DNA from: a virus
DNA length: 64,000 nt
IMG/VR virus record: IMGVR_UViG_3300034104_002622
Coordinates: 1-64,000 of that record
Reading direction: 5' to 3' (one strand)
Shown here: piece by piece, positions 1 to 64,000 of the stretch
Numbering within the stretch: position 1 is the stretch's first letter
Layout of the letters: every line of letters starts with the position of its first letter
Program-made: the position numbers and the translations under genes
The notes under the pieces: model-generated
Databases searched by the model: none
Told to the model about the DNA's origin: nothing
Seen by the model: the letters and a program-made list of their open reading frames with translations, nothing else

Positions 1-2
1 CA

Positions 3-482
3 AGACTTCTTGGTAAGCGTCAGGAAATGCTTCAAGATGCTGAAAAATACATTCAGAAGATTGAAGCTGACCGTGTAATGCAAACTGAAAAAGCATTGGA
101 AGAAAACAGGAAGGTTTATCAAACTCATCTCCGAACCCTATGGGATAAATACAAGGAGAAGATTCCGGGTTTGGTCGGAGAGGATGGCAAAGAAACAGAA
201 GCATTCAAAGAGATGCGAAACAAAACAATGTCTTTGGACTTCTCTAGGGCTGGGACTCGTGATATGGCTCTTGCTTCCTTTTCTGGAGTGATGGTAAAGC
301 ATCTTGCTGGAGAGATTAATAATCTCCGTCAAAGACTTCATGAGTATGAAGTTGGTGATGAAAAAGCAATTAAGGCTAGGGCTAATACTGGGAATAGCAT
401 TAATTCAAGTAAGGCATCTGCACCTTCAGGTGATAACAGGAGCTTTGTAGAGAGATTTGGAGATATGGATTTCTCTGGTTAA
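3..482 (+). CDS. C-terminal part of a helical protein upstream of the capsid gene (scaffold-like); truncated by window start
   Basis: Frame is open from base 3; charged coiled-coil-like sequence; lies directly before the major capsid gene. Confidence 0.55.
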   Translation, partial: RLLGKRQEMLQDAEKYIQKIEADRVMQTEKALEENRKVYQTHLRTLWDKYKEKIPGLVGEDGKETEAFKEMRNKTMSLDFSRAGTRDMALASFSGVMVKHLAGEINNLRQRLHEYEVGDEKAIKARANTGNSINSSKASAPSGDNRSFVERFGDMDFSG

Positions 483-714
483 ATAAATTAATTTTTTTCT
501 GGACAAAGCGGGTGAATTCGGCAATTGTTTCTACGAACCTAAGATTTGGCAGGTTCTAAAAGCAGACCAGATTCACCCGCTCGCCGTGTTAGTGCGTTCT
601 AATTGAAAGCATTTTCTGAGTAATCCCATCTGGGACAAACTCTGTTTTCCTCGTAGTGATACGTCACTATATTAACGCTAACTAACAAACTAAAATTCTA
701 ACTGAAATAAAATT

Positions 715-2265
715 ATGCCTGCTCCAACAATCAACGACTTCCTAGTCGAACAAGCTCCGCAAATCGGAACTGATATTAACCAAAAAATGATGAGCCAACC
801 CACTCCGTGGATTACGCTCTATCGTCAAGAAATGTGGGAGGATGAAAAATCTTCCGTGCAAAAAACATTCCAATTCGACCGCGTAATGCTGACGGATGAG
901 AATGGCGCAAATGCTGCAACTACCGATCCTGTAGATTGGGCAGACATGAGCACTGCTGCATCTGACACTAACAACGGTGCGTATTCGCAAGCCGCTGACA
1001 GCACTGGTGGTGTTCCACCCGCTGACTTCGTTGCTTATTCGCAAACCATTCGTGACTTCAATCTGAAGCACAAAGCTATTTGGGGTCCTCCAATGAACAC
1101 AAACAACCTCCGCGACAAGTTCGTTCGTGTCCAACAAATGAATGCTTGCGTAAAGGCTATGGCCGAGCAAGAGCGTGAGTTTTGGATTGAGCGTAAGCGT
1201 TCTGAGTATGAGCGTGTTTCGGACAATCTTGTTGTTCTTGATTCTGGTTTCAACCTTACTGGTGGTGATTATGATAGCTACGGCTTCCCTTCCGCAACTG
1301 GAACTGATTCCTCGATTCTGACCAATGGATTCCTTGATTCCGTTTATGAATACCTGAACTTCCAAGGCGCTGCTGAAGGTGCTCTTGGCATGGCTGAAAA
1401 CCGTCCTGTTTATGGACTGGTTACTTCCGCTCGCCAATCCCGTCGCCTCATCATGGCTGATCCCGATATTCGTGAGGATTTCCGTTATTCTAGCATGAAT
1501 GAAAAGCTTCTTGGGCCTATGGGTCAAAAGTGGACTTACAACGGATTTAGTCACATCAATGATGACCGGATTCGTCGCTGGGAGAAATATCATACCGCAG
1601 CTTCTGGCGCGGATGATACTCGTCACATCGACGACATTACTCGTGACGCTGGCAACAAGACGGCTGTTATTACTGTCAACTCTGGCTTCAGTTCGGGAAC
1701 GACTCTGAATACCATTCTTGGCACTACCTACATGACTCGTCTGTTCCCGGGAAGTCAAATCACTCCGTCTTCGGGGACTTACAGTGGTGTTCCACTTATT
1801 GTTGTGAAGTATCTTACTGCTACTACCTATCGCGTTAAACGCGCTGATGGTGCAGTGTTCTCAGCAGACGATGCAACTGATGACATCTACTTTAAAGCAT
1901 GGCTTCGTATTCCTCAGTTCGTTATGAACATTGCTGGAACCAAGCGGATTCCTAATCCAGATTGGCTTGAAGGCACTTGGGAAGATTCCTTCATCTTCCA
2001 TCAAGACGTTGTTTGCTCGAAAGTTCCTCGTCCAATCACTTCGGTTGGCAAGGCTCAATTCGATGCCGTCAACTATGCTGGTGAGATTAAGTGGACCAAC
2101 TACGATGACAAGTCGGATAACCCTGATGGAACTATCGGACAATTCCGCGCTGTTCTTGCAAGTGGAACTAAGCCGCTTAATCCTGAGTATGGTATTGTTA
2201 TTCGTCACCTTGCTGTTCCAAGTCCAGATGGCCGAGTTAATCCCGGCGACTCTCTTGGTCTGTAA
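715..2265 (+). CDS. Major capsid protein (probable)
   Basis: 516 aa, strongly biased codon use, position at head of the structural operon, followed by a terminator. Family call is from recollection of similar phage capsid proteins. Confidence 0.75.
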   Translation: MPAPTINDFLVEQAPQIGTDINQKMMSQPTPWITLYRQEMWEDEKSSVQKTFQFDRVMLTDENGANAATTDPVDWADMSTAASDTNNGAYSQAADSTGGVPPADFVAYSQTIRDFNLKHKAIWGPPMNTNNLRDKFVRVQQMNACVKAMAEQEREFWIERKRSEYERVSDNLVVLDSGFNLTGGDYDSYGFPSATGTDSSILTNGFLDSVYEYLNFQGAAEGALGMAENRPVYGLVTSARQSRRLIMADPDIREDFRYSSMNEKLLGPMGQKWTYNGFSHINDDRIRRWEKYHTAASGADDTRHIDDITRDAGNKTAVITVNSGFSSGTTLNTILGTTYMTRLFPGSQITPSSGTYSGVPLIVVKYLTATTYRVKRADGAVFSADDATDDIYFKAWLRIPQFVMNIAGTKRIPNPDWLEGTWEDSFIFHQDVVCSKVPRPITSVGKAQFDAVNYAGEIKWTNYDDKSDNPDGTIGQFRAVLASGTKPLNPEYGIVIRHLAVPSPDGRVNPGDSLGL

Positions 2266-2273
2266 GTAACCTT

Positions 2274-2310
2274 AAACCCCGGTTCGAACGCCCATTCGGG
2301 CCGGGGTTTT
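2274..2310 (+). terminator. Intrinsic terminator after capsid gene
   Basis: AAACCCCGGTTCGAA...TTCGGGCCGGGGTTTT hairpin with T-tract. Confidence 0.8.
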
Positions 2311-2337
2311 CTTCTTAATGGGTAACTCGATAAAAAT

Positions 2338-2766
2338 ATGAAAACAATTCTTTCACTCGTTCTTCCAACTAAGGCCACATGGCGTTACATTAACAAAGGT
2401 CGCAAGGCTCTTGGTTTTGTTGACAGTGTTTTGGCAACAAGAGATGCTGAGGGTAATATCCATGGTGTTAATGAACTCACTGCTAGCGATGTTGATTCAT
2501 CTGTAGCTAATGGTGACGTTATCAATAAGCGTTTGAATGTAGTGGTTGGGACAACTCCAACTGTAACTCTTCCGCTTGCTGCTGCGTTTCCTCGTGAAGT
2601 TTTCATTCTTAACACTGCTTCTGGAAACTGCACTGTTGATGGTTCTGGTTCTGAAGTGATTCTGACTGGCACTGCTGACGCAGCAAACGTTGTTATTGCT
2701 ACAGCAAAAGCTGCAAGGCTGCTGTCTGACGGAACTCGTTGGTATCATGTGTCTAATGATGCCTAA
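2338..2766 (+). CDS. Virion structural protein (head decoration-like)
   Basis: 142 aa, beta-rich C-terminus (TVTLP...LLSDGTRWY), directly after the capsid gene. Confidence 0.55.
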   Translation: MKTILSLVLPTKATWRYINKGRKALGFVDSVLATRDAEGNIHGVNELTASDVDSSVANGDVINKRLNVVVGTTPTVTLPLAAAFPREVFILNTASGNCTVDGSGSEVILTGTADAANVVIATAKAARLLSDGTRWYHVSNDA

Positions 2767-2774
2767 ATAATTAT

Positions 2775-2811
2775 GCTCGCCTCATACTTTTTATGGGGCG
2801 AGCTACTTTTT
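2775..2811 (+). terminator. Intrinsic terminator
   Basis: GCTCGCCTCAT...ATGGGGCGAGC followed by TACTTTTT. Confidence 0.75.
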
Positions 2812-2863
2812 CTCTAATTGCTCCTTATTTAGTCGGGGCTAAAACAACTAAAGAAATCAACCA

Positions 2864-3154
2864 ATGCCTGACTTATACAGAAATAATCCAATTACTGCCA
2901 ATGGCTCTTATGATCTAGCAGTTAATATGGGGGATGTTTATCTCTTCACATTAAAAGGGACTTTTGGTGGCGCGACAGTAGTGATGACCATTCAAAGCAA
3001 TGTTGACAAGAGTTCTTTTGATAGTGTCGCTGATGGATCTTGGACTGCTCAAACAGAGCAGACATTAATTCCATCTGGAACTTTAGTTCGCCTTACTGTT
3101 ACCAATGCCTCTGGCAGCACTTCTATTCGCACAAACTTTGTCCCAATCTCCTAA
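2864..3154 (+). CDS. Small virion structural protein
   Basis: 96-aa beta-rich ORF in the structural operon. Confidence 0.6.
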   Translation: MPDLYRNNPITANGSYDLAVNMGDVYLFTLKGTFGGATVVMTIQSNVDKSSFDSVADGSWTAQTEQTLIPSGTLVRLTVTNASGSTSIRTNFVPIS

Positions 3155-4044
3155 TGTTATTCGGTAAAGGAATACTCAATCCTGCGCAACTCCGCGCTAA
3201 CTCCTTAGTTGGCACAGGGATTATTGGGGGGCTGCATCCCGGAAAGATTCCGGGTCTTTATCCTATTGAATCTGATCCCGATGCGAAGGCATACATCAAT
3301 GCAGTTGTCGCTGCTGGTGGGACGGTTAGCGAAGGGCAGAGGACAGCAATCAATACCTTCTACAAGACAGGGAAAGCCGATGGCTGGTATTCCTCGCTGA
3401 AACGTCTCTACCTTCCAATCTGGGGAGTCGCCGCGCCAAATGCTATCTGCATGACAAGCCTGACTAGCGGCACGTTTGTCGGCAGCGTGACGCACGGGGC
3501 GGGCTTTGTCCTGAGCGACATCACAACCGGCTACATGGACACCAATGTCGGGCTTACGACTTTGGGGCTATCTCTAAGCAGCTACCACTTCGCAGGGCTT
3601 TACAAGGCATCGTCGAGCAAAGCCAACTCCTATTTGTTTGGTGCTTCGTTAGGAAGCAACGTCAACCGGATATTCGTTAGTGGCACAACTGTGACCGCAG
3701 ATTTACATAGTGTGATAACTGGCAGGGCAAGTGGCACCGTGGCTAGTGGAGACAGACTTGGCATCTTTACTTTTAGCGGTGCGGCATCAGCGCGTTTTCT
3801 TAAAAGACGCAAAACCAGCGGAGTCACTACGCTCGGATCGACGACAACGACAATTACAGCGCAGCCAAACAACCTCAACGTCGCGTTCCTAGCCAACAAT
3901 AGTTCAGGAACTGTATCTAGCTTCTGCGGAGAAGAGATCGGCGCGTTCAGCGTCGGGCTTGAACTAACCAACGCGCAGGACACCGCATATTCCCTCGCCC
4001 TCAAAAACCTCTGGGAAGGAACCACTAACTTGGTTCTTCCTTAA
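3154..4044 (+). CDS. Virion/fibre-associated protein (lectin-like beta domain likely)
   Basis: ATG at 3154 overlaps the upstream TAA; DPDAKAYINAV motif, G/S/T-rich. Confidence 0.55.
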   Translation: MLFGKGILNPAQLRANSLVGTGIIGGLHPGKIPGLYPIESDPDAKAYINAVVAAGGTVSEGQRTAINTFYKTGKADGWYSSLKRLYLPIWGVAAPNAICMTSLTSGTFVGSVTHGAGFVLSDITTGYMDTNVGLTTLGLSLSSYHFAGLYKASSSKANSYLFGASLGSNVNRIFVSGTTVTADLHSVITGRASGTVASGDRLGIFTFSGAASARFLKRRKTSGVTTLGSTTTTITAQPNNLNVAFLANNSSGTVSSFCGEEIGAFSVGLELTNAQDTAYSLALKNLWEGTTNLVLP

Positions 4045-4056
4045 ATTCACTTTACC

Positions 4057-4362
4057 ATGATCGGATTCGTCGTCACTCCAGAGCAAGCCGAAGCAGCCAA
4101 CGCTGCCATTGCAGAAGCGCAGACAAGTCGTGGTATGCCCGTGTTTTGGCTGGCGGGCAGCAACCCTATCTACACCGGAGAACACGCGGGAGAATCCTTT
4201 ATTCCATGCGACGACGAAACGCTCTCCACCCCCCTTATCGGACACCCGCCACAGACTCCGCAGGATTTCCCTGAGTTCGCCGTAATCATTGATTCAATGG
4301 GTGGGCTAGACGCTCGCATTGATATTCCAGCCTCCGACATTGCCCCACCCGAACAACCATAA
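4057..4362 (+). CDS. Hypothetical protein (possible fibre assembly partner)
   Basis: 101-aa ORF tightly packed in the operon. Confidence 0.6.
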   Translation: MIGFVVTPEQAEAANAAIAEAQTSRGMPVFWLAGSNPIYTGEHAGESFIPCDDETLSTPLIGHPPQTPQDFPEFAVIIDSMGGLDARIDIPASDIAPPEQP

Positions 4363-4365
4363 CCA

Positions 4366-4728
4366 ATGCTCGCCGCCAACTACAACATCACGATTGATCG
4401 GGCAGCCGAATACACGTTCGTGCTGACGATCCAGAATCAGGCTGGAACCGCCGTGAACATTAGTGGTTTTACTTTTTATGCCGACATTCGTGATTTAGTT
4501 AATGATACAGAAGCTGTTTCTTTTGCTTATGTTATTCTTGATAGTGGAGTAAATGGTCAAGTATCATTTAGTCTTACGGAGGCAAATACGCTATTACTTC
4601 GTCCTGCGGGTAGATACAGTTATGACATATTTATGATTCGAAGTGGCTCGACAGAGCGTTTGCTTTATGGTTCAGTGACTGCGCGGGCCAACATAACTAA
4701 AGGGGTTCCAATAGATCCAATCAGCTAA
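4366..4728 (+). CDS. Fibre adaptor-like protein (BppU N-terminal-like)
   Basis: YNITID...GRYSYDIFM...RLLYGSV pattern typical of these adaptors; precedes the fibre gene. Confidence 0.55.
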   Translation: MLAANYNITIDRAAEYTFVLTIQNQAGTAVNISGFTFYADIRDLVNDTEAVSFAYVILDSGVNGQVSFSLTEANTLLLRPAGRYSYDIFMIRSGSTERLLYGSVTARANITKGVPIDPIS

Positions 4729-4732
4729 TAAA

Positions 4733-6805
4733 ATGCCATCAGACACCTATACCTTAACCATTTCCGACGTTGGCGTTAGTACGCCATCCGCAGGTTCAGT
4801 TACGAATACATCCGTCGCTGCTGGCGCAGCAATCGCGTTTAGCAAGCTGGCGACCCTGACCAGCGGGAACATTCTTGTTGGCAGCAGCGCAAACGTCCCT
4901 ACGTCCGTTGCGGTTACAGGAAATGTTACGTTGTCTAATACGGGAGTAACGACCATTGCCAACGATGCCGTCACCTTCGCCAAGATGCAGAACGTGGCAG
5001 GTTTGTCTATCCTAGGCAAACCAACTTCAGGGTCGGGGGACGTTGAGGAAATCGGGTCTTCCTCTTTCATGCTGGACGCCTCTACTGGATTTTTGAGGCA
5101 AGCTGATGCGACGTCTGCACGATCCACCTTGGGCATAGTCGATGCCGCCACGGGCAACGCTCTTCTATCCAGCGGCGTAGGCGTAGCCCCAGCCTACGGA
5201 AAGGTAGGACTTACCACTCACGTCTCCGGGACTCTGCCCGTTGCGAATGGTGGAACTGGCGTAACTACTTCGACAGGAAGTGGAGCTAACGCACTGGCTA
5301 CTTCTCCGACTTTAGTCACACCGATCCTAGGAACGCCCACCTCTGGCACACTCACAAATTGCACTGGTCTTCCTTTAACTACTGGCGTCACTGGAACTCT
5401 GCTTGTTGCGAATGGCGGCACTGGTGTAACTACTTCGACTGGGAGTGGAGCTAACGCACTGGCTACTTCTCCGACCTTAGTTACACCAATCTTGGGTACG
5501 CCTACTTCCGGCACACTCACAAATTGCACTGGTTTACCAATATCCACTGGAGTTTCTGGACTCGGCACCGGAGTAGCAACTTTCCTCGCAACTCCTTCTA
5601 GCGCAAATCTTGCTGCGGCAGTTACAGGTGAGACGGGATCAGGTGCGCTTGTCTTCGCTACCTCTCCGACCTTAGTTACGCCAATCTTGGGTACGCCCAC
5701 CTCTGGCACGCTTACAAGTTGCACTGGTTTGCCTTTAACTACTGGTGTTACTGGAACTCTGCCCGTTGCAAATGGCGGAACTGGCGTTACCACCTCGACT
5801 GGGAGTGGGGCTAACGCACTGGCTACTTCTCCGACTTTCGTCACTCCCGTCTTGGGCACGCCCACTTCTGGCACGCTCACGAGTTGCACTGGTTTGCCCC
5901 TAACCACTGGCGTTACTGGCACTTTACCTGTTGCGAATGGTGGAACTGGCGTTACCACCTCGACAGGAAGTGGAGCCAACGCACTAGCCACTTCTCCGAC
6001 TTTGGTTACGCCGATCTTGGGCACGCCTACTTCCGGCACACTCACAAATTGCACTGGTCTGCCTTTAACCACTGGCGTTACTGGACTCGGCATCGGAGTG
6101 CCAACTTTCCTTGCAACTCCTTCAAGTGCGAATCTTGCTGCGGCAGTTACAGGAGGGACAGGATCAGGTGCGCTTGTCTTCGCTACCTCTCCGACCTTAG
6201 TTACCCCCGACCTAGGCACACCTACTTCTGGCACGCTTACAGACTGCACTGGTTTACCAATATCCACTGGAGTTTCTGGACTCGGCACTGGAGTAGCAAC
6301 TTTCCTTGCGACCCCGTCTAGCGCGAATCTTGCTGCGGCAGTTACAGGTGAGACAGGATCAGGTGCGCTTGTCTTCGCTACTTCTCCGACTTTGGTTACT
6401 CCTGTAATTGGAGCCGCCACAGGCACGAGTTTAGCGGCTACGGGCGCAATTACTTCTTCCGGCACAGCAGGTATAGGCTATGCAACAGGAGCGGGGGGGA
6501 CAGTAACGCAACTTACAGACAAGGCTACTGAGGTCACACTCAATAAGACTTGTGGTCGGATTATAATGCACGACGATTCATTAGCGCATGGTACTACTGT
6601 TTCATTTACACTAGCCAATAGCACAATAGCCGCTGGTAATGTCCTAATTCTTAATCATGTCAGTGGCGGCACCGCTGGTAAATACCTACTGAATGCTCAG
6701 TGCAGTAATGGATCAGCAAGTATTGACGTAACCAACATAACTTCGGGTGCTGAATCAGAAGCCATTGTCATTGCCTTCGTAGTCATCAAAGCCGTAACAG
6801 CATAA
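4733..6805 (+). CDS. Tail fibre-like protein with internal repeats
   Basis: 690 aa, G/T/A-rich; about 8 copies of ATSPTLVTP(ILGTPTSGTLTNCTGLP). Confidence 0.8.
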   Translation: MPSDTYTLTISDVGVSTPSAGSVTNTSVAAGAAIAFSKLATLTSGNILVGSSANVPTSVAVTGNVTLSNTGVTTIANDAVTFAKMQNVAGLSILGKPTSGSGDVEEIGSSSFMLDASTGFLRQADATSARSTLGIVDAATGNALLSSGVGVAPAYGKVGLTTHVSGTLPVANGGTGVTTSTGSGANALATSPTLVTPILGTPTSGTLTNCTGLPLTTGVTGTLLVANGGTGVTTSTGSGANALATSPTLVTPILGTPTSGTLTNCTGLPISTGVSGLGTGVATFLATPSSANLAAAVTGETGSGALVFATSPTLVTPILGTPTSGTLTSCTGLPLTTGVTGTLPVANGGTGVTTSTGSGANALATSPTFVTPVLGTPTSGTLTSCTGLPLTTGVTGTLPVANGGTGVTTSTGSGANALATSPTLVTPILGTPTSGTLTNCTGLPLTTGVTGLGIGVPTFLATPSSANLAAAVTGGTGSGALVFATSPTLVTPDLGTPTSGTLTDCTGLPISTGVSGLGTGVATFLATPSSANLAAAVTGETGSGALVFATSPTLVTPVIGAATGTSLAATGAITSSGTAGIGYATGAGGTVTQLTDKATEVTLNKTCGRIIMHDDSLAHGTTVSFTLANSTIAAGNVLILNHVSGGTAGKYLLNAQCSNGSASIDVTNITSGAESEAIVIAFVVIKAVTA
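5225..6405 (+). repeat. Imperfect tandem coding repeats in fibre gene, with two alternating linker types
   Basis: Repeated TLPVANGGTGVTTSTGSGANAL and LGTGVATFLATPSSANLAAAVTGETGSGALVF linkers between conserved cores. Confidence 0.9.
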
Positions 6806-6809
6806 TGCC

Positions 6810-7211
6810 ATGACCAAGTTTCCCGACACCGCTATTTTCAAAGACGCAGGGATGCGGGGCGACTCACGCATCTTTCAACTCACTGCGCCGTTCCGATACT
6901 ACTCCCGTATCGGGTGGATTGAGATACCTGCTGGCTTCAAGACGGACGGAGCGTCAGTCCCACGCGTGTTCTGGAACATCCTTTCACCGTTCGGCACGTA
7001 CTTCCCCGCCGCACTCATTCACGACTATCTCTACTCCAAAGCTAGTTCGTTCCACATTACCCGTGAACAGGCGGATCAAATCTTCCTCGACGCGATGGAC
7101 GACCTTGGTGTCGGCTGGCTGATCCGCCGTACGATCCACCGTGCCGTTCGCCTTGGCGGATGGAAAGGCTACAAGAAAAGCAAACTACAAGACGACTTCC
7201 AACCAGAATGA
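6810..7211 (+). CDS. DUF1353-family protein
   Basis: IPAGFKTDGASVP...AALIHDYLY...ADQIF...AVRLGG signature. Confidence 0.85.
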   Translation: MTKFPDTAIFKDAGMRGDSRIFQLTAPFRYYSRIGWIEIPAGFKTDGASVPRVFWNILSPFGTYFPAALIHDYLYSKASSFHITREQADQIFLDAMDDLGVGWLIRRTIHRAVRLGGWKGYKKSKLQDDFQPE

Positions 7212-7474
7212 GCGACAACGAAACATCAGAGCTTTCCCGCGAGTGGCGGCAATCCGTCCGTGATGAAATGCGGAAGAATGGCGAAAAGCTGGATATGGTT
7301 CTTGTGGAGATTGGAAAAATCCGCAACGAGTTCGCCCCTGTTGATAGGCATGAGGATTTAGCAAGCCGCGTCCGTAGCCTAGAGGAAAATCAAGCTCGCT
7401 TTCTTGGTGGAATTCTGATACTTAACTTCATTGGCGGAATTGCTCTGGCAATTATAATGAAAATCTGGAAATGA
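7208..7474 (+). CDS. Holin-like membrane protein
   Basis: Coiled coil plus one C-terminal TM helix; ATGA overlaps on both sides; directly before the endolysin. Confidence 0.55.
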   Translation: MSDNETSELSREWRQSVRDEMRKNGEKLDMVLVEIGKIRNEFAPVDRHEDLASRVRSLEENQARFLGGILILNFIGGIALAIIMKIWK

Positions 7475-7968
7475 AAAACCTCATAACAGAAATTATCCGT
7501 ATCGCCAAGGCGGAAGTCGGCGTTCGTGAAGTCGGCAATACAAACTGCGGCGTTCGCGTGAACGAATACAAGGCTGCGACATGGCTGAACCCAAAGAGAG
7601 GCTGGCCGTGGTGCGCTGCTTTCGTCTGCTGGGTAATCCGCGAGGCGTTGGCATCATCCAACACGAAGCAGACAAAAACATTCAAGCGTCCGAGAACCGC
7701 TGGCGCATGGGACTTTGAGAACTGGTCTATCGAACAAGACTCAACGACTTGGCTGCGGCGTTCTCCAGGCAAAGACATCATGGCAGGGGACATCGTGATA
7801 TTCACCTTCTCCCATATTGGCATCGCAGTTTCCTCGCCCGACAAGAAGGGCAATGTTACTACGGTCGAGGGGAACACGGACGAGGCTGGGTCAAGAGAGG
7901 GTGGTGGGGTTTACCTTAAGACCCGACACCTCTCGAAGATCCGCAGTCGCATTCGATTCAACGTCTGA
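7471..7968 (+). CDS. CHAP-domain endolysin
   Basis: PWCAAFV (catalytic Cys), GDIVIF, SHIGI (His), TVEGNT. Confidence 0.9.
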   Translation: MKNLITEIIRIAKAEVGVREVGNTNCGVRVNEYKAATWLNPKRGWPWCAAFVCWVIREALASSNTKQTKTFKRPRTAGAWDFENWSIEQDSTTWLRRSPGKDIMAGDIVIFTFSHIGIAVSSPDKKGNVTTVEGNTDEAGSREGGGVYLKTRHLSKIRSRIRFNV

Positions 7969-8025
7969 GCAAACAATTGCGCAAAAAGCAACTACTCTGT
8001 CTGATTTGAGCAACATTACACGCAA

Positions 8026-8826
8026 ATGAAACCACTGAAAAGCAAGTCTAGAATTATTGTCCTTTTATCTGACCTGCATATTGGTTCAGTTGTAGGGTTG
8101 TGGCCGTCAGATTTTATATCTAATGAAGGATTTTTGATTGGGCAGAATGCCTTTCAAGAATGGTTATGGGCTTGTTGGCAAGATTGCCATGAGTGGATTT
8201 CAAAGACTGTTGGGGATGAACCCTATGATCTGGTAATCAATGGAGACTTGGTTGAAGGTATCCACCACCGGACAACTCAAGTAATGAGTGCTGATGTTGG
8301 GGATCAATCCTCTGCCGTTATTCAGATTCTTGAACCCGTTACAAATAAAGCTGCTGGTATCCATATCATCAAGGGAACTGAGTGTCACACGCGCAATGAT
8401 GAGATTCGACTTGGCAGAGTTTTGGGCGCATCGAAAAATCCTGAGAACGGGCAAAATGCTTGGGACAACCTTGACATTGAAATCAACGGGACGCTTATCA
8501 ACTTCGCGCACCATATCTCAGCCACCTCCCGCTCGTATCTTGAGGCAGGAGCGCACAGCATTGCCTTGGGAGTAATCACCCACACCCGCGCTAGGGTTGG
8601 CAAGCGTGTCCCATCGGTGATTTGTCGGGCGCATCGCCATCGGCATGGAATCTGGACGGACGGCAACCAAGCCTCGCTTATCACGGGCGCATGGCAGGGC
8701 TTGACCCGCCACGGCTACAAAGTAGTCCCAGACGCTATTGTAGAGCCCTCCTGCATTATTCTAGACGCAAGAACGACCGACAAAGGCGACCTTCCACTAT
8801 TTCACCAACGTAAATACATACCATAA
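8026..8826 (+). CDS. Calcineurin-like metallophosphoesterase
   Basis: SDLHIG, NGDLVEG, GTECH, AHH, AHRH motifs. Confidence 0.85.
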   Translation: MKPLKSKSRIIVLLSDLHIGSVVGLWPSDFISNEGFLIGQNAFQEWLWACWQDCHEWISKTVGDEPYDLVINGDLVEGIHHRTTQVMSADVGDQSSAVIQILEPVTNKAAGIHIIKGTECHTRNDEIRLGRVLGASKNPENGQNAWDNLDIEINGTLINFAHHISATSRSYLEAGAHSIALGVITHTRARVGKRVPSVICRAHRHRHGIWTDGNQASLITGAWQGLTRHGYKVVPDAIVEPSCIILDARTTDKGDLPLFHQRKYIP

Positions 8827-9056
8827 TGGCAAAAAGCATCCCGAAAGTTAGCGGCATGGACTGGATTGTTGAGCAGCTCAGCCAGCAAGAAATGGAGCCT
8901 GACGAGTTCACGGCGGAAATGGTCATGGAGAAAACCAAGACGACTAACTCGTCAGTTCGTTGCCGCCTAGCAAGGATGTGCAAAAGCGGCGAATTGACAA
9001 AGCGAAAAGTCACATTGAACGGAACGCTAGCGAATGTTTACAAAAAAGCAAAATAG
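8826..9056 (+). CDS. Small winged-helix-like protein
   Basis: 76 aa; FTAE...SVRCRLARMCKSGEL pattern. Confidence 0.55.
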   Translation: MAKSIPKVSGMDWIVEQLSQQEMEPDEFTAEMVMEKTKTTNSSVRCRLARMCKSGELTKRKVTLNGTLANVYKKAK

Positions 9057-9115
9057 CTTAATTTCAATTAGATTTAATTTAATTATAATTTAACAATTCA
9101 AACAAATTCAATTCA

Positions 9116-11287
9116 ATGGCTATCGTAAATGAATGGCAACAAGTTAAGTCTTTTCCAACTCCAGTTCCTTCTGATCTTTTATTCTATGAAATAAAAGATT
9201 CAAACATTCCTAGGAATGAGAATTGGAATTATGGAGATCCACATCCTAATAAAACTAGGTATCCAGACCATGAATTGATTTTTGTTACTCCTGTTGTAAA
9301 AGGTTCTAATCCAAGCGCGGAACAACAATGGTGGTATGCTGCTAAGCGTGAGAATCAGGACGACTACAACTTCTCTTATACAAAAGCCGACATCGGTGGC
9401 ACAAGATTCGACGCTGTAGCTCGCACCTACGTCACGCTCCGTTCAGCGTTCACGCCAGACACTCCAGCAATGGGAGCGACTATGCCGAACGACCCTGAGT
9501 CCCTTTTTACTGGAGCTTACGTCCTCGCCGAGAAACGGCAGACTCGTATCGGTGAGCAGGAACTCGATTCTCTCTACGTCGCGGAAACGCACGTTTATGT
9601 GAAAAGGGCAACAATCACCAACAACGGTTTCAACGAAGCCCTCGGCGTGAATCTTTCCCGCACCACCACCCTGTATTACCGGGGCGAGACGGTTAGCGGA
9701 GTCGCTATCGAGACACTAGTGGCCGACGACAAAAACGCCTATTGGGGGACGCAAGTGAACCTCAAGATTTCTCGCTCTGGCGAGCAGCTTTCCGATAACT
9801 GGTTCGCCGTTACTGAGCAGCAGATCACCCTCAAGCGCGAAACTAGCGGGGCACTCACCGATGATTGGCCGATTGGGCAAGTCAAGAGTAAGGCCAGAGA
9901 AAACCCCACTCCACAGAAGTTCCGCGCAAGCACGAATGTAGTGCAGACCACCACCCCCATTGATCTTGCGGCGGCCAACGTGGACAACCTTCCGGCACCC
10001 GCTACACCTACCGGCGATGAGGTGGAGGTTCAAGTAACCAAGATCAATGATTACCGATACGAAAAGAAGATCACAACGGAGACAATCGACACGGATAACC
10101 CTTTGACGGGGACTGAGTGGGTTGCAGCTTTTGGCGGAGGAATCTTGACTACGGAGGAAACACTCGCATCTGAAAGAACGAATGCCGCAGGTGGATTTAG
10201 CATTATCAAAAGCAAAGTCACACCAATTGGTCAAGGTAAGTTCATTGAGGAAGTTGGGACGATGGATTCTTTCCCTTCATTATCAGGCTCCAAGTATGAC
10301 GCCGATCTTGACATCAATCTGCCATTTACCGAGCAAGTTGTTCAGGCGGGGACTAATAGTCCGGGTAGTGACACTGAACCTATTGACGAATACCGCTCTA
10401 AGGAACGCACCGTAGACCGTTCTGCTGTCCAAGCTGCACTAGCCGGGATTCATCTCACCCTGCCATCTCAGGAGAACATCCAACTCCCCAATGTCTTGAA
10501 GAGCGTTTCGGTTTTAGCGTCTCGTTCGGTAGGTAACGGCAACACTTACGGATGGGGTAACTCTTACAGCGGGTCAAACACTAGCTCGTTAGCCGTCAGT
10601 GCCGATCTGACTTACGAGATTGAAGAGGGGTATAGTGGGCCAGTTGCTTCCGAGATTCATGTGTTTTTCCTACCGTTAGGTGGATCATCTCCGGGAGATA
10701 TACTGGCTGCGGTAAATGCCGAACCGTGGCCAATGTATCGGCCTATCTCATCTCGCATCGTCATTTCTGGCAACGGAGGAAAACGATCTTTCTCAGAAAG
10801 TGTATCGGATAATTCTGCCTCGGCCAGTGAGAGTTCTTTGGTTTCTGCATTTACAAATGTAGGCGTACTGCCTGCAACTCTACACGGTACAATGGAAATT
10901 GGAGTAACATACTCCGATTTTACATCTCCAGCAGGGCTACTAGACGCGACTTGGGCAGCGAATGTTGCAGCCAATGAAGCGCGTGTTCAGGCTGTCCGCA
11001 ATGCTCTTGAAACAATTCCTCCAACTTATGCGGGGGAAGCAGTAACGCCCTTACAAAAGCAACTCCTACTGACGAAGCTAGAAACTATTGAGAGCACTAT
11101 GACCGTCAAAACCGACTTTGATCCCACTGATGCTGAAGTGATTGTATCACCTGATACTTTAGCAGCTACATCTCCGACAGGCATACAATACGGACGCTTC
11201 GTCAAATCTAGTTCCGCAAGCATTTATGGCTACGGAATGGTGCGCGTTACCGCAGTGGTTGTGGATCTCTCAGTTCTAGCCCCCTAA
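9116..11287 (+). CDS. Virion (tail) structural protein
   Basis: 723-aa T/S-rich ORF in the structural module; no motif recognised. Confidence 0.55.
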   Translation: MAIVNEWQQVKSFPTPVPSDLLFYEIKDSNIPRNENWNYGDPHPNKTRYPDHELIFVTPVVKGSNPSAEQQWWYAAKRENQDDYNFSYTKADIGGTRFDAVARTYVTLRSAFTPDTPAMGATMPNDPESLFTGAYVLAEKRQTRIGEQELDSLYVAETHVYVKRATITNNGFNEALGVNLSRTTTLYYRGETVSGVAIETLVADDKNAYWGTQVNLKISRSGEQLSDNWFAVTEQQITLKRETSGALTDDWPIGQVKSKARENPTPQKFRASTNVVQTTTPIDLAAANVDNLPAPATPTGDEVEVQVTKINDYRYEKKITTETIDTDNPLTGTEWVAAFGGGILTTEETLASERTNAAGGFSIIKSKVTPIGQGKFIEEVGTMDSFPSLSGSKYDADLDINLPFTEQVVQAGTNSPGSDTEPIDEYRSKERTVDRSAVQAALAGIHLTLPSQENIQLPNVLKSVSVLASRSVGNGNTYGWGNSYSGSNTSSLAVSADLTYEIEEGYSGPVASEIHVFFLPLGGSSPGDILAAVNAEPWPMYRPISSRIVISGNGGKRSFSESVSDNSASASESSLVSAFTNVGVLPATLHGTMEIGVTYSDFTSPAGLLDATWAANVAANEARVQAVRNALETIPPTYAGEAVTPLQKQLLLTKLETIESTMTVKTDFDPTDAEVIVSPDTLAATSPTGIQYGRFVKSSSASIYGYGMVRVTAVVVDLSVLAP

Positions 11288-11291
11288 CACC

Positions 11292-11972
11292 ATGGACGCA
11301 GGAAACTTACAAGCAATCATAGACGAAGCGCTGAAGTCCGCCTCGGATGAAGCGAACCGCCGCTTGGCTGCGCAGGATAAAAAACTACCACCGATCAATA
11401 CTACGGTTGAAGCGTCAGGCCAGACAAACTACCGTCAACCTGCACAGCTTGAGCAGCGTGTTACAGAGATGCGTTTCGACCCCCCACCGCCCGTAGCACC
11501 TAAGCCGGAAGGAGTAATAGGTGACACCCTTCTACTCAGCGCCGGGAGCGGCGATGGGCAGGCTCATCAATGGAAGGTCACAGCCGCGACGAATCAAGGA
11601 GTGAACGTGACGGGTGGCGTTTTTCGCAGTCAAGGGGATTTCGACCAAGCGGATGTGCCCGATGTTGTTGAGTTGGAAGTAGGGGCTAGTGGGTATGTAA
11701 TCCTTACCGTTATCCGCGACATTGATTCCCGCGAAGTAGTTGAGATACCAGAAATCTCGTATGTTGAAGGCGACCTGCCCGAATCAGATTACAACAATCA
11801 AATTATCCCGCTCGCCAAAGTCACCTTTGAAGATGGAGTAATAACCAACATCCTCCAACTAAAATTTGAAGAGTTGCATGTATTCGAGGATCTGGTGGTG
11901 GTCAATGGGGAATTTAGGTTTGCTGAGTTGCTGATGGCTGGGCGCAAAATTTACGAGCTACCACCACCATGA
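11292..11972 (+). CDS. Hypothetical virion protein
   Basis: 226-aa ORF, coupled to its neighbours. Confidence 0.6.
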   Translation: MDAGNLQAIIDEALKSASDEANRRLAAQDKKLPPINTTVEASGQTNYRQPAQLEQRVTEMRFDPPPPVAPKPEGVIGDTLLLSAGSGDGQAHQWKVTAATNQGVNVTGGVFRSQGDFDQADVPDVVELEVGASGYVILTVIRDIDSREVVEIPEISYVEGDLPESDYNNQIIPLAKVTFEDGVITNILQLKFEELHVFEDLVVVNGEFRFAELLMAGRKIYELPPP

Positions 11973-12967
11973 GTCAGGGAGTCTATACACGGATGAAGCG
12001 GTTTGAGTTTGTCAAAGGCTGGGTTACTGGTGGGACAGATCCAGCGGACGGCAGTGTGGAGTGTGGAGATGGAACACACTATCCCCTAGAAGCTACGCTC
12101 GACCAGATTGCAGAAATTTATTATAGGGCTAGGGATTCCTATTTGACCGGATCAATAACCACAACATACACATCTAGTTCTGCTCCTGAATTACTAGCAA
12201 TAACGACAACTGGATTTACAGGGACACCCTCGACCGATTTAGTTGAGTCTGGGGTAACGTCTGAGGGGGAAACTACTTTATCACAAAGAGCTTACTCAAC
12301 AGGGGACGTTGCTGGTTTTGCTCAGTATTTTGGAAGTGCTTACAGTGTTAATGGACAGGATTTCTATGATGCAAATAGTGAGTTAGCTATCTACTCGTTG
12401 CCGTTCAATAGTTATAACTCTAGATCTGGATTGACTCAGAATTTTTTTACTACTTTTTCAGAGGATGCGGTTCGCTTTCACCCTATAACTATGCCGTCTT
12501 TCTATTCGGCGTATCACGAAATCTATCGTAATGATACTACTGCCCCCCAGTCAGGCATATACATTTACGAAGCAATCTCTTCCTCAACAGGAGCATTCTC
12601 TTCCTCAGGAGGAGTGCAAATAGCGTGGATTGATGATAACGAATCTGGAAATCCATTAGATCCGTTAAATAGAAAATTTATCAATTTTCATTTTGCGCTT
12701 CGACAAAATTTTATATATGGTGGCGCTGAGCCATCTTATTCGACATTTCAGAGCTACGATACTTCAAATACTTTAGTCAATTTTAATGTAGAGCTTTCCA
12801 CTTCAACTCTTAGTTGCCCACTTTACGCTGGGAATCGTGGTTATGCCGCGTTTGACGGAATAACTCATTCAGGAGGAATAAATTTAGTGGTGACTAAATG
12901 GTGGCCATACGCCAAGGACTCCCCCGCTGTCCCTGTCTGGGACGCGGATACGGGGTTAAAACTCTAA
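11969..12967 (+). CDS. Hypothetical virion protein (receptor-binding candidate)
   Basis: 332 aa, S/T/Y-rich; AT-richer central part suggests a variable module. Confidence 0.5.
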   Translation: MSQGVYTRMKRFEFVKGWVTGGTDPADGSVECGDGTHYPLEATLDQIAEIYYRARDSYLTGSITTTYTSSSAPELLAITTTGFTGTPSTDLVESGVTSEGETTLSQRAYSTGDVAGFAQYFGSAYSVNGQDFYDANSELAIYSLPFNSYNSRSGLTQNFFTTFSEDAVRFHPITMPSFYSAYHEIYRNDTTAPQSGIYIYEAISSSTGAFSSSGGVQIAWIDDNESGNPLDPLNRKFINFHFALRQNFIYGGAEPSYSTFQSYDTSNTLVNFNVELSTSTLSCPLYAGNRGYAAFDGITHSGGINLVVTKWWPYAKDSPAVPVWDADTGLKL

Positions 12968-13100
12968 TTTGACACGCTCGCGTAATCTGCTCTTTCAAAC
13001 AAATCAAATAGGGTGACAATCCCTAAAACTTTATTGGATTTTAATTATTTTCAATCTTCTCTTGTCTTTTAAGCAAGGGGTAATTACTATTTCTCAAAAG

Positions 13101-13763
13101 ATGGCAAAGCAAATCACATTAGAAGAGGCGATTGTTCAGTTTGGGCCGCTTGTTTCCACAAGGGTAGAAATTGAAGATGCAATTCGTGAGGCGGTTACTC
13201 GCATTTATGAAATGGGTCGTTACCCCGGTACCATTCGCGAACTTTCTTTTAGTGATGGAGATTTTGTTAATGAAGATGATTTGATGTTTTTGTATCTGGA
13301 TGATTCTCTTTACGATGGAATGATTGGTTTCCGTAACAAGAATAGGGGTTGGTCAATCATGGATCAAAGCATTCTCTATTTGAATAAATTGAATGGAGGC
13401 GATATGTCGCTGATTGACATGGGACAGGTTGAAATCACTGTTGATTCCCAGCTTGTTTTACGCAGGAAATACCGTATGCCTCTTGGATTCACCATATCTG
13501 GTGGACCTTATTACGCGTTAATGAAGCTGGAAGCTCCTACACTTCTGCATAATACTATTATTCCAATTCACTCAATTGGAGCTTTGAAGGCTGCGATCAT
13601 AGCAATTAGTTATGAGTATGTGAATGATGATGAAAGAGCTCAATTCAATTGGAGTAAATTTACTCAACTAATGCAACTTTCCGAAAGGCAAGTTGAAGGA
13701 TCTAAAAAATACCACATCGGCATGGACTCAAGTCTACGCCGTCGTCCAACTCAATTCATGTAA
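13101..13763 (+). CDS. Head-tail adaptor / tail tubular-like protein (tentative)
   Basis: ATG at 13101; N- and C-terminal helices flank a beta core; lies before the ejection-type genes. Confidence 0.45.
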   Translation: MAKQITLEEAIVQFGPLVSTRVEIEDAIREAVTRIYEMGRYPGTIRELSFSDGDFVNEDDLMFLYLDDSLYDGMIGFRNKNRGWSIMDQSILYLNKLNGGDMSLIDMGQVEITVDSQLVLRRKYRMPLGFTISGGPYYALMKLEAPTLLHNTIIPIHSIGALKAAIIAISYEYVNDDERAQFNWSKFTQLMQLSERQVEGSKKYHIGMDSSLRRRPTQFM

Positions 13764-13767
13764 AAAT

Positions 13768-15429
13768 ATGAGTGAACGTAATTCACGCTTAAACGAAGAC
13801 ATTGCACCAAGGCTGGGGCAAGATCCCGGACTGCCCACAAAGCAGGAGAGGACTGAGATTGCACAGGCGCGGAGAAGGGAGCAGGATATTGGTAAGTTTG
13901 CCCGTGAAGCTAAGAGGAATGGCGACTTGCGAGGGTATCTTGAAGCTGTTAGAGCGGGTTATACGAATCGTGGGATAGAAAACACTAAGGACAAGGATGC
14001 TCGTTACCGCGAGACTGGATACCAGCGCTTTGTAGCGGGTTCTACGGGGGTTGGCGGACAGCAGCCCGCTGGAGGCGCACAACCAACATCTCGCCTAGAT
14101 GCCAGCCCCACGCCGAGACTGGACGCACAGGGAGCTGCTGGGACATCCCCAGAGAACCCCAGAAGCGCTGCACAGGGATCTAGTGGTGGCCAATGGGTGA
14201 ATGTAGGTGGAGCACCATCAGCAGCCCCTGTAGGCACTACAGCGCCAGTAGCAGGGCAACCAGCAGCGCCAACCAAGCCTAAGTCATTCTTTGAGGAGAG
14301 AGCTTCTGGCAGACAGGCATTTGTGGACACCGTTGGAACTCTTCGCGGTAAGCAAGGCGGAATGACTCCAAAAGAGACTGAACAAGCTAAGGCTCGTGGA
14401 GCAGCGCTTGGCCTTACCCCTCAGCAGATACAGGAAACACTGGACGGGCAAACCGATCTTTCTCCTGAGGCTATTGCTGGCAGAGCCAAGGGGAGGAAAG
14501 AAGAGGCTTACCAGAAGGAATTTGGGGACAGTGATAAGCAATGGGCTAAGCTTCTTGAGAAGTATCCTGATCAAAAAGCAATGCTAGAAGGGCTCACTCC
14601 TCAGCAGAAAAAAGACGCTTTGGCAAAAGGCAAAGAAAATGCTGGAGAAAAGATTGCTAGTGCAAAAGCAAAAGGGGGTCGGGCAGGTAGAGAAGTTCAA
14701 GATTCTTTGGATAGAATTGATGCCTTCATGGAAAAAGCTGATGATGCCTCAGCCACAAGAGAAGGATTCAAAGATTCTCGCTCAAAAAGACTATCTGAAA
14801 AACCAATGCTCGTAGGGGGTAAGGATGTTGCGAAAGCTACGGATGAGGATCGTCGTATGTGGGCGGAAGAGAGCCAACGCAGGAAAGTGGACGCTAATCG
14901 TCCTTCGTTAAATCAATTCATGGATTCATTAGATGATTCCCCTGGCCCTCTTGATAAGCGTCCTGAGATGGACGCTCGTGGAATGCTAGCTGATCAACAG
15001 CCTATTCTTAATGAAACTGCATTACGTAGTGACGCAAAACCGAAAACATTGAGAAATGATTTAGAGGCTACATTAAAAGGCGCTTATGATGTGACAATCG
15101 GAGACTACCAAAGATACAACATCAAAAACAACGCCGAAGCAAACAAAGCAAAAGAACAAGGAAAACTTAAAGAGAATGATGCGTTGATCAATGCCATAAA
15201 TTACACTCATGGGAATACGGGTGACGCAAAAATACCAACCAGTGAGGATATTTCTGCCTACGCTCAAAAAAACAAAGTGTCAGTGAAGGAAGCTGGTAAA
15301 ATATTAAAGAAGAAATCCGCCGAGGCTAGAGGCGAGGCCCCCACAGCACAAATTGACACAAGCAAAGCCTCTAAGGAATTTCGCTCTGGTTACGACAACC
15401 TCAGAGCGCTAGAATCATTCACTATTTAA
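13768..15429 (+). CDS. Internal virion/ejection-type protein
   Basis: ATG at 13768; low-complexity, helical, A/K/Q-rich. Confidence 0.55.
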   Translation: MSERNSRLNEDIAPRLGQDPGLPTKQERTEIAQARRREQDIGKFAREAKRNGDLRGYLEAVRAGYTNRGIENTKDKDARYRETGYQRFVAGSTGVGGQQPAGGAQPTSRLDASPTPRLDAQGAAGTSPENPRSAAQGSSGGQWVNVGGAPSAAPVGTTAPVAGQPAAPTKPKSFFEERASGRQAFVDTVGTLRGKQGGMTPKETEQAKARGAALGLTPQQIQETLDGQTDLSPEAIAGRAKGRKEEAYQKEFGDSDKQWAKLLEKYPDQKAMLEGLTPQQKKDALAKGKENAGEKIASAKAKGGRAGREVQDSLDRIDAFMEKADDASATREGFKDSRSKRLSEKPMLVGGKDVAKATDEDRRMWAEESQRRKVDANRPSLNQFMDSLDDSPGPLDKRPEMDARGMLADQQPILNETALRSDAKPKTLRNDLEATLKGAYDVTIGDYQRYNIKNNAEANKAKEQGKLKENDALINAINYTHGNTGDAKIPTSEDISAYAQKNKVSVKEAGKILKKKSAEARGEAPTAQIDTSKASKEFRSGYDNLRALESFTI

Positions 15430-15432
15430 CCA

Positions 15433-16824
15433 ATGCCATACGAAACCTACACAAATGATTCGGACGCTCAGTTTGCAGCGCAGATTGACCGTTACAAGCT
15501 TGGACCGGGAGTAAGTCCGGGTGGTAATGCTTTTGCTGCTTCTGAAGCCATGATGGATTCCTTGGGGAATGACAACATGAACGTGGCTAAGTTGATGCAA
15601 GCAAGGGCTGCGTTGCACGGAAGCTCAATGGATACGAGGAAGTTGATCAGTGATGACCGGATGCTGAAGCAGGATTTGGACGAGTTTGATTCTTACAGTA
15701 AGATGATGGAAGCTGGTGTCACTGGCGACCCGCTAGAGGACGCAAAGCTTCGCAAGAGGGCTGTATTGCAGTTTGGTGACAATGAGCGCGTGAATAGGCA
15801 TTTGAGCGCCTTTGCTGCGGCAGATGCGGGAGTGATCCAAGGACGTAAAGCTATTTCTGAAAACCGACAGCTTGATTACGAGGATGAAACTTGGGACGAG
15901 CGTAGGGATCTTGATCGTCAGATGCTCTCAATAAGTAAGCAAAAAAATGATTTGGAAATGGTTAGGCAGAATGATCTTATGACTGCTACTAACGAGAATG
16001 TTGGGACGCTTGTGTATGGGAGTGCTGGAGCAATGATTGATAAGAATGGCGCTCTTGCTTCATCAATAACGAAGGCAGCTTATCATTTAAGGGATGACCT
16101 TGAGATGAGTAAAGCTCTTGGAAAAGCTTCTTCAGTAATGTCTCAGACTTACGGATTGGAGTCAGTGTATGCTGAGCGTCACAAGAAAAACGCCCCAGCC
16201 ATGGCGGTAATATCCCAAAAGGTTGGAATGAATGCTGATGACATTGACGATCCGGCGATGTATGACGTTTTTTTAGCCAAGGCTAAAGCTGTGATTGAAA
16301 GTGGGCCAGAGAATGAAAAGGAAGGAGCTTTAGCGGCTCTTGATAACCACGCTTCGATGAAAGGGATTTTCTTGCAGAGAAGTGCCTTGGAAAAAGATTT
16401 CAACTCCCACCTAGATAAAAGGCCAGCAAACCTATCCAGTCCTCAAGGGGAGGAGTGGAAGGCTGGGCTTGTAGCTCTTAGGGAGAAAGCAACATTTATT
16501 GGTGGTCATATCGCCAAGAAGCAAGAAGAGCTCAACGACCAGCTTTCTAAGCAGGATGCGTATACGAAGGCTGCACTTCAGATTCAACGGATGAAGAAAA
16601 ATGACGCTGAGATGAAAAATTCAGCATCTCGCATTATGTTAGCTGAGCGCGCTCATGAATGGAACGTAGAAAAATTTAGCAGGACGGAGAAGTTAAGGCT
16701 TTTGCAAATGGCTATGCCTGATAAGAAAAAAGCAGAACTTGAAGTTGAATTGGAACTTCTTAAGAATGAATTTGAGGAGATGGAGTTGAACTCCTCTTCT
16801 GGAAATGGCTCGCTTATTGATTGA
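15433..16824 (+). CDS. Internal virion/ejection-type protein
   Basis: 463 aa, all-helical; precedes the giant gene. Confidence 0.55.
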   Translation: MPYETYTNDSDAQFAAQIDRYKLGPGVSPGGNAFAASEAMMDSLGNDNMNVAKLMQARAALHGSSMDTRKLISDDRMLKQDLDEFDSYSKMMEAGVTGDPLEDAKLRKRAVLQFGDNERVNRHLSAFAAADAGVIQGRKAISENRQLDYEDETWDERRDLDRQMLSISKQKNDLEMVRQNDLMTATNENVGTLVYGSAGAMIDKNGALASSITKAAYHLRDDLEMSKALGKASSVMSQTYGLESVYAERHKKNAPAMAVISQKVGMNADDIDDPAMYDVFLAKAKAVIESGPENEKEGALAALDNHASMKGIFLQRSALEKDFNSHLDKRPANLSSPQGEEWKAGLVALREKATFIGGHIAKKQEELNDQLSKQDAYTKAALQIQRMKKNDAEMKNSASRIMLAERAHEWNVEKFSRTEKLRLLQMAMPDKKKAELEVELELLKNEFEEMELNSSSGNGSLID

Positions 16825-16842
16825 TAACTATTACATAAAACA

Positions 16843-19800
16843 ATGAATTTCGATAATTATGACTACGGTAGCAATACAGATCAACTTCAAGAAGATCAGC
16901 CAATTAAGGCTCCTGTGGAGTTTGATTTCACTGATGCACTGGGAATTGTTAAGGCCGATAAATGGGTTGGAGCAAACCAAACTCGCCGCATAGCCACTGT
17001 AGACAAGGCTTTTGAAAAGATTGTCGAACAAGCCGAATCAGACAAATCACGTAAGATTAAATGGAATCGCCTTGGTGGAAACAAGGAGCTAGTCGAAATG
17101 CCTTTGTTTCATTCGGATGGAAGCTGGACATCCCAAGGGAAAGAATGGCTTGGTCAGCAAAGGAATTATCTAGAAGCTGCCGCTAATGACGAAACTGGTG
17201 GGATGGTAGTAAATCCTTTGTCTGGAGAATTTGAGATTGCTTCGCATTTGGCCCCGCTACTTGGAAGGAAGCAAAAACAATTTGATCCATTCAAGGATTT
17301 TGACGACATCAAACAAGATGTGGAAAGTGAAGTCGTTGATGGCAAGCCACGAGATTTTACATATGAAGCATTTCTTGAGCGAGTTAATCAAGGTAAAGAT
17401 CCTGATTCTCCATCTGCAATTGATCCTGATAACAAAGCGATGCGTGAGCAGTTTGAATCGCGTAAAAGATTAAATGATTTTGATCCTTCTACAATGGGCA
17501 ACACTCCATTTTTAATGAAAGAGGGAGTCCCTATTTTCAATCCCAAAATGCTCAATGAGCCAACAAAAATTGAAAGCGCTATTGAAACTTCTGAATTGTC
17601 TGTTGCTGATAAGAAAATGGCCCTTATCAATTTTCGTGACACTTACAATAAACTTGGTGCCGGAATAGTTAATGAGGTTTCAGATGCAGATGATATGCAG
17701 ATGCACAAGATGCCTTTGAATGCAATTGCTGATATTTTTGGCGTTGACCGTAATAATATTAGCAAACGCTTTCGTGACCATATGGCTCAGGAAGGTGGCA
17801 AGGGTTCACTGTATACTTTCATTAAAGAGAATGAAGCTGAGTTTAGTGGTGAACAGTTTGGATGGGCTGATAAACTCAATAATGCTTTTTGGAATGCTAA
17901 CCGCTCAACAGGTGGTGGTGCGTTATGGCTACTTACTGCTGGACAGAATAAAGGAGTGAATCAATTTCTTTCTGATTCAGCTCGTTCTTCCGATAGTGCT
18001 TTTGAAGGAATGGGAGGAGTTGAGAACTACCGTGTGCTTGGAATGGATTTCACCAACAAGGGCATGTATGACATGGCTGGGCAGGTTGCTTCAATGCTTG
18101 CTACTGGCGGTGCTAGTTTGGCTTTGAAGGGTGGTATCAAAGCGGCTGGCACAGTTGCTGGCGCTACTGCTGGTTCTCTTGTTCCTAAAGCTGGTGTTCT
18201 TGGAGCTGCGGCAAAAGGAGTGATGGCTTCAGATGAGGCTATTTTAGCCGCGACTAAAGCTCTTGCCCCAAACACTGCTAAGAATTTAACGATCAAAGCG
18301 CTTCGTGATCCATCTGCTTACATTGGTGGTCTTCAAGCTTCGGGTATGTCTTTTGGTTCCACCTTTAATCAAGTGATGGAAGAAACTGGTGACTATGATT
18401 TAGCTACTAAAAAAGCTAACATCGAAGGTATTTCCAGTGGTCTTTCTGCTTTTATTGCTACATCTGTTTTCAACCGGATTGCTCCGGGTGCTGAAAAGAT
18501 GATGACAGGGGTTGAGGGATCGTTGAGCGGCAGCATTGCGTCAAGGATAGCATTTGCCAAGGCTAGTGGCAGCTCCGCTACAAGAAAGGCGACTATTAAA
18601 GCCTTTGAAGACTTAGCTACAGACGAGGTGACCCGTAAGCTCTTATCTAAGGGAATGGCTGAAGCGGCGGATAAAGCTGCTAAACAAGCTGGACTAAAGG
18701 GATTTGGTCCTGCTGCTGGCGTTGTTTCGGAGTTCTTTGAGGAATCTACAGATACAGCACTCAATGATGTCATTAGCGCCGTATTGGATGATTCCAAGAC
18801 TTGGACGGATACTGTCTGGGACAACATCGGGGAGAAGTTTAGCGAGTATATGGCTGCTGGTGTAATGGGTGCTTTTGGTGGCGCTATGGGTGAAAGCGTT
18901 GGTGGTCTTACTTCGTTCTCCAAAGCCAGTCGAGAACAGCGAGCCAAAGCCGTAAAGGAACACGCATTTGCCAAATGGGAGACGATAAAAGGAAACATTG
19001 ATAGTTTTGGTGAATCAGAGATTGCTGACAAGGATGGTAAGTTTCGCCCTATTGCTGAGTTTTTAGCTTGGGATGGAGCTACTTCAGAAGAGAAAAGTAA
19101 GGCATTGGTAAATGCCGCTAGGGAGCGCACAGGGCTCCAGATCTCTCTTGAAGGGCGAGCAGTCGCTCCGGTAGTCGCAAAGCCCCCTGAGGCAGTAGAG
19201 AAGCCCAAGGAGGGAGCTTCTATAATGGATGACCTATTTGAGTCCAGACCAAAGGACGAGAATGGTAACGACATGGAATGGCAGGAAGCTAAGATCACCT
19301 ACGGACCAGAGCATAAGCTTGTGTTGGGTGGCAAGGAGGTAACGATGCAGCAGGTTGACCTTCCAAGGGATGAAGGGGTGGGAGCTCTCATTACCGATGC
19401 TGACGGCAAGAAGACGCACATCTCGGCTGCAAAGGCGAAGAAGATGCTAGAGGAGTCTAAGCCCCTTAAGAAAGGGCTTCGCGTCGGAGCTAGTCCTGAG
19501 ATGAAGCAAAGAGCAGCAATGCTTGAAAGATTTTCCGCTGATTCAAACCCAGCGCAATATGCAAAGAAAAATGAAACCAGTAAACAAAGCACAACAGTTG
19601 ATGCAGATAATAAGCAAATCGCACCTCCCAGCGAAACGCGTTCAAGAGATAGCGCTCCGCCCCAAGATGACGGCGATAGCGGAATTGCAGGGGATGGCGG
19701 GGCTAAGCAGACACGACAGTCAGACATTGGTGCACCTACTTCAACAACCCTAATTCCAGCGGCACAGAAACTTTTAGATGAAAAGGTTTCTGAAGAACGT

Positions 19801-22800
19801 CTTATTGAATTAGCTTCTTGGAAAAAAGAATCCGGAAGCCTAGATCCAAGCAACGAGCAAAAAACCCTTAATCAAATTGCAGCGAAGGCTGTATTAAAAA
19901 GCCAAGGCAAATGGGATGATGCTAACAATTCTCCATTAGCCCAGACTAAATCAGAGACACCCGCTCCAGTATCCACTGAAGCAGCCCCAGAGGTTAAGGA
20001 CACAGAGGAAGATCCTCCATTTCGTCCTGTGAATGATCCTGAAGAAATTGCTTATCGCAAAAATAAAACGATTGCTTGGGCGAAAAATACTGAGTCAGAA
20101 AGAGGTTCAAATGTTGGCAGAAAAACCATCTTTGAAAAGATTGCAGCGCTCTTTGATTCATCTCCAAAGACGGGGAATAAAGAAGAGGTTCTCGAAAGAC
20201 TAAAGAAATTTGGCGCGATGGGTCATGTTTCTGGATGGTTGAATGAAGATGCTATTCGTGAGGATTATCGCTCAGGACTGAAATACATACGTGGTGAAGT
20301 TGCTGATTCTAAGGGATCGGAACAAAAGAAACTTCTATTTGAAAGAATGGGAATCACTCCTGATGAGTTTCTTTCGTTCATAAATGATCATGGTGGAGAA
20401 GAGGCTTACGTCGAATTCATTAAGGCCCATGAGATGGGGCATATTGCTAGCGGCCATCGTGGTCAGAAAACCATCAATCAGGGTGATCTTTTAGATGATC
20501 AACACATGGGTTGGGAAACTGAGGCTAATCATTGGGCTCTAGAAACACTTGGCTTTTACGAATGGAGAAAACAACAACCAAACAAACCAAATGAAAAACA
20601 AACCGAAAACCAAGGTGACGAAGCCAAAGGGCCGCAAGTAGGTAAGATTCACAGGCCCGCTAATTCCAACGGGCTTACTGGTGATATTGTTGCGAAGTTT
20701 GCCAAAGACGGAAACAGCATCATCGTGGCAGACAATGAGACTGCGGCAAACAATGAGATCAAAAGGCAAGGCCTTGAGGGTCGTCCTGTTCTCGTGGTGA
20801 ACGCAGCTACCGCTAGTAACCGCGCAGCCGTGGAAGATGCCATTGAGGACTTCCAGAGTGGTGATAAACAGCTTGGTTCCGAAGTGGAGAGCAACACTCC
20901 CGCAATGGTTGATCCGTTAATGGAAGACCCAACCGCACCTAAGTTTTTTGCTGACATTAGTAGTCTTGATACTGAAGACAAGTTTGGTGGCAAGTGGTAT
21001 AAGTCAGGAGATACTTATACTTACACTCCAACGCAAGGTAAAGTGTTGCCTATTGGCTTAAACTCTGTTGTGGCTATTGATGGTGAACCGGATGCTGTCT
21101 TGCTTCTTGTTGGTGAAAAAGATGGTGTCTATGAATTCCGCAAGGTGGATTACAAGGTGATGGCGAAGACCCTAGGTGAGGACTTCAAGGGATACGGGAA
21201 GTTCTCTAAGGATTGGAATGATAACAGACTTAAGGAAGCAGGAAGGCACATTGAAGCTCATTTAGATAAACTCTTCAGCGGCAAGCTGAGTGAAAAAGAG
21301 TTTGATTCTATGCTCCGCAAGATTATGGCGGTTGTTGCTCCGGGTGTTCGCTTAGAGTCGATTGCTTTTGAGAAGCTTGAAAACGGTGAGTTTTTTGTAG
21401 CCCGCAGAACAACTCCTAAAGATGGAGATGGTAATGCAACGGGATTAGCCCAGACTAAAATTGTGTTAGATCGGCAAGCTTTCATGGCGAATCTTGCGAA
21501 GGTCTTCCGTGGCTATCGCACAGGTCAGGATGCGTTCTACAACAAGCTTGTAGGTAATGAGGTTGCTCGCCAGTTAGCTGCTCACGTTGACGAAGAGCTC
21601 ACCCACGTCGTTGGGATGAAGGAATTCAAAGACATCGAGGTGATTGGTTTGTTTGATGAGTTGGTTGCGTTGTCTAGAAAGGGTAAGCAGAAATTCATTT
21701 CCAGCGTGTTTAATCAGATTGCTGCAAGGCGCGTTAAGGGAAAAACCTTGGACTCTTTCACTGAGGACGAGAAATACATGGTGGGAGCAGAGACGCTACG
21801 TGCGCTCAATCAAATCCTCACCACTGGTTCATGGACGGAAGAGCAAACCAACGACGCTAAGAGGCTTCTCTTTGCGTTGAATGAGGATGCTGCTGAGGCC
21901 AAGGGGCCGCTCAAGACAGTGATCGAGCTTCTACGCCGCTACATGCTGAAGATTCGTAGGATGCTGCATATGCGCCTTCTCATGGGTCAACTGCCTCCAA
22001 ACCTTCAGGCGATGCTGAAGCGTCAGGAAACTGCTTACGTCAGGGCTAATTTGTTCGGTGACGTAGACATGATCAAAGACAAGAACGCTCAGGAAAAGAT
22101 GGAGATGGCTAGGGAGTCTCTTCTTTCCAGCCGTAAGATGATCGGCAAGGTTGCAATGAAAAATACTGGAGCTTTAGTTGAGCTAAAGAGAATTGTTAAA
22201 ACACTAAATCTAAATATCGAAGACATAATTGAAATTGATTACCGCAATGGAACAATCCGTTTGATAGATGATAGTAAGAAAGCATTCAACGGAATGAGCT
22301 TTCAAGATTTAATCAAAAGGTATGAGCCAGATGTTAACCTTGAAGATATTAATAAAGCTCTTTCGGAACTGGAAATGGAAGGTTCTGTTTTTGCTATTAT
22401 GCAGGATTTGGGTTTGGCATATCGCGCTCTTGAGGCCGCTCGCAATCTTACGCCTGATCTTCTCCCCATTCTTGATGATTCGTATGGGTTGTCCGTGAGT
22501 GAAGGTGATGAAGAAGGAGCTACGCGCAGCGATAAGGAAGATGCTGCTGAGACTGAAAAGTATCGGGTGATGCAGATGTTGGTGGCCGCTGCCCCAGCGT
22601 TTGATAACGGCAGTGCATTCATTAAAAGAAAGATGGCTGAGGTTGATTCTCTTGCGAAGAACGATTCGTTAGTTCTTTCGCAAATGAACCTTGATGTGAT
22701 TGCGGTTGTTGCTGAACTTGATTTAGGCGTTGCTAATGATGCAATCAAATTATCTAGAATTGCTGAGATGGTGAAGTATTCGCCGGGGCAAGAGGTGATG

Positions 22801-25800
22801 GATTTAAATATGGCAGCTCCTGACTTCCGGAAAAACTTGCTTAAGCGCCTCCATGAAAGGGCTACTATTAATTCGACTGATTCACTCAATTACGATGGTG
22901 AGTCACTGATTGGTGTTCATAGGATTCTCTTTGGCAAGAGGCCTGACTACAAACCATTTGTTTCTACACGTATGAAAAGGCGTGAGATGTTGGAGGATTT
23001 AGAAGCCTTCCGTCTTGCACAAATGACCGAAGCTCAAGCTGATCGTCTTCAAGCAGAACAGCTAACGCCAGAGCAAGTTAAGTCGCTCAAGCTTCTTCGT
23101 GACGCTCAAGTGGAGTCAGCTATTGCGGCTGGTCAATATGAGCAGTATGGAAGCAGCGCATTCGTAGAAAGAGCAAGGCTGAGGGCTCGTCGTATGCGTT
23201 CTGAGGCAGGAGTGAACATGGAAGTGGCGAATCGCCTTTACCAAGATTACCTCACCTACACAAAAGCATTGGATGACTACAACAAGCTGGCTACTACAGC
23301 CATCCGTGAGATGATCGGTGAAGAGTCACTGGACACAAAAGGTTTTGGTATGAGTCATCAGGACTACAACTATAACATGGATGAGTTGGTAAGCCAAAAA
23401 CCAGAAAATGTAATTCAAGTTCAAAAGGATATGTTGGCACGGCGCAGAGGAAAGATGTTTTCCGAAGCTGAGTATGAAACAGTAACTCCAGTCCGCGCAG
23501 GATTACCAAAGGAACAATCTCATAGCATAGCTCATGGTTATCCTTATAAAGATGTAGCTTGGAACGTCGCCAATAAAGACAAATCAATGACTTTAATAAC
23601 GGTCACTCAAAGTGATCCTATTACTCCTTGGTTTCCAAAGAAAGAAGGTGATCAACCTCCCAGCGATTCATTCAAAGTCACTGCGCTTCCAACTTCTAGC
23701 AATCCTTTATTTAAAAGAGGAATTCTATCTAGTGCTGCTTTTCGTGGAAACATCAATGCAATGCAGTTTTTGCAAATGCTTGATCGTGGTATCACGGGAG
23801 ACACGGCTGAGCGCTACATGGCTACTTTGGGATACGTTTCTGAGGTTGTTGAAAACGAGGATTTTGATGACATCCAATACGAAAGTATTGATAGGATACT
23901 GCCTCGCTACGCAGTCTCTAGGCTTTATGCTTTTCAAAAGGAAGAACTTTATCTTGGTAGCAGTAACGGAAAAAACCGTGCCTTAGGAATTAAAGATTTG
24001 AACAAGACATTTGGATCTAATTTAGATAAAAATCATCCTGATTACAAAAACTCAATACAAAGTTTAATTGACTCAATTCGTGACTACGCTACAAAACTTA
24101 GTCGCTCCACTAATCCTGATCTTACGATTAATGATATTGATGGACTTCAGACTCTTGCGGGAAGAAGTGCTCCGGTTATTAACGATAGAGCTAGTGAGGT
24201 TCTAAAATATCTAGCTGAGTTTGAAGCTGAGGTAAATTCTATTTCATATGCAATTAGAACTGCTGGTGAAAAAGCAACCCGTAATGAGATGGTTGGATTT
24301 TCTTCTAGGCTTTTTGCTCTTTTTAACACTAAGACAAATAGCGCTTTTGAAAATCTTGATGTTGCTATTCGTTTAGCAAACGTAAGCTCTGAAATTGCAA
24401 GGCAGGAAGCCAACTCGTTTAAGCGCATTATTCCTAATGTAATCCGAGAAAAAACTAGAACGGCTCGTGACGCTGGTTATGCTTCTAGCGAACTCTTCAG
24501 AGAGACTCGTGACAGCATGATTGATCCGGTCACGTTGACAAACATGAAGTGGTGGATTAACCGTTTTGGTAAAGATTCTCTTGCTTCGGTTGGGGGAACG
24601 TGGGCTATTGATTTAATGGAGCGGGCTGGTCGGATTGGTTTTGGCACAGCTGGAGAAATGCTGGTTACTGATGCTGCATGGGTTTGGACTCAGGCTCCAG
24701 TGTTTGAGTTTGATTCAAACGGTGATGTTGTGATGGAGCCTTTGCTTGATGAAGACGGCAAGCCTGTCATGGAGTTTTACATTGAAGATGGTCTCCAGAA
24801 AATTCAGCCAGCCATGAAGTTCAAGGCTAAGCTTGATGAGTTTGGAGAGCCTCTTACGGAGCTTCGCCAAGTTCACATAGATATGAGCGATGATGACGCA
24901 ATTGCTTACTTGATTTCCGAAAAAGACAATGCTGGTCGTGCTCCTATAAGTAGCAATATGAATGAAATTGGCTCTTCCGTTAAAGATGCGAAGATCGGAC
25001 GTTCTAGTAGCGAATCAAAGCAGTCTCCTTACGAAAAAAGTTTGCGTCAGATGGATGTGGAGAGGCAGCTTCAAAAGAAGTTTATTACTGAGGCTGGTCT
25101 ATTGATCGGCTTGCGTATTGGTGTGGATAAGAGCGCTGACGATGCTCAAGATTTTTTGAATAGGCTTTTAGCTTTGGATAGTGATTCATCTAGTTATAAT
25201 GATGTCCTTCGGGATGGACTGTCTGGTTTGTTTGGTATTGATCCATCTAATGTTGGCGAACTGATTGGAAAATTCAAAGATTTCCAACAAGGGATTTTTG
25301 AAATTAAAAGCGCACCTATTACTTCAAGGACTGAAGAGTTTGTAACTCAGAAAAAATTAGACTTATTTTCTCCATCAGGAACAATTGCAGAAAATAGAAT
25401 TGATCCCTTCTCTTTTTTAATGGAGATGATTGAGTTCAAGTCTCGGTTTGAGCGTGATCTTATTGATGCTGCACGGGTTGGTTCTGTTGACTTAGAGACA
25501 GGTGAACTTATAAGTGGTGGAAGGGGAGACTTCCGGCTTACTGAAGCGCTTAGAACGCTTTCTAACCACGCTACAGCAGGAGGACAGAATCCTCAACTTC
25601 GTGATGATTTGGCCGCAATGAATGAATCAATGATTAGGAAGGGTCGTAAGACTCTTTTCTCTGAGGTGGGTTTAGCCCAGACTAATCAGGAAGAAGCCGC
25701 TGTGATCGCTAAAATGCTTCATGATGAAAGCTTAGGAAAGGGTGAGGTTTACCTGTATGACGCGAACACGTTTGCTAAGATGGGTGACCAAGGAATTATT

Positions 25801-28800
25801 TCAACTAACGAAACAATCAACCTTATTCTCCAAAACATCCCAGACGCAATCCTCTACAAACCAACCAAGCAAACAAAAGCCAAAAACGAAGCCTACTTTG
25901 GGACGCGGTTTTTTGTTCCTATGGATGGTTCTCCTCCGGTGATCTACGTGGGAGACACGAGCAATCAGGAGGACAACAGGGTTCTCATCGAGCAAGCGCT
26001 TGGTTATCTCACCCGCCAGAAGACCGCAGAGGCCGATTTGATCGCTCAGAGGCTTATTCAGACGGCTTCCAGCATCCGGCTGGCACTAAGTCCCATAACG
26101 CACCTAGAGGAGCTAATACGCGGCCTAGGAAACAAAGCTGATTCCATCGACAATTTTATCCGTCAATACACAGATGAGCTCGCCCTAGCTAATCCAGCCT
26201 CAATGGATGGTTTAGACGAGGCTAAAAAGGCTGAGTTAAGTGGAATGATCAGAGCCTACTTCATGAAGATGCAGGACATCGGATTGATCAACACCGCCCA
26301 AAAAGCGGAACTAAACAAGATCACCGCGCTTCTGAACGAGACATCCCCTGAAGACAGCCGGAATTCTTATTCCACAGAGCGCTCACTTCTCAGTGATTCT
26401 GACCAACGTGCAGTTGAAAGAGAAAGGGACTATATAAGGCTTATGGCGGCAGACCCAATCAATGATTCAATTTCTTTGATTGCTGAAGTTTGGAGCAATC
26501 CAGAAGCTAAACGACTGTTGGATCGTGTGATGATTGGGGATAACATCGTCAACACGCTCGACTCTCTTTCCGATCAAACCCTTGCCCGTGGCATTCAAGC
26601 CGTGAAGCAAATGGGTGAATCCAATCCAGAGGATCAGACAATCGCTGATCATTTTGATTCCGTTAATTCCCAAGAAGTGGCTCAGGACAACCTCAATGAA
26701 GAGGGTTCTGAGGACATCGACAACAGGGACGTTGACACATGGGCTGATGAGTATGACAAAGCCCTAGAGCAAGCTAGGAAAGAGGCTGGTGAGCAATCCG
26801 ATCTTGAGAAACCACAGGAGCTTTCTACTGAAGACAAGGAAAAGTTTCTTGCTCTTGTTCCATCGGCAAACAACATCCGTCGATTCTTCCGTGCTCGCTT
26901 GTTCGACAAGGCCGAGTTTGGCCCAATGGACGACAAGTTAGCTGCTATTGTTGAGGATTACTCCCAGAATGGGGGGTTGAGCCCAGCAGATGCGTTGCTC
27001 TTCAATACCTTGATGGATGTGGTGAGCGTTCAAAAGACGCTACAAGCTCCCGTTATTGTGGATAACAACAGCGATGTCACTCCGGGTCGTGAAATTCTTG
27101 GTGATCTTGGCACTCGTGATGGCGCAAATCCTATAGTTGGAAACAACGAGGGATCAAAATGGAGGGGTCGCCGTGGTGAGCGAGCTCCGTTTGTTGGGGC
27201 ATGGCACACGTTAATGACTGGAAGACAGAACGGAAGAACCGCTCCTACTCTTGTTTTTGAACGGAAACGCTATCAAAAGTTTGCTGGTGGATTTCTTGAT
27301 CGTGTTCCTTTTATTAATGAGATAATTCAGACTCAAGCTGAAAAATCAATTAATGAAGCTGTCGATAATTACAATGAAGCTAAGCATAAGAATTTGCCTA
27401 ATTTTATTTCTTATCCACGTGCATACGTTGACATCCCGCTAACTCAGGAGGTTTACGAGCAGATTGGTTCTTACCTGCCTACTGGCAAGCTTGCTGCGGC
27501 TGAGGCCGAAGTAAGGGAGAATATCCAGAAGATGTTTAAGTTGCGCGAGAACGCAGAGAGACAGCGGGATAAGGCCAAGGCTGTAATCGAGGAGTTTGAG
27601 AATCGGGCTCTGGAGAATCCATTGTTTGAGCGTATTCAGCAATGGCAATTCCAAGGAAACGTCCGTAGCATGATTGAGGCTCAAATCTTGGATGAGGCCT
27701 ACAATACAGCTTTGGAGGTTAAGTCTGCTGCTGGTGGGGATACAAGGCTTGAGAAACTGCTGAACACCTACGCTACAAAATCACGTTTTCAGAGTGATCG
27801 TTACAAAGAAGTTTTCAACGACATTCAACAGGATGCTATTCGCCTTCGTCAGTTGATTGCTAATGCTGATGCGCTGATTGAGGCAGAGCAAGAGGCTACT
27901 GGTGAGATTGTGAAAGATCGTGGGGTCGTTTACTACGCTGATCCAAAAATTTTTCTTCAGCAGAAATTATTGAATAGCAATATCCAGAAGCTCAATCAGA
28001 TCGTTAACAAGGACATGGAATCCGTATGGCGGCTTGTTATCGAGGATGACAATAACGCTAAGTCGGTATTCTCTGAGAACTCCAAGAAGTTCATCAAGAT
28101 TAATGAAGTGGAAGACCTTTTCAAATTTAGGTTTGGAATGCTTGAAGATGATTTAACGAGGATGTTTTCTCGTGATGGTTTGCGTAATGTGTTTCTTCGT
28201 CCGTTGGTTGAACAAGCGGTTGGCGGGTTTGGTCGGGAAACTTCTTCTCTTGCTTCCCGCGAGATGCAGATGCCGACGAAGACCACGGCTAAGAAAAAAT
28301 CGAAAGAGATTGAAGCAGTAAGGCTGCAAGCGAAGCGTCAACGCAGAAAGATGATTTCTCGCCTTGTCAATATGATTAAGCAGGGCAGCACACGTAATGA
28401 GATTAAAATGTATCTGACTCGTCAGCTTGAAGGTCGTTTTAACGCGCTAGAAAGTAATGCGAATAGTCCATTCAATGATTCTTTTCGCGCTATGCTGGAT
28501 GAGATTTCAATGCCTAGTGATGCGCTTGTTGAAATCCTTCGCTATGACGAAGGAGTTAAGAGTACGGAAGAAGCAGCAAGGCTTACAAAAGCAGAGAACG
28601 TCTTATTAAAAAGTGAGCGCTTACTGGCTCAGATGAACGACCCAAACGTCACAGTTAAATCTGGTGGATATTTTTCTCGTCTGGCTTTTAATAATACAAG
28701 CGATGCTCTCGCTGGTATCCACACTCACATCGGTAGCGATCAATCTTTAAATCCGCTTGGTGGTCGCCACAAAGTCCCTATCACCATGACGTTTGTCCCT

Positions 28801-31800
28801 GAGGACGCGTTAAGTCCAATGGTCACTGAGATGACCCGCAAGGATGAGCTTGCGGCCTACCGCTCTAAGTGGAACAAGGAGTTTAAGGATGCAGCTAATC
28901 CGTATGAGTTTTACATTAGGCAACAAGCTATCTCTCGCGCATTGAGCGACTACGCTGAAAAAGCTGACGTTCTGCACCGTGCAATTAAGCAACAAGAAAC
29001 CTATATCAACAACTACAACCCAGCAGCCATCATCCAACAAGTTACGGATACGATGGCTATTCAGGACAGGCTCTCACAAGAGCGGATTAACCGTATCAAA
29101 GCTGATTCTGAAGGAGTGAGCCATCATGCTGTTGCACCGGACGTAGTAGCCCTCTTAGCCGTCCCTGAAGAGCAGAGCTTCTACTCTGTGAGTAACGTGA
29201 AGGAACTCAACAAGCTCGCTGATAAGGCGAAGCAGAAAGGCCTTGAGTTATCGAAGGCTATTGATGAAGTGAAGGGTTACGAGACGCGGATTGCACAAGC
29301 AAAGAACAAAGGCCAATTCATGCAAGCCGACAAGCTTGGAGTTCTTTTAGTTAAGGCTAAAGCAAATAGGGATGGCATTGCCGACGATCTTAAGACCATT
29401 GGGAAACGTCGTGTGGCTCTTCGGGCTGCACGTAGGGTTTCTAGGCACACGATTCCAGAGAACATGAAAGAGCGCCGCGAGTTGGTTGCTCACCTTGTTA
29501 ATGATGGCGAATGGTTGCTTCTTGGTTCCATCACCGCAGCGCAGGACTTGAAGAACCGATTCGTAGTTCAGAGCGGGAAAGCCCAAAGTGGAGAGTCAAT
29601 GATGCGTGACATCGTATTGAGTTCCGTTCCTGAAGAAGATGAATCAGAAGACGGGACAGTTCACCTCCAGAACAGGATGGGCTTTACTTCCGTATACAGG
29701 AATGAAGCATGGACTCACACTGATTTCACATCTCCCGCTTGGAGTCTCGCTGCAAATTCAACCAGAGAAAGCGCATCAAAACAATTTGCTGCTCGCTATT
29801 CATCGAACGTAGTTGAACGAGCCAATAGAAGGCTGGCAGAAAGAAGGAATGATCCACTTGCTCGCGCTGGAGACGAAGACAGGAAGATTGACACGAACAA
29901 CACTTTCGTTAAAAAACAACTGGAGATGTTTGAGTTCTACGTTGAATCCATTGCTCTTGCCTATGACCGAAACACTTTGAGTGGGGAAACAAGGAAAAGG
30001 GTTTTTGATTTCCTGAAAACGCTAGCGGATGGAAAGATTGCCCAATCGAATGATGCTGCTGAGTCTGTCGATCTCATTGATCTTTATGCCTCGGTTGTTT
30101 CTGAGATTGAAGGACCGGAGGCTATGAAGCTGCTGATTGCTGGTATCGTGCCGCTGTCGGGACCTGCTCGCTTCTCAATGAAGGCTTTGCACCACCATGA
30201 GTCTAAGCTAAGAATGACGTTTATGAAGACCCATATTGCTCAGATGGAGGCCCGTAGGCTTCATGGATACCTTGAGCACGGCTTCGACCTGAAATCAGGA
30301 CGCAACACCCACACAAACGAATTCAACAAAGCAAAGGCAAAACTAGAAGAAAAGGCAAAGCTCTTAGGATTGGATTCTTTGCAGCAGTCAATTCCTTATG
30401 TGATTGCTAGTCTAAAGGGTTTGACTAAAACTAGATCGGCTTCTCTTGCTGGCAATCTTTCGATGTGGGCTAGTGATTTCCAAACAGGATCGCGTGATCT
30501 TAAGCAGTTGTTTGATTCTCAAAATGAATTAGCAGCGGGACAAAAGTTTGGGAAGATACGCAAGTATTTCACAGCGGAGCATGTGGATGTCATTCGTGAC
30601 TACGCAATGGTCAAAGAAGTGTATGAAACCATTCGCCCTATTTTGCGTGATGTTGGAACGAGCCCGTCTGGAACTGATAAGAACGCTCATGCTTTGGAAT
30701 TGATCAATAAAGCTATCGCTGCGCTAGAGGAAAAGATTCCAGCGAACTTGCAACAAGCATCCAAAGACTACTCTGACACTTTAGGAACAACTTTCAAAGG
30801 CTTATCGGATGCTTCTGAGTTGACATTGATTATGATGAGTCATCCTGATGCCACTCCAGATGAAGGACAGGCTTACCAGAAGTGGTTGCATGGAGGATTA
30901 AGAGGTGACGCTACGTTCGTGACTACAGTTCCTCTTCGCTACGGACACGCGGCCAATCCTAAGTCTATTGGTAAAAGTTTTGAACCCCGCCAATACAAGG
31001 AAGACCCATTAGAAGAGGTTGGCATGATGAGTCTTTCGCTTTTGGGTGGTCCGGGAAAACAAGCTAGAACTCGTAAAGATAACGAAGATGCTCAAACTTA
31101 CCGCCCAATCAATCTCAATGGGCTGTCTGGGACTATCGCTCTTTTGGATGATACTCTTTACCGCCTTAACGTAACTCCTACCTACTCTATTCTCAGGAAG
31201 ATTGTAGGAAAGGAGGAAGTGAATCAGCGGAATCAGGGTGAGGTTGTTGGATCAAAGGTGATGGCTAAGCTTGGTGATTCTCCCGAAGGTGAAATAGCTA
31301 GGAAGTGGCGTGTGGCGCTTGGTGCAATCTCGGAAGAAATGGACATCAAGGTTGCTAACGACATGAAGTTTGGAGTGGCGAACACTGCTTTCTCTGAAAC
31401 CCTCAATTACCTTTCATCGTTGATGATGGTTAGGTCGTTGTTTTCTTTCCAGCAGTTCTGGAACCAATCTGGTCCATCAGTATTGGGATACATTGTGAAA
31501 AAGTCTGTGACGGGGAATTACAAGGATGCTATTCAGATGGTTCGCCTACTATCTAAGATTATCGCTTCAAAAGCTGGAGGTGATTCTCAATTTAACGACG
31601 AAGCTAAGCAGTTTGTAGCGAATGTTGCTACTTGGGTAAACTTCCGTGGTGCTGATGGCATTGATAAGCTTGACCAACTTCGCAGGAAGCAAGTCAGGCA
31701 TGGCGCTGGGCTTGGTAAAAAATGGTCAGGATATGCTCTTAATCAGATTACCAACCTTGGAGAAAAGTCTCTTGACTTTAGTATAGCTAAAGTTGAGCGG

Positions 31801-32904
31801 GCTTTATCTCGCTCTATTTTCATTACTGAATTGTTAGCTGAACTTCGATGGATGGAAAAGAACGGACAAATTGAAAAGGCTCCAAAGGACGAAATGGAAT
31901 TGATTGGCAGGAAGGATTTTAAAAACATTCCCATGGAAGCTGTTCAATACGCTGAGGCGAAAGTGAGCGATCACATGGGGGTTGCTGACCAAGCCAAGAA
32001 AGCAATGCCTTTCCAAAATCTCACTAGGTCTCCTTCGTGGAATGCCTTGATCCGCACCATATCTAGGTTCTCTAATCACCAAGCCTCCACTTCAAGCGGT
32101 ATGGCTGCTATGCTGCCGATGATCTGGAAGGCTGAGACAGGAGAGGATGGTAAGCTCACAATTGGTGGTCAGAGAGCGAGACAAGAAGCCATCGAGAACA
32201 TTACGGGAACGGTAATCCAAAACAGCTTGTTCCACATTATGAAGCTCAAGGTGCTTGTTCCAATTGTTTTGTCGGTGATTTACGGAATGGGTGACGACGA
32301 TGACGAGGAAGCTCAAGTTAGGGCTCAGGAGATGGCCGACAAATTAATGGCCCCGGACGAAGAGGGTAATCCAATAGTCAATGCGGCCAAAGCGGTGATT
32401 TTTGGAAAGCAGTCCCAATTTTTCAGGGACGAAAAAACACCCGAGGCTGCGGCGGCTTCGGCATATGCTTCGCTAGGATCGAGCATTGTGTCTGAAATAA
32501 TCCCTATGGCTCACCCGCTAACTGCGGCATTTGGGTTTTATCCTGCGCATTTTGCGTTTAAGGCAGCGATTACGAACCAGTTGATTCAAGATGCTACAGC
32601 AAAAATGACTGGATTAGATTCAGCACAAAGCAGATGGGAAGATGATGCGGTTTACATTTACGAGCGAGAAGAAGGTGGGGTGCAGACTGCTATGGGCATG
32701 ACTGCTCCTAGTTCTGTTGTTTACGACTTGGGTGCTGCGGCCGCATTATCAACAGAAGCTGCTTTCGCAGAAGAATCTAATGTCTTAGACATTATTGCTT
32801 ACATGATAAGCGAAGTCGTTCCGGTTACTCGTGAACTTCGCGGAAGGTTGAAGCAGAAGGTTGAAGAGTCTGTCTGGGAACAGCGTTCAGAAGATAATCG
32901 TTAG
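16843..32904 (+). CDS. Giant (5353 aa) internal virion / DNA-ejection polyvalent-type protein
   Basis: Uninterrupted 16-kb ORF; G/A-rich membrane-like N-terminal region; zincin HEMGH...E motif; last gene of the structural operon. Confidence 0.75.
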   Translation: MNFDNYDYGSNTDQLQEDQPIKAPVEFDFTDALGIVKADKWVGANQTRRIATVDKAFEKIVEQAESDKSRKIKWNRLGGNKELVEMPLFHSDGSWTSQGKEWLGQQRNYLEAAANDETGGMVVNPLSGEFEIASHLAPLLGRKQKQFDPFKDFDDIKQDVESEVVDGKPRDFTYEAFLERVNQGKDPDSPSAIDPDNKAMREQFESRKRLNDFDPSTMGNTPFLMKEGVPIFNPKMLNEPTKIESAIETSELSVADKKMALINFRDTYNKLGAGIVNEVSDADDMQMHKMPLNAIADIFGVDRNNISKRFRDHMAQEGGKGSLYTFIKENEAEFSGEQFGWADKLNNAFWNANRSTGGGALWLLTAGQNKGVNQFLSDSARSSDSAFEGMGGVENYRVLGMDFTNKGMYDMAGQVASMLATGGASLALKGGIKAAGTVAGATAGSLVPKAGVLGAAAKGVMASDEAILAATKALAPNTAKNLTIKALRDPSAYIGGLQASGMSFGSTFNQVMEETGDYDLATKKANIEGISSGLSAFIATSVFNRIAPGAEKMMTGVEGSLSGSIASRIAFAKASGSSATRKATIKAFEDLATDEVTRKLLSKGMAEAADKAAKQAGLKGFGPAAGVVSEFFEESTDTALNDVISAVLDDSKTWTDTVWDNIGEKFSEYMAAGVMGAFGGAMGESVGGLTSFSKASREQRAKAVKEHAFAKWETIKGNIDSFGESEIADKDGKFRPIAEFLAWDGATSEEKSKALVNAARERTGLQISLEGRAVAPVVAKPPEAVEKPKEGASIMDDLFESRPKDENGNDMEWQEAKITYGPEHKLVLGGKEVTMQQVDLPRDEGVGALITDADGKKTHISAAKAKKMLEESKPLKKGLRVGASPEMKQRAAMLERFSADSNPAQYAKKNETSKQSTTVDADNKQIAPPSETRSRDSAPPQDDGDSGIAGDGGAKQTRQSDIGAPTSTTLIPAAQKLLDEKVSEERLIELASWKKESGSLDPSNEQKTLNQIAAKAVLKSQGKWDDANNSPLAQTKSETPAPVSTEAAPEVKDTEEDPPFRPVNDPEEIAYRKNKTIAWAKNTESERGSNVGRKTIFEKIAALFDSSPKTGNKEEVLERLKKFGAMGHVSGWLNEDAIREDYRSGLKYIRGEVADSKGSEQKKLLFERMGITPDEFLSFINDHGGEEAYVEFIKAHEMGHIASGHRGQKTINQGDLLDDQHMGWETEANHWALETLGFYEWRKQQPNKPNEKQTENQGDEAKGPQVGKIHRPANSNGLTGDIVAKFAKDGNSIIVADNETAANNEIKRQGLEGRPVLVVNAATASNRAAVEDAIEDFQSGDKQLGSEVESNTPAMVDPLMEDPTAPKFFADISSLDTEDKFGGKWYKSGDTYTYTPTQGKVLPIGLNSVVAIDGEPDAVLLLVGEKDGVYEFRKVDYKVMAKTLGEDFKGYGKFSKDWNDNRLKEAGRHIEAHLDKLFSGKLSEKEFDSMLRKIMAVVAPGVRLESIAFEKLENGEFFVARRTTPKDGDGNATGLAQTKIVLDRQAFMANLAKVFRGYRTGQDAFYNKLVGNEVARQLAAHVDEELTHVVGMKEFKDIEVIGLFDELVALSRKGKQKFISSVFNQIAARRVKGKTLDSFTEDEKYMVGAETLRALNQILTTGSWTEEQTNDAKRLLFALNEDAAEAKGPLKTVIELLRRYMLKIRRMLHMRLLMGQLPPNLQAMLKRQETAYVRANLFGDVDMIKDKNAQEKMEMARESLLSSRKMIGKVAMKNTGALVELKRIVKTLNLNIEDIIEIDYRNGTIRLIDDSKKAFNGMSFQDLIKRYEPDVNLEDINKALSELEMEGSVFAIMQDLGLAYRALEAARNLTPDLLPILDDSYGLSVSEGDEEGATRSDKEDAAETEKYRVMQMLVAAAPAFDNGSAFIKRKMAEVDSLAKNDSLVLSQMNLDVIAVVAELDLGVANDAIKLSRIAEMVKYSPGQEVMDLNMAAPDFRKNLLKRLHERATINSTDSLNYDGESLIGVHRILFGKRPDYKPFVSTRMKRREMLEDLEAFRLAQMTEAQADRLQAEQLTPEQVKSLKLLRDAQVESAIAAGQYEQYGSSAFVERARLRARRMRSEAGVNMEVANRLYQDYLTYTKALDDYNKLATTAIREMIGEESLDTKGFGMSHQDYNYNMDELVSQKPENVIQVQKDMLARRRGKMFSEAEYETVTPVRAGLPKEQSHSIAHGYPYKDVAWNVANKDKSMTLITVTQSDPITPWFPKKEGDQPPSDSFKVTALPTSSNPLFKRGILSSAAFRGNINAMQFLQMLDRGITGDTAERYMATLGYVSEVVENEDFDDIQYESIDRILPRYAVSRLYAFQKEELYLGSSNGKNRALGIKDLNKTFGSNLDKNHPDYKNSIQSLIDSIRDYATKLSRSTNPDLTINDIDGLQTLAGRSAPVINDRASEVLKYLAEFEAEVNSISYAIRTAGEKATRNEMVGFSSRLFALFNTKTNSAFENLDVAIRLANVSSEIARQEANSFKRIIPNVIREKTRTARDAGYASSELFRETRDSMIDPVTLTNMKWWINRFGKDSLASVGGTWAIDLMERAGRIGFGTAGEMLVTDAAWVWTQAPVFEFDSNGDVVMEPLLDEDGKPVMEFYIEDGLQKIQPAMKFKAKLDEFGEPLTELRQVHIDMSDDDAIAYLISEKDNAGRAPISSNMNEIGSSVKDAKIGRSSSESKQSPYEKSLRQMDVERQLQKKFITEAGLLIGLRIGVDKSADDAQDFLNRLLALDSDSSSYNDVLRDGLSGLFGIDPSNVGELIGKFKDFQQGIFEIKSAPITSRTEEFVTQKKLDLFSPSGTIAENRIDPFSFLMEMIEFKSRFERDLIDAARVGSVDLETGELISGGRGDFRLTEALRTLSNHATAGGQNPQLRDDLAAMNESMIRKGRKTLFSEVGLAQTNQEEAAVIAKMLHDESLGKGEVYLYDANTFAKMGDQGIISTNETINLILQNIPDAILYKPTKQTKAKNEAYFGTRFFVPMDGSPPVIYVGDTSNQEDNRVLIEQALGYLTRQKTAEADLIAQRLIQTASSIRLALSPITHLEELIRGLGNKADSIDNFIRQYTDELALANPASMDGLDEAKKAELSGMIRAYFMKMQDIGLINTAQKAELNKITALLNETSPEDSRNSYSTERSLLSDSDQRAVERERDYIRLMAADPINDSISLIAEVWSNPEAKRLLDRVMIGDNIVNTLDSLSDQTLARGIQAVKQMGESNPEDQTIADHFDSVNSQEVAQDNLNEEGSEDIDNRDVDTWADEYDKALEQARKEAGEQSDLEKPQELSTEDKEKFLALVPSANNIRRFFRARLFDKAEFGPMDDKLAAIVEDYSQNGGLSPADALLFNTLMDVVSVQKTLQAPVIVDNNSDVTPGREILGDLGTRDGANPIVGNNEGSKWRGRRGERAPFVGAWHTLMTGRQNGRTAPTLVFERKRYQKFAGGFLDRVPFINEIIQTQAEKSINEAVDNYNEAKHKNLPNFISYPRAYVDIPLTQEVYEQIGSYLPTGKLAAAEAEVRENIQKMFKLRENAERQRDKAKAVIEEFENRALENPLFERIQQWQFQGNVRSMIEAQILDEAYNTALEVKSAAGGDTRLEKLLNTYATKSRFQSDRYKEVFNDIQQDAIRLRQLIANADALIEAEQEATGEIVKDRGVVYYADPKIFLQQKLLNSNIQKLNQIVNKDMESVWRLVIEDDNNAKSVFSENSKKFIKINEVEDLFKFRFGMLEDDLTRMFSRDGLRNVFLRPLVEQAVGGFGRETSSLASREMQMPTKTTAKKKSKEIEAVRLQAKRQRRKMISRLVNMIKQGSTRNEIKMYLTRQLEGRFNALESNANSPFNDSFRAMLDEISMPSDALVEILRYDEGVKSTEEAARLTKAENVLLKSERLLAQMNDPNVTVKSGGYFSRLAFNNTSDALAGIHTHIGSDQSLNPLGGRHKVPITMTFVPEDALSPMVTEMTRKDELAAYRSKWNKEFKDAANPYEFYIRQQAISRALSDYAEKADVLHRAIKQQETYINNYNPAAIIQQVTDTMAIQDRLSQERINRIKADSEGVSHHAVAPDVVALLAVPEEQSFYSVSNVKELNKLADKAKQKGLELSKAIDEVKGYETRIAQAKNKGQFMQADKLGVLLVKAKANRDGIADDLKTIGKRRVALRAARRVSRHTIPENMKERRELVAHLVNDGEWLLLGSITAAQDLKNRFVVQSGKAQSGESMMRDIVLSSVPEEDESEDGTVHLQNRMGFTSVYRNEAWTHTDFTSPAWSLAANSTRESASKQFAARYSSNVVERANRRLAERRNDPLARAGDEDRKIDTNNTFVKKQLEMFEFYVESIALAYDRNTLSGETRKRVFDFLKTLADGKIAQSNDAAESVDLIDLYASVVSEIEGPEAMKLLIAGIVPLSGPARFSMKALHHHESKLRMTFMKTHIAQMEARRLHGYLEHGFDLKSGRNTHTNEFNKAKAKLEEKAKLLGLDSLQQSIPYVIASLKGLTKTRSASLAGNLSMWASDFQTGSRDLKQLFDSQNELAAGQKFGKIRKYFTAEHVDVIRDYAMVKEVYETIRPILRDVGTSPSGTDKNAHALELINKAIAALEEKIPANLQQASKDYSDTLGTTFKGLSDASELTLIMMSHPDATPDEGQAYQKWLHGGLRGDATFVTTVPLRYGHAANPKSIGKSFEPRQYKEDPLEEVGMMSLSLLGGPGKQARTRKDNEDAQTYRPINLNGLSGTIALLDDTLYRLNVTPTYSILRKIVGKEEVNQRNQGEVVGSKVMAKLGDSPEGEIARKWRVALGAISEEMDIKVANDMKFGVANTAFSETLNYLSSLMMVRSLFSFQQFWNQSGPSVLGYIVKKSVTGNYKDAIQMVRLLSKIIASKAGGDSQFNDEAKQFVANVATWVNFRGADGIDKLDQLRRKQVRHGAGLGKKWSGYALNQITNLGEKSLDFSIAKVERALSRSIFITELLAELRWMEKNGQIEKAPKDEMELIGRKDFKNIPMEAVQYAEAKVSDHMGVADQAKKAMPFQNLTRSPSWNALIRTISRFSNHQASTSSGMAAMLPMIWKAETGEDGKLTIGGQRARQEAIENITGTVIQNSLFHIMKLKVLVPIVLSVIYGMGDDDDEEAQVRAQEMADKLMAPDEEGNPIVNAAKAVIFGKQSQFFRDEKTPEAAAASAYASLGSSIVSEIIPMAHPLTAAFGFYPAHFAFKAAITNQLIQDATAKMTGLDSAQSRWEDDAVYIYEREEGGVQTAMGMTAPSSVVYDLGAAAALSTEAAFAEESNVLDIIAYMISEVVPVTRELRGRLKQKVEESVWEQRSEDNR

Positions 32905-32915
32905 CCTAGACTAAA

Positions 32916-33161
32916 TCACCAAGTTGAAACATCTGGAATTGGAACGGAGAAAACCGAACCTTCTCCACCCACTACTAAGTCAATAACCTCGATGTTACTG
33001 CATAGTCCGTGGTCAATGTAGGTGTATTTCCACCTGCTCATGGAGTTGACGCAATTGTCGTAATCGTGATCAGGGCGTGTAGCCATCCATTGTTTGACTA
33101 AGTGAACGTCTTCTTTGTGGATTAGGCGAGGCAGGGTTATTGGGATGCTGGTTGCTTTCAT
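32916..33161 (-). CDS. Hypothetical protein
   Basis: Last gene of the minus-strand block; likely start MKATSI. Confidence 0.55.
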   Translation of the reverse strand: MKATSIPITLPRLIHKEDVHLVKQWMATRPDHDYDNCVNSMSRWKYTYIDHGLCSNIEVIDLVVGGEGSVFSVPIPDVSTW

Positions 33162-33163
33162 AA

Positions 33164-33478
33164 TTACCGATGGAACGAGGAACTTAAGTGCCAGCTTTTG
33201 CAAGTGTCGCAAAAATACTGCCTAAGCTTTCCTACATTGGCTGAGTTGCGAAGTCTGTGCTTGGCTCCAGCTTTTGCGTTAGACTCACTAGAGTAGCACA
33301 CTTTATTGCATTCGTTGTCGAGACGGACTCCTGATCGCGTTTCAATCTCAACTCCTTCCATTTCAGCCAACATCCTAGCTTCTTCTATGCTGGTAGGTGG
33401 AGCCCCAGCGTCTTCTCCTAGTAATTCTAGGAGGCGCTTTTTGGATTCGGCTTTTTTTTTGCCGGGGCTTATTTTCAT
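33164..33478 (-). CDS. Small Zn-finger protein
   Basis: C...K.Y and YFCDTCKSWHLSS motifs. Confidence 0.7.
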   Translation of the reverse strand: MKISPGKKKAESKKRLLELLGEDAGAPPTSIEEARMLAEMEGVEIETRSGVRLDNECNKVCYSSESNAKAGAKHRLRNSANVGKLRQYFCDTCKSWHLSSSFHR

Positions 33479-34035
33479 TGCAGGGCTTTTATGAGCTCTT
33501 CCAGACGTGTAATCCTGAGATTTAAGATCGCACAGGTTTTAAGAGGCAGGTTTCTAGCTTTCTGAGATAGCCATTTAATAGCATCTACGGCCTGTTCTAG
33601 GCGCTCTACGGAGTCTTTGGGTAGATTGTAGCTGAATTGAATTGAACTGGCTTTAGGGGCATCCTCAGCTTCAGCAACAGACTCCTCTAGGGACATTGCT
33701 GCTTTATCTGTTTCGACAACCTTAATATCATCAATCGAATGCCAGTATCCGGGTTTAATTGCAGTTTCTTGGGTCTCTCCTTGCGCTAGAGGCACGTTGT
33801 TTGCTTTTGGAGCATAGGGCTCCCACTCATCTGCGTCTAGGTTGCTATTTGTTGGTGGAGGCAAATGGATTCCATCGTCATCATGACTTTGAAAATCTGC
33901 TGCTTTTATGGTTTCGTTTACTGGTTGTGTTTCAAGAACCTCTTTAAACATTGCTGCTTCCTTTTTAGCTTTTTTATTGGCTAGGTAACGTTTGTTTGAT
34001 TCGGCCTTGGTCATTGCTTTTTTTCTTGCTGGCAT
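33475..34035 (-). CDS. Hypothetical protein
   Basis: 186 aa, ATGA-coupled to the next gene. Confidence 0.7.
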   Translation of the reverse strand: MPARKKAMTKAESNKRYLANKKAKKEAAMFKEVLETQPVNETIKAADFQSHDDDGIHLPPPTNSNLDADEWEPYAPKANNVPLAQGETQETAIKPGYWHSIDDIKVVETDKAAMSLEESVAEAEDAPKASSIQFSYNLPKDSVERLEQAVDAIKWLSQKARNLPLKTCAILNLRITRLEELIKALQ

Positions 34036-34053
34036 TGTTTTATTTTATTTGAA

Positions 34054-34710
34054 TTATTGTTTGATTCCTTTGTGTTCGTCTCCTTCAAGTGTTGCCTTAA
34101 AGCCTATGTTTCCTGCTACATGAAATAGAATGATTCCTTCTGGTTTCATAAAGCCCGGTGCTGCTACACTTCCATTAGTTCTTAGTAGCTCTAGGCATTG
34201 TTCTGCTTTATATGTATCAAACAGTCCTTGATAGATAACTGGGACTAGATGGCAGCACTCTGGAAGGACTTCTTGCATTTTCACAATGCGTGGATCAGCA
34301 GTTGGTATTTGTTTAGGTTCTGTTCCATGGAGCACCCAACGCTGCGTATTAAATAGGCTGAAACGCTTTTCTTTCATCCCATATTTTCTTTGGATGCCTT
34401 GTCCCCACCATTCGCCAAAATGTTGACCAACTCCAAGATTGATAAGCTCATCTCTGTTTTGATTTACCCATGCGGCAAATTCAAAGTTGTCATCACTTGG
34501 CGTGATCCATCTATTTCGGCTTCCGGCGCGAATAGTTAAATCGCCAACAATAGCAATGATACCTTGGGAATCCCAAGATTCGGAACCTTTTTCATCAACA
34601 GTTGTTTTAGTAATCATAATGGAAGCATTTGTTCCATCAATTTTTTCACTTATGATTACTTCCCTTAAAAGGCGCGGCATTTTGGGAAACCCTTTGAATT
34701 CTAATTTCAT
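34054..34710 (-). CDS. RNA ligase (Rnl2-like nucleotidyltransferase domain)
   Basis: Motif I SEKIDGTN, GSRNR, FGEWWG, FSLF, motif IV PEGII, motif V FK. Confidence 0.85.
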   Translation of the reverse strand: MKLEFKGFPKMPRLLREVIISEKIDGTNASIMITKTTVDEKGSESWDSQGIIAIVGDLTIRAGSRNRWITPSDDNFEFAAWVNQNRDELINLGVGQHFGEWWGQGIQRKYGMKEKRFSLFNTQRWVLHGTEPKQIPTADPRIVKMQEVLPECCHLVPVIYQGLFDTYKAEQCLELLRTNGSVAAPGFMKPEGIILFHVAGNIGFKATLEGDEHKGIKQ

Positions 34711-34774
34711 ATATATTTGTATGTGTTGAGATTTTGGTATTTAACTGAAATGTTTTTTAACTTGTTACCTTAGA

Positions 34775-35158
34775 CTACTGGCAGGATTCGCACACTTCAC
34801 CATCAGTGCAAGTGCGTTCTGGAAGCGGATCATTAAAGTCGTCGTCAGGTAAGTCTTTAACAAATGCGCCATCTACAATCTTGCCAGTGCGTTCTTTGAT
34901 TTCATTGTATGCGCTGAGAAGGCAGTCTTCAAACTTTACTCCAGCCAATTCAGAAAGTAGAATTAGAACAACTGTGCAGTCACCGACCGCATCTACAAGT
35001 TCATCATGGTTAGGAATGGCAATCGCGACATTGAGTTCTTCGACTTCTTCGAGCAGCTTAACAAATTGAGTTTGTGTAGTTGCTTTTGCATTTGTTCCGA
35101 TAATGTTGCGTTCTTCACCCCATGTGCGGATGGCTTCGATTAGTTCTTGTGTTGTCAT
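34775..35158 (-). CDS. MazG-like NTP pyrophosphohydrolase
   Basis: KLLEEVEEL...DAVGD...AYNEIKERTG...FVK signature. Confidence 0.85.
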   Translation of the reverse strand: MTTQELIEAIRTWGEERNIIGTNAKATTQTQFVKLLEEVEELNVAIAIPNHDELVDAVGDCTVVLILLSELAGVKFEDCLLSAYNEIKERTGKIVDGAFVKDLPDDDFNDPLPERTCTDGEVCESCQ

Positions 35159-35171
35159 TTTTGTTTATTGT

Positions 35172-35459
35172 TTAGAGTTGGATTTCGTCAGAAAAAATAT
35201 TGAGGTCTTCTGCGTTGCGTTGGATTTCAGATGCAATTCCGAGAAGGCGTTCTACAAATTGTGAATTAGTTAATTGGTTTTTATCTTTATCAGTGGCAGG
35301 ATAAGCAGGAGACGTGATTCGGATTTTATCTGTTTTTATTCCAATTCGAGTAACTGCTTCGGCAAGAATAGTTAATAAGTGGTCGATTTCACGAAACGCT
35401 TTTTCTGCTGGTGATTGGGATTCTGTTACACATTCTCCTTTGTATTGTTGTGTGTTCAT
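35172..35459 (-). CDS. Hypothetical protein
   Basis: Likely start MNTQQY after an A-rich leader. Confidence 0.6.
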   Translation of the reverse strand: MNTQQYKGECVTESQSPAEKAFREIDHLLTILAEAVTRIGIKTDKIRITSPAYPATDKDKNQLTNSQFVERLLGIASEIQRNAEDLNIFSDEIQL

Positions 35460-35599
35460 TTTTGTTTTTGTTGTTGTTTGGTTAATTTGGTTGAATTTAA
35501 AACTTGTGTGTGATGGCGCTAGCTGGTCAGGCCAATTGTCTGAGTTGAACATCTCCCTTGCTGCCCATGAGTAAACTGATTCGATTCCGTTCCATTCTT

Positions 35600-35857
35600 T
35601 CATAATTGCTGGTTGGTTTCTATTCTGTTTTTGAGATAAGCGCGTGATCCTATAATCGGCCTTAGCATAGCTCGGCAGTTGCGGATTTCCTGTGCGGTAA
35701 GTTCCCCCATTCGGAGACGTAACTCGCTGTCTGACATGTGCAGCCACTCCCAGCAACGGGAATGCACCGCTTCCATCTCATCCACTTCCACGGAGGAGAG
35801 CTTGAGCTTGATGTATTTCTTCCCGATTTTGCCGTAGAGGGGTCCTTCGTATTTCAT
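35600..35857 (-). CDS. Hypothetical protein
   Basis: 85 aa; ELRLRMGELTAQEIR motif; ATGA-coupled. Confidence 0.65.
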   Translation of the reverse strand: MKYEGPLYGKIGKKYIKLKLSSVEVDEMEAVHSRCWEWLHMSDSELRLRMGELTAQEIRNCRAMLRPIIGSRAYLKNRIETNQQL

Positions 35858-36111
35858 GGCTTGATTTTATTTATGAACCGAAGGGCTCGTTCTCCAGCTT
35901 GATGAGCTTTGTTCCAAGTTCTGAACTTCTTTTTGAAGCGGCGATCCCCAAAGTCTCCTTTGCTGGCGAAGTAGCGGAACGAAACGGTAAACCCGTCATT
36001 TTGACCTACGTAATCAGCACCGGGGGAAACAAAGGGGCAAACTGTATTGTCCCACTCAAGATACCCGCCATAAGGCAATATCCATGTCCATTTATGTCTC
36101 AGGATTCTCAT
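35854..36111 (-). CDS. Hypothetical protein
   Basis: 85 aa, coupled on both sides. Confidence 0.6.
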   Translation of the reverse strand: MRILRHKWTWILPYGGYLEWDNTVCPFVSPGADYVGQNDGFTVSFRYFASKGDFGDRRFKKKFRTWNKAHQAGERALRFINKIKP

Positions 36112-36626
36112 TAGTCAGGGCTAAATTGTTTCAGGATTATAAGAGGATAGAAGCATGGGAAAGGCCACCTAGCTACCAACCCCACTGCGTCTGCATAGGT
36201 GAAGACTTTACTGTTACGTCCTTTCCAGAGGAGGCCTTGTTCTTGAGCCCACAGGGGGTTTTCATGGACTTTGCGGTGACATTGGCTATGGAGCAACACG
36301 GTGAAGCAGAACGCTGTTTTACGTCGTCCGGCCGGATGGTGTCTTTCCATTGTGGAGGACTGGGCTTTAACCCCGCAGACGGCACAAATGGCTTCAGTTG
36401 GTAGCAACGCACCACTTGCCCTGTAATCGGATTCAAGTTTGGCTCTCCTACAAGCGGCATCACTCTTGTTCTTTGTAGGTGTCGAAGCGGGCTTGTTCGG
36501 TTTCTTCTTCACTTGGGCTGAAGAGTTTAGCAAATCCCCCAATGCCTTGTTCCACGAGGGCTTTTTGTGCTGCTTGCTCTGCTTCAATGTTGAGAAATTC
36601 TTCGAGAGCTTTTTGGGAGTATTCAT
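36111..36626 (-). CDS. HNH-like nuclease/Zn-binding protein
   Basis: CAVCG...ERHH...R...CHRKVH pattern. Confidence 0.65.
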   Translation of the reverse strand: MNTPKKLSKNFSTLKQSKQHKKPSWNKALGDLLNSSAQVKKKPNKPASTPTKNKSDAACRRAKLESDYRASGALLPTEAICAVCGVKAQSSTMERHHPAGRRKTAFCFTVLLHSQCHRKVHENPLWAQEQGLLWKGRNSKVFTYADAVGLVARWPFPCFYPLIILKQFSPD

Positions 36627-36798
36627 GTATGATAGAAAGTTCTAAGAATTCTTTTCCACGGTTTGGTGTTGCCATCGCTATACGAGCTATTACTAGCCCC
36701 ATTGCTTGTTGGATAGTTTTATAATCAGGCTCTTCATGAAACAAAGGCCCTAAAGCGTATGTCATGGATTCGACTAGGTTGTGTGTTTTACTTAACAT
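36460..36798 (-). CDS. Hypothetical protein
   Basis: 112 aa, protein-like composition; overlaps the next gene by 167 nt. Confidence 0.55.
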   Translation of the reverse strand: MLSKTHNLVESMTYALGPLFHEEPDYKTIQQAMGLVIARIAMATPNRGKEFLELSIIHEYSQKALEEFLNIEAEQAAQKALVEQGIGGFAKLFSPSEEETEQARFDTYKEQE

Positions 36799-37045
36799 AT
36801 TTTTGATTAAATTCGTTTTCTAGTTTTTTTGCAGTTGTTAAAGCGCATACATAATTGTCTGAGTCTTTTATTCCTACAAGCTTTTTAAGCTCAAGAGATA
36901 AACAACTTAAACAAATATTGCTACCGCGAGCGTTATTGCCACATTTCTTTTCACAATAACCCCATGTTGAAATTCCTTCGTATGCTTGATAATGAATTTC
37001 ACTAATTAAAGCTTTTAACTTTTGATGCTTTTCTTTTTTAGTCAT
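36788..37045 (-). CDS. Small Cys-rich protein
   Basis: CxxxC...CxxC. Confidence 0.55.
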   Translation of the reverse strand: MTKKEKHQKLKALISEIHYQAYEGISTWGYCEKKCGNNARGSNICLSCLSLELKKLVGIKDSDNYVCALTTAKKLENEFNQKYVK

Positions 37046-37262
37046 TGTTATTTTTGCTTTCTGGGGGGCATTGGTATCCACATTTTTTACACCAGTTCAT
37101 TTCTGTGTGATACGGAGCAAGATGATCCATCTTATGATACCATTTACCACAAAGGCAAATAGCAATTTCTGAACCAGTCCATTTTTCATTTACTTCTAAC
37201 CATGCTTTTGTATCAGCGGGAATCCTTCCTACAGGTCGCTTAATATTATTCTTTGGTTTCAT
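37038..37262 (-). CDS. Small Zn-ribbon protein
   Basis: CxCG...CxxCG. Confidence 0.6.
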   Translation of the reverse strand: MKPKNNIKRPVGRIPADTKAWLEVNEKWTGSEIAICLCGKWYHKMDHLAPYHTEMNWCKKCGYQCPPESKNNND

Positions 37263-37291
37263 TTTAATTGATAATGAAATTGGTTATGCTT

Positions 37292-37516
37292 TTAATTGTC
37301 GTAGTAGTCGCGCTGCGGTGGGTCTTGGATAATCATCTCGTATACTTCGTCACGCTCATCGTCGGTTAGCTCAATTCTATCGCCGTCAACGTGTGCTCCA
37401 ATGATTTCGACGTTAGCGTGTTCCTCCGGCTGCAAGTGGGTTGCAGGTGTGCCAGAGAAATAGTGAACCTTGACTTCAATCTCAACCTCGCGGATTATTG
37501 TAACTGTCGTTCTCAT
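37292..37516 (-). CDS. Hypothetical protein
   Basis: 74-aa acidic ORF. Confidence 0.65.
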   Translation of the reverse strand: MRTTVTIIREVEIEVKVHYFSGTPATHLQPEEHANVEIIGAHVDGDRIELTDDERDEVYEMIIQDPPQRDYYDN

Positions 37517-37616
37517 AGATTGGTTTCTATAGTAAATTGTGGAACGTTTTTTGGGATGCGTTACCTTTCCCCTTTGCCCCTGCTCGTCGGGTCATCCCAA
37601 TCTGCGAGGAAATTGT

Positions 37617-37814
37617 TTATTGGGCAAACTCATCCATCCAGAATGTTGTAGGCTTTACAGTTTGAGTTATTCCTACGCACATAAGGATTTCAAATGCGTC
37701 TCCTTTGTGCTGTTCTGATAGGCGCAGCGACTCTTTATGAGCTGATGCTATGGTGTTGTGTTTTACTGTTGCTTTTTGTCCGTCTGTTTTTTGCACGTAG
37801 TAGTATGGTTTCAT
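37617..37814 (-). CDS. Hypothetical protein
   Basis: 65 aa; HxTxxSAxxExxRL pattern. Confidence 0.65.
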   Translation of the reverse strand: MKPYYYVQKTDGQKATVKHNTIASAHKESLRLSEQHKGDAFEILMCVGITQTVKPTTFWMDEFAQ

Positions 37815-37827
37815 ATAGTTTTGTTTT

Positions 37828-39663
37828 TTATTTCCAAGGACATTCAGAATACATTGGCATTGGACCAGATGGTTTTGATGTGAACCTTTTTGTTTCTTTG
37901 TGAAACCAAAAATTAGTCAATGGTGTTTCTCCTGTAGTTCTTTGCTTTCTTACAATTAATTTTCCGCATGGAGTAGACTCAAAGAATCTTTCAATATCAG
38001 AACTGTCAAAGTCACTGTCAGTCATTTCAGCCATGCGTTCACTTTTTGCCATGTCGCGCCATACTGTGATAATGTTATGTGGCATATCGCCCCACTCTGA
38101 TGCTCCTCGAATTTCTGCCATTCCGGGTGGTTTGGATGTGTTTTCGGGAGGCTTGCGTGGATGAGCTACAATCATTAAATGAACTGGATACTTGGAAACA
38201 AATACACGCAGTCCGTCAATTGCTTCTGCTTGAGCTGTATTATCACCACGGTCAATGTTCATTGTCATTACGTTGTCGATTACAAATGTATCGACTCCAT
38301 AACGTTTATGAGCATGGATGAATGTTGATATTAGGTGTTTTGGGTCAGCTCTCTCCATACTTTTATACATGAACACTAAATTGCTCAGGTGATCATAAGC
38401 CAACTCAAAGTCATCCGTATATGGAAGATTGGGATAAGCTGTGAACTGTGTAAGTATTTGAGAGAAGGTAAGCTCAGGTGGTTGCTCGAATGAAGCAACG
38501 CATACTTGCTTTCCTTTCGCCGCAAGTGATGCAACTTGATTAGCCACAGCAACAGATTTACCATGGAAAGAAAAACCAAACCACAAAGTAATCTCATGCT
38601 TTCTGAATGATAGGTCAAAATTAGGCAAGAAGAATGGATCGCCATCAACAAGATGGTCTCCCTTCATGTAAGAGCGAACACCTTCTCGCATTGATGTTGG
38701 ATCAACAATTTCAGCAATTGGTTCTGGCGCAGTGTTTTCAATCACTGTAGCAATTTCTTTACCTCTGCCAGCACGGAGCATATCATTTGCATCCTTGAGT
38801 GGTAGTGTAACAATAAGGCATCGTTCTTGACCGAGCCTTGCTGCTGCATCTTTTGCTGCTTTCTTACCTGCTTGATCGTTATCAAACAACAATACAATCT
38901 CATCGTAATGAGAAAGAAATTGATAGTCTTCTGTGATCCATTGTGTATTAGAACAACCCATTGGTATGCTTACCGCTGGAATGCCCATTTCCCAACAAGC
39001 CATTGCATCCCATTCGCCTTCAGTAATTACTAGTTTCTGAATGCCGGTATCTGGATCGCAAACATCTTTTCCAAATAAAGACATGATAGGATCGGAGCTT
39101 GTCCATGTATCTTTTTTGCCATCTGGTTTCAACGTAAGCCCCCAATGCTTAATCATGCCAAGCCTTCCATAAGCGTCATAATATGGAAATGAGATTTTCC
39201 CTTGAGCATCTGTGCCTACTCCATACTTAAGCAATGTTTCTTCACTGATCCCGCGATTCTTTGCATATTCAATACAAGATGGGGACAAGGTGCGTATATC
39301 CTTAGCTAATTTTTCTGGGTCTTTTGATTTACTTACAGTTCCAAAGGATTGAATTGGTTTGATGTTAAGGAAGTTAGCAAGCCACTGAAGTCCTTCCTTG
39401 AAAGACATTGACTTGTTGAGTGATACAAGTCTCCATGCTTTTCCTTTTTCCCCTGTAGCGAAATCAATGAAGTAACCAGCATTATTAGCTCGTGTGCTAA
39501 TAAGCATTGAGTCACCTTTTTCACCGTTTATATTACCAATTCGATACCCTTGGCTTTCTCGTTTTGCATTAGGGTAAATGGTAAGAACAAATTCATCTAT
39601 CCTGCTAGCTAATGCGCTTTTGATTTCTTCTAAGTCGTAGAAGCGACCTTCTTGTTCATTCAT
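37828..39663 (-). CDS. T7 gp4/Twinkle-type primase-helicase
   Basis: TOPRIM ITEGEWDA and FDNDQAG; Walker A GFSFHGKS; VIDN, VAHPRK, IRGAS (SF4 motifs). Confidence 0.92.
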   Translation of the reverse strand: MNEQEGRFYDLEEIKSALASRIDEFVLTIYPNAKRESQGYRIGNINGEKGDSMLISTRANNAGYFIDFATGEKGKAWRLVSLNKSMSFKEGLQWLANFLNIKPIQSFGTVSKSKDPEKLAKDIRTLSPSCIEYAKNRGISEETLLKYGVGTDAQGKISFPYYDAYGRLGMIKHWGLTLKPDGKKDTWTSSDPIMSLFGKDVCDPDTGIQKLVITEGEWDAMACWEMGIPAVSIPMGCSNTQWITEDYQFLSHYDEIVLLFDNDQAGKKAAKDAAARLGQERCLIVTLPLKDANDMLRAGRGKEIATVIENTAPEPIAEIVDPTSMREGVRSYMKGDHLVDGDPFFLPNFDLSFRKHEITLWFGFSFHGKSVAVANQVASLAAKGKQVCVASFEQPPELTFSQILTQFTAYPNLPYTDDFELAYDHLSNLVFMYKSMERADPKHLISTFIHAHKRYGVDTFVIDNVMTMNIDRGDNTAQAEAIDGLRVFVSKYPVHLMIVAHPRKPPENTSKPPGMAEIRGASEWGDMPHNIITVWRDMAKSERMAEMTDSDFDSSDIERFFESTPCGKLIVRKQRTTGETPLTNFWFHKETKRFTSKPSGPMPMYSECPWK

Positions 39664-40015
39664 GTGTTGAGTTGTTGATTTGTTGAATTTTCTCGCCTAC
39701 AATAACCATTGAATCAGCGAGCGTAGGATTGCCTGTTATTGATGAATGTGTGGCAATTACATTCATTATGATGTTTACTCCATAGCTTTCAGCTATAGCC
39801 ATAGAAACAATAAAATCTCTTACGCTTTTATTTAAGCTTTCTACAATTTCATGGTCTGGCTTATTGATTATTTTTTCTATCCGAGTCCTAATTTTTGGAC
39901 TCATTACTAAAGCTATAGCAATTTCATTTTGTATAGCTTGAGTAAATTGCGTCATTCCAAACATCATTTCCTCAAAGCTTTCATTTTCATTAGCTTCTTG
40001 AATGTATTCTGACAT
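39656..40015 (-). CDS. Hypothetical protein
   Basis: 119-aa ORF overlapping the helicase start. Confidence 0.6.
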   Translation of the reverse strand: MSEYIQEANENESFEEMMFGMTQFTQAIQNEIAIALVMSPKIRTRIEKIINKPDHEIVESLNKSVRDFIVSMAIAESYGVNIIMNVIATHSSITGNPTLADSMVIVGEKIQQINNSTHE

Positions 40016-40021
40016 TTGAAA

Positions 40022-41032
40022 TTAAGCTTTGCTTTTTTTGATTTCTACAGGTTCTCCGTTATTTGCTCTTGCTGTCCAGTTTTTTAAGTCGATTACAACT
40101 TTACCTTGCGGGATAGATGATGCGGTTCCGCTAATGCGTCTCCAACCATCATCAAAAACAAGATAGGTTACTTTGTTTGATTTGTGCGCTAGAATAAGGT
40201 TTTCTGCTTGTTGCTTGCTTCGGATGTTTTTAATCACCTGATCGTCTCCCATAGTCTTGACGATGCAGGCTAGGTGGCGAATTGGTTTTGGTCCAAGCTT
40301 GAACACTTCTGCCTTGTGAAGAATTAGATGCTTTGATTCATCTGGAATCTTTTGATGGAACGCTTCTTTGTGGGATGAGAATGACAGCTTGTAACGCTTT
40401 TTCTTGAATGCACGATAGACGCTAACGGTTGTCCAGATGGTATTCAAGGATTTGTCTGTGGTTTCTGCTACTTGTCCTACTTCGAAGTTTTCTCCATGCA
40501 GATTTTCAAGCTCATCAATGATTGATCCAAGCATCCATGAGGTCTTGTCTTCCATTTTAGGAGCTAGGTCGCGTAGCTTCAGGACGTTTGCAACTACTTC
40601 GTATGACTCAATAAGTGAAGGAGGTGAGCTTTTGTTAATCGTGCAAATTCCATCTTCGGTAATAATGAAGCTTCCAGTTTTGGTTTCGGACATGGCTTGC
40701 ATCAAAGAAATTGCAGCGTGTTCAACAATGTCGTCTTCTTCGCTTACAGGGAGCGGTTCTAGGCTTTCTTGCTCTTCTTTGGGGCTTTCTACCACGGACT
40801 CTTCTTGAGCTTCCTCAGAGGGCTTTTCTGGCTCAAGAGAAATGTTATCTACCATTTGGCCGATTCTTTGTCGGATGGTTCCTGTGTATGAAGCCCAATT
40901 TGGGAATCCGTCTTCTTGCATTTGCTCAATGACTTCAGCAACAGTGTCGTAAGGAACACGGAATCTTTCTGAAAGATCGGAAAAATCTTCTGGTTGGATA
41001 AGGCAGTTTTGGTAATATAGTGGTTTGTTCAT
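40022..41032 (-). CDS. Hypothetical protein (possible DNA-binding)
   Basis: 336 aa; WMLG...VYRAF...LSFSSHKE pattern. Confidence 0.65.
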   Translation of the reverse strand: MNKPLYYQNCLIQPEDFSDLSERFRVPYDTVAEVIEQMQEDGFPNWASYTGTIRQRIGQMVDNISLEPEKPSEEAQEESVVESPKEEQESLEPLPVSEEDDIVEHAAISLMQAMSETKTGSFIITEDGICTINKSSPPSLIESYEVVANVLKLRDLAPKMEDKTSWMLGSIIDELENLHGENFEVGQVAETTDKSLNTIWTTVSVYRAFKKKRYKLSFSSHKEAFHQKIPDESKHLILHKAEVFKLGPKPIRHLACIVKTMGDDQVIKNIRSKQQAENLILAHKSNKVTYLVFDDGWRRISGTASSIPQGKVVIDLKNWTARANNGEPVEIKKSKA

Positions 41033-41083
41033 TTGTTATTTTGGTGAGAATGAAAACGGTCAATATGGTATTGATCAGTTTGT

Positions 41084-41338
41084 TTAGTTGTCGATTTTAT
41101 AATGGGTGATTACAAAGTCCTCACCTGTTTCTTTGCCAAGTGACTCAGCGATTTCGGACTCGGTTAACCCGTAAAAGAAGATGCTGTCGTCATCCTCTTC
41201 GATGTCATTGGATTGGGATATGACATACCCCTCGAACTTGGTGCGGTCGTTTACCCAGTAGCCATCTACGATGATGTGAGGGAGGCCCCAGCAGTCATCT
41301 ACGATGATGTGAGGGAGGAGTGTAATGGTGTTGCTCAT
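41084..41338 (-). CDS. Hypothetical protein with an 11-aa tandem duplication
   Basis: LPHIIVDDCWG-LPHIIVDGYWV. Confidence 0.65.
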   Translation of the reverse strand: MSNTITLLPHIIVDDCWGLPHIIVDGYWVNDRTKFEGYVISQSNDIEEDDDSIFFYGLTESEIAESLGKETGEDFVITHYKIDN

Positions 41339-41352
41339 ATTTTTAGTCAAGG

Positions 41353-41568
41353 CTAAAAGAATTTTACTTCTGGGGGTTCATCGACTTTATAAGAATCGCA
41401 ATACCCAAATGCTTCGGTAATGTCTTCTGACTTGTTTGCATAGGCTAATGTTAAATCTACAATTCTTTTTTGCAGTCCAGCAATTAATTGAATTGCTGGG
41501 ACATCTTCAGGTAGCTCCCAAGGTCCTTCGACCGTGAAAGCTACGTCGAACATAAAGTTGGTTTTCAT
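41353..41568 (-). CDS. Hypothetical protein
   Basis: Start MKTNFM overlaps the upstream stop (ATGA). Confidence 0.6.
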   Translation of the reverse strand: MKTNFMFDVAFTVEGPWELPEDVPAIQLIAGLQKRIVDLTLAYANKSEDITEAFGYCDSYKVDEPPEVKFF

Positions 41569-41855
41569 GGCTTTTGTCCAGTGGCTAGGTTGATGGCGGA
41601 GCGAGCAAGCTTGACGGCGGCTGCGGAGTCGTCGTCGTATTGTTCGTGGGCGCAAAACATGGAATACATTTCCTGAAGCGCCGAAAGAAGGTCAGGGCTG
41701 GACGCTATAAGGCGGGCGTTGGCTTCAATATTACAAGGAGTGATAATTGCAAGATGGCTTTTGTCTTTTGCGACAATGTGCGTTGTAATGCAAAATTCTC
41801 CTTGTTTTGTTCGATTTTCAATTCCCCATGGTCCGGGCGTGAATGAGGTTTTCAT
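41565..41855 (-). CDS. Conserved phage hypothetical protein
   Basis: TPGPW...EANARLIASSPDLL family motif. Confidence 0.75.
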   Translation of the reverse strand: MKTSFTPGPWGIENRTKQGEFCITTHIVAKDKSHLAIITPCNIEANARLIASSPDLLSALQEMYSMFCAHEQYDDDSAAAVKLARSAINLATGQKP

Positions 41856-42010
41856 AAAGTATTATTTTTAGATTTTCCATCCGAAGAAAGTATTTGGATT
41901 AGATGCTTCTCTAAAAAATCCAAAGCGTTTGTCGTCTTGGTATCCAAGAAAAATAGCTAATGTGCCATCAGACAGGATAATTTGATCATTTATGTTCATA
42001 GATTCAGAGT

Positions 42011-42280
42011 TTAATTAAGTGGCGAGTTGTCTGAAGCCCACGCTTGAAAGAATGTGATTTTGTCTCTAATCTTCATTAAAGAGTTAATCATTGTGCAGAT
42101 TGCTTCTTTTGAGGCTTTAGCTTCTTTTAAGCACAATTCTTCATTGTTATCATAATCGCCAGCTCTATACGCATTGCGAAGACTTGCTGTGATAAACGAT
42201 AAGTCATGAATTAAATCATATCCGTCTAGTCTCGCCTCTCCAAGAAGATCAGCGCATGGAAATTCTTTTTTTTTCTTCAT
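42011..42280 (-). CDS. Hypothetical protein
   Basis: 89-aa ORF in operon. Confidence 0.6.
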   Translation of the reverse strand: MKKKKEFPCADLLGEARLDGYDLIHDLSFITASLRNAYRAGDYDNNEELCLKEAKASKEAICTMINSLMKIRDKITFFQAWASDNSPLN

Positions 42281-42283
42281 GAT

Positions 42284-43291
42284 TTAAACGGTTAGCATTT
42301 CTTCGGTAAGGAGCTTTTCACCATGTCTTACATGGCGTGTCCAGTCTTTCTCCAGTCCGGCAATTGCGAGCGTTTTTACTTGAGCCGATGTTCCCCACTC
42401 TGAGGAGTAGTATTGAGAGCCATTGCTTTTGCGGTTGGAAGATTCATGACTATGGAACTCTGTGAGGGCTGAGAATGCGTCAAGGCGTGTGCGTCCTACG
42501 TTTCCTCGTCCACCAGTGAACAGTTCCATCATTCTTGCTCCTTTTTGTTTGAGTCCGTTGGAGAGATTTTCAGTATTCCGCCCTTCGATACCAGTGAGCC
42601 ATGCGCGAGCTTCGTCTGGTGAGCATACTGTGCGATCAGCCTGACTCAAGACTTCTTGGTAAACTTTACTTGTTCCCATGAAGTTTTTCATGGCTACAAC
42701 AAGCCGTTCGATGTTTACATCAAGGTTGAGTGTGTGCTTGGCTTTACCGATGGTCTGTCCGGTTTGCATGGATGCTGCGAACGTATTGGCGCAAACTACG
42801 CAGATATTGGTGTAGCGGGCTTGGAAGCTAGTGCTTTTGTCGTAGGAGTCGATTACTGTGATAAAGTCGTTGAACTCACGATCACCGATCTTGAATCCAT
42901 CTGTTACTTTAAGAGAGGCAAATAGCTTGCAGCGGTTGTCTACCGTGCCAGCGGAAGCAATCTCGAACGGAATTTCCTCCATTCCTTTAGCAATGACGTT
43001 CCAGAACGTCTCTACCGTGGAGGGGTGGTAGCTGCTACCATACGGTTCTCCGATTGGGAGAAAATCGTCATTAGCAATGAGTTGCTTGAACTCAGGGGAT
43101 TCGATCATCACGTCCTGATAAAAGTCAGGAATTGTGTCGTGTGGCTTTTGCACTTTGTAGTAGATAGGGCTTTCTACTACGTCGAATGGCATGGAGTTTT
43201 CCCGTGTTACCGTATCTACGATGGTAGTTAGTCCGTGCCAAGCTTGTGTTGATGCTGCTTGAATGTCGCGTTCAGTTATATTGTGGCTCAT
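42284..43291 (-). CDS. DUF932-family protein
   Basis: AWHGL, SYD, VVCANT, KHT, ALTEFHSH motifs. Confidence 0.85.
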   Translation of the reverse strand: MSHNITERDIQAASTQAWHGLTTIVDTVTRENSMPFDVVESPIYYKVQKPHDTIPDFYQDVMIESPEFKQLIANDDFLPIGEPYGSSYHPSTVETFWNVIAKGMEEIPFEIASAGTVDNRCKLFASLKVTDGFKIGDREFNDFITVIDSYDKSTSFQARYTNICVVCANTFAASMQTGQTIGKAKHTLNLDVNIERLVVAMKNFMGTSKVYQEVLSQADRTVCSPDEARAWLTGIEGRNTENLSNGLKQKGARMMELFTGGRGNVGRTRLDAFSALTEFHSHESSNRKSNGSQYYSSEWGTSAQVKTLAIAGLEKDWTRHVRHGEKLLTEEMLTV

Positions 43292-43318
43292 TGTTGTTTG
43301 TTTTTTTCTTGGTTGTTG

Positions 43319-43537
43319 TTATTGAGAGTGTTTGTTTTTTATTTGTTTTCCTATTTCCGGATCATCTAGCATGACCACAGCTTCTAGGATAGAGTAAATT
43401 CCTGCTCTAGCTACTTGCCAGTAAGGTTCGCCTAAGCGTTGTGTGATGGGTTCATAGATGCTCCAAACTTCTTGATATGCTCGGAACAAAGCGTGTGCTT
43501 CTGAAGATAGATGATTAGGAAGATGTAGTTCATTCAT
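43319..43537 (-). CDS. Hypothetical protein
   Basis: 72 aa, directly downstream of a GAA hairpin element. Confidence 0.6.
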   Translation of the reverse strand: MNELHLPNHLSSEAHALFRAYQEVWSIYEPITQRLGEPYWQVARAGIYSILEAVVMLDDPEIGKQIKNKHSQ

Positions 43538-43542
43538 AAATA

Positions 43543-43560
43543 CCTCCAGCCCGAAGGGCT
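43543..43560 (-). promoter_or_regulatory. GAA-triloop hairpin element (N4-like promoter candidate), copy 1 of 5
   Basis: + strand CCTCC-AGCCC-GAA-GGGCT; other copies at 47505-47524, 52254-52272, 61742-61759, 63540-63557. Confidence 0.5.
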
Positions 43561-43974
43561 CTATGAAAGCAGCTTGTTAAACTGTCTTCCGATACGTTCT
43601 TGCGCTGTTATTTCGCCGTGGCACTTTTTGCAGACGACACGAAATCCTTCTGCGGGACAAAACAGCCTCTGAATAAACCGATCCCATGAGACGAATCCTT
43701 CTGATCCGACAACTGGGATGATATGATCCGCTTGAACAGCGTTTTGGGGGAATAGATTTCCGCATACGGAGCATTTGTGTAGCTTGCATTTGCGCCCAGT
43801 GGCGGGGTTGATTCCGTGCTCGACGAAGGCAAGGTTGATAGCTCGGTATTTCTCGGGCCACCTAGCTCCTCGCAAGGCGCTTTTGATAAAGCTAATGTAT
43901 CTTGCTTCTGTCCATTCTCCATTGCAGTAGGGGCGTTCGATGTCGGTTCTTTTTTTTGTCGATTTTTTAGCCAT
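43561..43974 (-). CDS. HNH endonuclease
   Basis: CSVC...ADHIIPV...CKKCH. Confidence 0.85.
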   Translation of the reverse strand: MAKKSTKKRTDIERPYCNGEWTEARYISFIKSALRGARWPEKYRAINLAFVEHGINPATGRKCKLHKCSVCGNLFPQNAVQADHIIPVVGSEGFVSWDRFIQRLFCPAEGFRVVCKKCHGEITAQERIGRQFNKLLS

Positions 43975-43984
43975 GACTAAATAA

Positions 43985-44390
43985 AAAGTGAAGCCAGTTA
44001 CCGTATCTGGCGCTAGCTTGACGCTACTAGCGGTTTCATAAATACCACATATTTCAGAGGGTTTCTTAGTTTATGCTTAAGGCAACGTCTTTCCGTTGTG
44101 TCACTATTTTACCAGCTTTTGTCAATTGTTTTGACGCATTTTCGGACTACTGGTTTCCGAGCCGTGCCTTCCGTCTCGTTGCGGCTATGCGCTTCCGTTT
44201 ATGATCCCAAGGGAGCTTATACAGGGACGACGCAGAAATTGTCCAGCTTACCGTTTACTGGGACGGCATTACGCTCCGTCGGTTCCGTTTCAATCCTTGG
44301 AGCACCATGCAACTCTAGGTATTTATCCGTATTCTCGTTTTACCGTAGTCTCTTGGTTCTATCTGCTGCACGGTTAACACAACAGCAAGA
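43985..44390 (-). ncRNA. Candidate structured ncRNA with repeated ACGG(A/T) motifs
   Basis: No credible ORF; 10 ACGG copies on the - strand, several in hairpin loops; ends in a stem plus U-tract. Confidence 0.55.
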
Positions 44391-44392
44391 GA

Positions 44393-44863
44393 TTATTCTG
44401 CTTTTGCACCTTGAAGCATTGCATTGGCAGCGAAAGTGAATGCTACTTCTGCAAGTTCAGGGCGTTCTTTGCGGATCATGTAATCGGCTGCTCTTATTCC
44501 AGTTTCAAGACATTCTTTGATTGTTGGCTTCTCAACTGGCTTTTGGATGTCTTCAGGCTTAACTGCTACTGCTCCTTCAGGTTTTGATAGCTCATCACAA
44601 TTAAGACTTGCTGATCCATTGAAGGTGTTTTTTGTAAACCTTCCTCGCAGTGTCAGTGTTTCTCCTAGTGGTAGTTTCCATTCAGCGGCTGTTTCCCACA
44701 TTGTCATGAACATTTCGTCTGATCCGCTTTTCAATACTACGGATGAGAAGATTTTATTGTTCTTTGCTGTTTTGGGATTGAACTGCTTGTGAATGGTTAC
44801 TGGGCCAATTGAAATGAATGTCTCTCCATCTTTGGCCGAGGCTACTTGGTGGAGAGTGCTCAT
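44393..44863 (-). CDS. OB-fold ssDNA-binding-like protein
   Basis: VVLKSGSDEMFMTMW...LGETLTLRG OB-like pattern; lies next to recombination genes. Confidence 0.55.
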   Translation of the reverse strand: MSTLHQVASAKDGETFISIGPVTIHKQFNPKTAKNNKIFSSVVLKSGSDEMFMTMWETAAEWKLPLGETLTLRGRFTKNTFNGSASLNCDELSKPEGAVAVKPEDIQKPVEKPTIKECLETGIRAADYMIRKERPELAEVAFTFAANAMLQGAKAE

Positions 44864-45157
44864 TTAGAATGCTTCTTCTGAACTGCCGCTATTTGCTGCA
44901 ATTTCTTTTGCTGTTTTGATGTCACCTTTTGAAAACACAACCTTACCATTACCTAGATAGGTTTTGGTTTTCTTTGCTTCGCGATCTTCTTGGCTTTGAG
45001 AAAGCTGAACGGATACGTTATTTCCATAATTGTCATTCTTGTCATCGACAAAAATGGACAAAGGAATGAATGTGGCGGTTTTACCTTTGATCATTTGATC
45101 TTCGGTGAGTTTTGCGATGTCTTCTTTTTTGATGCTGGCGCTAATAATAAGTCCCAT
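44864..45157 (-). CDS. Small phage SSB-like protein
   Basis: DNYGNN...QSQEDREAK...YLGNGK; acidic/aromatic C-terminus EEAF. Confidence 0.7.
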   Translation of the reverse strand: MGLIISASIKKEDIAKLTEDQMIKGKTATFIPLSIFVDDKNDNYGNNVSVQLSQSQEDREAKKTKTYLGNGKVVFSKGDIKTAKEIAANSGSSEEAF

Positions 45158-45185
45158 ATTTTTGTTTTTCTTGTTTGTTTGTTGT

Positions 45186-45776
45186 TTACTTAATGAAAAC
45201 TGAAGCGCATTCTGAATAAGCTGCGACTACGAGTGGTTCTTTCCCATAGGGAGTGTTTCTGGCTTTTTCCATCTTGGCATTTAGATCCTCTAAGGATTTT
45301 TGGATCTTAAAGGATTCGATGATTTTGTCCATCATTCCGTCACTTTTTTGCGAGGTGGCTTTACTTTGATCAGAATTGTCCTTTCCGTGCGTTTCCGTAG
45401 CGTCTGCGTCTTTGGTGTCATCAATGCAGAACAAGCCGTTCAGGGCGTATTTACGGGCGTAGGAGGAGCAAGCGCCCGTCACTTGAGCGTCATCCATACC
45501 TTTTTTGCTTTCAGCTTCACGAGCAAATGCTGTGGTGGAGATGCTTTCTCCTGCATGAGTGAATGTTGCTGTAGCTTTTACGTAAACACGCCCACCAACT
45601 TCAACAATTTCATCGCTGATGGTTAGGATTGCGTCCACTGCATGAAGAAATGGCTTGAGGGCTTCAAGAATTCCCTCTGCGGATCTGTATTTGTAATTTC
45701 CAAATTTGTTCTCAAGGTTTTTTGGAGCGTTGAGGTCAACTTGGATTGTTCTTAGTTTGTCTGCTGCTTTTTGCAT
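45186..45776 (-). CDS. erf: ERF-family single-strand annealing protein
   Basis: NKFGNYKYRSAE...KKGMDDAQVTGACSSYARKYALNGLF. Confidence 0.9.
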   Translation of the reverse strand: MQKAADKLRTIQVDLNAPKNLENKFGNYKYRSAEGILEALKPFLHAVDAILTISDEIVEVGGRVYVKATATFTHAGESISTTAFAREAESKKGMDDAQVTGACSSYARKYALNGLFCIDDTKDADATETHGKDNSDQSKATSQKSDGMMDKIIESFKIQKSLEDLNAKMEKARNTPYGKEPLVVAAYSECASVFIK

Positions 45777-45855
45777 TTATTTATTTGTTTTGATTTAGTT
45801 AAGGCTAAAATATATTCGAACAGTTCGATACACTGAACGCTGCGCATCAGTGATC

Positions 45856-46059
45856 TTAGCTGTTATCCAAAGAAATCAGCAGTTTGGCGGCGCGTTCCAG
45901 TTCAGGATTGAGCCAGTCCCTCTTTTGCGGTAGATCCGTAAGGATGTTGCGAATCACATAGAGCGCATCCGCTAGGCGGTCAGCGGCTTCATTCGATGGG
46001 CGATAGACTCCCGAGCTATTGTCTCGGAGCCATTTGATTAGTTCAGCGTTTGATTTCAT
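45856..46059 (-). CDS. Cassette-borne hypothetical protein
   Basis: 67 aa; ends LDNS* inside an attC. Confidence 0.7.
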   Translation of the reverse strand: MKSNAELIKWLRDNSSGVYRPSNEAADRLADALYVIRNILTDLPQKRDWLNPELERAAKLLISLDNS

Positions 46060-46114
46060 AATTTCGGAAGATGGATAACAAGTTTGTAGAGGCGACGACG
46101 GGCAGCGTCCCCAT

Positions 46115-46354
46115 TCAGGTTGGTAGTCCTTTCCCGTCGTCGCGCCTCACATCGGCGTTAGCGGAAGATTTCAGAATGGCTTCCAGTTTCCATTTAACGT
46201 GATAGAACCAGTCCTGACTGATCCGCCCTGAGAAGGTTGCCATGTCTCCATCGTCCTCAACGTCCGAGTAGTCCAACTCGTCAAGAATCCCGAAGATCGC
46301 TAACAAGTCATGCGAGGCAACCTCTACAACGTCTTTTGGTGGATTCTGGCTCAT
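46115..46354 (-). CDS. Cassette-borne hypothetical protein
   Basis: 79 aa; starts in one attC and stops in the next. Confidence 0.65.
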   Translation of the reverse strand: MSQNPPKDVVEVASHDLLAIFGILDELDYSDVEDDGDMATFSGRISQDWFYHVKWKLEAILKSSANADVRRDDGKGLPT

Positions 46355-46641
46355 GCGTTCGGTGCCTCCATATTTGCGTTAGGCAGAATTAAATCTTCAC
46401 GTTCGCGCCAGAATGCCAGTTGTTCAGACCAATCGCCGGCAAACATCTCCAACGGATATATTTCGTCGTTTTTCCGGTGCAGTTCCCTCCATGAGGATTC
46501 AAAATCCTCAAGGGATTTGAGTTGCTCAAATATAAACTCGTCTAACGTCAAAGAATGCCGAACAAGACGTGAGACGCAATCCCCACTAGTCTCCTGTTGG
46601 GTTAGGGTTTTCTGCTTCGGTGGTGATTTATCGTTTGGCAT
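46351..46641 (-). CDS. Cassette-borne hypothetical protein
   Basis: 96 aa; starts and stops in attC loops; ATGA overlap at 46351-46354. Confidence 0.7.
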   Translation of the reverse strand: MPNDKSPPKQKTLTQQETSGDCVSRLVRHSLTLDEFIFEQLKSLEDFESSWRELHRKNDEIYPLEMFAGDWSEQLAFWREREDLILPNANMEAPNA

Positions 46642-46903
46642 GGTCTTGGGGTATAAGTGGTGGGGATGCGTCTACATTGACGTTCGTAGGTGAGAATTGC
46701 AGTTCATCCAGCATATCGCTTGGATTGTTATTTCCGTTTGCCATCGCTTCAATCCATCGCGCTGGGTCAATCGTTGCGGTGTGCTTCCATCCTTTATCTA
46801 AAAGTTTTGCTTCTACTTCTTGAAGCTCTTGGTCTGAGTAACATTTTATCATTCCATCAAGAGCGTAAATAAAAAGCATTCGATCTAATCTAATTGTTTT
46901 CAT
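46628..46903 (-). CDS. Hypothetical protein ending in attC of array 1
   Basis: Likely start MKTIRL; GWKHTATIDP motif. Confidence 0.65.
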   Translation of the reverse strand: MKTIRLDRMLFIYALDGMIKCYSDQELQEVEAKLLDKGWKHTATIDPARWIEAMANGNNNPSDMLDELQFSPTNVNVDASPPLIPQDHAKR

Positions 46904-47144
46904 GTGTTTTGGGTTTTGCTGGTAAAACATTAAATATTTCAACTACTGGCTTTCCTGTCTCTGGATGACTAATCATTTTAAACTCAACATCAAATTTTTT
47001 GATGCGTTCTCTAAAGTTATAAGCCATGTCAAAATCTGGAAACTCAACGTAAAGGTTAGAGTCGCGTTGGCTTACTTCTTCTTCAAGTCCAGAGTCTTCT
47101 AAAGCTCGCTGAAGGTAATAAGGTAAGTATTGGATGACACTCAT
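46890..47144 (-). CDS. Hypothetical protein
   Basis: 84 aa, coupled to neighbours. Confidence 0.6.
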   Translation of the reverse strand: MSVIQYLPYYLQRALEDSGLEEEVSQRDSNLYVEFPDFDMAYNFRERIKKFDVEFKMISHPETGKPVVEIFNVLPAKPKTHENN

Positions 47145-47494
47145 TTTTTAAGTTGTTTTAGGTTTTCGATGAATTGCGCTGCTTCTGTTGCTGTTACCGT
47201 AATGTTAGAGCCGGGGTCGATAGTTGTTTGTGCTCCTCCTGTCCAAGAGTTGCCTATTCGTTTAGCTGGAGAAGGCATAGACATTATCTTCCAATGGACA
47301 ACTGAGCATTCTGATACTTTCCATGAATAGGGATTACCAGCTTGCCATTCATGATAGATGGCTGATGCCGACTGTTTAAGTGACCATTCAACCACTTTAT
47401 TTTCTTTAAGTAGTTCTTGGGTGTAACGCATAGCATTTAGCCAAAGCTTCTGCTTGGCTACTTGATGCAGCGATTCGATTAGATTCACACTCAT
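47141..47494 (-). CDS. Hypothetical protein
   Basis: Likely start MSVNLI, just downstream of a GAA hairpin. Confidence 0.6.
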   Translation of the reverse strand: MSVNLIESLHQVAKQKLWLNAMRYTQELLKENKVVEWSLKQSASAIYHEWQAGNPYSWKVSECSVVHWKIMSMPSPAKRIGNSWTGGAQTTIDPGSNITVTATEAAQFIENLKQLKK

Positions 47495-47499
47495 GACAA

Positions 47500-47754
47500 T
47501 CAATCCTCTAGCCCCGAAGGGGCTTTGCGCGCTATTAGCATTGCGTCGGCGATTGAGTATGCTCCTTTGGCAACGTCGCAATTCCAGTTGTAAGACATTG
47601 CGGCTCTTCCGGACGCTACCATGATGGCAATAGCGATATTTTCACTTTGCATGGCTTGCCCAGCGAACCAGTCGCGCAGACTCATGCCGCGTAATGCGTC
47701 GTCTCTTTCGTGCATCGGGAACGCTTGCCCGCCGTTGTCTTGTGGTGTGTTCAT
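47500..47754 (-). CDS. Conserved phage hypothetical protein
   Basis: GGQAFP...GMSLRDWFAGQAM...AYSIADAML family motif. Confidence 0.8.
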   Translation of the reverse strand: MNTPQDNGGQAFPMHERDDALRGMSLRDWFAGQAMQSENIAIAIMVASGRAAMSYNWNCDVAKGAYSIADAMLIARKAPSGLED

Positions 47755-47756
47755 TT

Positions 47757-48599
47757 TTATTTTGATTCACGTTTGTATTGTTCGCAAACATCTTTGAATC
47801 CACAGAATGAATTGCAGAATGTTTTTTCACCTTTGCGAATTTCTACTGTTTGATTTGGTTTTTTGAGTTCTTCTGCTTCTGATAGCGTGTCGCATAGTTT
47901 TGAAGCTCGCTTGGCTCCGGGCGACATGATTGCGTAAACTGATGGCTTTTCCCATTGCTCTTCTGCTGTGCATGGGCGTGGTGAGCCATTATAAGCCTTC
48001 CAGTGGTCTTCTACGGTCTCTTTAATTAGCTTGGCTGCGAAGTCTTGATCATAGGGTTCTACGTAGATAGCAAAGGGTGTTTGCGGATACGTGGGGTCGA
48101 AGGTTGAGCGCATGTAGGACCAATCACGTTGAAGGTAAACAATTGAAACGTGTTCTACTTCATATCCATTTTTTTCTGCTAACCATCCATTGATTTGAAT
48201 TTGTTGGCGATGTTCTGGTTTCATTTTTTCCTGAAAACCAGCAGTGTTTTTGTAGTCGAACACTGTTTTATTTTCGTAGAAGTCTATTTGTCCTGAAATT
48301 GCAATGGTCTCTCCAAGATATGGATACTCATAGTGAAGTCGTTCTTCTGCTACTTCTCCGTTTTCAGTATCTACGTTATCTTCTAGGATGGAATGAATAG
48401 CTGTTCCCATCAAAGCATGGAACATAGTGTAGGGATTTTCTTGCTTTTCGTGGTTCTTTGCCAGCCATGTGCGTTGCGGAGGAGAGATTAACTGCGTGGT
48501 TGAAAATAAAGACTTTCCTTTTTCATACTTGTCTTTTGACAAAGCGCGAATGAACGGGCTAGGAAAGCTTTTGAGGTAGGATGCTGGTGTTTGTTTCAT
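47757..48599 (-). CDS. PD-(D/E)xK (Cas4-like) exonuclease
   Basis: GTAIHSILE, ISGQID, FDYK, QIQIN, C-terminal CxxxC-C; lies near erf. Confidence 0.85.
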   Translation of the reverse strand: MKQTPASYLKSFPSPFIRALSKDKYEKGKSLFSTTQLISPPQRTWLAKNHEKQENPYTMFHALMGTAIHSILEDNVDTENGEVAEERLHYEYPYLGETIAISGQIDFYENKTVFDYKNTAGFQEKMKPEHRQQIQINGWLAEKNGYEVEHVSIVYLQRDWSYMRSTFDPTYPQTPFAIYVEPYDQDFAAKLIKETVEDHWKAYNGSPRPCTAEEQWEKPSVYAIMSPGAKRASKLCDTLSEAEELKKPNQTVEIRKGEKTFCNSFCGFKDVCEQYKRESK

Positions 48600-48796
48600 T
48601 GTTCGATAATAGTGTATTCGTTTTTTTCGAGCAGGAATCCCGGTAATGGACCGATGAAGATCAATTCTCTTTCTTTCCAGTCAGGAATATTCATTGCGTA
48701 GACTGCCGTATAAATTTTTTGTGGATCAAGCTCTAAGTCAGTTCCTAAGAGCTTGTAAGCTTTGTCTGGTTTTACTTTGAATTTTTTGGATCTCAT
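48596..48796 (-). CDS. Hypothetical protein
   Basis: 66 aa, ATGA-coupled. Confidence 0.6.
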   Translation of the reverse strand: MRSKKFKVKPDKAYKLLGTDLELDPQKIYTAVYAMNIPDWKERELIFIGPLPGFLLEKNEYTIIEQ

Positions 48797-48800
48797 TTAT

Positions 48801-49049
48801 TTAATCTTGAGCTTCTATAATTACGTTCCAGATTGAGTCAGGTATCATATCTCTAACTGCTGTGTCTGCGTATCTTGCTAGATTTCCAGCTTCTTTCCAC
48901 TTTTTTGATTTGTAAAAAAAAAGGATTTTTCTTAGGATTTTTCTGTCTTCTGTATACATTTTTCTTATGCTTTGATCTTCATCATGCTCAGCTTGGTGAT
49001 TTTTAATGATGTGCTTAAAAAGTTTGATTGCGTTTTCATCTATTGTCAT
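48801..49049 (-). CDS. Hypothetical protein
   Basis: 82-aa ORF. Confidence 0.6.
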   Translation of the reverse strand: MTIDENAIKLFKHIIKNHQAEHDEDQSIRKMYTEDRKILRKILFFYKSKKWKEAGNLARYADTAVRDMIPDSIWNVIIEAQD

Positions 49050-49083
49050 TTTGAATTCTTTTTTTATTTAGTCAGGCTAAATT

Positions 49084-49284
49084 TTAATCGAGCACACTGC
49101 GTCCACATAGCATTATAATGGTGTAATATGGCGGGAAATCATCTCCTGCACACATTTCTATTCCCTTCAGCAACCCAAATTCAATGCAATTTGCGTTGAT
49201 GCTGTTTTTTCTGAATCCTGAATTTTTAATCAGTTTTTCCAGTTTGTTTTTTATTTCTTCTTCTGTCGGTATGTTTTTATTCAT
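49084..49284 (-). CDS. Hypothetical protein
   Basis: 66-aa ORF. Confidence 0.55.
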   Translation of the reverse strand: MNKNIPTEEEIKNKLEKLIKNSGFRKNSINANCIEFGLLKGIEMCAGDDFPPYYTIIMLCGRSVLD

Positions 49285-49331
49285 TGTGATTTTAGCGTTG
49301 ACAAATTTTTTGATTGCTTTAGGTAGCGCTC

Positions 49332-49574
49332 ATGGAAAAGAGATTCAAGAAAGTAATCACTAACCCTGCGACTGGTCGCAAGAAAACTGTGAAGTTTGGA
49401 CAGGCTGGCAAGGCTGCTGACGGTGGGGATCGCATCAGGCCGGGAACTTCTAAGGGTGACGCTTATTGCGCTCGCTCTGCTAAGATTAAAGGTGATTGGA
49501 AGTCCAATCCTAATTCGCCTAACAACCTTTCACGCCGGAAATGGAAGTGCAAAGGCAGCAAGTCTATGAAGTAA
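49332..49574 (+). CDS. Small basic phage protein
   Basis: VKFGQ...PGTSKGDAYCARS...SRRKWKC, a widespread aquatic-phage family. Confidence 0.75.
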   Translation: MEKRFKKVITNPATGRKKTVKFGQAGKAADGGDRIRPGTSKGDAYCARSAKIKGDWKSNPNSPNNLSRRKWKCKGSKSMK

Positions 49575-49600
49575 TTGCTTTCTGAATCAGAAACAGCTTT

Positions 49601-49777
49601 ATGAAAAAAAAATCTACTGTCAACTCTTCTGGTAACTACACAAAGCCTACCATGAGAAAAGCCTTGTTTAATCGCATTAAAGCTGGCACGAAAGGCGGTG
49701 ATCCCGGCGAGTGGAGCGCCAGAAAAGCTCAGCTTTTAGCTTCTGAGTATAAGAAAAAAGGCGGAGGCTACAAATAA
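49601..49777 (+). CDS. Small basic protein (58 aa; below ORF-track cutoff)
   Basis: NYTKPTMRK...GGDPGEWSARKAQLLASEYKKKGGGYK. Confidence 0.8.
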   Translation: MKKKSTVNSSGNYTKPTMRKALFNRIKAGTKGGDPGEWSARKAQLLASEYKKKGGGYK

Positions 49778-49810
49778 CAACTCTCATTAAACGTAAACTA
49801 AAATAAAAAT

Positions 49811-49972
49811 ATGAAAGCAAAACCAAAGAAAGCAATGGTGTCTCCTAAGTCTAAAAAAGCAATGTCCAAGCCAATGTTAAAAGCAGCGGCTTCGAAAAAG
49901 ATGGCCAAGAAAATGCCTAAGAGTATGGCAATGGGCATGAAGATGGGAATGCCTAGCAATATGGGATATTAA
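49811..49972 (+). CDS. Lys/Met-rich basic peptide (53 aa)
   Basis: MKAKPKKAMVSPKSKKAMSKPM... after an A-rich leader. Confidence 0.65.
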   Translation: MKAKPKKAMVSPKSKKAMSKPMLKAAASKKMAKKMPKSMAMGMKMGMPSNMGY

Positions 49973-49987
49973 TCCTATTTTGATTGA

Positions 49988-50218
49988 ATGAAAGCACCTC
50001 AACAATCCTTGAAAGATTGGACAGCCCAAAAATGGCGAACCTCTGATGGTAAGCCAAGCAAGGGCAAAAAGAGGTATTTGCCTGATTCTGCGTGGAAGTC
50101 TTTGACGGCTTCTGAAAAGGCTTCCACGAATCGGGCAAAGGCTAAGGGTAATGCTCAAGGCAAGCAGTTTGTTAAGCAACCTAAGTCGATAGCTAGAAAA
50201 ACATCAGCACACAGATGA
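49988..50218 (+). CDS. Small basic protein (DUF5872-like, tentative)
   Basis: SLKDWTAQKWRT...RYLP...GKQFVKQPK. Confidence 0.7.
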   Translation: MKAPQQSLKDWTAQKWRTSDGKPSKGKKRYLPDSAWKSLTASEKASTNRAKAKGNAQGKQFVKQPKSIARKTSAHR

Positions 50219-50847
50219 GAAACGCCAACCTACCAAAGTGTCGAGTTTACGTCCGTTGTGATGCCTTTGGTGGCAGTGAGACAGAGTTTGAACCTGCGTG
50301 GTTAGTCAGCGTCCGAGCGATGCGTAATCGTCCATTTTGTTTTCAAGTTTGGGTAGATAAATACGCTGCTTGCTTTGACAAGATTCCGCCACAGTGCATC
50401 TACCATTACGAGCCGGATGGGAATCAAGCTAACTTACCGCTTCACAAGGTGCAAATGTGGGAGTGTTTATCTGGCAGCATTGAAGTCTGGCAGAAGAGTC
50501 AGCTTTGCGATGTGCCGATGCTTGTCAACATGGGTAAGGGTTTTGCTCCGATGACTGGGCATTACTGGTTTACGATTGATTTTTTACCCGAACATCAATG
50601 TGCAGGAATACTGGACATTGGTGACGTTGAGTTGCTGGAAGAGCACAAAGAGGGAAACGTGGTAAAGTTGTCGAACGGACAGATTGCCATCTACCCAAAT
50701 AATAGGCTTAAATGGTTGCCTATAAGCCTTGTGAAAGAAGGCGCGGCAGAACGCATCCCTAGCTGGGAGGTTGCCACAAACGAGCAATGGGACGACTGGT
50801 GGCAAGACTCATCAGAAATCCTCGGAGACTCCAAGTGGGCTTACTAA
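50215..50847 (+). CDS. Conserved phage hypothetical protein
   Basis: 210 aa; YWFTIDF...EHK...NGQIAIYPNNR. Confidence 0.75.
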   Translation: MRNANLPKCRVYVRCDAFGGSETEFEPAWLVSVRAMRNRPFCFQVWVDKYAACFDKIPPQCIYHYEPDGNQANLPLHKVQMWECLSGSIEVWQKSQLCDVPMLVNMGKGFAPMTGHYWFTIDFLPEHQCAGILDIGDVELLEEHKEGNVVKLSNGQIAIYPNNRLKWLPISLVKEGAAERIPSWEVATNEQWDDWWQDSSEILGDSKWAY

Positions 50848-51043
50848 TATTTAATTGTTTAGCTTTAATTTGTAGGTCTTTTGTTGTTTTTTCCATGTGC
50901 TCAAGAAGAATGTCTTGCATCCAATATGGAGGACAGCGTCTTCCTGACCTCCAATCGTAAGCTGTTGGCATAGAGCATCCAATTTTTTCAGCAATTTGCT
51001 TAGCTGTGTATTTTGATATTTTTTGTTTGAATGTTTTTTTCAT
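50759..51043 (-). CDS. HTH DNA-binding protein
   Basis: TAKQIAEKIGCSMPTAYDWRSGRRCP, Cro-like HTH. Confidence 0.75.
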   Translation of the reverse strand: MKKTFKQKISKYTAKQIAEKIGCSMPTAYDWRSGRRCPPYWMQDILLEHMEKTTKDLQIKAKQLNISKPTWSLRGFLMSLATSRPIARLWQPPS

Positions 51044-51051
51044 GTTTTTAA

Positions 51052-52221
51052 TTACAGGTCAATTTCCAAATGAATGCTCCATGCTTTAACAAGTTCGTTC
51101 ATTAGAAATTGCTCAAAACGTCTTGATTCGTCTGAATAGCCAATTGTATGACAATGCTCTTCTAGCAGCGTGGTAATCAAAAAAAACAATCCTTGGTCAA
51201 AAGAACGTTCTGTTAAGTGGATAATTTCTGAATGAACAAAAGCGATGTTTAAGTTATCTTCATTTGAGATATATTTGATTTTTGCTTTTACGTCGTATCC
51301 CATTTTTGCCAAAAACTCTTTAGCCTTGGCTAACATCCGTTCGTGGCGCTCAGGCATTTCAATTTGATTGAACTCAGCGTCAGGCAATTGGCTGCGTATT
51401 TGGTGTTGGAGATTACTGATTAGTTTGGTGGGGGATTCTTCCCAGATTTCAGCTACAACTTCTTTCATTGTTACTCCCCACGTGCCGTAATATCCACGGT
51501 CAGCTTCCCAATTAGGTTTTTTCGCTGTAAATAAGTGTTTTAAGATAGACTTATTCGTTAGTTTTTCGATGCCTCTTTCAATAGACCGATAGACATCGTA
51601 GATATTAAAGATAGTGCGATCTTCTGTAAGTTTTACTTCATCTAGCAATTCGTAAGAATACATCGCTTCTTCGATGAAGCCTACCTTAACTCCACGATAA
51701 AATATTTCGCCATCTCCTTTGTAAATGTTGATTTTGTCGGAAGAGGCAATAGGGACGCGAGCACCTACGAAAATGTTTTCGTGATTGTCATAGCACTCTG
51801 CAAATTTTTTGTGAGTGATATAGATAGTGCTGTCTTGTATTGAAACTGGGTGGCGACCCCATTCTCCTCCTTCGTCTATTGTATTCGAAACAAGCTCACG
51901 GTAGGCTCCTTCTAGCTCCCACTGCTTTCCAAGTTCTGTTGTAAATCCAAGCTCACGATCATTGCAAGTAATTACATCAAATGTTTTTCCACGGAATTCT
52001 TTAGTTTCTTTTCCAAATTCATATATCCCATTGGGAGTGATGATGCTGACTGTTGCGTTTTCACGAATGAGAACAGCTAAGGCTAATTTCATTCCGGTTC
52101 CAAAGAAGCCAATTGGAGAATTATTATCTGGTTTAGCATTAATTCCCATAATACTCCAGCTTTCAGGGTGAAGAATGCCAGGAGTGGTAAGCATTATTGT
52201 ATTTGAACAATCTGTATTCAT
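51052..52221 (-). CDS. GHKL-like ATPase domain protein with C-terminal zincin-like motif
   Basis: IGFFGTGMKLA, RELVSNTIDE, TLLEEHCH. Confidence 0.65.
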   Translation of the reverse strand: MNTDCSNTIMLTTPGILHPESWSIMGINAKPDNNSPIGFFGTGMKLALAVLIRENATVSIITPNGIYEFGKETKEFRGKTFDVITCNDRELGFTTELGKQWELEGAYRELVSNTIDEGGEWGRHPVSIQDSTIYITHKKFAECYDNHENIFVGARVPIASSDKINIYKGDGEIFYRGVKVGFIEEAMYSYELLDEVKLTEDRTIFNIYDVYRSIERGIEKLTNKSILKHLFTAKKPNWEADRGYYGTWGVTMKEVVAEIWEESPTKLISNLQHQIRSQLPDAEFNQIEMPERHERMLAKAKEFLAKMGYDVKAKIKYISNEDNLNIAFVHSEIIHLTERSFDQGLFFLITTLLEEHCHTIGYSDESRRFEQFLMNELVKAWSIHLEIDL

Positions 52222-52306
52222 TGTTTATTTGTTTATTTGTTGTTACAAATCAACCTCAAGCCCGAAGGGCTTTAAGTTTATTGATTTATGATTTATTTGT
52301 AATTGT

Positions 52307-52438
52307 TCAGTATCTCTTTGAGCAATTAGAGCAAACGCTCTGTCCGTGCTTTGTGAAGATCAAGGGTGTTTTGCAGTCGCGGCAAAAGCCGAAGAACTTG
52401 CAGGGTTTTCTGAGGTAGTAGCGTAGTTTGCATCTCAT
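52307..52438 (-). CDS. 43-aa Zn-ribbon peptide (founder cassette, copy 1)
   Basis: MRCKLRYYLRKPCKFFGFCRDCKTPLIFTKHGQSVCSNCSKRY; paralog at 56823-56954. Confidence 0.75.
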   Translation of the reverse strand: MRCKLRYYLRKPCKFFGFCRDCKTPLIFTKHGQSVCSNCSKRY

Positions 52439-52484
52439 GGTGTTTGTTGTTGTTCAAACAGGTTGATGCACTGAACGCTTTGCG

Positions 52485-52712
52485 TCACCGATCTTGGCTG
52501 TTCGGAATAAAAACTCGCATCCAGAATGCGACGGGCTGAGACGATGTTTGTCCGCGCCACCCGAATCTTTTGCTCCATGATCCTTTGTCCCACCAACCGT
52601 CAGCGCGGATGATGACTACTTGTTCACCGTCATTCGGCAATGTTGAATCGGCAGAAAAGATTTCCGAACAATTCGTGAGAGGCAACGCCTCGGAGTTTTC
52701 TTGTGTATTCAT
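52485..52712 (-). CDS. Cassette-borne hypothetical protein
   Basis: 75 aa; LPNDGEQV...VAFWM (DUF551-like); starts and stops in attC sites. Confidence 0.65.
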   Translation of the reverse strand: MNTQENSEALPLTNCSEIFSADSTLPNDGEQVVIIRADGWWDKGSWSKRFGWRGQTSSQPVAFWMRVFIPNSQDR

Positions 52713-52748
52713 AGTCGTTAAGGGCGTGCCTCCACAGAGGCGTTCGAC

Positions 52749-52907
52749 TTACTCATAGAAGGCCAGCTTGATCTTTTGTTGTGTCACATCCAGACTCAGC
52801 AATGACCAAGAGTGCCCGGTGTTGAAGTTTTGGACATCAATGACTGAGATTCTCCAGCCACCGTCAGGCCGGATGTAGAGTTTGAAGAGTTGTATTTCGA
52901 TTTCCAT
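52749..52907 (-). CDS. Cassette-borne hypothetical protein
   Basis: Likely start MEIEIQ; stop lies just before the core site. Confidence 0.55.
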   Translation of the reverse strand: MEIEIQLFKLYIRPDGGWRISVIDVQNFNTGHSWSLLSLDVTQQKIKLAFYE

Positions 52908-52927
52908 GTTAGTGTGGTGTGTTGTCG

Positions 52928-53203
52928 TTACAAAGTCGAACAAGGCGCGGCAGATAACCGCTCTGGGCTATCTGTCGTATTTGCCACGTCCTGGGTTCGC
53001 GGTATCTGCGCTTGGGCGTTAGCCTGAAGAATAAATTTTGCCTCACGCTCAAGCTGCGGGTCGAGCCAATCCCTTTTTTGCGGAAGGTCATTGATGATTC
53101 GCCGCAAGACCGATTCGACCGATCCAGCAAATGCAATCATGTCTTCGATGGCTCGCGGCTTAGGGATGCGGCTTCGTATTTCGTCTCGTATTGGTGTATT
53201 CAT
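52928..53203 (-). CDS. Cassette-borne hypothetical protein
   Basis: 91 aa; reads completely through attC 52935-53024. Confidence 0.65.
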   Translation of the reverse strand: MNTPIRDEIRSRIPKPRAIEDMIAFAGSVESVLRRIINDLPQKRDWLDPQLEREAKFILQANAQAQIPRTQDVANTTDSPERLSAAPCSTL

Positions 53204-53258
53204 AATTCAAAGAGGCTAACAAGTGGATGCTGGCAACGGCGGGAGTTGCCCTGTTGGT

Positions 53259-53534
53259 TTATTCGGAGTCCAGCGCCCGCCGCGCCAGATCCTTGTCGTT
53301 CGGCTTAGAAAGCATGAGTAGCGTCCATGAGATTGTAACCAGCACCAAGATACCCAACGGGAGTCCGATCTTAGCGGTATTGCCTGAGTCCAGACGGGTC
53401 AGCACCGATGAGAGAAGAAAGCCCATCTGGAAGGTTACAATCAGTGTCGTGATTAGCCACGCTTTGAAACGTGCCGAACAAAGCGTAGATGGCGATTCCG
53501 AGGAATCGCTCTGTTCAAGTTTTGGGGTAGTCAT
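53259..53534 (-). CDS. Cassette-borne membrane protein (2 TM)
   Basis: Two hydrophobic helices; starts and stops in attC loops. Confidence 0.7.
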   Translation of the reverse strand: MTTPKLEQSDSSESPSTLCSARFKAWLITTLIVTFQMGFLLSSVLTRLDSGNTAKIGLPLGILVLVTISWTLLMLSKPNDKDLARRALDSE

Positions 53535-53580
53535 AATGTTTGATTGATGTTGAGAGAGTCACTGAGCCTCGGAACCGCCA

Positions 53581-53835
53581 TTACTCGACGTTCTGGCCAT
53601 ACAATGCAGACAAGATGGCATCGACGCGCCCTTGCGCTGGATCGGTTCCTTTGCGCCGGTGTTCGTGCAGATCCTCGTCCTCCATGAATGGGACTTTCAC
53701 GATGACTATCAACTCGCCCGCTTCGTCTCGGAGCCATCCCCAATCAGCATGTTTGGATCGGTCATGGGAGAGACGCCCAACCCAGCCAGAACAAGTCGTG
53801 AGAGGCAACGCCTCGGAGTTTGTTGGTGTATTCAT
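53581..53835 (-). CDS. Cassette-borne hypothetical protein
   Basis: Start MNTPTN in attC loop; DWGWLRD...EHRRKGTDP. Confidence 0.7.
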   Translation of the reverse strand: MNTPTNSEALPLTTCSGWVGRLSHDRSKHADWGWLRDEAGELIVIVKVPFMEDEDLHEHRRKGTDPAQGRVDAILSALYGQNVE

Positions 53836-53881
53836 AGTCGTTATTGGCGTGCCTCCACAAAGGCGTTGTAGCAAAGAATGC

Positions 53882-54187
53882 TCATTTGCGGCGATCTCCG
53901 AGGATTCCAAGCATGGAGGTTGTGCCGCGTTGCCGTGGCATCAAGACCCGCTCTCCGGGTTCGCCGCGATCCCCTCCGCATTGGGCGTGTGTCCCATCCT
54001 CGAATCGGGCAAGGGTCATTACATCCGTTCCCACGTATCCCCAATTCGTGCCCTCTTTGACGACCTTCCTGACGATTGCGGGTTCGTCCACGTAGTAAGG
54101 CATTACAGACATTGCCTCCAGCCCGAATCCGAAGACTGCTATTGCGGATGCGCAGAGCGCGGCGATTCCAAGGTGTTCAAGTTTCAT
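53882..54187 (-). CDS. Cassette-borne protein with N-terminal TM/signal segment
   Basis: 101 aa. Confidence 0.65.
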   Translation of the reverse strand: MKLEHLGIAALCASAIAVFGFGLEAMSVMPYYVDEPAIVRKVVKEGTNWGYVGTDVMTLARFEDGTHAQCGGDRGEPGERVLMPRQRGTTSMLGILGDRRK

Positions 54188-54262
54188 ATTTTATCGGAGT
54201 TTGAGATTGGTTCGGAAGAGCTACAACAAGCGGATCGTGGCAACCCGCTCCCGCCCGCCATT

Positions 54263-54505
54263 TTAGATTTGATCGGGCTTCACTGGTGCGGGATCGGTTG
54301 CCACATCCTCGGCGTTCTCGGATAACTTGTTGAGGGCGCGGCGGTGGTGCTTGTAGCGGTTGTCGTGGTGGCATGATCCATCGGAGCAAGTGAAGGTCAC
54401 GGGGTCGCCTACTCTTTCGAGGTGGTAACACGCCCACACTGAATGCCAGCTTCCGAGAACAAGGCGTCGCACGCCGACGCCGCGAAGTTTTGTGATGATT
54501 TTCAT
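54263..54505 (-). CDS. Cassette-borne hypothetical protein
   Basis: 80 aa; ATGA overlap inside attC 54454-54541. Confidence 0.55.
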   Translation of the reverse strand: MKIITKLRGVGVRRLVLGSWHSVWACYHLERVGDPVTFTCSDGSCHHDNRYKHHRRALNKLSENAEDVATDPAPVKPDQI

Positions 54506-54825
54506 GGTTTATTTTCGGCGCGGGTGGACTCGACGTTCGCAGAAATAAGGCCCGCGACGAGTTCGGGGACTTTCAGAGCCAGAACGTCTTCCTGTATGCT
54601 CCCATCGTCCGATGTCTTTGCTGCCTCGCCGAACATCTCCCCTATCTGGGTGACGATTCCGTGATAGAACGCCTCGTTCCGTGAGAACTGAGCGGCAGAG
54701 TCCATCCATGCGGCAATCCGCTTTGCCACGGCTTCCGCAAGGACAACGTCCATTTCAATGTGCTTGGTTTCATCGTCGCACCAGCATTGGGCGGCGATCT
54801 GTCTTGCTTCTTCGATGTATGTCAT
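54502..54825 (-). CDS. Cassette-borne conserved phage protein
   Basis: AAQCWCD...MDVVLAEA...SDDGSIQEDVLALKVPELV. Confidence 0.75.
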   Translation of the reverse strand: MTYIEEARQIAAQCWCDDETKHIEMDVVLAEAVAKRIAAWMDSAAQFSRNEAFYHGIVTQIGEMFGEAAKTSDDGSIQEDVLALKVPELVAGLISANVESTRAENKP

Positions 54826-54863
54826 AAGATAAAATTCTGCGAACAAGGCGGTCCACGGAACGG

Positions 54864-55235
54864 CTACCCGTTGGACGCTTTGGGTGAAGGTTGAGTCTCA
54901 GCCACGGGTAGCCGCGCGTGGCCTTGTTCGTTCGGGGTTAGGGATTGGAGGGCATCACAAATCATGGATTGCAGTGCCTGACGTGCAAACAGAGCTTGAT
55001 CTTCGCCTCCGCATTCTCGGCAACTTGTCCCATCCGCTATTAGACGCAGTTTCTCCGCCAGCCTGTCGCGCTGCTCGGTGACTGTCTTATTTTCCATCAT
55101 CAGGGATAAAGCGGTTGTCTCTATATTTGCATATTTGTTTTTTAGAATATCCAGTTCTTCTGCAATCTGATACCAAGATTTACCGCTAAGGCATAGAGCC
55201 TTCCATCTTTCGTTTGTGGTTGGTGTATTGTTCAT
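54864..55235 (-). CDS. Modular coiled-coil family protein; ends in attC
   Basis: QRDRLAE and QSLTP blocks. Confidence 0.7.
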   Translation of the reverse strand: MNNTPTTNERWKALCLSGKSWYQIAEELDILKNKYANIETTALSLMMENKTVTEQRDRLAEKLRLIADGTSCRECGGEDQALFARQALQSMICDALQSLTPNEQGHARLPVAETQPSPKASNG

Positions 55236-55528
55236 GCTTCCTTCGGGGTTAGGGATTGGAGGGTTGTTTCGGCAAGGTCTTTTGCTGATTGTGGGTCTTC
55301 GTGAATCAAATTGAAAACACTACAAAGATTATCCGCCAGCCTGTCCCGCTGTGCGGTGACGGTGGCGAGTTCCTCCTGTGCCTTGGCGAATCCGTAGTCC
55401 ATAAACTCGCGGGTTCGGATTGTCTCCTCCCGTGCCTCGTCCCGCTCGCGTTCTAACCTTCTGGCGAAGTCTATGCTAACTCTACCTGTCCCAAACTGGG
55501 CTTCGTCGGTTTCTGGTGTGTCGCTCAT
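55232..55528 (-). CDS. Modular coiled-coil family protein
   Basis: TPETD, ERERDEARE, QRDRLA, QSLTP blocks. Confidence 0.75.
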   Translation of the reverse strand: MSDTPETDEAQFGTGRVSIDFARRLERERDEAREETIRTREFMDYGFAKAQEELATVTAQRDRLADNLCSVFNLIHEDPQSAKDLAETTLQSLTPKEA

Positions 55529-55884
55529 TTCGCGCCCTCCAATGCTTTTTCTGCTTTGATTTGTGATCTATCCCATCCAACTCCGTAAAGGTCGCCGTGA
55601 ACTTGCCTAATGTATCGCCAGCCAGATAGCATATCGCGCAAAGCCTCCCGCGCCTTGTCCCGCTCGCGTTGCAATGTCTTAGCATGATCCCAGATAGTTC
55701 CGTTGGGGTCGCGGAGTTCGCAACCAAGGTCTTTGTTTTGTTGGATGTATTTTGCCTTCCATTCGTCGCGTTCGCGTTTGAGTTCTGCGTTGGTTTCCTT
55801 TAGGAATTGCTTGTATGCTTTTATGTCCTCTATGTTGGTTGCTTTTAACGTAGATTCGTCCGTCTCAGGTGTGTCAGTTTTCAT
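55525..55884 (-). CDS. Modular coiled-coil family protein
   Basis: TPETD and two RERD blocks. Confidence 0.75.
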   Translation of the reverse strand: MKTDTPETDESTLKATNIEDIKAYKQFLKETNAELKRERDEWKAKYIQQNKDLGCELRDPNGTIWDHAKTLQRERDKAREALRDMLSGWRYIRQVHGDLYGVGWDRSQIKAEKALEGAK

Positions 55885-56132
55885 GGCTTCTGGGTTAGGG
55901 ATTGGAGGGCTTGCTGGGCTTTTTCAAATGCTTCTGGCATGGATACTGGCATAAAATCAACGCTGTCAATACAGTTGCAAGATTCTATCAAGTCTTGTAG
56001 TGCCTCCGCCAGCCTGTCCCGCTGTGCGGTGATGGTGGAGAGTTGGTGTTTGAGTCTTGTTATGATTTGACTAATGTAACATGCGACTGCAATGATTGTA
56101 ATGGCTGGGGCAATTATGTCTAAATAGTTCAT
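55881..56132 (-). CDS. Modular family protein with N-terminal TM
   Basis: QRDRLAEAL and QSLT blocks. Confidence 0.7.
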   Translation of the reverse strand: MNYLDIIAPAITIIAVACYISQIITRLKHQLSTITAQRDRLAEALQDLIESCNCIDSVDFMPVSMPEAFEKAQQALQSLTQKP

Positions 56133-56452
56133 GGCTTATGGGTTAGGGATTGGAGGGCTTCGGTTGCAACAAATCTAGCTCCGTGACCATTATCGCATTG
56201 GAGGTCTGAGTAATCGAATGTCGTAATCATTTGCAACGCTTCCACCAGCCTGTCGCGCTCGTCTAATGTCTGTGCCAGTTTCTTGCCCATGCGCTCGTTG
56301 GCATCGTTTAGTTCTCGGCAAACACTCGACATCCTCCATTGCTCCCGTGCCTCGTCCCGCTCGCGCCTTGCTTCTTTTAAGAGTTCCCATGCAGCCAGTT
56401 CACATTGAAGGTCGTTCTCAGCATCCGTCTTAGGTGTTGGTTGTGTATTCAT
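56129..56452 (-). CDS. Modular coiled-coil family protein
   Basis: Start MNTQPTPKTD; RERDEARE, ERDRL, QSLT blocks. Confidence 0.7.
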   Translation of the reverse strand: MNTQPTPKTDAENDLQCELAAWELLKEARRERDEAREQWRMSSVCRELNDANERMGKKLAQTLDERDRLVEALQMITTFDYSDLQCDNGHGARFVATEALQSLTHKP

Positions 56453-56811
56453 GGTTCTTTGTTCGGGTTGGTTGTCCACTTTCTAATCGTGCGAAAGAAA
56501 GCTTCTGCGCGTTGGGCGGCGGTTGCGGTAATGCACATATCAAAATCCATTTGTGCTTTTGTTACTCCAGCTTCTCGGCGGATCGCTTTTTTGATTTGTT
56601 GCGTGTATTTCTTTGGGAGATTCGGGTCGCCATAAAGCATTTTCTCGGCTTCGTGCATCGCGTTTAAGTCGTTGCAGTAGTCGGGAAGCTGGTGAACGTC
56701 ACGCGATAGACGCGCTTGTGGCGGTCGCCAGTATCGAATCTGTGAATTTCCCACGTGGGAAATCCATCCGCACGACTCAGCGATGGCGATTCTTTGCGCT
56801 TTTGGTTTCAT
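56449..56811 (-). CDS. Conserved phage protein, paralog of 58387-58842
   Basis: RIAIAESCGW...LPDYCNDLNAMHEAEK...ATAAQRAEAF. Confidence 0.75.
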   Translation of the reverse strand: MKPKAQRIAIAESCGWISHVGNSQIRYWRPPQARLSRDVHQLPDYCNDLNAMHEAEKMLYGDPNLPKKYTQQIKKAIRREAGVTKAQMDFDMCITATAAQRAEAFFRTIRKWTTNPNKEP

Positions 56812-56822
56812 ATTTTTGTAGT

Positions 56823-56954
56823 TCAATATCTCTTTGAGCATCTAGGGCAGATGCCCTGTCCGTGTTTTGTGAACATCAAGGTCGCCCTGCAATCGCGGCA
56901 GAAACCGAGAAACTTGCAGAGTTTTCCGAGGTAGTATCGTAGTTTGTATTTCAT
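56823..56954 (-). CDS. 43-aa Zn-ribbon peptide (founder cassette, copy 2)
   Basis: MKYKLRYYLGKLCKFLGFCRDCRATLMFTKHGQGICPRCSKRY. Confidence 0.75.
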   Translation of the reverse strand: MKYKLRYYLGKLCKFLGFCRDCRATLMFTKHGQGICPRCSKRY

Positions 56955-57002
56955 TGTGATAATTGAATTATAATCGAACAGGTTGATGCGGTGAACGAAG
57001 CG

Positions 57003-57308
57003 TCACCGATCTTGGCTGTTCTCGGAAGAAATTTCCGCAGCCATCTTGTCCATGACAGCTTCAGCCGCCACATGCCCGCGATGTTTCAGCAGTTGCCGGA
57101 TGCGGTGCTTTAGCTTGTTTTCGCTGCGTTCGAGCGCCTTGGCGTGTTCCTCCATCTTTTCGAGGTTGTGCCAGTCTTGCCAGTTGTTCCGCTTTATCTC
57201 TTCGGAGAGAGCGGCGGTCTTGGGAGTTTCGCGGAGTCGCTCGGACAAAGAAGACCGAGAACAAGTCGCCGCACGCAACGGGCTATCACTTTTCAATTTC
57301 TTTTTCAT
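57003..57308 (-). CDS. Cassette-borne hypothetical protein
   Basis: Start MKKKLK in attC loop; ends ENSQDR* in the next attC. Confidence 0.7.
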   Translation of the reverse strand: MKKKLKSDSPLRAATCSRSSLSERLRETPKTAALSEEIKRNNWQDWHNLEKMEEHAKALERSENKLKHRIRQLLKHRGHVAAEAVMDKMAAEISSENSQDR

Positions 57309-57336
57309 GGTCGTTTCAGGTTCGCCCGTGCGTGGG

Positions 57337-57612
57337 CTAGGCGTTAGCAAGATGAAGTTTCACGTAGTCCATCGCCGCCCGTTTCGCTTTGTCCTCGGAG
57401 AGAGGTTCGTCGTTGCAGGAATTGTAAAGCGGCACACTTTTGCCTCTTGCCACCCAATACCAACCTTGCTTCCCGCTGTGTCGGCGAGAATACTCGTAGG
57501 CGTTGGCGTATTCCTCCCCTCCCATGTTGAGCGAGTGTCCGGGATGACCGCTGCATACACCCGCAAGCCCTGTCGGACGCGGATTCTTTTTCCATCTCAA
57601 TGCCTGTTTCAT
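57337..57612 (-). CDS. Cassette-borne conserved phage protein
   Basis: LRWKK...TGLAGV...GWYWVA...AKRAAMDYVK; ends LANA* in attC. Confidence 0.75.
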   Translation of the reverse strand: MKQALRWKKNPRPTGLAGVCSGHPGHSLNMGGEEYANAYEYSRRHSGKQGWYWVARGKSVPLYNSCNDEPLSEDKAKRAAMDYVKLHLANA

Positions 57613-57645
57613 ATTTGTTTGGAGTTTTGGGGTTATTCGGTTTCG

Positions 57646-57882
57646 CTAACAAATCGCCGTATCCAACGGCGGCCAGATCTTTATTTTAGTCGGCGTCCTT
57701 TCCGCCGTGGATAGGTTCGGCGTACACTTTTGGACTTCGATGCAAAGCTGTTCGTAAATCATGGTCGCTTTATAAGGGTGTAGTGTGACCCCTCGGGCTT
57801 TGAAATTCGCCACGATTCGGTGGCGTTCTTCCGAGAGAAAACGAATGAGGCTGTCCGGCTACGGGGGCGGTACTGTATTCAT
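57646..57882 (-). pseudogene. Small ORF with in-frame TAG at codon 8
   Basis: MNTVPPP*PDSLIRFLSEERHRIVANFKARG...; TAG at 57861-57859. Confidence 0.45.
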
Positions 57883-57904
57883 TTGCTGAATTTTTTTATT
57901 GAAA

Positions 57905-58363
57905 TTATACTTTGATAACTAAATGTTCTTTTGAATTGAAAATAGACTCTAATAAATTTTCTAAAGCAATTGAAAGATCTGGGTTATCAAGCAATGGGTT
58001 AGGGCTTTTTAATGATTCTTTAATTTTATTTTTGGTTTCATTTTTATCGAAATATCCAATTGAATCAGCTTTTTGGTATTTTTCTCCAAGTTTATTGAAC
58101 AACGAGTCATTCATAACAAATCTGATGCTTACATCTCCCCGGTAATTTACTTCTACTTCAAGTTCGTTTAGTCGCTTTGGGATAGCGATTATTGCCTTTT
58201 CTTTGATTTCTTCTATGATTTTTTCTTGTTTGATGTTGGCTTCTTCTTTTTGCTTATTGAACTTTTCTTTAGCTTTTACAACTAAAGCTTCGATAAGTTG
58301 AGATTTAGTGGGTTTAGGTTGTGTTTTTTTGATTTTGTTTGGCAGTATTAGTGTTGTATTCAT
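57905..58363 (-). CDS. Hypothetical protein
   Basis: 152 aa, AT-rich. Confidence 0.7.
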   Translation of the reverse strand: MNTTLILPNKIKKTQPKPTKSQLIEALVVKAKEKFNKQKEEANIKQEKIIEEIKEKAIIAIPKRLNELEVEVNYRGDVSIRFVMNDSLFNKLGEKYQKADSIGYFDKNETKNKIKESLKSPNPLLDNPDLSIALENLLESIFNSKEHLVIKV

Positions 58364-58386
58364 ATCGTTTGATTTTATTTTGTGTT

Positions 58387-58842
58387 TTATTTGGAAAGAG
58401 TTTTTACGAAAGCTTCTGCGCGTTGCGCGGCGGTTGCGTCAAGTAAAGTTTCTGCATCCCATTCGTTACGATTTACTTTTCGCTTTTTTATTATGTTGGC
58501 TAAGTGGTCGTTAAAAATACTTCGGAAGCTCCAGTCCATTTCCCAAAGCACTTTTTCCGCTTCGTGCATCGCGTTGAGGTCGCTGAGGTAGTCGGGTAAG
58601 TTTTCTACAACGAAGCATTTTTCTTCTTTGCGAAAAAGCAGGGTTTTAACTGGTTCGTATCCTCCTTGGTAACTATTAAGGGAGGCGTTCCACGTTGGGA
58701 CATCGGCGTATTCACGAGTCCACCCACACGCTTCTGCTATGGCTATTCTGATCGCAGATTTGCTGTTTTGCTGGTCGATCTCTTGCTGGAGTTTGTGCTC
58801 TTTGGCCAGACCCATATCATCTTCTTCGGGGAATCCGTTCAT
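58387..58842 (-). CDS. Conserved phage protein, paralog of 56449-56811
   Basis: RIAIAEACGW...LPDYLSDLNAMHEAEK...ATAAQRAEAF. Confidence 0.75.
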   Translation of the reverse strand: MNGFPEEDDMGLAKEHKLQQEIDQQNSKSAIRIAIAEACGWTREYADVPTWNASLNSYQGGYEPVKTLLFRKEEKCFVVENLPDYLSDLNAMHEAEKVLWEMDWSFRSIFNDHLANIIKKRKVNRNEWDAETLLDATAAQRAEAFVKTLSK

Positions 58843-58991
58843 GGTTGGTAGTCTTGGTGTATTTTTGTGTCGTGATCAAAAGATTCGTAGATTTCTTTTT
58901 TTATTGATTGAATTAATAGTTTTGTATCTTCAATCATTAGTTGCAGTATTAGTATTAGCATTCCTGTTAATGCGAATGTTAGAGTTATCAT
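58839..58991 (-). CDS. 50-aa membrane peptide
   Basis: MITLTFALTGMLILILQLM...; TGA overlaps the next ATG. Confidence 0.55.
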   Translation of the reverse strand: MITLTFALTGMLILILQLMIEDTKLLIQSIKKEIYESFDHDTKIHQDYQP

Positions 58992-59049
58992 ATTATATTG
59001 TTTTGGGAAAGCGTCTCCCCTAGAAATTCTTTATTTAGCCGAGGCTAAA

Positions 59050-59880
59050 AACCCAGTAACTAGGGAATTCGAATTGCTAGAGGAGACATTTACACACACA
59101 CTGAGAAAGTGATTGCCACTGGAGGTAGAGGGCGAGCTACTTGCGCCTCACTCATTCGTTCCATCTCCAGCGGCAAATTGATTGCTTCGCCCATGTTCTA
59201 GTTAGCATGGCTCAACCTGAGGCTTAGTGACTGCTGCTAAAGTCTACTTATTGCCTACGAAGCAAAGGGGTTTTGGTTGTACAAGTTACGTCTCCAAGAG
59301 TGGGATTGCACCATCTAGTATTCACTGGCATACGCCCTTACTGTTTTCACTTTACAACCAAAATTCATTACGTTTTTGAAAGTGGCAGTCTTTGTCAGCA
59401 ATTGGCGTGTGGAGACGCCTACGTTTTACACAGCAACCAAAGAGCTTATCATACTCATTTGGCTCTTTGCACCCGCTCCGTATCGTGATTACCGGATGCT
59501 GACTCACTGACAAAGACCTTTAGATAGCAGCTTACGGCTGCAAGTCGTAACGACTATGCTCAAACGGTCGTTAAGCGTCAGTGTGGGAGGAGTATTTTCT
59601 GCGTGGCTGCGAGGGCGCATACTCCATGGATATTTCTCACTCTTTAGCCATGACCTCATTTAAGCACCACATCTCAACCTTTGGTCAGGTCGCTCACGTA
59701 TCAGACCTCTGCCTACATGCTGTGACTGATAGCTAATCAGTTTGCCAAGGTGGGTTGAATGGGGCTGGCAAGTGTTCTTTTTTACCCTAAGTAAGATCGT
59801 CAGGTCATGCCCTCACTGCAAAGGCTGAAATGTGGTGACTGCTTACGCCAGTCAATCGAAGTGATGTTTTTTGTAGGCTC
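59050..59880 (-). ncRNA. Large highly structured ncRNA candidate (~830 nt)
   Basis: No credible ORF; many 7-12 bp helices, GNRA loops and G-U pairs on the - strand; a long-range pseudoknot. Confidence 0.75.
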
Positions 59881-59900
59881 ACTTATTTATCCCAGATTGT

Positions 59901-60113
59901 TTAGAACAAAGTGTTTGGAGCAAATTTGAATTTATGCCATCCAGCTTTGTGCTTTTCTTGCGCAAGTGCTTTGCGTTCTTTGTGATCTTGCAACATGGCT
60001 TGATGTTTTTCATGCCTGTCTTGACATTTTTGCGGTGTTTCTTTTGCTTTGAATTGCGGAGTCCATTTTGTTATGAATTCGATTTTATCGCTGTATTTTA
60101 CTGGGTTTGTCAT
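59901..60113 (-). CDS. Hypothetical basic protein
   Basis: 70-aa ORF. Confidence 0.55.
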   Translation of the reverse strand: MTNPVKYSDKIEFITKWTPQFKAKETPQKCQDRHEKHQAMLQDHKERKALAQEKHKAGWHKFKFAPNTLF

Positions 60114-60148
60114 GATTGAGTTGGTTAAAAAAAGTGGAGATGGGAGAG

Positions 60149-60688
60149 TTACCTATTGGTAAGAGTTCTGTATTTTCCGGTTTTTGACAATTGGTAAGAT
60201 AGTGATGAAGGGCTAATTCCGTATTTTAATTTTAGTTTTTTGTATCCGAGTCCAGCTTTGTGATCTGCTCGAACTTCCGCCCATGTTTCATCTGTGTGAC
60301 GGCTTGCTGATCTTGATGCTTTTTGTGCGTGAAGTCTTCTTTCTTTTGGGCATCTATCCATTGCATTTTCCGATCCTGTTCCTAAGCGGATGTTTTGAGG
60401 AGTGTTATTTAGGGAGTTCCCATCAAGATGTCTTGTGTGTATGGAATTTTTTAAAGCATCTTCGCCAAATAGCTGAAAAGCTAGTAGTCGATGCACTTTT
60501 ACTGGGTAGCGTTTGGAATTACCTATTCCTACGTTGAAAACATAATACGGGATTGGGTTTTGTCCTGTTCCTGATTTTGTGATTTGTAGTTTTCGGGTTT
60601 TTCCTATTGCATTGCATACACTTCCATCATTCATTACTCGATAGCCTTTCTTGAACGCTATTCTGATTGCTTCTTTTGTTTTAGACAT
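60149..60688 (-). CDS. Free-standing HNH homing endonuclease
   Basis: VHRLLA...RHLDGNSLNN...N...N plus C-terminal HTH; likely start MSKTKE. Confidence 0.85.
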   Translation of the reverse strand: MSKTKEAIRIAFKKGYRVMNDGSVCNAIGKTRKLQITKSGTGQNPIPYYVFNVGIGNSKRYPVKVHRLLAFQLFGEDALKNSIHTRHLDGNSLNNTPQNIRLGTGSENAMDRCPKERRLHAQKASRSASRHTDETWAEVRADHKAGLGYKKLKLKYGISPSSLSYQLSKTGKYRTLTNR

Positions 60689-60736
60689 GTTCAAACTTAC
60701 TTGATTAAGGGTTTGATGCAAGTCTTAATTTGGAAC

Positions 60737-61128
60737 TGGAGCTGGCGGGAGTCGAACCCGCGTCCACAACACTGTTAAATACATTTTCTACAAGCTTAGT
60801 CCTTTCGGACATTGGGGACGCTGGTTAGGCGACCTTCCACCACTCAGTTTTTACGCCGCTGAGTTGCGTTGTTTGCCTTACTGTTTCAGGTCATCCGCCC
60901 GAAGGCACGGCGTAGGATGATCTTACCCGGTTTGTTTCCCTTCGTAGAGCGAGCGTTTCGGAGGGCGTGTTTTGCTTAGGCTACGAGAGCAACTGTGTTG
61001 CTTCCGAAGTTTCCGCGAATGACGTTGTTGCCATTTGTTTGTTTTGAGCGGCTTATTAAAGAGGCCAGCCGATCAACCTCTACTTGCTTATGTATCCTAT
61101 CGCGTTGTGTCGAAACCATTACAGCCCC
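60737..61128 (-). ncRNA. ssrA: tmRNA (392 nt), tag (A)GNNVIRGNFGSNTVALVA
   Basis: 5' GGGGCTGTAATGGTTTCGAC; 3' GGACGCGGGTTCGACTCCCGCCAGCTCCA with G3-U70 acceptor pair; tag ORF 61032-60976; CCA not encoded. Confidence 0.95.
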
Positions 61129-61145
61129 GTAAGATTGATATTGCT

Positions 61146-61190
61146 AAAAAAAGTGATAGCTCCACCCAAGATTTTGTCAAGGGTGGAGCT
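61146..61190 (-). terminator. Intrinsic terminator
   Basis: AGCTCCACCC...GGGTGGAGCT followed by a T7 run on the - strand. Confidence 0.75.
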
Positions 61191-61198
61191 AGGTATGA

Positions 61199-61651
61199 TT
61201 AGAACGCTACGTCAAGCGATGTTGGAGCTGTGAAAGCTGCGTCCAACTCGTCAAGATCAACGTCTTCAGCTTCTGTGCTGTTGTCTGGACCGACATAGCG
61301 AACTTTGGCTTGGATGCGTCCATTGTATTCTTCGTGTTCGATGCGTAGTGCGCATTTCTGATTTACAATTTGTGCAACGTCTTTGAAGGACTCGATGCTG
61401 AATGCTTCTTTGACTTGTTTTGCTGTGTTTTGCGCTGCTGCTGGTGTCGAGCAATACATTTCGTGGTTCACGATGCGCGTTCCTGTGTCGCAATCAAGTG
61501 CAAGGTGAAGCTTGCCGTTGCGATTACGGCGCATTGCTGCACCAATTACGACTGCATTGTGAATCCCGGGCTTAATAAGTCCGATGAACGGTGCGTTGGT
61601 GATGTTAGGTGCTGCTGCTGTTTCGATTTGTTCTGTAGTTTCAGTGTTCAT
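61199..61651 (-). CDS. DUF669-like / SSB-like protein
   Basis: PGIHNA...IEHEEYNG...KVRYV, acidic tail ending in F. Confidence 0.65.
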   Translation of the reverse strand: MNTETTEQIETAAAPNITNAPFIGLIKPGIHNAVVIGAAMRRNRNGKLHLALDCDTGTRIVNHEMYCSTPAAAQNTAKQVKEAFSIESFKDVAQIVNQKCALRIEHEEYNGRIQAKVRYVGPDNSTEAEDVDLDELDAAFTAPTSLDVAF

Positions 61652-61764
61652 TGTTTTTCCTTTTTGTTTGTTTTAGATTGTGCGTTGTCGTTGTGTCGCA
61701 CCCCACTGCTTGTTCTATTTCGTATCTTTTACATACTATAACCTCAAGCGCGAAGCGCTCCCGA

Positions 61765-63492
61765 CTAACTCAGGAGTGCGTCGAGTGTAGAGGCGAATTC
61801 TTTTGCTGCGGCTTTTTCACGAATGAGCATACCGAAGCGGTTATGAGTGATGCTGTTTTCTACTGCTTTGCGACGGCGAAGCTGTTTTGCATCATTTAAG
61901 GTGCATGAAATCACTTTGCGGTTCATGTAGCGTGATGGCGACATGATGAACGTGGTTTCAGGCTCAATGTTGTTATCTGGTGCAATGGTCATGCACGGCA
62001 GGGTTTTGACTGGCTCCATCACGGATTTCTCCGTTCTTCCCATTGTCCACATATTGTGGGTTTGGGGATACCAGTAGCGACTTACATCTTGGGATGAGGA
62101 CTCAGTGCAGAATGCGTTGTGCAGTGTTGTGAGGCGTGTAAGGCGCTCAATCTTCTCTTGCATCCATTCGATGATTTGCTCGCTAAGCTCATTCGGCTCC
62201 TGCTTCATGCAACGCTCGATGGTTGCTTTGGCGCTCTCAATGCCTTCGTGGAGGTAGTCCTCGGTGAAGGCTTTGGATTGCGCGTCTCCCATCGTGATGC
62301 CGCTCTCAGACCGCTCTATGACGCTGGAAACAGCGCGGAACAGTTCAAGCTCGTCATCATCTTCGGCAAACTTGGATAGATCAATGAAGACTTGATCGTC
62401 CTCACGCTGTGGAAAGCAGGTTAGGAACTCTTCTTCTTCGTTCATGAAGTCCACAACTTCGCCGTTTTCGTTCTCAATTGCCAAGTCTGAGCTTTCGCTG
62501 AGTAAGTGGTAATCAAGCTGTGAAAGGCTTAATGGAGCCTGATACGCTTCGTGGCCTTCAGGAATACCCTTGTTGGGGTTGTCCTGTGTAAGCTCGTTGT
62601 TTGCATCAACCCAATAGCTAGATGGTGTGCATTTTGGATTCAACCTCCAGCCGATGTAAACCAGCCAGACGTTGCCTTGCCATGCCGATGTGTAGCTTGG
62701 GAGCCACTTGTAGCATTGTTCAATCTCACCCTTGTCGTTTGTCCACTCAATGAGCGGTGCTTCTAGGATTTGATTGAGGACTGCGGTGTCTCCACCTACA
62801 GGCACGATTCCTATGCGCGTAGCGATGTTTCTAAGAGCCCTTGACGGATACTTGTTCAGTATCGGAGCCAAGGAGCCTTGCGAAGCTCCTAGGTTGACGA
62901 TACGGCCATCTGGGAGCTTCATCGCATAGTAGGCTTCAGCGTGTGCCTTGCCTTTAACTGCTGGTGGCAACTCGTGAATCACCGAATCAACCCATTGGAA
63001 CCGATCTCCAACCTTTTCCTTTTTAGCCACGGCTAAATTAGCATAGTTGGATGGTGTTTGATGCTTGGATTGTTCTGCTTTCCACGCTTTGCGCGACTTT
63101 ACCGACTCAACTGCGTAGCAAGCTGCTGCCAGCCTGTCTTCTACGCTTTCAAGTCCTTCTTTGGCACGGTCAATGATGGCAATCTCATCTTTCTCCAGCC
63201 CGTAACGGCCAAAGTTGCGATAGATCATCAGCTTTTGCTGCCACATTGCGTTTGCGAGCTGCCGGGATTCGGCAAATTTCGCCATTTCATCAGCCATTGA
63301 ACTCATCACTGGGTCGTTGGCGATTAGTTCATTCAGTGGCACTCGCGGTGCAAGCTGGATAAACGGTGCTGGTTTGATGAAGTTGCGAGCGAACGCTTCT
63401 TCCAGTTGGCACACGATGTCGTGTGGGGTGACGCTATTCTCTGCCAGAGCGTCAATTGCGGCGTTAGGATATGCTGTAACCGATTTTGTCAT
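61765..63492 (-). CDS. Large hypothetical early protein
   Basis: Likely start MTKSV; flanked by two GAA hairpin elements; no motif recognised. Confidence 0.75.
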   Translation of the reverse strand: MTKSVTAYPNAAIDALAENSVTPHDIVCQLEEAFARNFIKPAPFIQLAPRVPLNELIANDPVMSSMADEMAKFAESRQLANAMWQQKLMIYRNFGRYGLEKDEIAIIDRAKEGLESVEDRLAAACYAVESVKSRKAWKAEQSKHQTPSNYANLAVAKKEKVGDRFQWVDSVIHELPPAVKGKAHAEAYYAMKLPDGRIVNLGASQGSLAPILNKYPSRALRNIATRIGIVPVGGDTAVLNQILEAPLIEWTNDKGEIEQCYKWLPSYTSAWQGNVWLVYIGWRLNPKCTPSSYWVDANNELTQDNPNKGIPEGHEAYQAPLSLSQLDYHLLSESSDLAIENENGEVVDFMNEEEEFLTCFPQREDDQVFIDLSKFAEDDDELELFRAVSSVIERSESGITMGDAQSKAFTEDYLHEGIESAKATIERCMKQEPNELSEQIIEWMQEKIERLTRLTTLHNAFCTESSSQDVSRYWYPQTHNMWTMGRTEKSVMEPVKTLPCMTIAPDNNIEPETTFIMSPSRYMNRKVISCTLNDAKQLRRRKAVENSITHNRFGMLIREKAAAKEFASTLDALLS

Positions 63493-63616
63493 GTTATCAT
63501 CCTTTCTATTTTGTCCATACACTCGCATGGACGCTGGTATCTCAAGCGCGAAGCGCTCGAAACCCAGTCCTATCGCCTCTCAGTGTGAACCAAGAGACGA
63601 ATGGACTAGGCTTTAG

Positions 63617-63793
63617 TTAGGCTAAATACTGATTTAGGTCGTGGTGCTTCCTTAGCGATCTTAGTAGCAGTAGTTCCTTGGCGAGCTTGTTTCTAAGTGA
63701 TGGTTTTTTTGGGTTGGTAGCTAGATTAGCTCTAGCTTCTTTTACCATTTGCCTGTGGTGGTGCTTTACGTAGTGGTAGTCTTTTGGACTCAT
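63617..63793 (-). CDS. 58-aa basic peptide
   Basis: MSPKDYHYVKHHHRQ...; ATGA-coupled to the upstream ORF. Confidence 0.5.
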   Translation of the reverse strand: MSPKDYHYVKHHHRQMVKEARANLATNPKKPSLRNKLAKELLLLRSLRKHHDLNQYLA

Positions 63794-63999
63794 GGGATTA
63801 GTGTTGTTGAAGGGATGAACTTGAATGACATTCTGACTTCATCGTAGTCGCAGTTGTCGTTTGCTACGTCTTCATAGTGCCTGTTCCGCAGCCATTTCAT
63901 TCGATCAAGGATTTGCTTGGCGGTTCTTGATGGGTAGATAATTTCGGGTTTGCCCCATTTGTCAAAGTAGCGTTTTTCAACCTGTATTCTCCATGGATA
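63790..63999 (-). CDS. Partial ORF truncated by window end
   Basis: Open frame YPWRIQVEKRYFDKWGKPE... to TGA at 63790. Confidence 0.5.
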   Translation of the reverse strand, partial: YPWRIQVEKRYFDKWGKPEIIYPSRTAKQILDRMKWLRNRHYEDVANDNCDYDEVRMSFKFIPSTTLIP

Positions 64000-64000
64000 G

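Follow-up and report, generated by a model that had tools for sequence, protein, structure and literature searches.

Five copies of a short GAA-capped hairpin in the early region of an uncultured lake phage are best explained as a family-specific signal that acts as a folded single strand and not as duplex DNA. The genome is circularly assembled and 73,283 bp long, and the window analysed here comprises 64 kb of it. The five hairpins reported in an earlier note were all recovered letter for letter (Table 1), and all of them (5/5) lie, as that note had stated, at junctions of minus-strand genes. The whole genome holds exactly five copies of the family, none of them outside 43.5-63.6 kb. The conservation of the hairpin, its covariation and its fixed template-strand orientation in seven genomes extend the earlier observation.

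Table 1. Hairpin sites and other features considered in the analysis, with the predicted minus-strand +1 of each site.
Feature	Coordinates	Strand	Predicted +1	Description
Site 1	43543..43560	+	43543	CCTCC-AGCCC-GAA-GGGCT; stem-loop 43548-43560
Site 2	47505..47524	+	47506	CCTCT-AGCCCC-GAA-GGGGCT; stem-loop 47510-47524, 6-bp stem
Site 3	52254..52271	+	52254	CCTCA-AGCCC-GAA-GGGCT; stem-loop 52259-52271
Site 4	61742..61759	+	61742	CCTCA-AGCGC-GAA-GCGCT; stem-loop 61747-61759
Site 5	63540..63557	+	63540	TCTCA-AGCGC-GAA-GCGCT; stem-loop 63545-63557
Giant late ORF	16843..32904	+		5,353 aa; candidate virion-enzyme carrier
Primase-helicase	37828..39663	-		Toprim + DnaB-like ATPase
HTH protein gene	50759-51043			early region
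p389	51052-52221	-		389-aa gene
p587	61765..63528	-		587 aa; family-specific early protein, fold unassigned

At site 1, read in the mRNA sense, the TAG stop codon of an HNH gene is followed by the hairpin, GGAGG, tattt and the ATG of a 72-aa ORF. Site 2 falls within the final 8 codons of the ORF 47500-47754, and an ATG follows 13 nt on (47494). Site 3, whose stem could be extended by one further A-T pair (to 52254..52272), is located 34 nt upstream of the ATG of p389. The last two sites flank p587: its stop codon lies 5 nt before the hairpin of site 4, and site 5 lies inside a structured 124-nt leader (z -6.05) upstream of the gene, whose true start is likely at 63492, giving a protein of 575 aa.

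We compared the source genome with six relatives from IMG/VR (28-99% protein identity, 39-56% GC), all of which (6/6) carry 3-5 hairpin copies, giving 30 copies across the seven genomes. Relative to the early block, the GAA is on the template strand in 30/30 copies, and the late block contains none. A copy precedes p587 by 23-341 nt in 7/7 genomes, the DUF932 gene by 58-403 nt in 5/7 and p389 by 22-60 nt in 4/7; p587 has a hairpin on each side in 7/7. In the source genome, AGCNCGAAGNGCT has four matches, all on the + strand, compared to a mean of 0.04 in 100 dinucleotide shuffles, none of which reached four. Neither the core GCGAAGC alone (13 matches, 10.45 expected) nor GC-rich 5-bp triloop hairpins in general (13 vs 9.0, 50 shuffles) are enriched, hence only the specific hairpin family is exceptional. 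The strict pattern is similarly one-sided in five relatives (forward/reverse matches 4/0, 4/0, 2/0, 0/3 and 4/0), and reversed-pattern controls in the same genomes gave 0/0 with a single exception of 1/1. One relative (G001) has five pattern matches on one strand and a single non-palindromic match on the other.

The consensus reads A-GC-S-C/GAA/G-S-GC-T, followed by T, G or A, then GAG and a purine. In an unfiltered scan with NGCNCTTCGNGCN, the variable S:S pair was C:G 19 times, G:C 18 times and A:T twice, in agreement with the covariation noticed earlier; the six non-Watson-Crick matches were all on the other strand or devoid of the GAG flank. Among 38 sites, which had been chosen beforehand such that the variable pair does pair, 96.8% of cells pair, both sides change in 4/5 pairs, and the covariation score of 0.341 (vs 0.069) was reached in 0/500 shuffles. 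The bases between the hairpin and the predicted start are conserved as well (G in 26/27, A in 21/27 and G in 21/27 sites). At a distance of 11 nt from the loop centre, the five sites have C, C, C, C and T on the + strand, i.e. the purines G, G, G, G and A in RNA, as had been proposed, and a purine occupies the predicted +1 in 22/27 sites (34/40 in a larger set). Further downstream, T is found at +8 and G at +9 in 19 of the 27 sites each, and C at +7 in none. The first NTG stands exactly at +7 in 17/40 sites. Such a first NTG is present in 28 sites, 11 of which begin an ORF of 1-5 codons (e.g. ATG-TAA, TTG-TAA and TTG-TCA-TGA, which overlaps the ATG that follows). On the other side of the hairpin, a long upstream frame ends with its stop codon directly against it in 17/40 sites and crosses it in 8 more.

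The likeness to the N4 promoter hairpin, claimed in the earlier note, was confirmed against the N4 record and a review. According to the review, the hairpin extends from -17 to -5; its stem has 5-7 bp, its 3-nt loop is centred on a purine at -11, and the template strand carries a sheared -10G:-12A pair. In the N4 record, the non-template strand of P1 reads GTTGC-TTC-GCAAC, with a 5-bp stem, so that the template loop is GAA, and the G at position 107 (+1) is 11 nt from the loop centre; the same count at P2 gives G576, with a leader of 10 nt. The early promoters of N4 (Schitoviridae), read by its virion RNA polymerase (vRNAP), and the elements of the lake phage thus share the template-strand hairpin with a C-GNA-G 3-nt loop and a 5-bp stem, the identical core GC-GAA-GC (P1), purines at the loop centre and 11 nt from it, and the presence of several copies in front of early genes. 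Both also mix conserved stem bases with pairs that need pairing alone. There are differences, however: N4 promoter loops are GGA or GAA, whereas the lake phage always has GAA; the bases between hairpin and start serve in N4 as an uncontacted ruler, while the lake phage keeps GAG there; and its sites span 20 kb and are absent from the start of the early block. In the scatter of its sites it resembles the Pseudomonas phage LUZ7, in which ONT-cappable-seq revealed hairpin promoters of early and middle genes spread through the genome. LUZ7 hairpins are likewise GC-rich, have 3-4-nt loops on stems of at least 4-6 bp and stand upstream of many early and middle transcription units, and transcripts begin at G, but the start is 13-15 nt from the hairpin centre (the best purine in the lake phage is at 11 nt), and LUZ7 encodes both vRNAP and RNAPII.

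We tentatively interpret the five elements as putative template-strand hairpin promoters of the N4 type, a reading to which we give somewhat less than an even chance. The template (+) strand would extrude a 5-bp hairpin capped by a very stable C-GAA-G DNA triloop, and a phage-supplied polymerase, or a factor that recruits one, would recognise the loop together with the conserved bases of the stem. Transcription would then begin at the purine after the conserved GAG, some 11 nt from the loop centre, and proceed into p587, p389, the DUF932 gene and adjacent minus-strand genes. Since early genes amounting to about 4.3 kb precede the first hairpin, and the minus-strand block restarts at 49.3 kb without one, other promoters must exist as well. 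Such a mechanism calls for the DNA strand, rather than RNA, as the presumed active form and for a polymerase that has escaped recognition.

A search of the giant ORF and the rest of the genome for a polymerase fold, suggested in the earlier note, detected no RNA polymerase, and its statement that no N4-type polymerase is recognisable in the window was upheld for the complete genome. Pfam and PHROGs comparisons identified none among 81 ORFs or pieces, nor did a PDB sequence search, and no DxDxD motif is conserved across the seven genomes. In tblastn searches with 25 N4 proteins the sole match was the exonuclease, with no homologue found of N4 vRNAP, RNAPII or structural proteins. The alignment of the giant ORF gave a probability of 3% against N4 vRNAP in hhalign, and Pfam domains were found in 0/10 of its homologues. 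The ORF resembles a virion "polyvalent protein", and its last 954 aa, which are all-alpha, have their matches in the C-terminal modules of such phage proteins rather than in a polymerase.

Almost as likely as the promoter is an explanation that requires no phage polymerase, in keeping with these empty searches: the active form would be an RNA hairpin (AGCSC-UUC-GSGCU) in early polycistronic mRNAs, bound by a putative phage-encoded RNA-binding protein. It could serve in antitermination, like the nut/boxB sites of lambda, as a translational operator or ribosome-entry module, or as a processing/stabiliser site framing single cistrons such as p587. The hairpin is transcribed in any case, given that all 30 copies read in mRNA sense within the early block. 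As RNA, the conserved GAG (-3 to -1) with an NTG 5-6 nt later, in the arrangement GAGG-N5-NTG, resembles a Shine-Dalgarno sequence and a start codon, often that of a start-stop or 2-5-codon mini-ORF whose stop runs into the start that follows, and the abutting upstream stop codons (25/40 sites, crossing frames included) fit too; an RNA-level element explains these features about as well as a promoter does. A start at +1, if true, would even exclude GAGG from the transcript, which counts against the promoter. The C-terminus of p587, ALRA, is encoded by the hairpin in 14/58 homologues, while 13 others have a variant of it at or close to their end, and both the framing of p587 and the strong structure of the site 5 leader point in the same direction. 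Nearest-neighbour energies, -7.4 to -10.5 kcal/mol for the RNA hairpin vs -3.9 to -5.8 for DNA, give the DNA form no advantage; the DNA parameters score GAA and TTC strands nearly equally, so evidently no bonus for the GAA loop is included. Lambda nut sites, bound by N, likewise present few copies of a short, GC-rich 5-bp boxB hairpin of conserved sequence on the sense strand of early operons, often right after a stop codon. However, boxB is capped by a 5-nt GNRA-like loop and preceded by boxA, while here the loop is of 3 nt and the linear element follows the hairpin. Among RNA elements a 3-nt loop of UUC is unusual, and it is not favoured in RNA, in contrast to its complement GAA, which is hyperstable in DNA; the UUCG tetraloop register is impossible for the GCGC-type hairpins, judging from their sequence. 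RNA stems usually tolerate G-U pairs, yet none occurs in 39 true sites. Since the other genes of the phage lack Shine-Dalgarno sequences (an SD-like tetramer precedes 9/73 genes, two of the nine at hairpins), the GAGG does not represent the usual ribosome site of this phage; the G at -3 keeps register with the hairpin and not with the start codon, and the NTG at +7 is missing from all nine sites upstream of p587. Pfam/PHROGs searches recognised no N-like protein, RNA-binding domain or RNase domain, and no Rfam family matches the hairpin.

Three further interpretations are less likely than either the N4-type promoter or the RNA hairpin. Of the enzymes recognisable in this genome, the primase-helicase alone starts RNA on single-stranded DNA, and the hairpins might be its single-strand initiation signals, as in the G4 complementary-strand origin or RSF1010 ssiA, which we regard as unlikely. 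Primases read a fixed-register trinucleotide beside a hairpin, and the conserved 5'-CTC-3' beside the stem would be the start triplet; the positive GC skew of the + strand from about 12 to 64 kb, across early and late gene blocks, is compatible with this strand as the lagging-strand template. Single-stranded GNA mini-hairpins with an RNA start fixed beside the stem are documented at the G4 primase origin and at RSF1010 ssiA/ssiB (in ssiA CCGAAGG, recognised by the RepB' primase), although as one or two origin sites not tied to gene starts, and not as 3-5 sites in register with early genes. Priming leaves unexplained the confinement of all copies to the early block, their recurrence before the same genes and the NTG at +7 to +9, and general lagging-strand priming demands far more than 3-5 sites per 70 kb. 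The position of the hairpin directly after or across the upstream stop codon, and the copy after p587 in every genome, would suit a terminator or attenuator that closes the upstream cistron, just as intrinsic terminators and 5'/3' mRNA stabiliser hairpins are GC-rich stem-loops at cistron boundaries. This too is improbable: no T-run follows the stem (+2 to +7 are mixed A/T), and a terminator scan found site 3 alone, on the wrong (+) strand. The convergent junctions, where terminators are expected, are devoid of hairpins (near 33.1 kb, where the early block ends, and at both edges of the + strand island, 49.3 and 50.8 kb), strong termination inside co-directional gene arrays would orphan the genes downstream, and a generic terminator, conserved in structure only, would not hold 13 nt nearly invariant across genomes of 39-56% GC. 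Least credible of all is the reading of the 5-3-5 palindrome as a duplex-DNA operator to which a dimeric repressor or activator of the phage would bind. The palindrome forms a perfect inverted repeat with conserved half-sites, and the HTH gene and other small early genes could supply such a protein, but the polarity of GAA with respect to transcription is identical in all copies, the GAG flank is asymmetric, and the variable position changes jointly on both arms with pairing preserved, while a protein that ignores this base would need no paired change.

The proposal that the hairpins are promoters for a phage polymerase is in part supported by their N4 geometry, conservation and strand bias, and weakened by the polymerase that was not detected and by the fit at the RNA level. 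Taken together, the data are best explained if both the sequence and the strand of this signal matter, and if it governs the expression of early and middle genes.

All five GAA-triloop hairpins that the earlier note had described, read on the + strand over minus-strand genes, were found in the sequence exactly as reported (see the table). The pattern AGCNCGAAGNGCT has four matches, all on the + strand, versus a mean of 0.04 in 100 dinucleotide shuffles, none of which reaches four; the fifth copy (site 2) has a 6-bp stem and the other copies stems of 5 bp. Neither the bare 7-mer GCGAAGC (13 versus 10.45 expected) nor GC-rich 5-bp triloop hairpins in general (13 versus 9.0 in shuffles) are enriched, and the outlier is one specific repeat family, the same as the 22-nt family D8 of the repeat finder. 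The genome is a single contig of 73,283 bp with ends overlapping by ~113 bp, of which the window comprises bases 1-64000; the other 9 kb contain no further copy.

Relatives were found by an exact-pattern scan of IMG/VR, combined with tblastn searches of the phage proteins against the matches listed. Among these, the palindromic matches in AT-rich intergenic DNA belong to relatives of the phage, and most of the others are non-palindromic and lie in GC-rich coding DNA or tRNA-like sequence. Six relatives were taken whole (37.8-73.3 kb, 39-56% GC, 28-99% protein identity to the phage), with 5, 4, 5, 4, 4 and 3 copies, respectively. GAA is on the template strand in 30/30 copies of the seven genomes, all of them over minus-strand genes and none in the late block of plus-strand genes; a control with the pattern reversed gave 1/1 in one of five genomes and 0/0 in each of the other four. 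A search of sequencing runs listed 24 matching runs, all of them DNA contigs from lake or freshwater metagenomes and each with at least half of the sampled words, and no RNA run that matches the phage. For four of these runs, none of 40 differences listed, with 544 further ones beyond the list, falls inside a hairpin, from which no conclusion is drawn. The hairpin family is real, non-random and conserved, and the phage group is common in lake metagenomes.

Hairpin copies, conserved positions, gene setting and other features of the phage genome (profile positions are in mRNA sense, with the loop centre set to -11 and the predicted transcript start at +1)
Feature	Position or distance	Strand	Observation
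Hairpin site 1	43543	GAA on +	
Hairpin site 2	47505	GAA on +	stem and loop at 47510-47524
Hairpin site 3	52254	GAA on +	
Hairpin site 4	61742	GAA on +	
Hairpin site 5	63540	GAA on +	
Profile	-18		purine 24/27
Profile	-17 to -5		A G C S C / T T C / G S G C T, near-invariant
Profile	-4		T 16, G 8, A 3 (n=27)
Profile	-3		G 26/27
Profile	-2		A 21/27
Profile	-1		G 21/27
Profile	+1		purine 22/27
Profile	+2 to +7		A/T-rich mix, without T-run
Profile	+7		C in 0/27
Profile	+8		T 19/27
Profile	+9		G 19/27
Copy upstream of p587	23-341 nt		7/7 genomes
Copy just after p587			7/7 genomes
Copy upstream of p389	22-60 nt		4/7 genomes
Copy upstream of DUF932 gene	58-403 nt		5/7 genomes
Copy after exonuclease gene			5/7 genomes
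Copy before exonuclease gene			1/7 genomes
p587 (587-aa early protein)	61765-63528	-	
p389 (389-aa gene product)	51052-52221	-	
Giant ORF (5,353 aa, late)	16843-32904	+	
Cassette with hairpin 2	47145-47752		swapped in G001
Non-coding stretch	43975-44392		418 nt
~50-nt repeat	45815-45865, 52453-52503, 56974-57021		three copies
Tandem small paralogous genes	54800-56500		
tmRNA gene	60734-61128	-	
p587 leader	63493-63616	-	three hairpins
Stretch of positive GC skew	12000-64000	+	

A position profile was built from 27 unique sites, with 40 unique sites in a wider set. In mRNA sense the order at each of the five hairpins of the phage is the end of the upstream gene, AGCSC-TTC-GSGCT and (T/G/A)GAG(G/A). 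The loop is C-GAA-G in every copy and 3 nt long throughout. Nothing is conserved upstream of -19 in the 27 sites, so that a linear promoter ahead of the hairpin is absent.

The stems were claimed to covary (CCC/GGG versus CGC/GCG), and indeed the variable pair is complementary in all true sites: in the unfiltered scan it is C:G 19 times, G:C 18 times and A:T twice, and the six non-pairing matches lie on the opposite strand or are without the GAG flank. Both A:T copies (AGCAC/GTGCT) flank p587 in one relative, G004, and the rarer variants AGGCC/GGCCT and GCGCC/GGCGC preserve pairing at other positions. In a set of 38 sites 96.8% of cells are paired, both sides change in four of the five pairs and the covariation score is 0.341 versus 0.069 in shuffles (0/500 reach it), although this set was preselected for pairing at the variable pair, so that the count from the unfiltered scan is the fairer figure. 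In seven of the 45 unfiltered matches the outer A-T pair has become A/G, leaving a 4-bp stem. The unfiltered scan contains no G-T or G-U wobble in either sense, and wobble is therefore uninformative on which strand folds. Extension of the stem by pairing of -18 to -21 with -4 to -1 occurs at site 5 only. A UUCG-tetraloop register is ruled out for the GCGC-type stems, where it is impossible, and Rfam has no match at the hairpins.

Plus-strand genes, among them tail and lysis genes and the giant ORF, occupy the genome from 67,893 onward, across the contig ends, up to 32,904; the terminase (TerL) has a weak match, with 22% identity to Curtobacterium phages, and megablast and tblastn searches against isolated phages revealed no close relative. 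Minus-strand genes, from ~67.9 to 33.2 kb, encode a primase-helicase, Erf, an exonuclease, RNA ligase, MazG and HNH proteins. The five hairpins lie within this early/replication block, at 63.5, 61.7, 52.3, 47.5 and 43.5 kb, the first of them ~4.3 kb inside it and all five spread over 20 kb. The copies flanking p587 are present in four additional fragments. At 17 of the 40 sites a frame of 60 codons or more that comes from upstream stops at or just before the first hairpin base, which accounts for the purine at -18, and at 8 further sites such a frame crosses the hairpin and stops 7-16 nt past the loop centre. That TGAG supplies the upstream stop codon with its TGA in every case was rejected, as this is true at 5/40 sites only. 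In the p587 frame the hairpin reads Ala-Leu-Arg-Ala for every variant; among the 58 full-length p587 homologues, 14 have ALRA as their last residues and another 13 carry a variant of it there or close by. The hairpin itself codes for the C-terminal residues in about half of the homologues. The distance from the hairpin to the next long ORF varies (7-184 nt at the 40 unique sites), and A-rich spacers of 27-35 nt stand at ordinary gene junctions of the phage, so that the hairpin looks inserted between the stop codon and a normal leader.

Several other features of the genome were observed. The cassette with hairpin 2 is replaced in G001, a relative with ~99% protein identity, by an unrelated cassette of ~980 bp, in which a hairpin of the alternative stem type (GCGC) stands immediately before the next conserved gene. 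Upstream of the HNH gene before hairpin 1 is the non-coding stretch of 418 nt, which has a 760-nt replacement in one lake contig and matches no Rfam intron model. Between hairpin 4 and an HNH gene lies a tmRNA gene (Rfam RF00023, 137 bits, gathering score 47), for which ARAGORN gives the tag peptide GNNVIRGNFGSNTVALVA*. Four of the tandem small paralogous genes are preceded by the 18-nt leader CCCTCCAATCCCTAACCC (mRNA sense, family D4). GC skew of the + strand is positive over both the late (+) and early (-) blocks and AT skew flips with gene direction, a pattern that points to a single direction of replication for most of the genome.

The hairpins were compared with the promoters of phage N4. 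The N4 review describes conservation from -17 to +1, including a GC-rich heptamer whose centre is at -11 and which has inverted repeats on either side; stems have 5-7 bp and loops 3 nt; the template strand has a sheared pair between -10G and -12A and a stacked purine at -11, and the junction of double and single strand falls between -5 and -4; binding requires the conserved stem bases, the remaining ones needing only to pair, and the template-strand hairpin withstands SSB. This agrees with the statement in the earlier note that the virion RNA polymerase (vRNAP) recognizes a template-strand C-GNA-G triloop centred at about -11. In the N4 record, promoter P1 occupies 90-102, where the non-template strand reads GTTGC-TTC-GCAAC; its template loop is therefore GAA closed by C-G, and it shares the core GC-GAA-GC with AGCGC-GAA-GCGCT of the phage. 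The base 11 nt from the loop centre of P1 is G107; P2 (AGAAGC-TCC-GCTTCT) gives G576, 10 nt ahead of the gp2 start codon. A purine is present at the start position predicted from N4 spacing in 34 of the 40 sites of the wider set. Stem length, loop length, C-GNA-G loop, purine loop centre and purine at the predicted start are thus shared with N4, and the sites are not found ahead of the early region's first transcription units. Their spread over 20 kb is nearer to the early/middle pattern of LUZ7, whose early- and middle-gene hairpin promoters are scattered genome-wide with G starts 13-15 nt from the hairpin centre, than to the early-region heads of N4. As far as the parts of the literature searched go, hairpin promoters are described only for N4-like phages, in papers that either deal with N4 relatives or mention these for comparison. 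A review of DNA mini-hairpins gives GGA or GAA as the loops at N4 promoters and lists just two further natural occurrences, at the G4 origin and at RSF1010 ssiA, each of them a primase site. The leader of p587 folds into three hairpins (-62.1 kcal/mol, z -6.05). Mini-hairpin 5 is closely preceded by a long stem that contains G-U pairs, an order that resembles the terminator-then-promoter arrangement between gp1 and gp2 of N4.

The phage family keeps this P1-type mini-hairpin without a recognizable N4 polymerase or structural gene. That the window encodes no recognizable N4-type polymerase had been noted before, and by sequence this extends to the whole genome: no RNA polymerase was detected by Pfam and PHROGs searches of 81 (70 + 11) ORFs and pieces and of ten 1,000-aa tiles of the giant ORF, or by searches of PDB sequences that used individual proteins as well as the profiles A1, A3 and A4. 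An hhalign comparison of a 5-sequence giant-ORF alignment with N4 vRNAP gave a probability of 3%, tblastn with 25 N4 proteins had a sole match, gp42 against the exonuclease, and DxDxD scans revealed no motif common to the family. Orthologues of the giant ORF are 5,085-5,977 aa long, and their identity is no more than 26-28%, including the one from a genome that is ~99% identical in its other proteins. None of ten giant-ORF homologues has a Pfam domain, nor has any of the three matches of a word-based homologue search, and the ESM Atlas gave weak leads only, to LPD39, LPD38, LPD1 and MuF_C.

The search for a polymerase fold proposed in the earlier note was carried out by modelling 954 of the 5,353 residues of the giant ORF together with p587, and no polymerase appeared in these parts. 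The C-terminal 954 aa of the giant ORF are confidently predicted to form an all-alpha domain (AF2 pLDDT 80.2, pTM 0.81). Foldseek found no match to it in the PDB; in 41 rows (E 2e-10 to 1e-3) it matches the C-terminal parts of phage proteins with the annotations large polyvalent protein, MuF-C, PolyVal ADP-ribosyltransferase and Flavobacterium phage structural protein. The 69 representative homologues are mostly C-terminal ends of proteins of 2,200-6,400 aa, the others being short fragments. Because the C-terminal fold matches and the ESM Atlas leads agree, the giant ORF is predicted to be most likely an ejected polyvalent virion protein. For p587, which has 61 homologues (model pLDDT 69.9), fold searches (AF2, Foldseek, VIA) returned coiled-coil pieces only (Z <=8.4), the family has no Pfam or PDB-sequence match, and a cluster look-up of the homologues gave no names. 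A hidden virion polymerase has a precedent in the P23-45 tape-measure fusion, and a virion polymerase can favour single-stranded templates without a recognizable early promoter motif, as described for phi14:2 in a preprint.

The sequence after the stem resembles a translation signal. Shine-Dalgarno-like GGAG, GAGG or AGGA occurs within 20 nt upstream of 9/73 genes, two of them at hairpin sites, and leaders are 45% A and 10% G; given this rarity, CCTC on the + strand is not merely the complement of a routine ribosome site. A-rich leaders poor in Shine-Dalgarno sequences are typical of Bacteroidota, and the Flavobacterium phage protein among the giant-ORF fold matches was noted alongside them. 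In the arrangement GAGG-N5-NTG the NTG stands at +7 in 17 of the 40 sites; 28 sites have a first NTG, of which 11 open ORFs of 1-5 codons.

As the sites do not lie at the start of the early block, and at least one restart of the block, at 49.3 kb, lacks a hairpin, other promoters must exist. No enrichment was found for sigma-70 sites (15 versus 24.9 expected), for the Bacteroidota -7 box TANNTTTG (38 versus 46.9 in the window, 9 versus 10.0 in the remaining genome) or for the two-box pattern (2 versus 2.4). A repeated sigma-70-like TTCAsy-N17-TATAAT may be one of these other promoters; it is contained in two of the three copies of the ~50-nt repeat, which are possible host-type promoters of the early block. 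The copies at 52.2-52.5 and 56.8-57.0 kb are followed by paralogous Cys-rich mini-genes of ~40 aa.

How the hairpins act can be weighed from these observations. That they are N4-type promoters, folding as DNA on the template strand, is the single most likely mechanism, by a narrow margin and at less than even odds, and membership of the N4 system is not established. It is favoured by the hyperstable C-GAA-G on the template in every copy, the RNA triloop UUC not being a preferred one, by a geometry identical to that of N4 P1, by the retention of a specific sequence across genomes of widely differing GC content and by the position of the copies before the same early genes. The likeness to N4 is closer than the earlier note could verify. 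Against the promoter inference, the sites stand away from the start of the early block, the restart at 49.3 kb has no hairpin, no polymerase was found, and the GAG + NTG element looks like a ribosome site that a transcript starting at +1 would omit. An RNA hairpin bound by a protein would explain GAGG-N5-NTG, the mini-ORFs, the way stop codons touch the hairpin and the p587 framing, and we regard it as almost as likely as the promoter; it must assume a sequence-specific RNA-binding protein that is equally unrecognized, and Shine-Dalgarno pairing that works solely at hairpin sites. A lambda nut/boxB site in particular was rejected, since the loop has 3 nt in all copies instead of a GNRA-like 5 nt, no sequence is conserved upstream of -18, where a boxA would be expected, and Pfam and PHROGs recognized no N-like protein among the phage ORFs.

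The remaining explanations are improbable. A single-strand initiation signal for primase (of the G4 or ssiA type) would account for a DNA hairpin with an adjacent fixed triplet in a phage that encodes a Toprim primase-helicase, but the distribution of the sites tracks genes and not an origin, which leaves it little likelihood. Slightly less still is left to an intrinsic (Rho-independent) terminator, since there is no U-run (+2 to +7 being mixed A and T), a terminator scan listed site 3 only and on the opposite strand, and copies are missing from convergent junctions. An operator bound as duplex is very improbable, as it is contradicted by the fixed polarity and the covariation. A small share of the probability is assigned to none of these explanations.

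Returning to the promoter reading, we consider it rather unlikely in its full form, namely that the phage represents an undescribed freshwater family of ~70 kb, probably infecting Bacteroidota, which has N4-type ssDNA hairpin promoters, is unrelated to Schitoviridae and uses an RNA polymerase of unrecognized type. Such a candidate polymerase could reside in the other ~4,400 residues of the polyvalent giant protein or be an early protein of a new kind, e.g. p587. If this were true, hairpin-promoter transcription would have arisen or spread outside the N4 lineage. The 18-nt motif provides a testable handle on regulation in an uncultured and almost wholly unannotated phage group. If the sites are promoters, there is an undiscovered polymerase, and the motif is a direct assay for finding one; if they are RNA sites, they would represent a new RNA-protein system with sequence specificity, which acts as punctuation in the early operons of a host without Shine-Dalgarno use.

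Follow-up and report, generated by a model that had tools for sequence, protein, structure and literature searches.

A predicted family of modular pseudoknotted RNAs in a freshwater phage lineage

A structured non-coding element behind an SSB-like gene

A gap in an early phage operon holds an element that, judged from comparative sequence data, represents a new family of modular pseudoknotted RNA in one freshwater phage lineage, with no match in Rfam 15. By the same comparison, its predicted helices are kept by compensatory changes beyond the level of controls, which qualifies it as a structured RNA. The gap comprises 418 nt (43975-44392, - strand) of the window, by which we mean the whole 64-kb stretch of phage DNA analysed, and it separates the stop of the ORF at 44393-44863 (-) from the start of the ORF at 43561-43974 (-). 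It is flanked by recombination genes (exonuclease, Erf, and SSB-like) and a primase/helicase, which shares only 31% identity with proteins of proteobacterial phages, and its - strand is the sense strand of these early recombination/replication genes.

The first-pass annotation had taken the gap to be non-coding, and this is borne out. A 113-aa ORF that runs antisense to the element (44098-44439, +) matches nothing in Pfam or PHROG, its frame is broken into 85 and 67 aa in the relative L010, and none of 11 candidate homologues among 5.8 billion proteins scored; we do not consider it a gene. The preceding gene (44393-44863, -), whose stop codon abuts the element, encodes P0001, a 156-aa protein for which an SSB/RPA-like OB fold and a helical hairpin at the C-terminus are predicted. 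P0001 has no Pfam or PHROG match and belongs to a family of 18 proteins, and its AlphaFold2 model (mean pLDDT 87) has archaeal and human SSB/RPA OB folds as top Foldseek matches (E 1.5e-4). Relatives of P0001 were found neither in species genomes (0 of 560 candidate stretches) nor in cultured phages, and species genomes contain no exact copy of a 21-nt word from the phage tmRNA. The gene that follows (43561-43974, -) encodes a small HNH endonuclease of 137 aa (PHROG 3106, E 6.7e-19; Pfam HNH matches fall under the cut-off). Its start codon lies at the centre of a near-palindrome, TTTAG-N6-CTAAA (43966-43981), which forms the 3' border of the element. Fifteen copies of this near-palindrome occur in the window, compared to 0.15 expected, a number reached by none of 100 shuffles; it is found in loci of this phage group and is missing from 110 of the 134 loci compared.

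Module architecture

Read on the - strand, the element consists of a module M1, a twin hairpin (TH-A), a connecting helix, a module M2, and a core composed of the M3 hairpin, the helix Px, and a second twin hairpin (TH-B). M1 (44338-44392) starts 1 nt downstream of the SSB-like stop codon and is built from two helices, P1 (44386-44392 with 44349-44355) and P2 (44379-44385 with 44363-44369), which enclose the loop GUUAACCGU (44370-44378) and the bulge AUAGAAC (44356-44362); its tail carries ACGGUAA (44340-44346) and could form a pseudoknot in which ACCGU pairs with ACGGU. TH-A (44243-44288) starts with the flank ACGGAACC (44281-44288), followed by the stems S1 (44276-44280 with 44262-44266, loop AGCGUAAUG) and S2 (44257-44261 with 44243-44247, loop AAACGGUAA, 44248-44256). 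The connecting helix (44188-44234) pairs UGCGU with GCGCA and CUGU with ACGG, the latter at 44195-44198 in its 3' strand, and encloses a small variable hairpin. M2 (44111-44186) is a pseudoknot domain with a first hairpin, H1 (44160-44186), that presents a 17-nt purine-rich loop, CAACGAGACGGAAGGCA, and a second, Sa (44143-44159), whose loop ACCAG pairs with the tail CUGGU (44111-44115); a third hairpin, Hb (44121-44135), lies between Sa and this tail.

The core (43993-44098) begins with M3 (44083-44098) and the invariant linker CCUUAAGC (44075-44082), and continues with Px (44070-44075 with 44037-44042), which contains a variable insert, and the flank GAAACC (44032-44037). TH-B follows with S1 (44027-44031 with 44012-44016, loop UAGCGUCAAG) and S2 (44007-44011 with 43993-43997, loop AUACGGUAA, 43998-44006). 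The consensus loops of the twin hairpins are nAGCGUCAWG in S1 and the 9-nt AWACGGUAA in S2. Two of the hairpins proposed from the single sequence, CCAG-taaACGGtaag-CTGG (44243-44261) and GCCAG-atACGGtaa-CTGGC (43993-44011), thus prove real and are the S2 hairpins of TH-A and TH-B. The proposed ending is no plain three-way junction with a terminator; it consists of Px and two adjacent hairpins, and the U-tract continues into the 16-bp near-palindrome. We discarded a long-range helix between AUAAAUACC and GGUAUUUAU suggested by RNAalifold, which competes with Px and is not backed by the relatives, these backing Px only, and a 14-nt complementarity between M1 and M3 of the window that is not kept in L004.

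Compensatory changes support the fold on the sense strand

Across all module alignments, 96-99% of the cells at paired positions are paired and 9-12 pairs per module have changed on both sides, which none of 500 shuffles equalled; as the family sequences are related, such shuffle controls overstate significance. When the alignments were slid, pairing fell to 8-53% across modules and to 16-37% in the core. The fold of M1 is the same in all eight sequences of one set, and in an alignment of ten, which was fitted to the model, its 14 pairs are 99.3% paired, with 12 changed on both sides (0 of 500 shuffles equal). For the twin hairpins (alignment A5), seven distinct instances have nine of ten stem pairs changed on both sides and 98.9% pairing, again unequalled by 500 shuffles; TH-A scores 63 bits with model R1. 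The core was aligned with MAFFT without fitting (A9, ten sequences), and of its 20 pairs 11 have changed on both sides, with 96.0% pairing and 0 of 500 shuffles equal. This alignment has 46 invariant columns, which are mostly located in loops and linkers. In the connecting helix, RNAalifold on the window, L002, and L010 gave two pairs (175/202 and 176/201), each changed on both sides, and L104 has CUAC-GAAA-GUAG at this site. M2 is kept in four different sequence versions (window, L002, L010, and L021), all with H1, Sa, Hb, and the loop-to-tail pairing, which takes the forms ACCAG/CUGGU, GCAAG/CUUGU, ACCUG/CAGGU, and CGCA/UGCG; further versions exist in L104 and L125. The AACCG/ACGGU pairing is invariant and therefore lies outside the reach of covariation.

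The covariation and the M2 versions support the earlier assignment of the fold to the strand that would be co-transcribed with the operon, and indicate that selection acts on the gap to keep this fold. The sense strand folds better than the antisense strand in 19 of 24 module instances, and this bias and the G-U pairs imply that only one strand folds well; in M2 instances, the antisense strand folds better if the pseudoknot is ignored. Single-sequence folding energy is ordinary for the element (z -0.46), such z-scores being uninformative here, and RNAalifold energies are about equal on both strands, which leaves that particular strand comparison indecisive.

A family of recombining modules

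The modules are present in 16 IMG/VR contigs and three metagenome contigs of one freshwater phage lineage, where they are combined differently and can also occupy different intergenic sites, always in sense orientation. M1 begins 1-2 nt past the stop codon of a P0001-type gene in eight of ten copies; the exceptions are L005, which has an inserted ORF, and L125, in which a T-arm minihelix lies between and a 12-bp hairpin with a T-tract immediately follows M1. Twin hairpins are located 16-22 nt upstream of start codons in the window, L002, L023, L125, and L040. ORFs can part the modules (L005 and L125), and L004, L023, and L125 have modules at two sites 3.3-4 kb apart. The smallest version is that of L040 (~175 nt), and non-coding stretches in the family reach ~800-870 nt. 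Some are associated with tRNA-like features: L010 has a tRNA-like gene (42 bits) within the same gap, L021 a tRNA-Arg on the same strand as the modules, and L125, L039, and L021 have T-arm minihelices.

The gene 3' of the element varies between phages (HNH, an 85-aa ORF, and others), and in L002 two extra ORFs and ~270 nt of additional RNA modules precede the HNH gene. DNA of this region occurs in 23 runs taken from lakes. Metagenome assemblies from three runs break within 44006-44187, and X23 carries an L002-type insert of 250 nt; these breaks are consistent with gain and loss of modules between strains. Pattern searches also returned matches that we set aside: L013 matches the M1 pattern, lacks P1, lies between divergent genes, and was taken as chance, and the M3-pattern matches L126, L128, and L131-L133 are unrelated or coding. 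A 16-mer from the M2 loop occurs in 30 stretches of IMG/VR, which a rough estimate puts close to chance expectation. The family context is present in L003 (the L002 contig), L021, and L104 only; the remaining 27 were viewed by their flanks alone.

Most ACGG words belong to the fold

The element had first drawn attention by its ten ACGG words, and this count is exact: six ACGGA, three ACGGTAA, and one ACGGC lie on the - strand, at 44346, 44330, 44288, 44279, 44254, 44198, 44174, 44165, 44096, and 44004. The estimate of about one expected copy also holds, the mean for the - strand being 1.14 per 418 nt. The count is the highest of any 418-nt segment in the window, ACGG is the most frequent 4-mer of the element, and dinucleotide-preserving shuffles of the element contain 1.73 +/- 1.21 copies (maximum 7; ten or more in 0 of 5000). 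Nine copies also occur on the - strand at 6872-7289, within ORFs that code on the + strand; this site is unrelated to the element.

Only three of the words are kept family-wide, all of them as ACGGUAA (the M1 tail and the S2 loops of TH-A and TH-B), and each has an upstream AACCG able to pair with it. The M1 copy is found in ten of ten M1 sequences, and the twin-hairpin loop has the full ACGGUAA in nine of ten core sequences and ACGGU in all ten. The remaining words are distributed over the fold: the conserved flank of TH-A (ACGGAACCG) provides one, a strand of S1 another, and M2 two more, the first within the H1 loop and the second straddling the 3' stem of H1. Three lack conservation and belong to stems or linkers, namely 44330, which turns from ACGGA into ACGAA in L002 and L010; 44198, which becomes ACAG in L002 and GUAG in L010; and 44096, which is GCGG or UCGG in relatives. 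A few other copies are identical only among the two close relatives of the window. The excess itself (10 versus 1.6-3.3 expected) is limited to the window, L002, and L010, and in 12 more distant members the counts are 1-6, reached by 44-206 of 300 shuffles. The ACGG excess is thus a by-product of stacked structural modules, in which most of the words have a place in the fold itself.

The proposal built on these words, namely that some ten ACGG(A) sites make the RNA a CsrA/Rsm-type sponge for titrating a GGA-binding regulator, loses its footing, since few ACGG words are conserved and the excess is found only in the window and two close relatives. The expectation that the motifs recur in related phages holds for the three ACGGUAA and fails for 44330, 44198, and 44096, the latter two being strands of changing stems, so that ten equivalent sites cannot be upheld. 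The density of six ACGGA and ten GGA within 418 nt favours a sponge, as does the one GGA inside the conserved H1 hairpin loop. By our own helix assignment, though, at most two of the ten GGA are in hairpin loops (the second straddles the edge of the M3 loop), the rest being in stems and linkers, and the conserved word ACGGUAA has no GGA. Neither a Csr/Rsm nor a TwoAYGGAY covariance model matched the element at the gathering score or at E values up to 10, and the 73-kb phage record has no match to the CsrA profile PF02599. A recent report notes earlier proposals that hairpin loops with AYGGAY serve as Csr/Rsm sites (bioRxiv 10.64898/2026.09.22.753630). Taken together, a CsrA-type sponge is barely credible; a decoy for a conserved RNA-binding partner other than CsrA may be considered.

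Comparison with known RNAs

Searching the window, the element, the minimal relative, and 11 loci against Rfam 15, at the gathering score and at E values up to 10, returned tmRNA, tRNA, and chance matches only; the Rfam search that had been suggested for the sponge thus gave no Csr or Rsm model. We regard AniS (E 0.13, inside the HNH gene), ZTP (E 3.3, wrong strand), and CRISPR-DR9 (E 7.4, from an 11-nt word that is altered in L010) as chance. CsrB/RsmZ and TwoAYGGAY RNAs have GGA (AYGGAY) in most of their loops. The element resembles CsrB/RsmZ in being non-coding, a few hundred nt long, and equipped with a recurring G-rich word, some copies of which are in hairpin loops, and resembles TwoAYGGAY (RF01731) in the two hairpins of its TH. 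It differs in that ACGG occurs in one hairpin per pair, within AWACGGUAA and without GGA, and in that stems or linkers hold most of the ACGGA, which lack conservation; the two AYGGAY loops of RF01731 are absent, and the loops present, nAGCGUCAWG and AWACGGUAA, have no Rfam match. Guanidine-II (mini-ykkC, RF01068) riboswitches have two hairpins, each with an ACGR tetraloop, and share with the element paired hairpins, an ACGR word in a loop, and a loop CG that could support loop-loop or pseudoknot contacts. Here, ACGG occurs only in the 9-nt loop of S2, the other loop being nAGCGUCAWG, the element is not in the 5' UTR of transporter genes, and RF01068 did not match it in the Rfam search.

In type III antitoxin RNAs (ToxI-like), nearly identical direct repeats are arrayed in tandem ahead of a toxin gene that is conserved. 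The element has no tandem repeats at a score of 30 or above, its twin hairpins share their loops only, and its downstream gene varies. GOLLD, ROOL, and the T4-type islands of tRNAs and stable RNAs are long phage non-coding RNA regions which, in outline, share with the element their length, richness in pseudoknots, position beside tRNA or tRNA-like genes, and variable inserts. In contrast to GOLLD and ROOL, this family consists of small separable modules, some of which occur alone, and cmscan gave no match to these or other large Rfam RNAs in the window and the loci of 11 relatives. The twin hairpins also recall the put sites of HK022, which are two adjacent stem-loops with conserved unpaired bases that act sense-specifically in early operons, are present in more than one copy per genome, and are independent of the downstream gene; the TH stems are only 5 bp, and no sequence relation to put is known.

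Two phage systems offer looser parallels. The UG27 arrays are described as ~150-nt ncRNA units that neighbour a reverse transcriptase gene and two accessory genes and are conserved in structure, diverse in sequence, and gained or lost between close relatives (bioRxiv 10.64898/2026.09.22.753630); the record of this phage has no match to the reverse transcriptase profile PF00078. In T4, the gene 32 mRNA is regulated via an RNA pseudoknot operator, which, like M1 with its possible pseudoknot, is physically linked to a phage single-strand-binding protein gene (PMC10690425). The T4 operator lies 5' of its gene and M1 lies 3', right behind the stop codon. The same source reports 10,006 candidate viral RNAs from IMG/VR, and this list may already include the present motifs under a number.

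Possible functions

We tentatively lean towards a phage RNA island whose predicted product, a stably folded RNA, would engage a conserved partner. The region would be transcribed together with the SSB-like gene, and the transcript would give rise to at least one stable folded RNA, much as other phages have islands of tRNAs and stable RNAs. In favour of this reading are the covariation, the sense bias, the spread of the family, the neighbouring tRNA-like features, the lack of coding, and the invariance of the loops. The invariant loops would then act on a partner that hardly evolves, for which host RNA polymerase, the ribosome, an enzyme that processes tRNA or other RNA, and a small ligand are candidates. 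Such a slowly evolving partner is expected because the loops stay identical while the neighbouring protein falls to 50% identity, and to 24-33% in its N-terminal half in the most distant members. Against this reading stand the ordinary single-sequence folding energy, the near-equal RNAalifold energies of the two strands, and the antisense preference of M2. Contigs from one metatranscriptome cover 165 nt of the neighbouring genes (44789-44953) and nothing over the element. No sigma-70-like promoter or canonical terminator was seen bounding the element, and T runs of at least four follow only 4 of 15 TH copies, which argues against TH as an intrinsic terminator.

The position of M1 behind the SSB-like stop codon and of TH 16-22 nt before start codons is compatible with a cis-acting as well as a trans-acting role. 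In a cis-acting role, which we consider a doubtful but worthwhile alternative, M1 would serve the SSB-like mRNA as a 3'-UTR element (for stability, autoregulation, or translation-coupled folding), and TH and the core would punctuate the early operon as processing sites, put-like RNA polymerase-binding elements, or translational operators before the next gene. The close spacing to the preceding stop codon, the hairpin and T-tract that directly follow M1 in L125, the separability of the modules, their occurrence at two sites in three phages, and the sense orientation of every copy with no promoter of its own seen all favour it, and the T4 gene 32 pseudoknot offers a precedent (PMC10690425). However, downstream genes differ among phages, which makes gene-specific control unlikely, the very long islands beside tRNA-like genes exceed the needs of punctuation, and T-tracts are rare behind TH. 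It is improbable that the ~100-nt core (or M1) is a new small ribozyme or riboswitch that binds a ligand or self-cleaves and thereby gates or cuts the early transcript. The compact core, with its four helices, 46 invariant columns, and possible pseudoknot, would suit such a device, several copies per genome that are independent of the identity of the neighbouring gene are reminiscent of small self-cleaving ribozymes, and pairs of ACGR-loop hairpins form the ligand site of guanidine-II; against this, no Rfam riboswitch or ribozyme matched (best E 3.3, on the wrong strand), ACGG is in one of the two hairpins only and in a 9-nt loop instead of a tetraloop, and the downstream genes share no function.

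A role at the DNA level, as a replication origin or single-strand initiation signal with hairpins in DNA, is highly improbable. The element does sit between recombination genes and primase/helicase, single-stranded DNA would likewise keep covarying hairpins, and assemblies of three runs break inside it. The iterons that had been offered as an alternative to a sponge are absent, the repeats of the element being limited to two-copy 11-16-mers with 75-91% identity and no tandem array; cumulative GC skew has no turn at 44 kb, and GC content is ordinary (0.459 versus 0.454 for the window). Moreover, the G-U pairs and the sense bias imply good folding of one strand only, each genome can have several intergenic module sites, some beside tRNA-like genes, and the breaks fit module gain or loss, as exemplified by X23.

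Implications

Phage intergenic RNA is poorly charted, and this lineage contributes a set of small RNA modules whose covariation is unusually clean and which combine invariant loops with pseudoknots; they are absent from Rfam 15 and are reshuffled among related phages and among strains of the same lakes. They also illustrate that a striking word count, such as the ten ACGG, can arise from stacked structural modules and not from sponge design. The 175-nt minimal version of L040 and the 100-nt core are open to direct in vitro tests. New classes of riboswitch, ribozyme, or protein decoy usually come from compact modules of this kind, with many invariant nucleotides. In a bolder and rather unlikely scenario, the core and M1 would be new classes of autonomous RNA devices (riboswitch, self-cleaving ribozyme, or polymerase- or ribosome-binding RNA), which would engage some universally conserved target by means of their invariant loops and AACCG/ACGGU pseudoknots and would be shuffled as cassettes in the freshwater phage lineage to gate or cut early transcripts.

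An ACGG-rich gap without a credible gene

The source record (73,283 bases, the window being its first 64 kb) is viral and rated complete. Between ORF 44393-44863(-), which encodes the SSB-like protein P0001, and ORF 43561-43974(-) lie 418 nt (43975-44392) that, as the first-pass annotation stated, are free of any credible gene. Its count of ten ACGG on the - strand of this gap (six ACGGA, three ACGGTAA, and one ACGGC) was reproduced; this is the top count among all 418-nt stretches on both strands (mean 1.14), and dinucleotide-preserving shuffles of the element contain 1.73 +/- 1.21 copies, with 0 of 5,000 reaching ten. Both hairpins that it quoted are present in the element. The + strand ORF 44098-44439, on whose homologues a coding alternative hinged, has no Pfam or PHROG match and no homologue in 11 candidates drawn from 5.8 billion proteins, and its frame is broken in the relative L010. 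A second ACGG-rich stretch (6872-7289, nine copies) falls in unremarkable coding sequence of the opposite strand.

Modules with compensatory changes

The protein collection contains 18 relatives of P0001. Searches seeded by P0001 and by DNA patterns from the element located its modules on 16 IMG/VR contigs (the source record among them) and on three metagenome contigs. Comparison of the relatives delimits the modules. M1 (44338-44392, -) starts 1 nt past the P0001 stop codon and consists of a 7-bp P1 around a 7-bp P2 with loop GUUAACCGU, a bulge AUAGAAC, and then ACGGUAA. Its fold is identical in all eight sequences first collected. Across ten sequences, the 14 pairs are 99.3% paired in an alignment that was fitted to the model and is thus biased toward structure, and 12 pairs have changed on both sides; 0 of 500 shuffles equal this, and slid controls are 42-53% paired. 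One pair of P1 (44386-44392/44349-44355) changes in step with position W of AGAWCC, the bulge word (44356-44362): where W is A the pair is U-A, and where W is U it is C-G. Two or more independent pairs of close relatives show this, which may reflect a base triple or alternative pairing.

The twin hairpin (TH) is present in two copies (44243-44288 and 43993-44037, -), in which a flank GRAACCG precedes a 5-bp S1 with loop nAGCGUCAWG that abuts a 5-bp S2 with loop AWACGGUAA. Nine of its ten stem pairs have changed on both sides among seven distinct instances, with 98.9% of cells paired (0/500 shuffles match; slid controls 8-40%). In the connecting helix (44188-44234, -), a comparison of three sequences shows two pairs with compensatory changes. 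M2 (44111-44186, -) comprises a hairpin with a conserved, purine-rich loop of 17 nt, a second and a third hairpin, and a tail downstream of the third with which the loop of the second pairs; all four pairings are kept in four sequence versions, and two further versions occur in L104 and L125. A plain MAFFT alignment of ten sequences of the core M3-Px-TH-B (43993-44098, -) has 20 pairs, 96.0% paired and 11 changed on both sides (0/500 shuffles match; slid controls 16-37%), as well as 46 invariant columns, mainly in loops and linkers.

The helices include G-U pairs, which are mismatched on the opposite strand, and 19 of 24 module instances are more stable in sense than in antisense (Wilcoxon p 0.003, for related instances that do not form an independent sample). 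RNAalifold whole-alignment energies do not separate the strands, and single-sequence folding z-scores are unremarkable. The element is selected for its sense-strand fold, which we read as RNA; all steps past a conserved fold are ones that we infer, as the contigs of the one metatranscriptome compared contain no transcript of the element.

Source of the ACGG excess

Three ACGGUAA are retained in relatives. The M1 copy is found in 10/10 sequences, and the TH-loop copy is full in nine of ten core sequences and keeps ACGGU in all ten; one further TH instance, L002C, reads ACAGGUAA in its place. An upstream AACCG is able to pair with each ACGGUAA (the window has three AACCG and three ACGGT). This pairing is invariant, so that covariation neither supports nor refutes it, and single changes in L127 (ACCCG), L125 (ACGGUCA), and L002C keep ACC/GGU. 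The ACGG at 44288 belongs to the conserved flank ACGGAACCG and that at 44279 to the S1 5' strand. Those at 44198 and 44096 are stem strands, replaced in relatives by ACAG and GUAG, with compensation, and by GCGG and UCGG, respectively. The copy at 44174 lies within the loop of H1, the first hairpin of M2, and is ACAG in L021; 44165 straddles the H1 loop end and 3' strand, and 44330 is ACGA in L002 and L010. Only the window, L002, and L010 show the excess (10 versus 1.6-3.3 expected); 12 other members have one to six ACGG, reached by 44-206 of 300 shuffles. The count is real, and its source is stacked modules, not a conserved site array. An 11-nt word, AGGAUUGAAAC (44287-44310, -), corresponds to the 3' end of the CRISPR repeat model RF01322 at a non-significant E of 7.4; two of its positions are altered in L010, and we take the likeness as chance.

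Distribution and arrangement of the modules

No modules were found in one genome per prokaryote species or among cultured phages; the runs with this DNA are metagenomes of freshwater or lakes. The close relatives L002 (98% identity in P0001, 90% in the element) and L010 (88% and 86%) have elements 270-450 nt longer. The P0001 relative of L039, L021, and L127 is no more than 24-33% identical over the N-terminal half, but the core loops there are unchanged. DNA contigs of three runs are broken within 44006-44187 and one run has an L002-type insert, so module content varies between strains of the same waters.

The modules behave as cassettes. M1 is followed directly by the core in L040 and L004 (~175 nt in total), an ORF is inserted between P0001 and M1 in L005, a second TH lies 3.3-4 kb off in L004, L023, and L125, and the order in L125 is P0001 (51% identity), T-arm minihelix, M1, strong hairpin with T-tract, tiny ORF, M2, and core. 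The same gap in L010 holds a tRNA-like gene (4032-4124, an aberrant tRNA of 93 nt whose called "anticodon" has 2 nt), L021 has a tRNA-Arg on the same strand, and acceptor/T-arm minihelices occur in non-coding islands of L125 (about 4120-4170), L039 (about 4830-4925), and L021. The word ACCCACUCUCC stands 3' of both the L010 tRNA-like gene and a helix-closed module of L004-L008. The longest non-coding stretches reach ~800-870 nt. The element borders have no sigma-70-like promoter or canonical terminator, and T runs follow only four of 15 TH copies. Long ORFs are also missing from three other gaps (400-725 nt), at 12968-13692, 58843-59900, and, past the window, 65813-66350; the module models R1 and R2 have zero matches in all three, as has Rfam at gathering score in the first two.

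Genomic surroundings

All genes flanking the gap are on the - strand: a Cas4-like exonuclease (47757-48599), Erf (45186-45776), a 97-aa ORF, and P0001 (44393-44863) on one side, and a small HNH endonuclease, a 72-aa ORF, a DUF932 protein, and a primase/helicase (37828-39663) on the other. The predicted fold of P0001 is an OB barrel with a helical hairpin (pLDDT 87), and the SSB-like label is fair because this fold resembles archaeal and human SSB/RPA domains. CsrA and reverse transcriptase genes are absent from the phage.

The window has 15 copies of a near-palindrome, TTTAG-N5-6-CTAAA (TTTAGYYnnGGCTAAA in most), versus 0.15 expected, in sites of 15-16 bp at 2828, 12883, 16272, 18243, 22173, 26211, 29346, 31777, 41342, 43966, 45794, 49067, 59034, 63022, and 63612. 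Five copies lie within a 5353-aa ORF, one closes the element, and others lie 0-33 nt upstream of start codons in the early region. By inspection, the better-kept arm GRCTAAA is on the + strand at 14 of 15 sites regardless of gene direction. Found in 24 of 134 loci, nearly all of them family loci, the motif marks the whole phage group, with a possible role as regulatory site or as strand-specific DNA signal. The 5353-aa frame (16843-32904, +) spans one fifth of the genome and presumably encodes a giant structural or fibre protein. A 210-aa ORF (50215-50847, +) matches a PHROG annotated as ferredoxin, an auxiliary metabolic gene (E 3e-34). A full-length one-piece tmRNA (60734-61128, -; 137 bits; tag peptide GNNVIRGNFGSNTVALVA) sits inside this record rated complete, and a 21-nt tmRNA word has zero exact matches in one genome per prokaryote species.

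Candidate functions

The first-pass annotation interpreted the repeats as a CsrA-type sponge or, alternatively, an iteron-bearing replication origin. Its non-coding structured RNA stands, and the sponge falls away: in our reading of the predicted helices, only a single GGA falls inside a hairpin loop and another on a loop edge, GGA is missing from the conserved loop word, the ACGG excess is not conserved, and the Rfam check for a Csr/Rsm-type family, like the TwoAYGGAY and guanidine riboswitch models, gave no match at E up to 10. We regard such a sponge as extremely improbable. A DNA-level origin is very unlikely as well, given that there are no tandem repeats (direct repeats are two-copy only, of 11-16 nt), that the GC content is the same as in the window, and that the cumulative GC skew has no turn near 44 kb.

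UG27 arrays and TwoAYGGAY, as described in bioRxiv 10.64898/2026.09.22.753630, do not fit the element. The 8,495 candidate structured RNAs that PMC10690425 reports from IMG/VR include pseudoknots upstream of gp32. We found no literature on this phage group, and the modules are undescribed in the literature found and in Rfam 15, though they may stand in the supplementary tables of PMC10690425. The element is a new RNA family. That it is a new riboswitch or ribozyme is unlikely. The close rival, possible though doubtful, is a purely cis-acting role, in which M1 would serve the SSB-like message as a 3'-UTR element and the TH and core units would be operon punctuation. Our leading reading, tentative and short of probable, is that the region would be part of an RNA island transcribed along with the SSB-like gene, that its product would be a stable folded RNA, and that the invariant loops would be its contact with a slowly evolving partner on which it would act.

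Follow-up and report, generated by a model that had tools for sequence, protein, structure and literature searches.

The window, a 64,000-nucleotide stretch of the 73,283-bp record of a lake-water phage genome, contains 16 attC sites of 52-132 bp, grouped in three arrays that hold 13 cassettes with small accessory genes (Table 1). All sites lie on the + strand and all cassette genes on the - strand. A preliminary description, made from the sequence alone, had reported 16 attC sites on the + strand in three arrays, and all of this was confirmed; every site was found again, with four coordinates shifted by 1-3 nt and a shortest site of 52 bp rather than 54.

Array 1 is flanked by a gene for an ERF-family single-strand annealing protein. 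Array 2 is preceded by a 43-aa gene that has homologues in two other loci (L013 and L015) and a duplicate to the left of array 3; this second copy and site 14 together look like a cassette, the left GTTCAAT pairing with R'' ATCGAAC at 6/7 positions (by hand). The R' of site 13, GTTCGGG, adjoins a cluster of paralogous genes. The gene of cassette 1, which matched no Pfam family, is a paralogue of that of cassette 7. GC content is 49-54% in the arrays versus 41% between them, which points to a foreign origin of the arrays.

Table 1. attC sites, cassette genes and flanking genes. Bits and E values of sites refer to a covariance model of bacterial attC; chain is the pairing of R' with R'' of the next site.
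Feature	Position	Strand	Description
ERF-family single-strand annealing protein gene	45186-45776	-	PF04404, E 3.1e-42; outside cassettes
Site 1	45815-45868	+	Opens array 1, minimal 54-bp family; R'' TTCGAAC, R' GTTATCC; L box 9/9; 17.4 bits, E 0.085; chain to site 2 7/7
Cassette 1 gene	45856-46059	-	67 aa; AAC of R' in frame, stop 7 nt past G
Site 2	46073-46163	+	GGATAAC ... GTTAGCG; 42.6 bits, E 1.9e-7; chain 7/7
Cassette 2 gene	46115-46354	-	79 aa; ATG inside loop of site 3
Site 3	46298-46384	+	CGCTAAC ... GTTAGGC; 26.1 bits, E 9.7e-4; chain 6/7
Cassette 3 gene	46351-46641	-	96 aa; ATG inside loop of site 4
Site 4	46557-46688	+	Closes array 1, 132 bp; GCCGAAC ... GTTCGTA; L box 8/9
43-aa gene	52307-52438	-	Cys-rich (zinc-ribbon-like); directly left of site 5
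Site 5	52453-52506	+	Opens array 2, minimal family; TTCAAAC ... GTTCGGA; L box 7/9; chain 7/7
Cassette 4 gene	52485-52712	-	75 aa; leader MNTQENSEALPLTNCSE from family A hairpin
Site 6	52663-52748	+	Family A hairpin, 86 bp; 24.1 bits, E 0.0027
Cassette 5 gene	52749-52943	-	Up to 64 aa; own stop immediately ahead of R'
Cassette 6 gene	52928-53203	-	91 aa
Site 7	52935-53024	+	29.0 bits, E 2.1e-4; chain 7/7
Site 8	53214-53304	+	25.1 bits, E 0.0016
Cassette 7 gene	53259-53534	-	91 aa, hydrophobic; ATG inside loop of site 9
Site 9	53473-53596	+	124 bp; 16.5 bits, E 0.14; L box 9/9; fold z -2.71
Cassette 8 gene	53581-53835	-	84 aa counted from loop ATG; family A leader
Site 10	53786-53871	+	Family A hairpin, copy 2; 18.2 bits, E 0.058; chain 7/7
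Cassette 9 gene	53882-54187	-	101 aa; own stop ahead of R'
Site 11	54221-54320	+	15.3 bits, E 0.25; L box 9/9; fold z -3.41
Cassette 10 gene	54263-54505	-	80 aa; ATG inside loop of site 12
Site 12	54454-54541	+	27.2 bits, E 5.3e-4; chain 7/7
Cassette 11 gene	54502-54825	-	107 aa counted from ATG
Site 13	54838-54936	+	Closes array 2; 14.7 bits, E 0.35; fold z -4.94
43-aa gene, copy 2	56823-56954	-	Duplicate of the 52307-52438 gene
Site 14	56973-57024	+	Opens array 3, minimal family; L box 9/9; chain 7/7
Cassette 12 gene	57003-57308	-	101 aa counted from loop ATG of site 15
Site 15	57256-57349	+	29.4 bits, E 1.7e-4; chain 6/7
Cassette 13 gene	57337-57612	-	91 aa; C-terminus ...LANA, then stop; R' AAC in frame (by hand, ORF list and sequence)
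Site 16	57644-57728	+	Degenerate terminal site; R' GTACACT (GTA, not GTT); 11.9 bits, E 1.4

The hairpins have the anatomy of bacterial attC sites

On the + strand, each site follows the layout of the aadA1 attC of plasmid R100 read in the gene sense (R'', 5 nt, 3 bp, an extra base and 6 bp, then L', 5-6 nt and R'), an anatomy common to class 1 and class-1-like bacterial integrons (IntI1; 80 loci). A strict rule (AAC, 5 nt, 3 bp plus one extra base plus 6 bp, the facing 9 bp, 5-6 nt and GTT, with at least 8/9 Watson-Crick pairs) matched 12 times in region 45701-57800, on the + strand. Two hundred dinucleotide shuffles of that region gave 0.09 +/- 0.30 matches (maximum 2), and no match occurred on either strand of the remaining 61.2 kb of the genome.

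An independent covariance model was trained only on 42 attC sites adjoining bacterial IntI genes. Applied to both strands of the 64 kb, it returned 15 matches at E<=10, among which 13 of the 16 sites were recovered at the same coordinates, all on the + strand and seven with E<0.01; the other two matches lay outside the sites (E 0.62 and 4.2). The attC identity proposed earlier is thus borne out by a model of bacterial sites. The model found no match at sites 5 and 14, both array-opening, or on the + strand at site 4, and six more sites were weak (E 0.05-1.4). When the - strand was folded as DNA, z was negative for 15/16 sites, site 3 (46298; z +1.16) being no better than its shuffles. Fold stability was modest: at most 6/200 shuffles matched it for nine of the 16 sites, and more than 6/200 for the other seven.

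The R' of each site pairs with the R'' of the next, at 7/7 positions in 11 of the 13 intervals and 6/7 in the other two, while the R'' and R' of one site pair at only 3-5/7, and non-adjacent R'/R'' pairs reach 7/7 in 4 of 241 cases. Between the first R'' and the last R', 6/7 positions pair in array 1 and 4/7 in arrays 2 and 3. The same chain rule links 52 intervals examined in bacterial integrons with the same script. These counts agree with the preliminary description, which had taken them as its strongest evidence; the rule is symmetric, however, and alone it cannot identify the crossover box, so this assignment draws on the position of the extra base, the covariance model and the boundaries of shared cassettes. 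Unlike the GTTRRRY of bacterial integrons, the phage R' is mostly GTTC... (position 4 is C in 9/15 sites).

Cassette genes are reversed and locked in frame

Of 46 chain-linked intervals in phage arrays, 38 have their longest ORF antisense, whereas in bacterial IntI loci (n=80, same pipeline) 50 of 52 intervals have it in the sense direction, so that gene strand in the phage cassettes is opposite to that in bacterial ones. Wherever an antisense phage ORF crosses R', the AAC is in frame (39/39), and seven ORFs end before R'. For the 13 genes of the window, in-frame crossing was scored by script in ten and by hand in one; two end before R', and none crosses out of frame. A stop in the AAC frame lies inside 58 of 64 unique hairpins, compared with 18 and 23 for the other two frames. 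Start codons lie within the hairpin loop in seven of the 13 window cassettes; a GGAG-type ribosome-binding motif precedes only three of these seven, and translational coupling is therefore at most suggested. The arms of family A hairpins encode a conserved 17-aa leader, which is retained in four contigs that lack the second arm.

Integron integrases occur in other phages

The earlier statement that the window encodes no integrase is true of the full 73,283-bp record as well, which had no match to TIGR02249 or PF00589; nor does this genome have an intI, attI or Pc. No integrase was found in 17 contigs with family A sites or 12 relatives from this phage's family, and the 530 kb of loci fetched gave none either.

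Relatives of IntI are encoded by 30 IMG/VR contigs. They are only 38-44% identical to IntI1, and ten tested records exceed the curated TIGR02249 cut-off. Four of the IntI-linked records (G019, G021, G022 and G024) carry head, portal, terminase, tail-fibre or helicase/primase genes, and no other tyrosine recombinase was found in the IntI-encoding phage records. Applied to six loci holding intI, the bacterial attC model detects 33 sites on the opposite strand to that gene; the top strand of attC is directed away from intI, as in bacterial integrons.

The link between these integrases and our arrays rests on attC similarity. By BLAST, site 8 matches, at 92% identity across 88 nt, the attC belonging to the first cassette next to intI in G022 and G020; that attC lies about 250-300 bp from intI. 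A second similarity is 80% over about 70 nt, and one 22-mer is common: this 22-mer of site 8 occurs in 22 viral contigs, seven of which encode an IntI-type gene, above the TIGR02249 cut-off in four.

Cassettes probably move as units bounded by G|TT

Evidence for mobility was drawn from assembled contigs. A sister phage (G001) has flanks 93-99% identical to those of the window, and its cassettes differ in content and order. Cassette 2 (46158-46378) recurs elsewhere in G001, from the G of R'; there it follows array 2's first site, at 99% identity. In lake contigs, 45861 is joined to 46157 inside a common GTTA, and three further contigs break at 46157, giving cassette 2 other left neighbours. In three cassette families with unrelated neighbours, homology ends on the left 1-3 nt before G|TT and on the right from 4 nt before to 6 nt after the G. 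Homology to G001 ends at the R' of site 5 and restarts at the L'/R' end of site 4 (46676); at the left edge of array 1, divergence begins directly after the AAC of R'', the 'wrong' box. Differences by G|TT-bounded units, a check proposed in the preliminary description, were thus seen among related genomes as well as lake metagenome contigs.

Across family A hairpins, R'' goes with the hairpin (GCCGAAC in 10/16, by eye), and R' differs almost every time. A 21-mer of this family (site 6) turned up in 17 contigs of viral and 34 of metagenome origin, and was absent from the bacterial and archaeal species genomes of genome_contigs, in keeping with the phage-specific cassette pool that had been suggested.

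A bacterial (host) integron might have supplied the arrays en bloc, leaving them frozen in the phage as ordinary genes with leftover sites. Such relics would fit a genome without an integrase, the degenerate terminal site and an array GC above that of the backbone; more distant members of the phage family are also without arrays, which points to a recent gain. Yet sister phages with nearly identical flanks differ in their cassettes, lake contigs show one cassette beside several left neighbours, genome_contigs has no record of the family A 21-mer seen in 17 viral contigs, and the reversed, frame-locked design is common to unrelated phages and absent from the 52 bacterial intervals. We regard frozen relics as very unlikely.

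Homologous recombination is also at work: a 1123-bp deletion variant (three lake runs) joins 52672 to 53796 inside 26 nt common to two family A hairpins, which is homologous recombination and no G|TT event. The hairpins, 83-95% identical across unrelated phages, could accordingly be linkers for module exchange by the phage ERF, whose gene flanks array 1, or by replication slippage, with no integrase involved. As the whole explanation this is highly improbable. It leaves unaccounted for the R'/next-R'' complementarity across each gene, the ends of homology at G|TT beside unlike hairpins, the single-strand match to the bacterial attC model and the integron integrase genes adjoining the same site families; homologous recombination probably adds to cassette turnover and is not its founding mechanism. 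Scarcely credible is the view that the hairpins serve expression alone, as terminators, translation-coupling elements or processing elements within an operon of small genes, and resemble attC by convergence. The loop starts, fixed-frame stops and retained leader speak for it, but expression signals need neither AAC/GTT boxes complementary across a neighbouring gene nor an extra base at the canonical position, and they would not accompany single genes from one phage to an unrelated one at G|TT; the expression features make better sense as a layer added on true attC sites.

Discussion

Cassettes of bacterial integrons are excised as circles and reinserted at G|TT. From sequence comparison, we consider it likely that the phage arrays are true integron-type cassettes in three integrase-less arrays, with the enzyme acting in trans and the genes reversed. 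The observation in the preliminary description is confirmed, and its interpretation is supported overall. The mobile unit would begin with the TT of one R', end with the G of the following one and contain one small gene and the attC hairpin on its right (in + coordinates). On the folded - (bottom) strand, a tyrosine recombinase of the IntI type would excise circles and reinsert them at G|TT.

Since the phage encodes no such enzyme, it would have to be supplied in trans. The preliminary description had invoked a host or unlinked IntI; this fits, but the integrase need not be the host's, because phage contigs carry true integron integrases beside the same attC families. The integron integrase of these other lake phages appears to be the best candidate, supplied for example during co-infection; a host's own integron integrase is the alternative source.

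Integrase-less attC clusters (CALINs) in virulent phages have already been published (Qi et al. 2023, PMC9892861): integron elements are very rare in phages, as previously stated, but earlier examples exist. That paper reports 17 clusters, with two or more sites each, from phages that were cultured or deposited, recombination by IntI1 of 5/6 phage attC sites at G|TT (attC x attI1 assays), two virulent-phage arrays described as having the orientation of bacterial arrays, and complete phage integrons in temperate phages or prophages. Our arrays resemble those clusters in having attC sites without an integrase and DNA methyltransferases among their cargo. Compared with those clusters, this phage differs in its 16 sites in three arrays, all genes being reversed with a frame-locked stop/start junction, and in attC families common to many unrelated uncultivated lake phages, some of which encode their own integron integrase, with no other tyrosine recombinase found on their records.

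Sedentary chromosomal integrons, such as the Vibrio repeats, have homogeneous attC sites, an adjacent integrase and genes that mostly read towards attC. The phage system resembles them in combining one attC family with many small, unrelated, functionally uncharacterised genes in large pools; unlike theirs, its pool is spread over unrelated phages and the gene reads away from attC.

Being co-oriented with the phage's - strand genes, cassette genes could be expressed by read-through from phage promoters. In the sense direction the hairpin comes first, often holding the start codon, and the gene runs over the crossover point, where AAC is a codon, to end at the AAC-frame stop of the neighbouring hairpin. 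Because most hairpins keep such a stop, any order of cassettes would yield densely packed genes, each with a proper end. Among 41 antisense cassette ORFs, six match a Pfam family (C5 and N6/N4 DNA methylases, Mom, Lar, DUF4326 and a methyltransferase), and the recognisable cargo of the shared pool, DNA methylases, Mom and Lar, is one of anti-restriction functions.

Sixteen attC Sites Are Linked by a Chain Rule

All 16 hairpins that the preliminary description had placed on the + strand as attC sites were found again on reading the stretch. Their boxes carry AAC in every case and GTT in 15 of 16, the exception being site 16, which reads GTA. The imperfect L''/L' stem, the extrahelical base on the L'' side and spacers of ~5 and 5-6 nt are all present. 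Under a strict rule that follows the standard attC anatomy (AAC, 5-nt spacer, 3 bp, one extra base, 6 bp, loop, 9 bp, 5-6-nt spacer, GTT; 8 or more of the 9 positions paired), 12 sites were retrieved, against a background of 0.09 ± 0.30 in 200 dinucleotide shuffles and none on either strand of the other 61.2 kb. Relaxing the rule to 7 of 9 pairs and adding the chain rule (the R' box of one site is complementary to the R'' box of the next) retrieved 14 of the 16, leaving out those at 54838 and 57644, whose L boxes are weaker.

The chain rule holds exactly as originally claimed, with 7/7 complementary positions in 11 of the 13 intervals and 6/7 in the other two. The R'' and R' boxes of a single site pair at 3-5 of 7 positions, and 7/7 is reached by 4 of 241 non-adjacent pairs. 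Closure of the chain, in which the first R'' would match the last R', is absent in arrays 2 and 3. When folded as single-stranded DNA, the - strands give bulged hairpins as expected, only modestly better than shuffled sequence (at most 6 of 200 shuffles match for 9 of the 16 sites, and site 46298 gains nothing). The attC of aadA1 from plasmid R100, read in gene sense, has the same layout as the + strand of the window sites.

We also built a covariance model (R1) from 42 short attC sites of bacterial loci, containing zero phage sequence, and ran it with filters off over both strands of the window (128 kb). Of the 16 sites, R1 recovered 13 with unchanged coordinates, each of them on the + strand. 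There were 15 hits at E≤10, of which seven had E<0.01 (best score 42.6 bits, E 1.9e-7) and two were off-target (E 0.62 and 4.2); sites 46557, 52453 and 56973 were not recovered. When applied to the arrays of a sister phage (G001) and of unrelated phages, R1 found sites on one strand only. The 80 bacterial loci that supplied the sites of the model, with IntI1 or class-1-like integrases, also served as a control and yielded 52 chain-linked intervals, all on the strand opposite intI. Three tests say that the window sites are attC sites; recombination by an integron integrase via the folded bottom strand is a predicted property of them.

The three arrays, of 4, 9 and 3 sites, belong to the CALIN class, defined in section 3.4 of Qi 2023 (PMC9892861) by two or more attC in a row with no integrase nearby. 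They are not complete integrons: no intI lies beside an array in the 73,283-bp record, and attI with a Pc promoter directed into the cassettes is lacking. The arrays open with a minimal 52-54-bp attC rather than beside an integrase gene, and their genes oppose the polarity of the attC sites.

The Mobile Unit Is Bounded at the R' Box

The chain rule is symmetric and therefore silent on which box is the site of crossover. Other features are informative. The extra base and the spacers place the canonical top strand on +, both by comparison with aadA1 and by R1. In family A, an 86-bp hairpin represented by sites 6 and 10, R'' is constant with the hairpin (GCCGAAC in 10 of 16 instances, by eye) and R' changes nearly every time. 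In three cassette families with unrelated neighbours, the left limit of homology is 1-3 nt ahead of the G/TT in the left R', and the right limit falls anywhere from 4 nt before to 6 nt after the G in the right R'; the shared block thus takes in the right-hand hairpin and leaves out the left one.

One alternative is a crossover at R'' with the - strand as top strand, an arrangement that would put the genes 'normally' before their attC. We rejected it because R'' moves with the hairpin, R' varies, the shared blocks hold the right hairpin only, and the model hits are all on +. Because the top strand is on +, R'' is bound to its hairpin and the shared blocks have these limits, the mobile unit is integron-like: a gene together with the attC on its right-hand side, with the cuts at G/TT.

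Cassette Genes Are Reversed and Share a Reading-Frame Convention

All 13 window cassettes have their gene on the bottom strand, contrary to canonical cassette polarity, which puts the gene on the top strand of the attC and upstream of it. This holds more widely: of 46 chain-linked phage intervals, 38 have an antisense longest ORF, whereas in intervals from bacterial IntI loci the longest ORF is sense in 50 of 52. Pfam assigned no family to 10 window cassette ORFs. In the wider pool, 6 of 41 antisense ORFs matched a Pfam family, 4 of them at E<1e-13. The families are DNA methylases, Mom and DUF4326, with weaker matches to a methyltransferase and Lar; the scan covered the pool as a whole and does not resolve which member matched which family. 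Judged by these matches, the antisense cassette ORFs are real genes.

An ATG in the hairpin loop starts 7 of the 13 window genes. Each of the 19 instances of family A opens an ORF of 57-130 aa; these ORFs share the leader MNTPTNSEALPLTNCSA and have unrelated bodies. Four contigs retain the half that encodes the leader while lacking the second hairpin arm. Two loci (L013, at ~7495-7560, and L015) have TTATTCG/TTATCCG heptamer repeats directly upstream of a DUF4326-like gene with the family A leader and no second arm.

At the other end, every antisense ORF that crosses R' in the phage arrays reads AAC as a codon (39 of 39), and seven end before R'. Within the window, 11 genes cross in frame, two end before R' and none is out of frame; in IntI-linked arrays, 9 of 9 cross in frame and two end before. 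A stop codon follows in the AAC frame in 58 of 64 unique hairpins, at a median of 27 nt past R', compared with 18 and 23 of 64 in the other two frames, where the medians exceed 100 nt. Under such a convention, cassettes without a stop or promoter of their own could be shuffled and still be translated serially from transcripts of the phage - strand, presumably through translational coupling. We do not claim a general ribosome-binding site in the L' arm, as a GGAG motif lies upstream of only three of the seven loop start codons. Universal in-frame fusion at R'' was ruled out by hand inspection, which showed that the frame at R'' varies among hairpin families.

Integron Integrases Are Absent from This Phage and Present in Others

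The reported lack of an integrase in the window extends to the whole genome: neither TIGR02249 nor PF00589 has a match in the 73,283 bp. There was likewise no integrase in the 17 records carrying family A, none above the cut-off in 12 relatives from the phage family (one 14-bit trace), and none in 530 kb of fetched loci searched with IntI1. A different phage enzyme, common to all complete carriers of the hairpin, was also considered and rejected: the window phage and three other carriers (G006, G014, G017) share no ORF across all four, and 0-18 ORFs in pairs.

A search of IMG/VR with an integron integrase alignment returned 30 contigs. All 10 that were tested exceeded the curated NCBIfam cut-off for TIGR02249 (265 bits), including six (G019-G024) at 278-313 bits; the records G040 and G041 score 352 bits. 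In G019-G024, arrays with GTTC-type boxes and antisense genes lie upstream of intI. R1 identified 33 sites in these intI loci, and each has the canonical placement on the strand opposite intI. Phage genes for head, portal, terminase, tail fibre or replication are present in the four intI records fetched whole. The first cassette of G022 adjoins a TTAACT/GTTCTCT junction near the start of intI and carries an attC that matches window site 8 at 92% identity over 88 nt; G024 has a family A-like site (80% identity) ~270 bp from intI. A 22-mer from site 8 occurs in 22 viral contigs, seven of which have an IntI-type gene, above the cut-off in four; one of these is a 39-kb record rated complete.

In a small tree whose bacterial rows are class-1-like only, the phage integrases stand apart from the bacterial ones. 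Their relatives are abundant in metagenomes; the sole named one is a Verrucomicrobiota MAG protein on a 3.7-kb contig (79% identity), which gives at most a hint of Verrucomicrobiota as hosts. An integron integrase, either borne by another phage or supplied by the host, may act on the window phage in trans.

Cassette Content Differs in a Sister Phage and in Lake Contigs

The expectation that related phages would differ in their cassettes was borne out by G001 (70,641 bp), whose array contents differ from those of the window between near-identical flanks; its contig stops inside array 2, so that its array content is incomplete. The left edge of array 1 departs from G001 right after the AAC of R''. 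The second cassette of array 1 recurs in G001 at 99% identity, after the first site of array 2, and the match opens at the G of R'. G001 array 1 also contains a hairpin-less junction, ACCGAAC AATAA GTTCGCG (~1700-1725 of the joined sequence, reverse complement of locus L010), with R'' and R' boxes 5 nt apart, which looks like a stemless attC or a simple site.

The array stretch was found in 24 lake or freshwater metagenome runs, and contigs from four of these were compared with the window. One contig joins 45861 to 46157 inside the GTTA common to two R' boxes, a precise loss of cassette 1 (the first in array 1) and an instance of the predicted G/TT-bounded unit. One contig reproduces the G001 arrangement, and three others have different sequence up to 46157. 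A variant present in three runs skips a segment of array 2; its joint lies within 26 nt common to two family A hairpins, making this event homologous rather than site-specific. The ERF-family protein encoded next to array 1 could drive homologous deletions of this kind between repeated hairpins. Several joints whose shorter side spans no more than 24-31 nt (45840 to 52482, 52505 to 55888, and in the paralogue cluster) are hints at most.

Features of the array-bearing genome
Feature	Coordinates	Strand	Observation
Giant ORF	16843-32904	+	Single ORF, 5353 aa; no PHROG family in three segments
Flanks shared with G001	44498-45822; 46676-47144; 47814-52502; 57895 onwards		93-99% identical
ERF-family single-strand annealing protein gene	45186-45776	-	Directly adjoins array 1
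Strict-rule attC sites	45701-57800	+	12 sites
Second cassette of array 1	46158-46378		Also in G001 array 2
Replaced segment	47144-47823		678 bp; ~1050 unrelated bases instead in G001 and one lake contig; no attC seen at borders
High-depth stretch	49316-49739		Far higher contig depth in one lake run
Gene island	49332-50847	+	Within - strand block; small lysine-rich ORFs (four) plus a 210-aa ORF with 75% identity to an ORF in the otherwise unrelated phage G014
Segment skipped in three runs	52672-53796		Homologous event
Site 8	53214-53304	+	attC resembling that of the first G022 cassette
Paralogue cluster	54864-56479	-	Small paralogous genes, five in tandem, on the right of array 2; motif GGGTTAGGGATTGGAGGGC at four gene junctions; own set in G001; many rearrangement joints in lake contigs; no attC sites
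tmRNA gene	60734-61128	-	Rfam RF00023, 137 bits; tag peptide GNNVIRGNFGSNTVALVA

The Arrays Belong to a Widespread Phage Cassette Pool

A family A 21-mer is present in 17 IMG/VR contigs and 34 metagenome contigs, and in none of the records of genome_contigs (one genome per species, 185,579 species). Many of the family A contigs have chain-linked arrays, with up to 10 sites. Three complete or nearly complete carriers have 49-60% GC and almost no proteins in common with the window phage.

R1 gave no hit at E≤0.01 in a low-sensitivity search of 12 relatives from the phage family; in a search whose control recovered only 5 of the 16 sites in the window phage, one of four relatives gave two weak hits. 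The arrays seem to be a recent acquisition, with more distant family members showing none at this low sensitivity. Their GC content is 49-54%, compared with 41% for the DNA between them.

The 73,283-bp record is rated complete by CheckV, and the window is its first 64 kb. Coding on the - strand prevails from ~33 kb onwards in the window. The phage encodes a primase/helicase, the ERF annealing protein, a tmRNA and the 5353-aa ORF. Megablast of 40000-60000 against deposited phages returned no match and no close relative, and blastn of the tmRNA gene against the same phages returned none; an Rfam search at gathering score detected the tmRNA only, and nothing in the arrays. The primase/helicase is ~31% identical to that of many phages of many hosts and gives no host pointer. 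We dropped the label N4-like phage: PHROGs named only the primase/helicase among 10 large ORFs, leaving the 5353-aa ORF unassigned. The IntI-bearing phage G022 has a 4715-aa ORF, and the two genomes share no ORF at E<1e-8.

Discussion

Integrase-less attC clusters in phages have a precedent. Qi 2023 (PMC9892861) reports 17 of them, some in virulent phages, together with recombination of five of six phage attC sites by IntI1; the complete integrons it describes are in temperate phages or prophages only. Our full-text search of openly available papers returned that paper alone on phage attC arrays; none described phage cassettes in reverse orientation, frame-locked junctions or an integrase clade native to phages.

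We see an even chance that lake phages run an integron system of their own, in which a clade of phage integrases and integrase-less clients such as this phage draw on one pool of reversed cassettes rich in counter-defence genes, with attC as a portable translation unit that keeps cassettes expressible in any order. As such a unit, attC would supply the start codon, extended in family A to a 17-aa leader, and a stop in fixed frame, so that cassettes with neither promoter nor stop would remain expressible whatever their order. Standard recombination assays could test the idea, since the sites are defined, as are the candidate integrases (of the G022 and G041 type) and the DNA strand to be delivered. 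The reversed, frame-locked layout suggests that an integron platform is workable without Pc promoter logic.

The many unrelated genes found in frame behind one conserved hairpin may show how new cassettes come into being, an open question in the integron field, and one hairpin fused in frame to many genes offers a concrete handle on cassette genesis.

Bacterial integrons store anti-phage defence genes. The arrays described here suggest the mirror image, in which integron chemistry lets unrelated phages trade counter-defence and accessory genes. If true, such trade would give genes a new route through viromes and make small anti-defence genes readily available.
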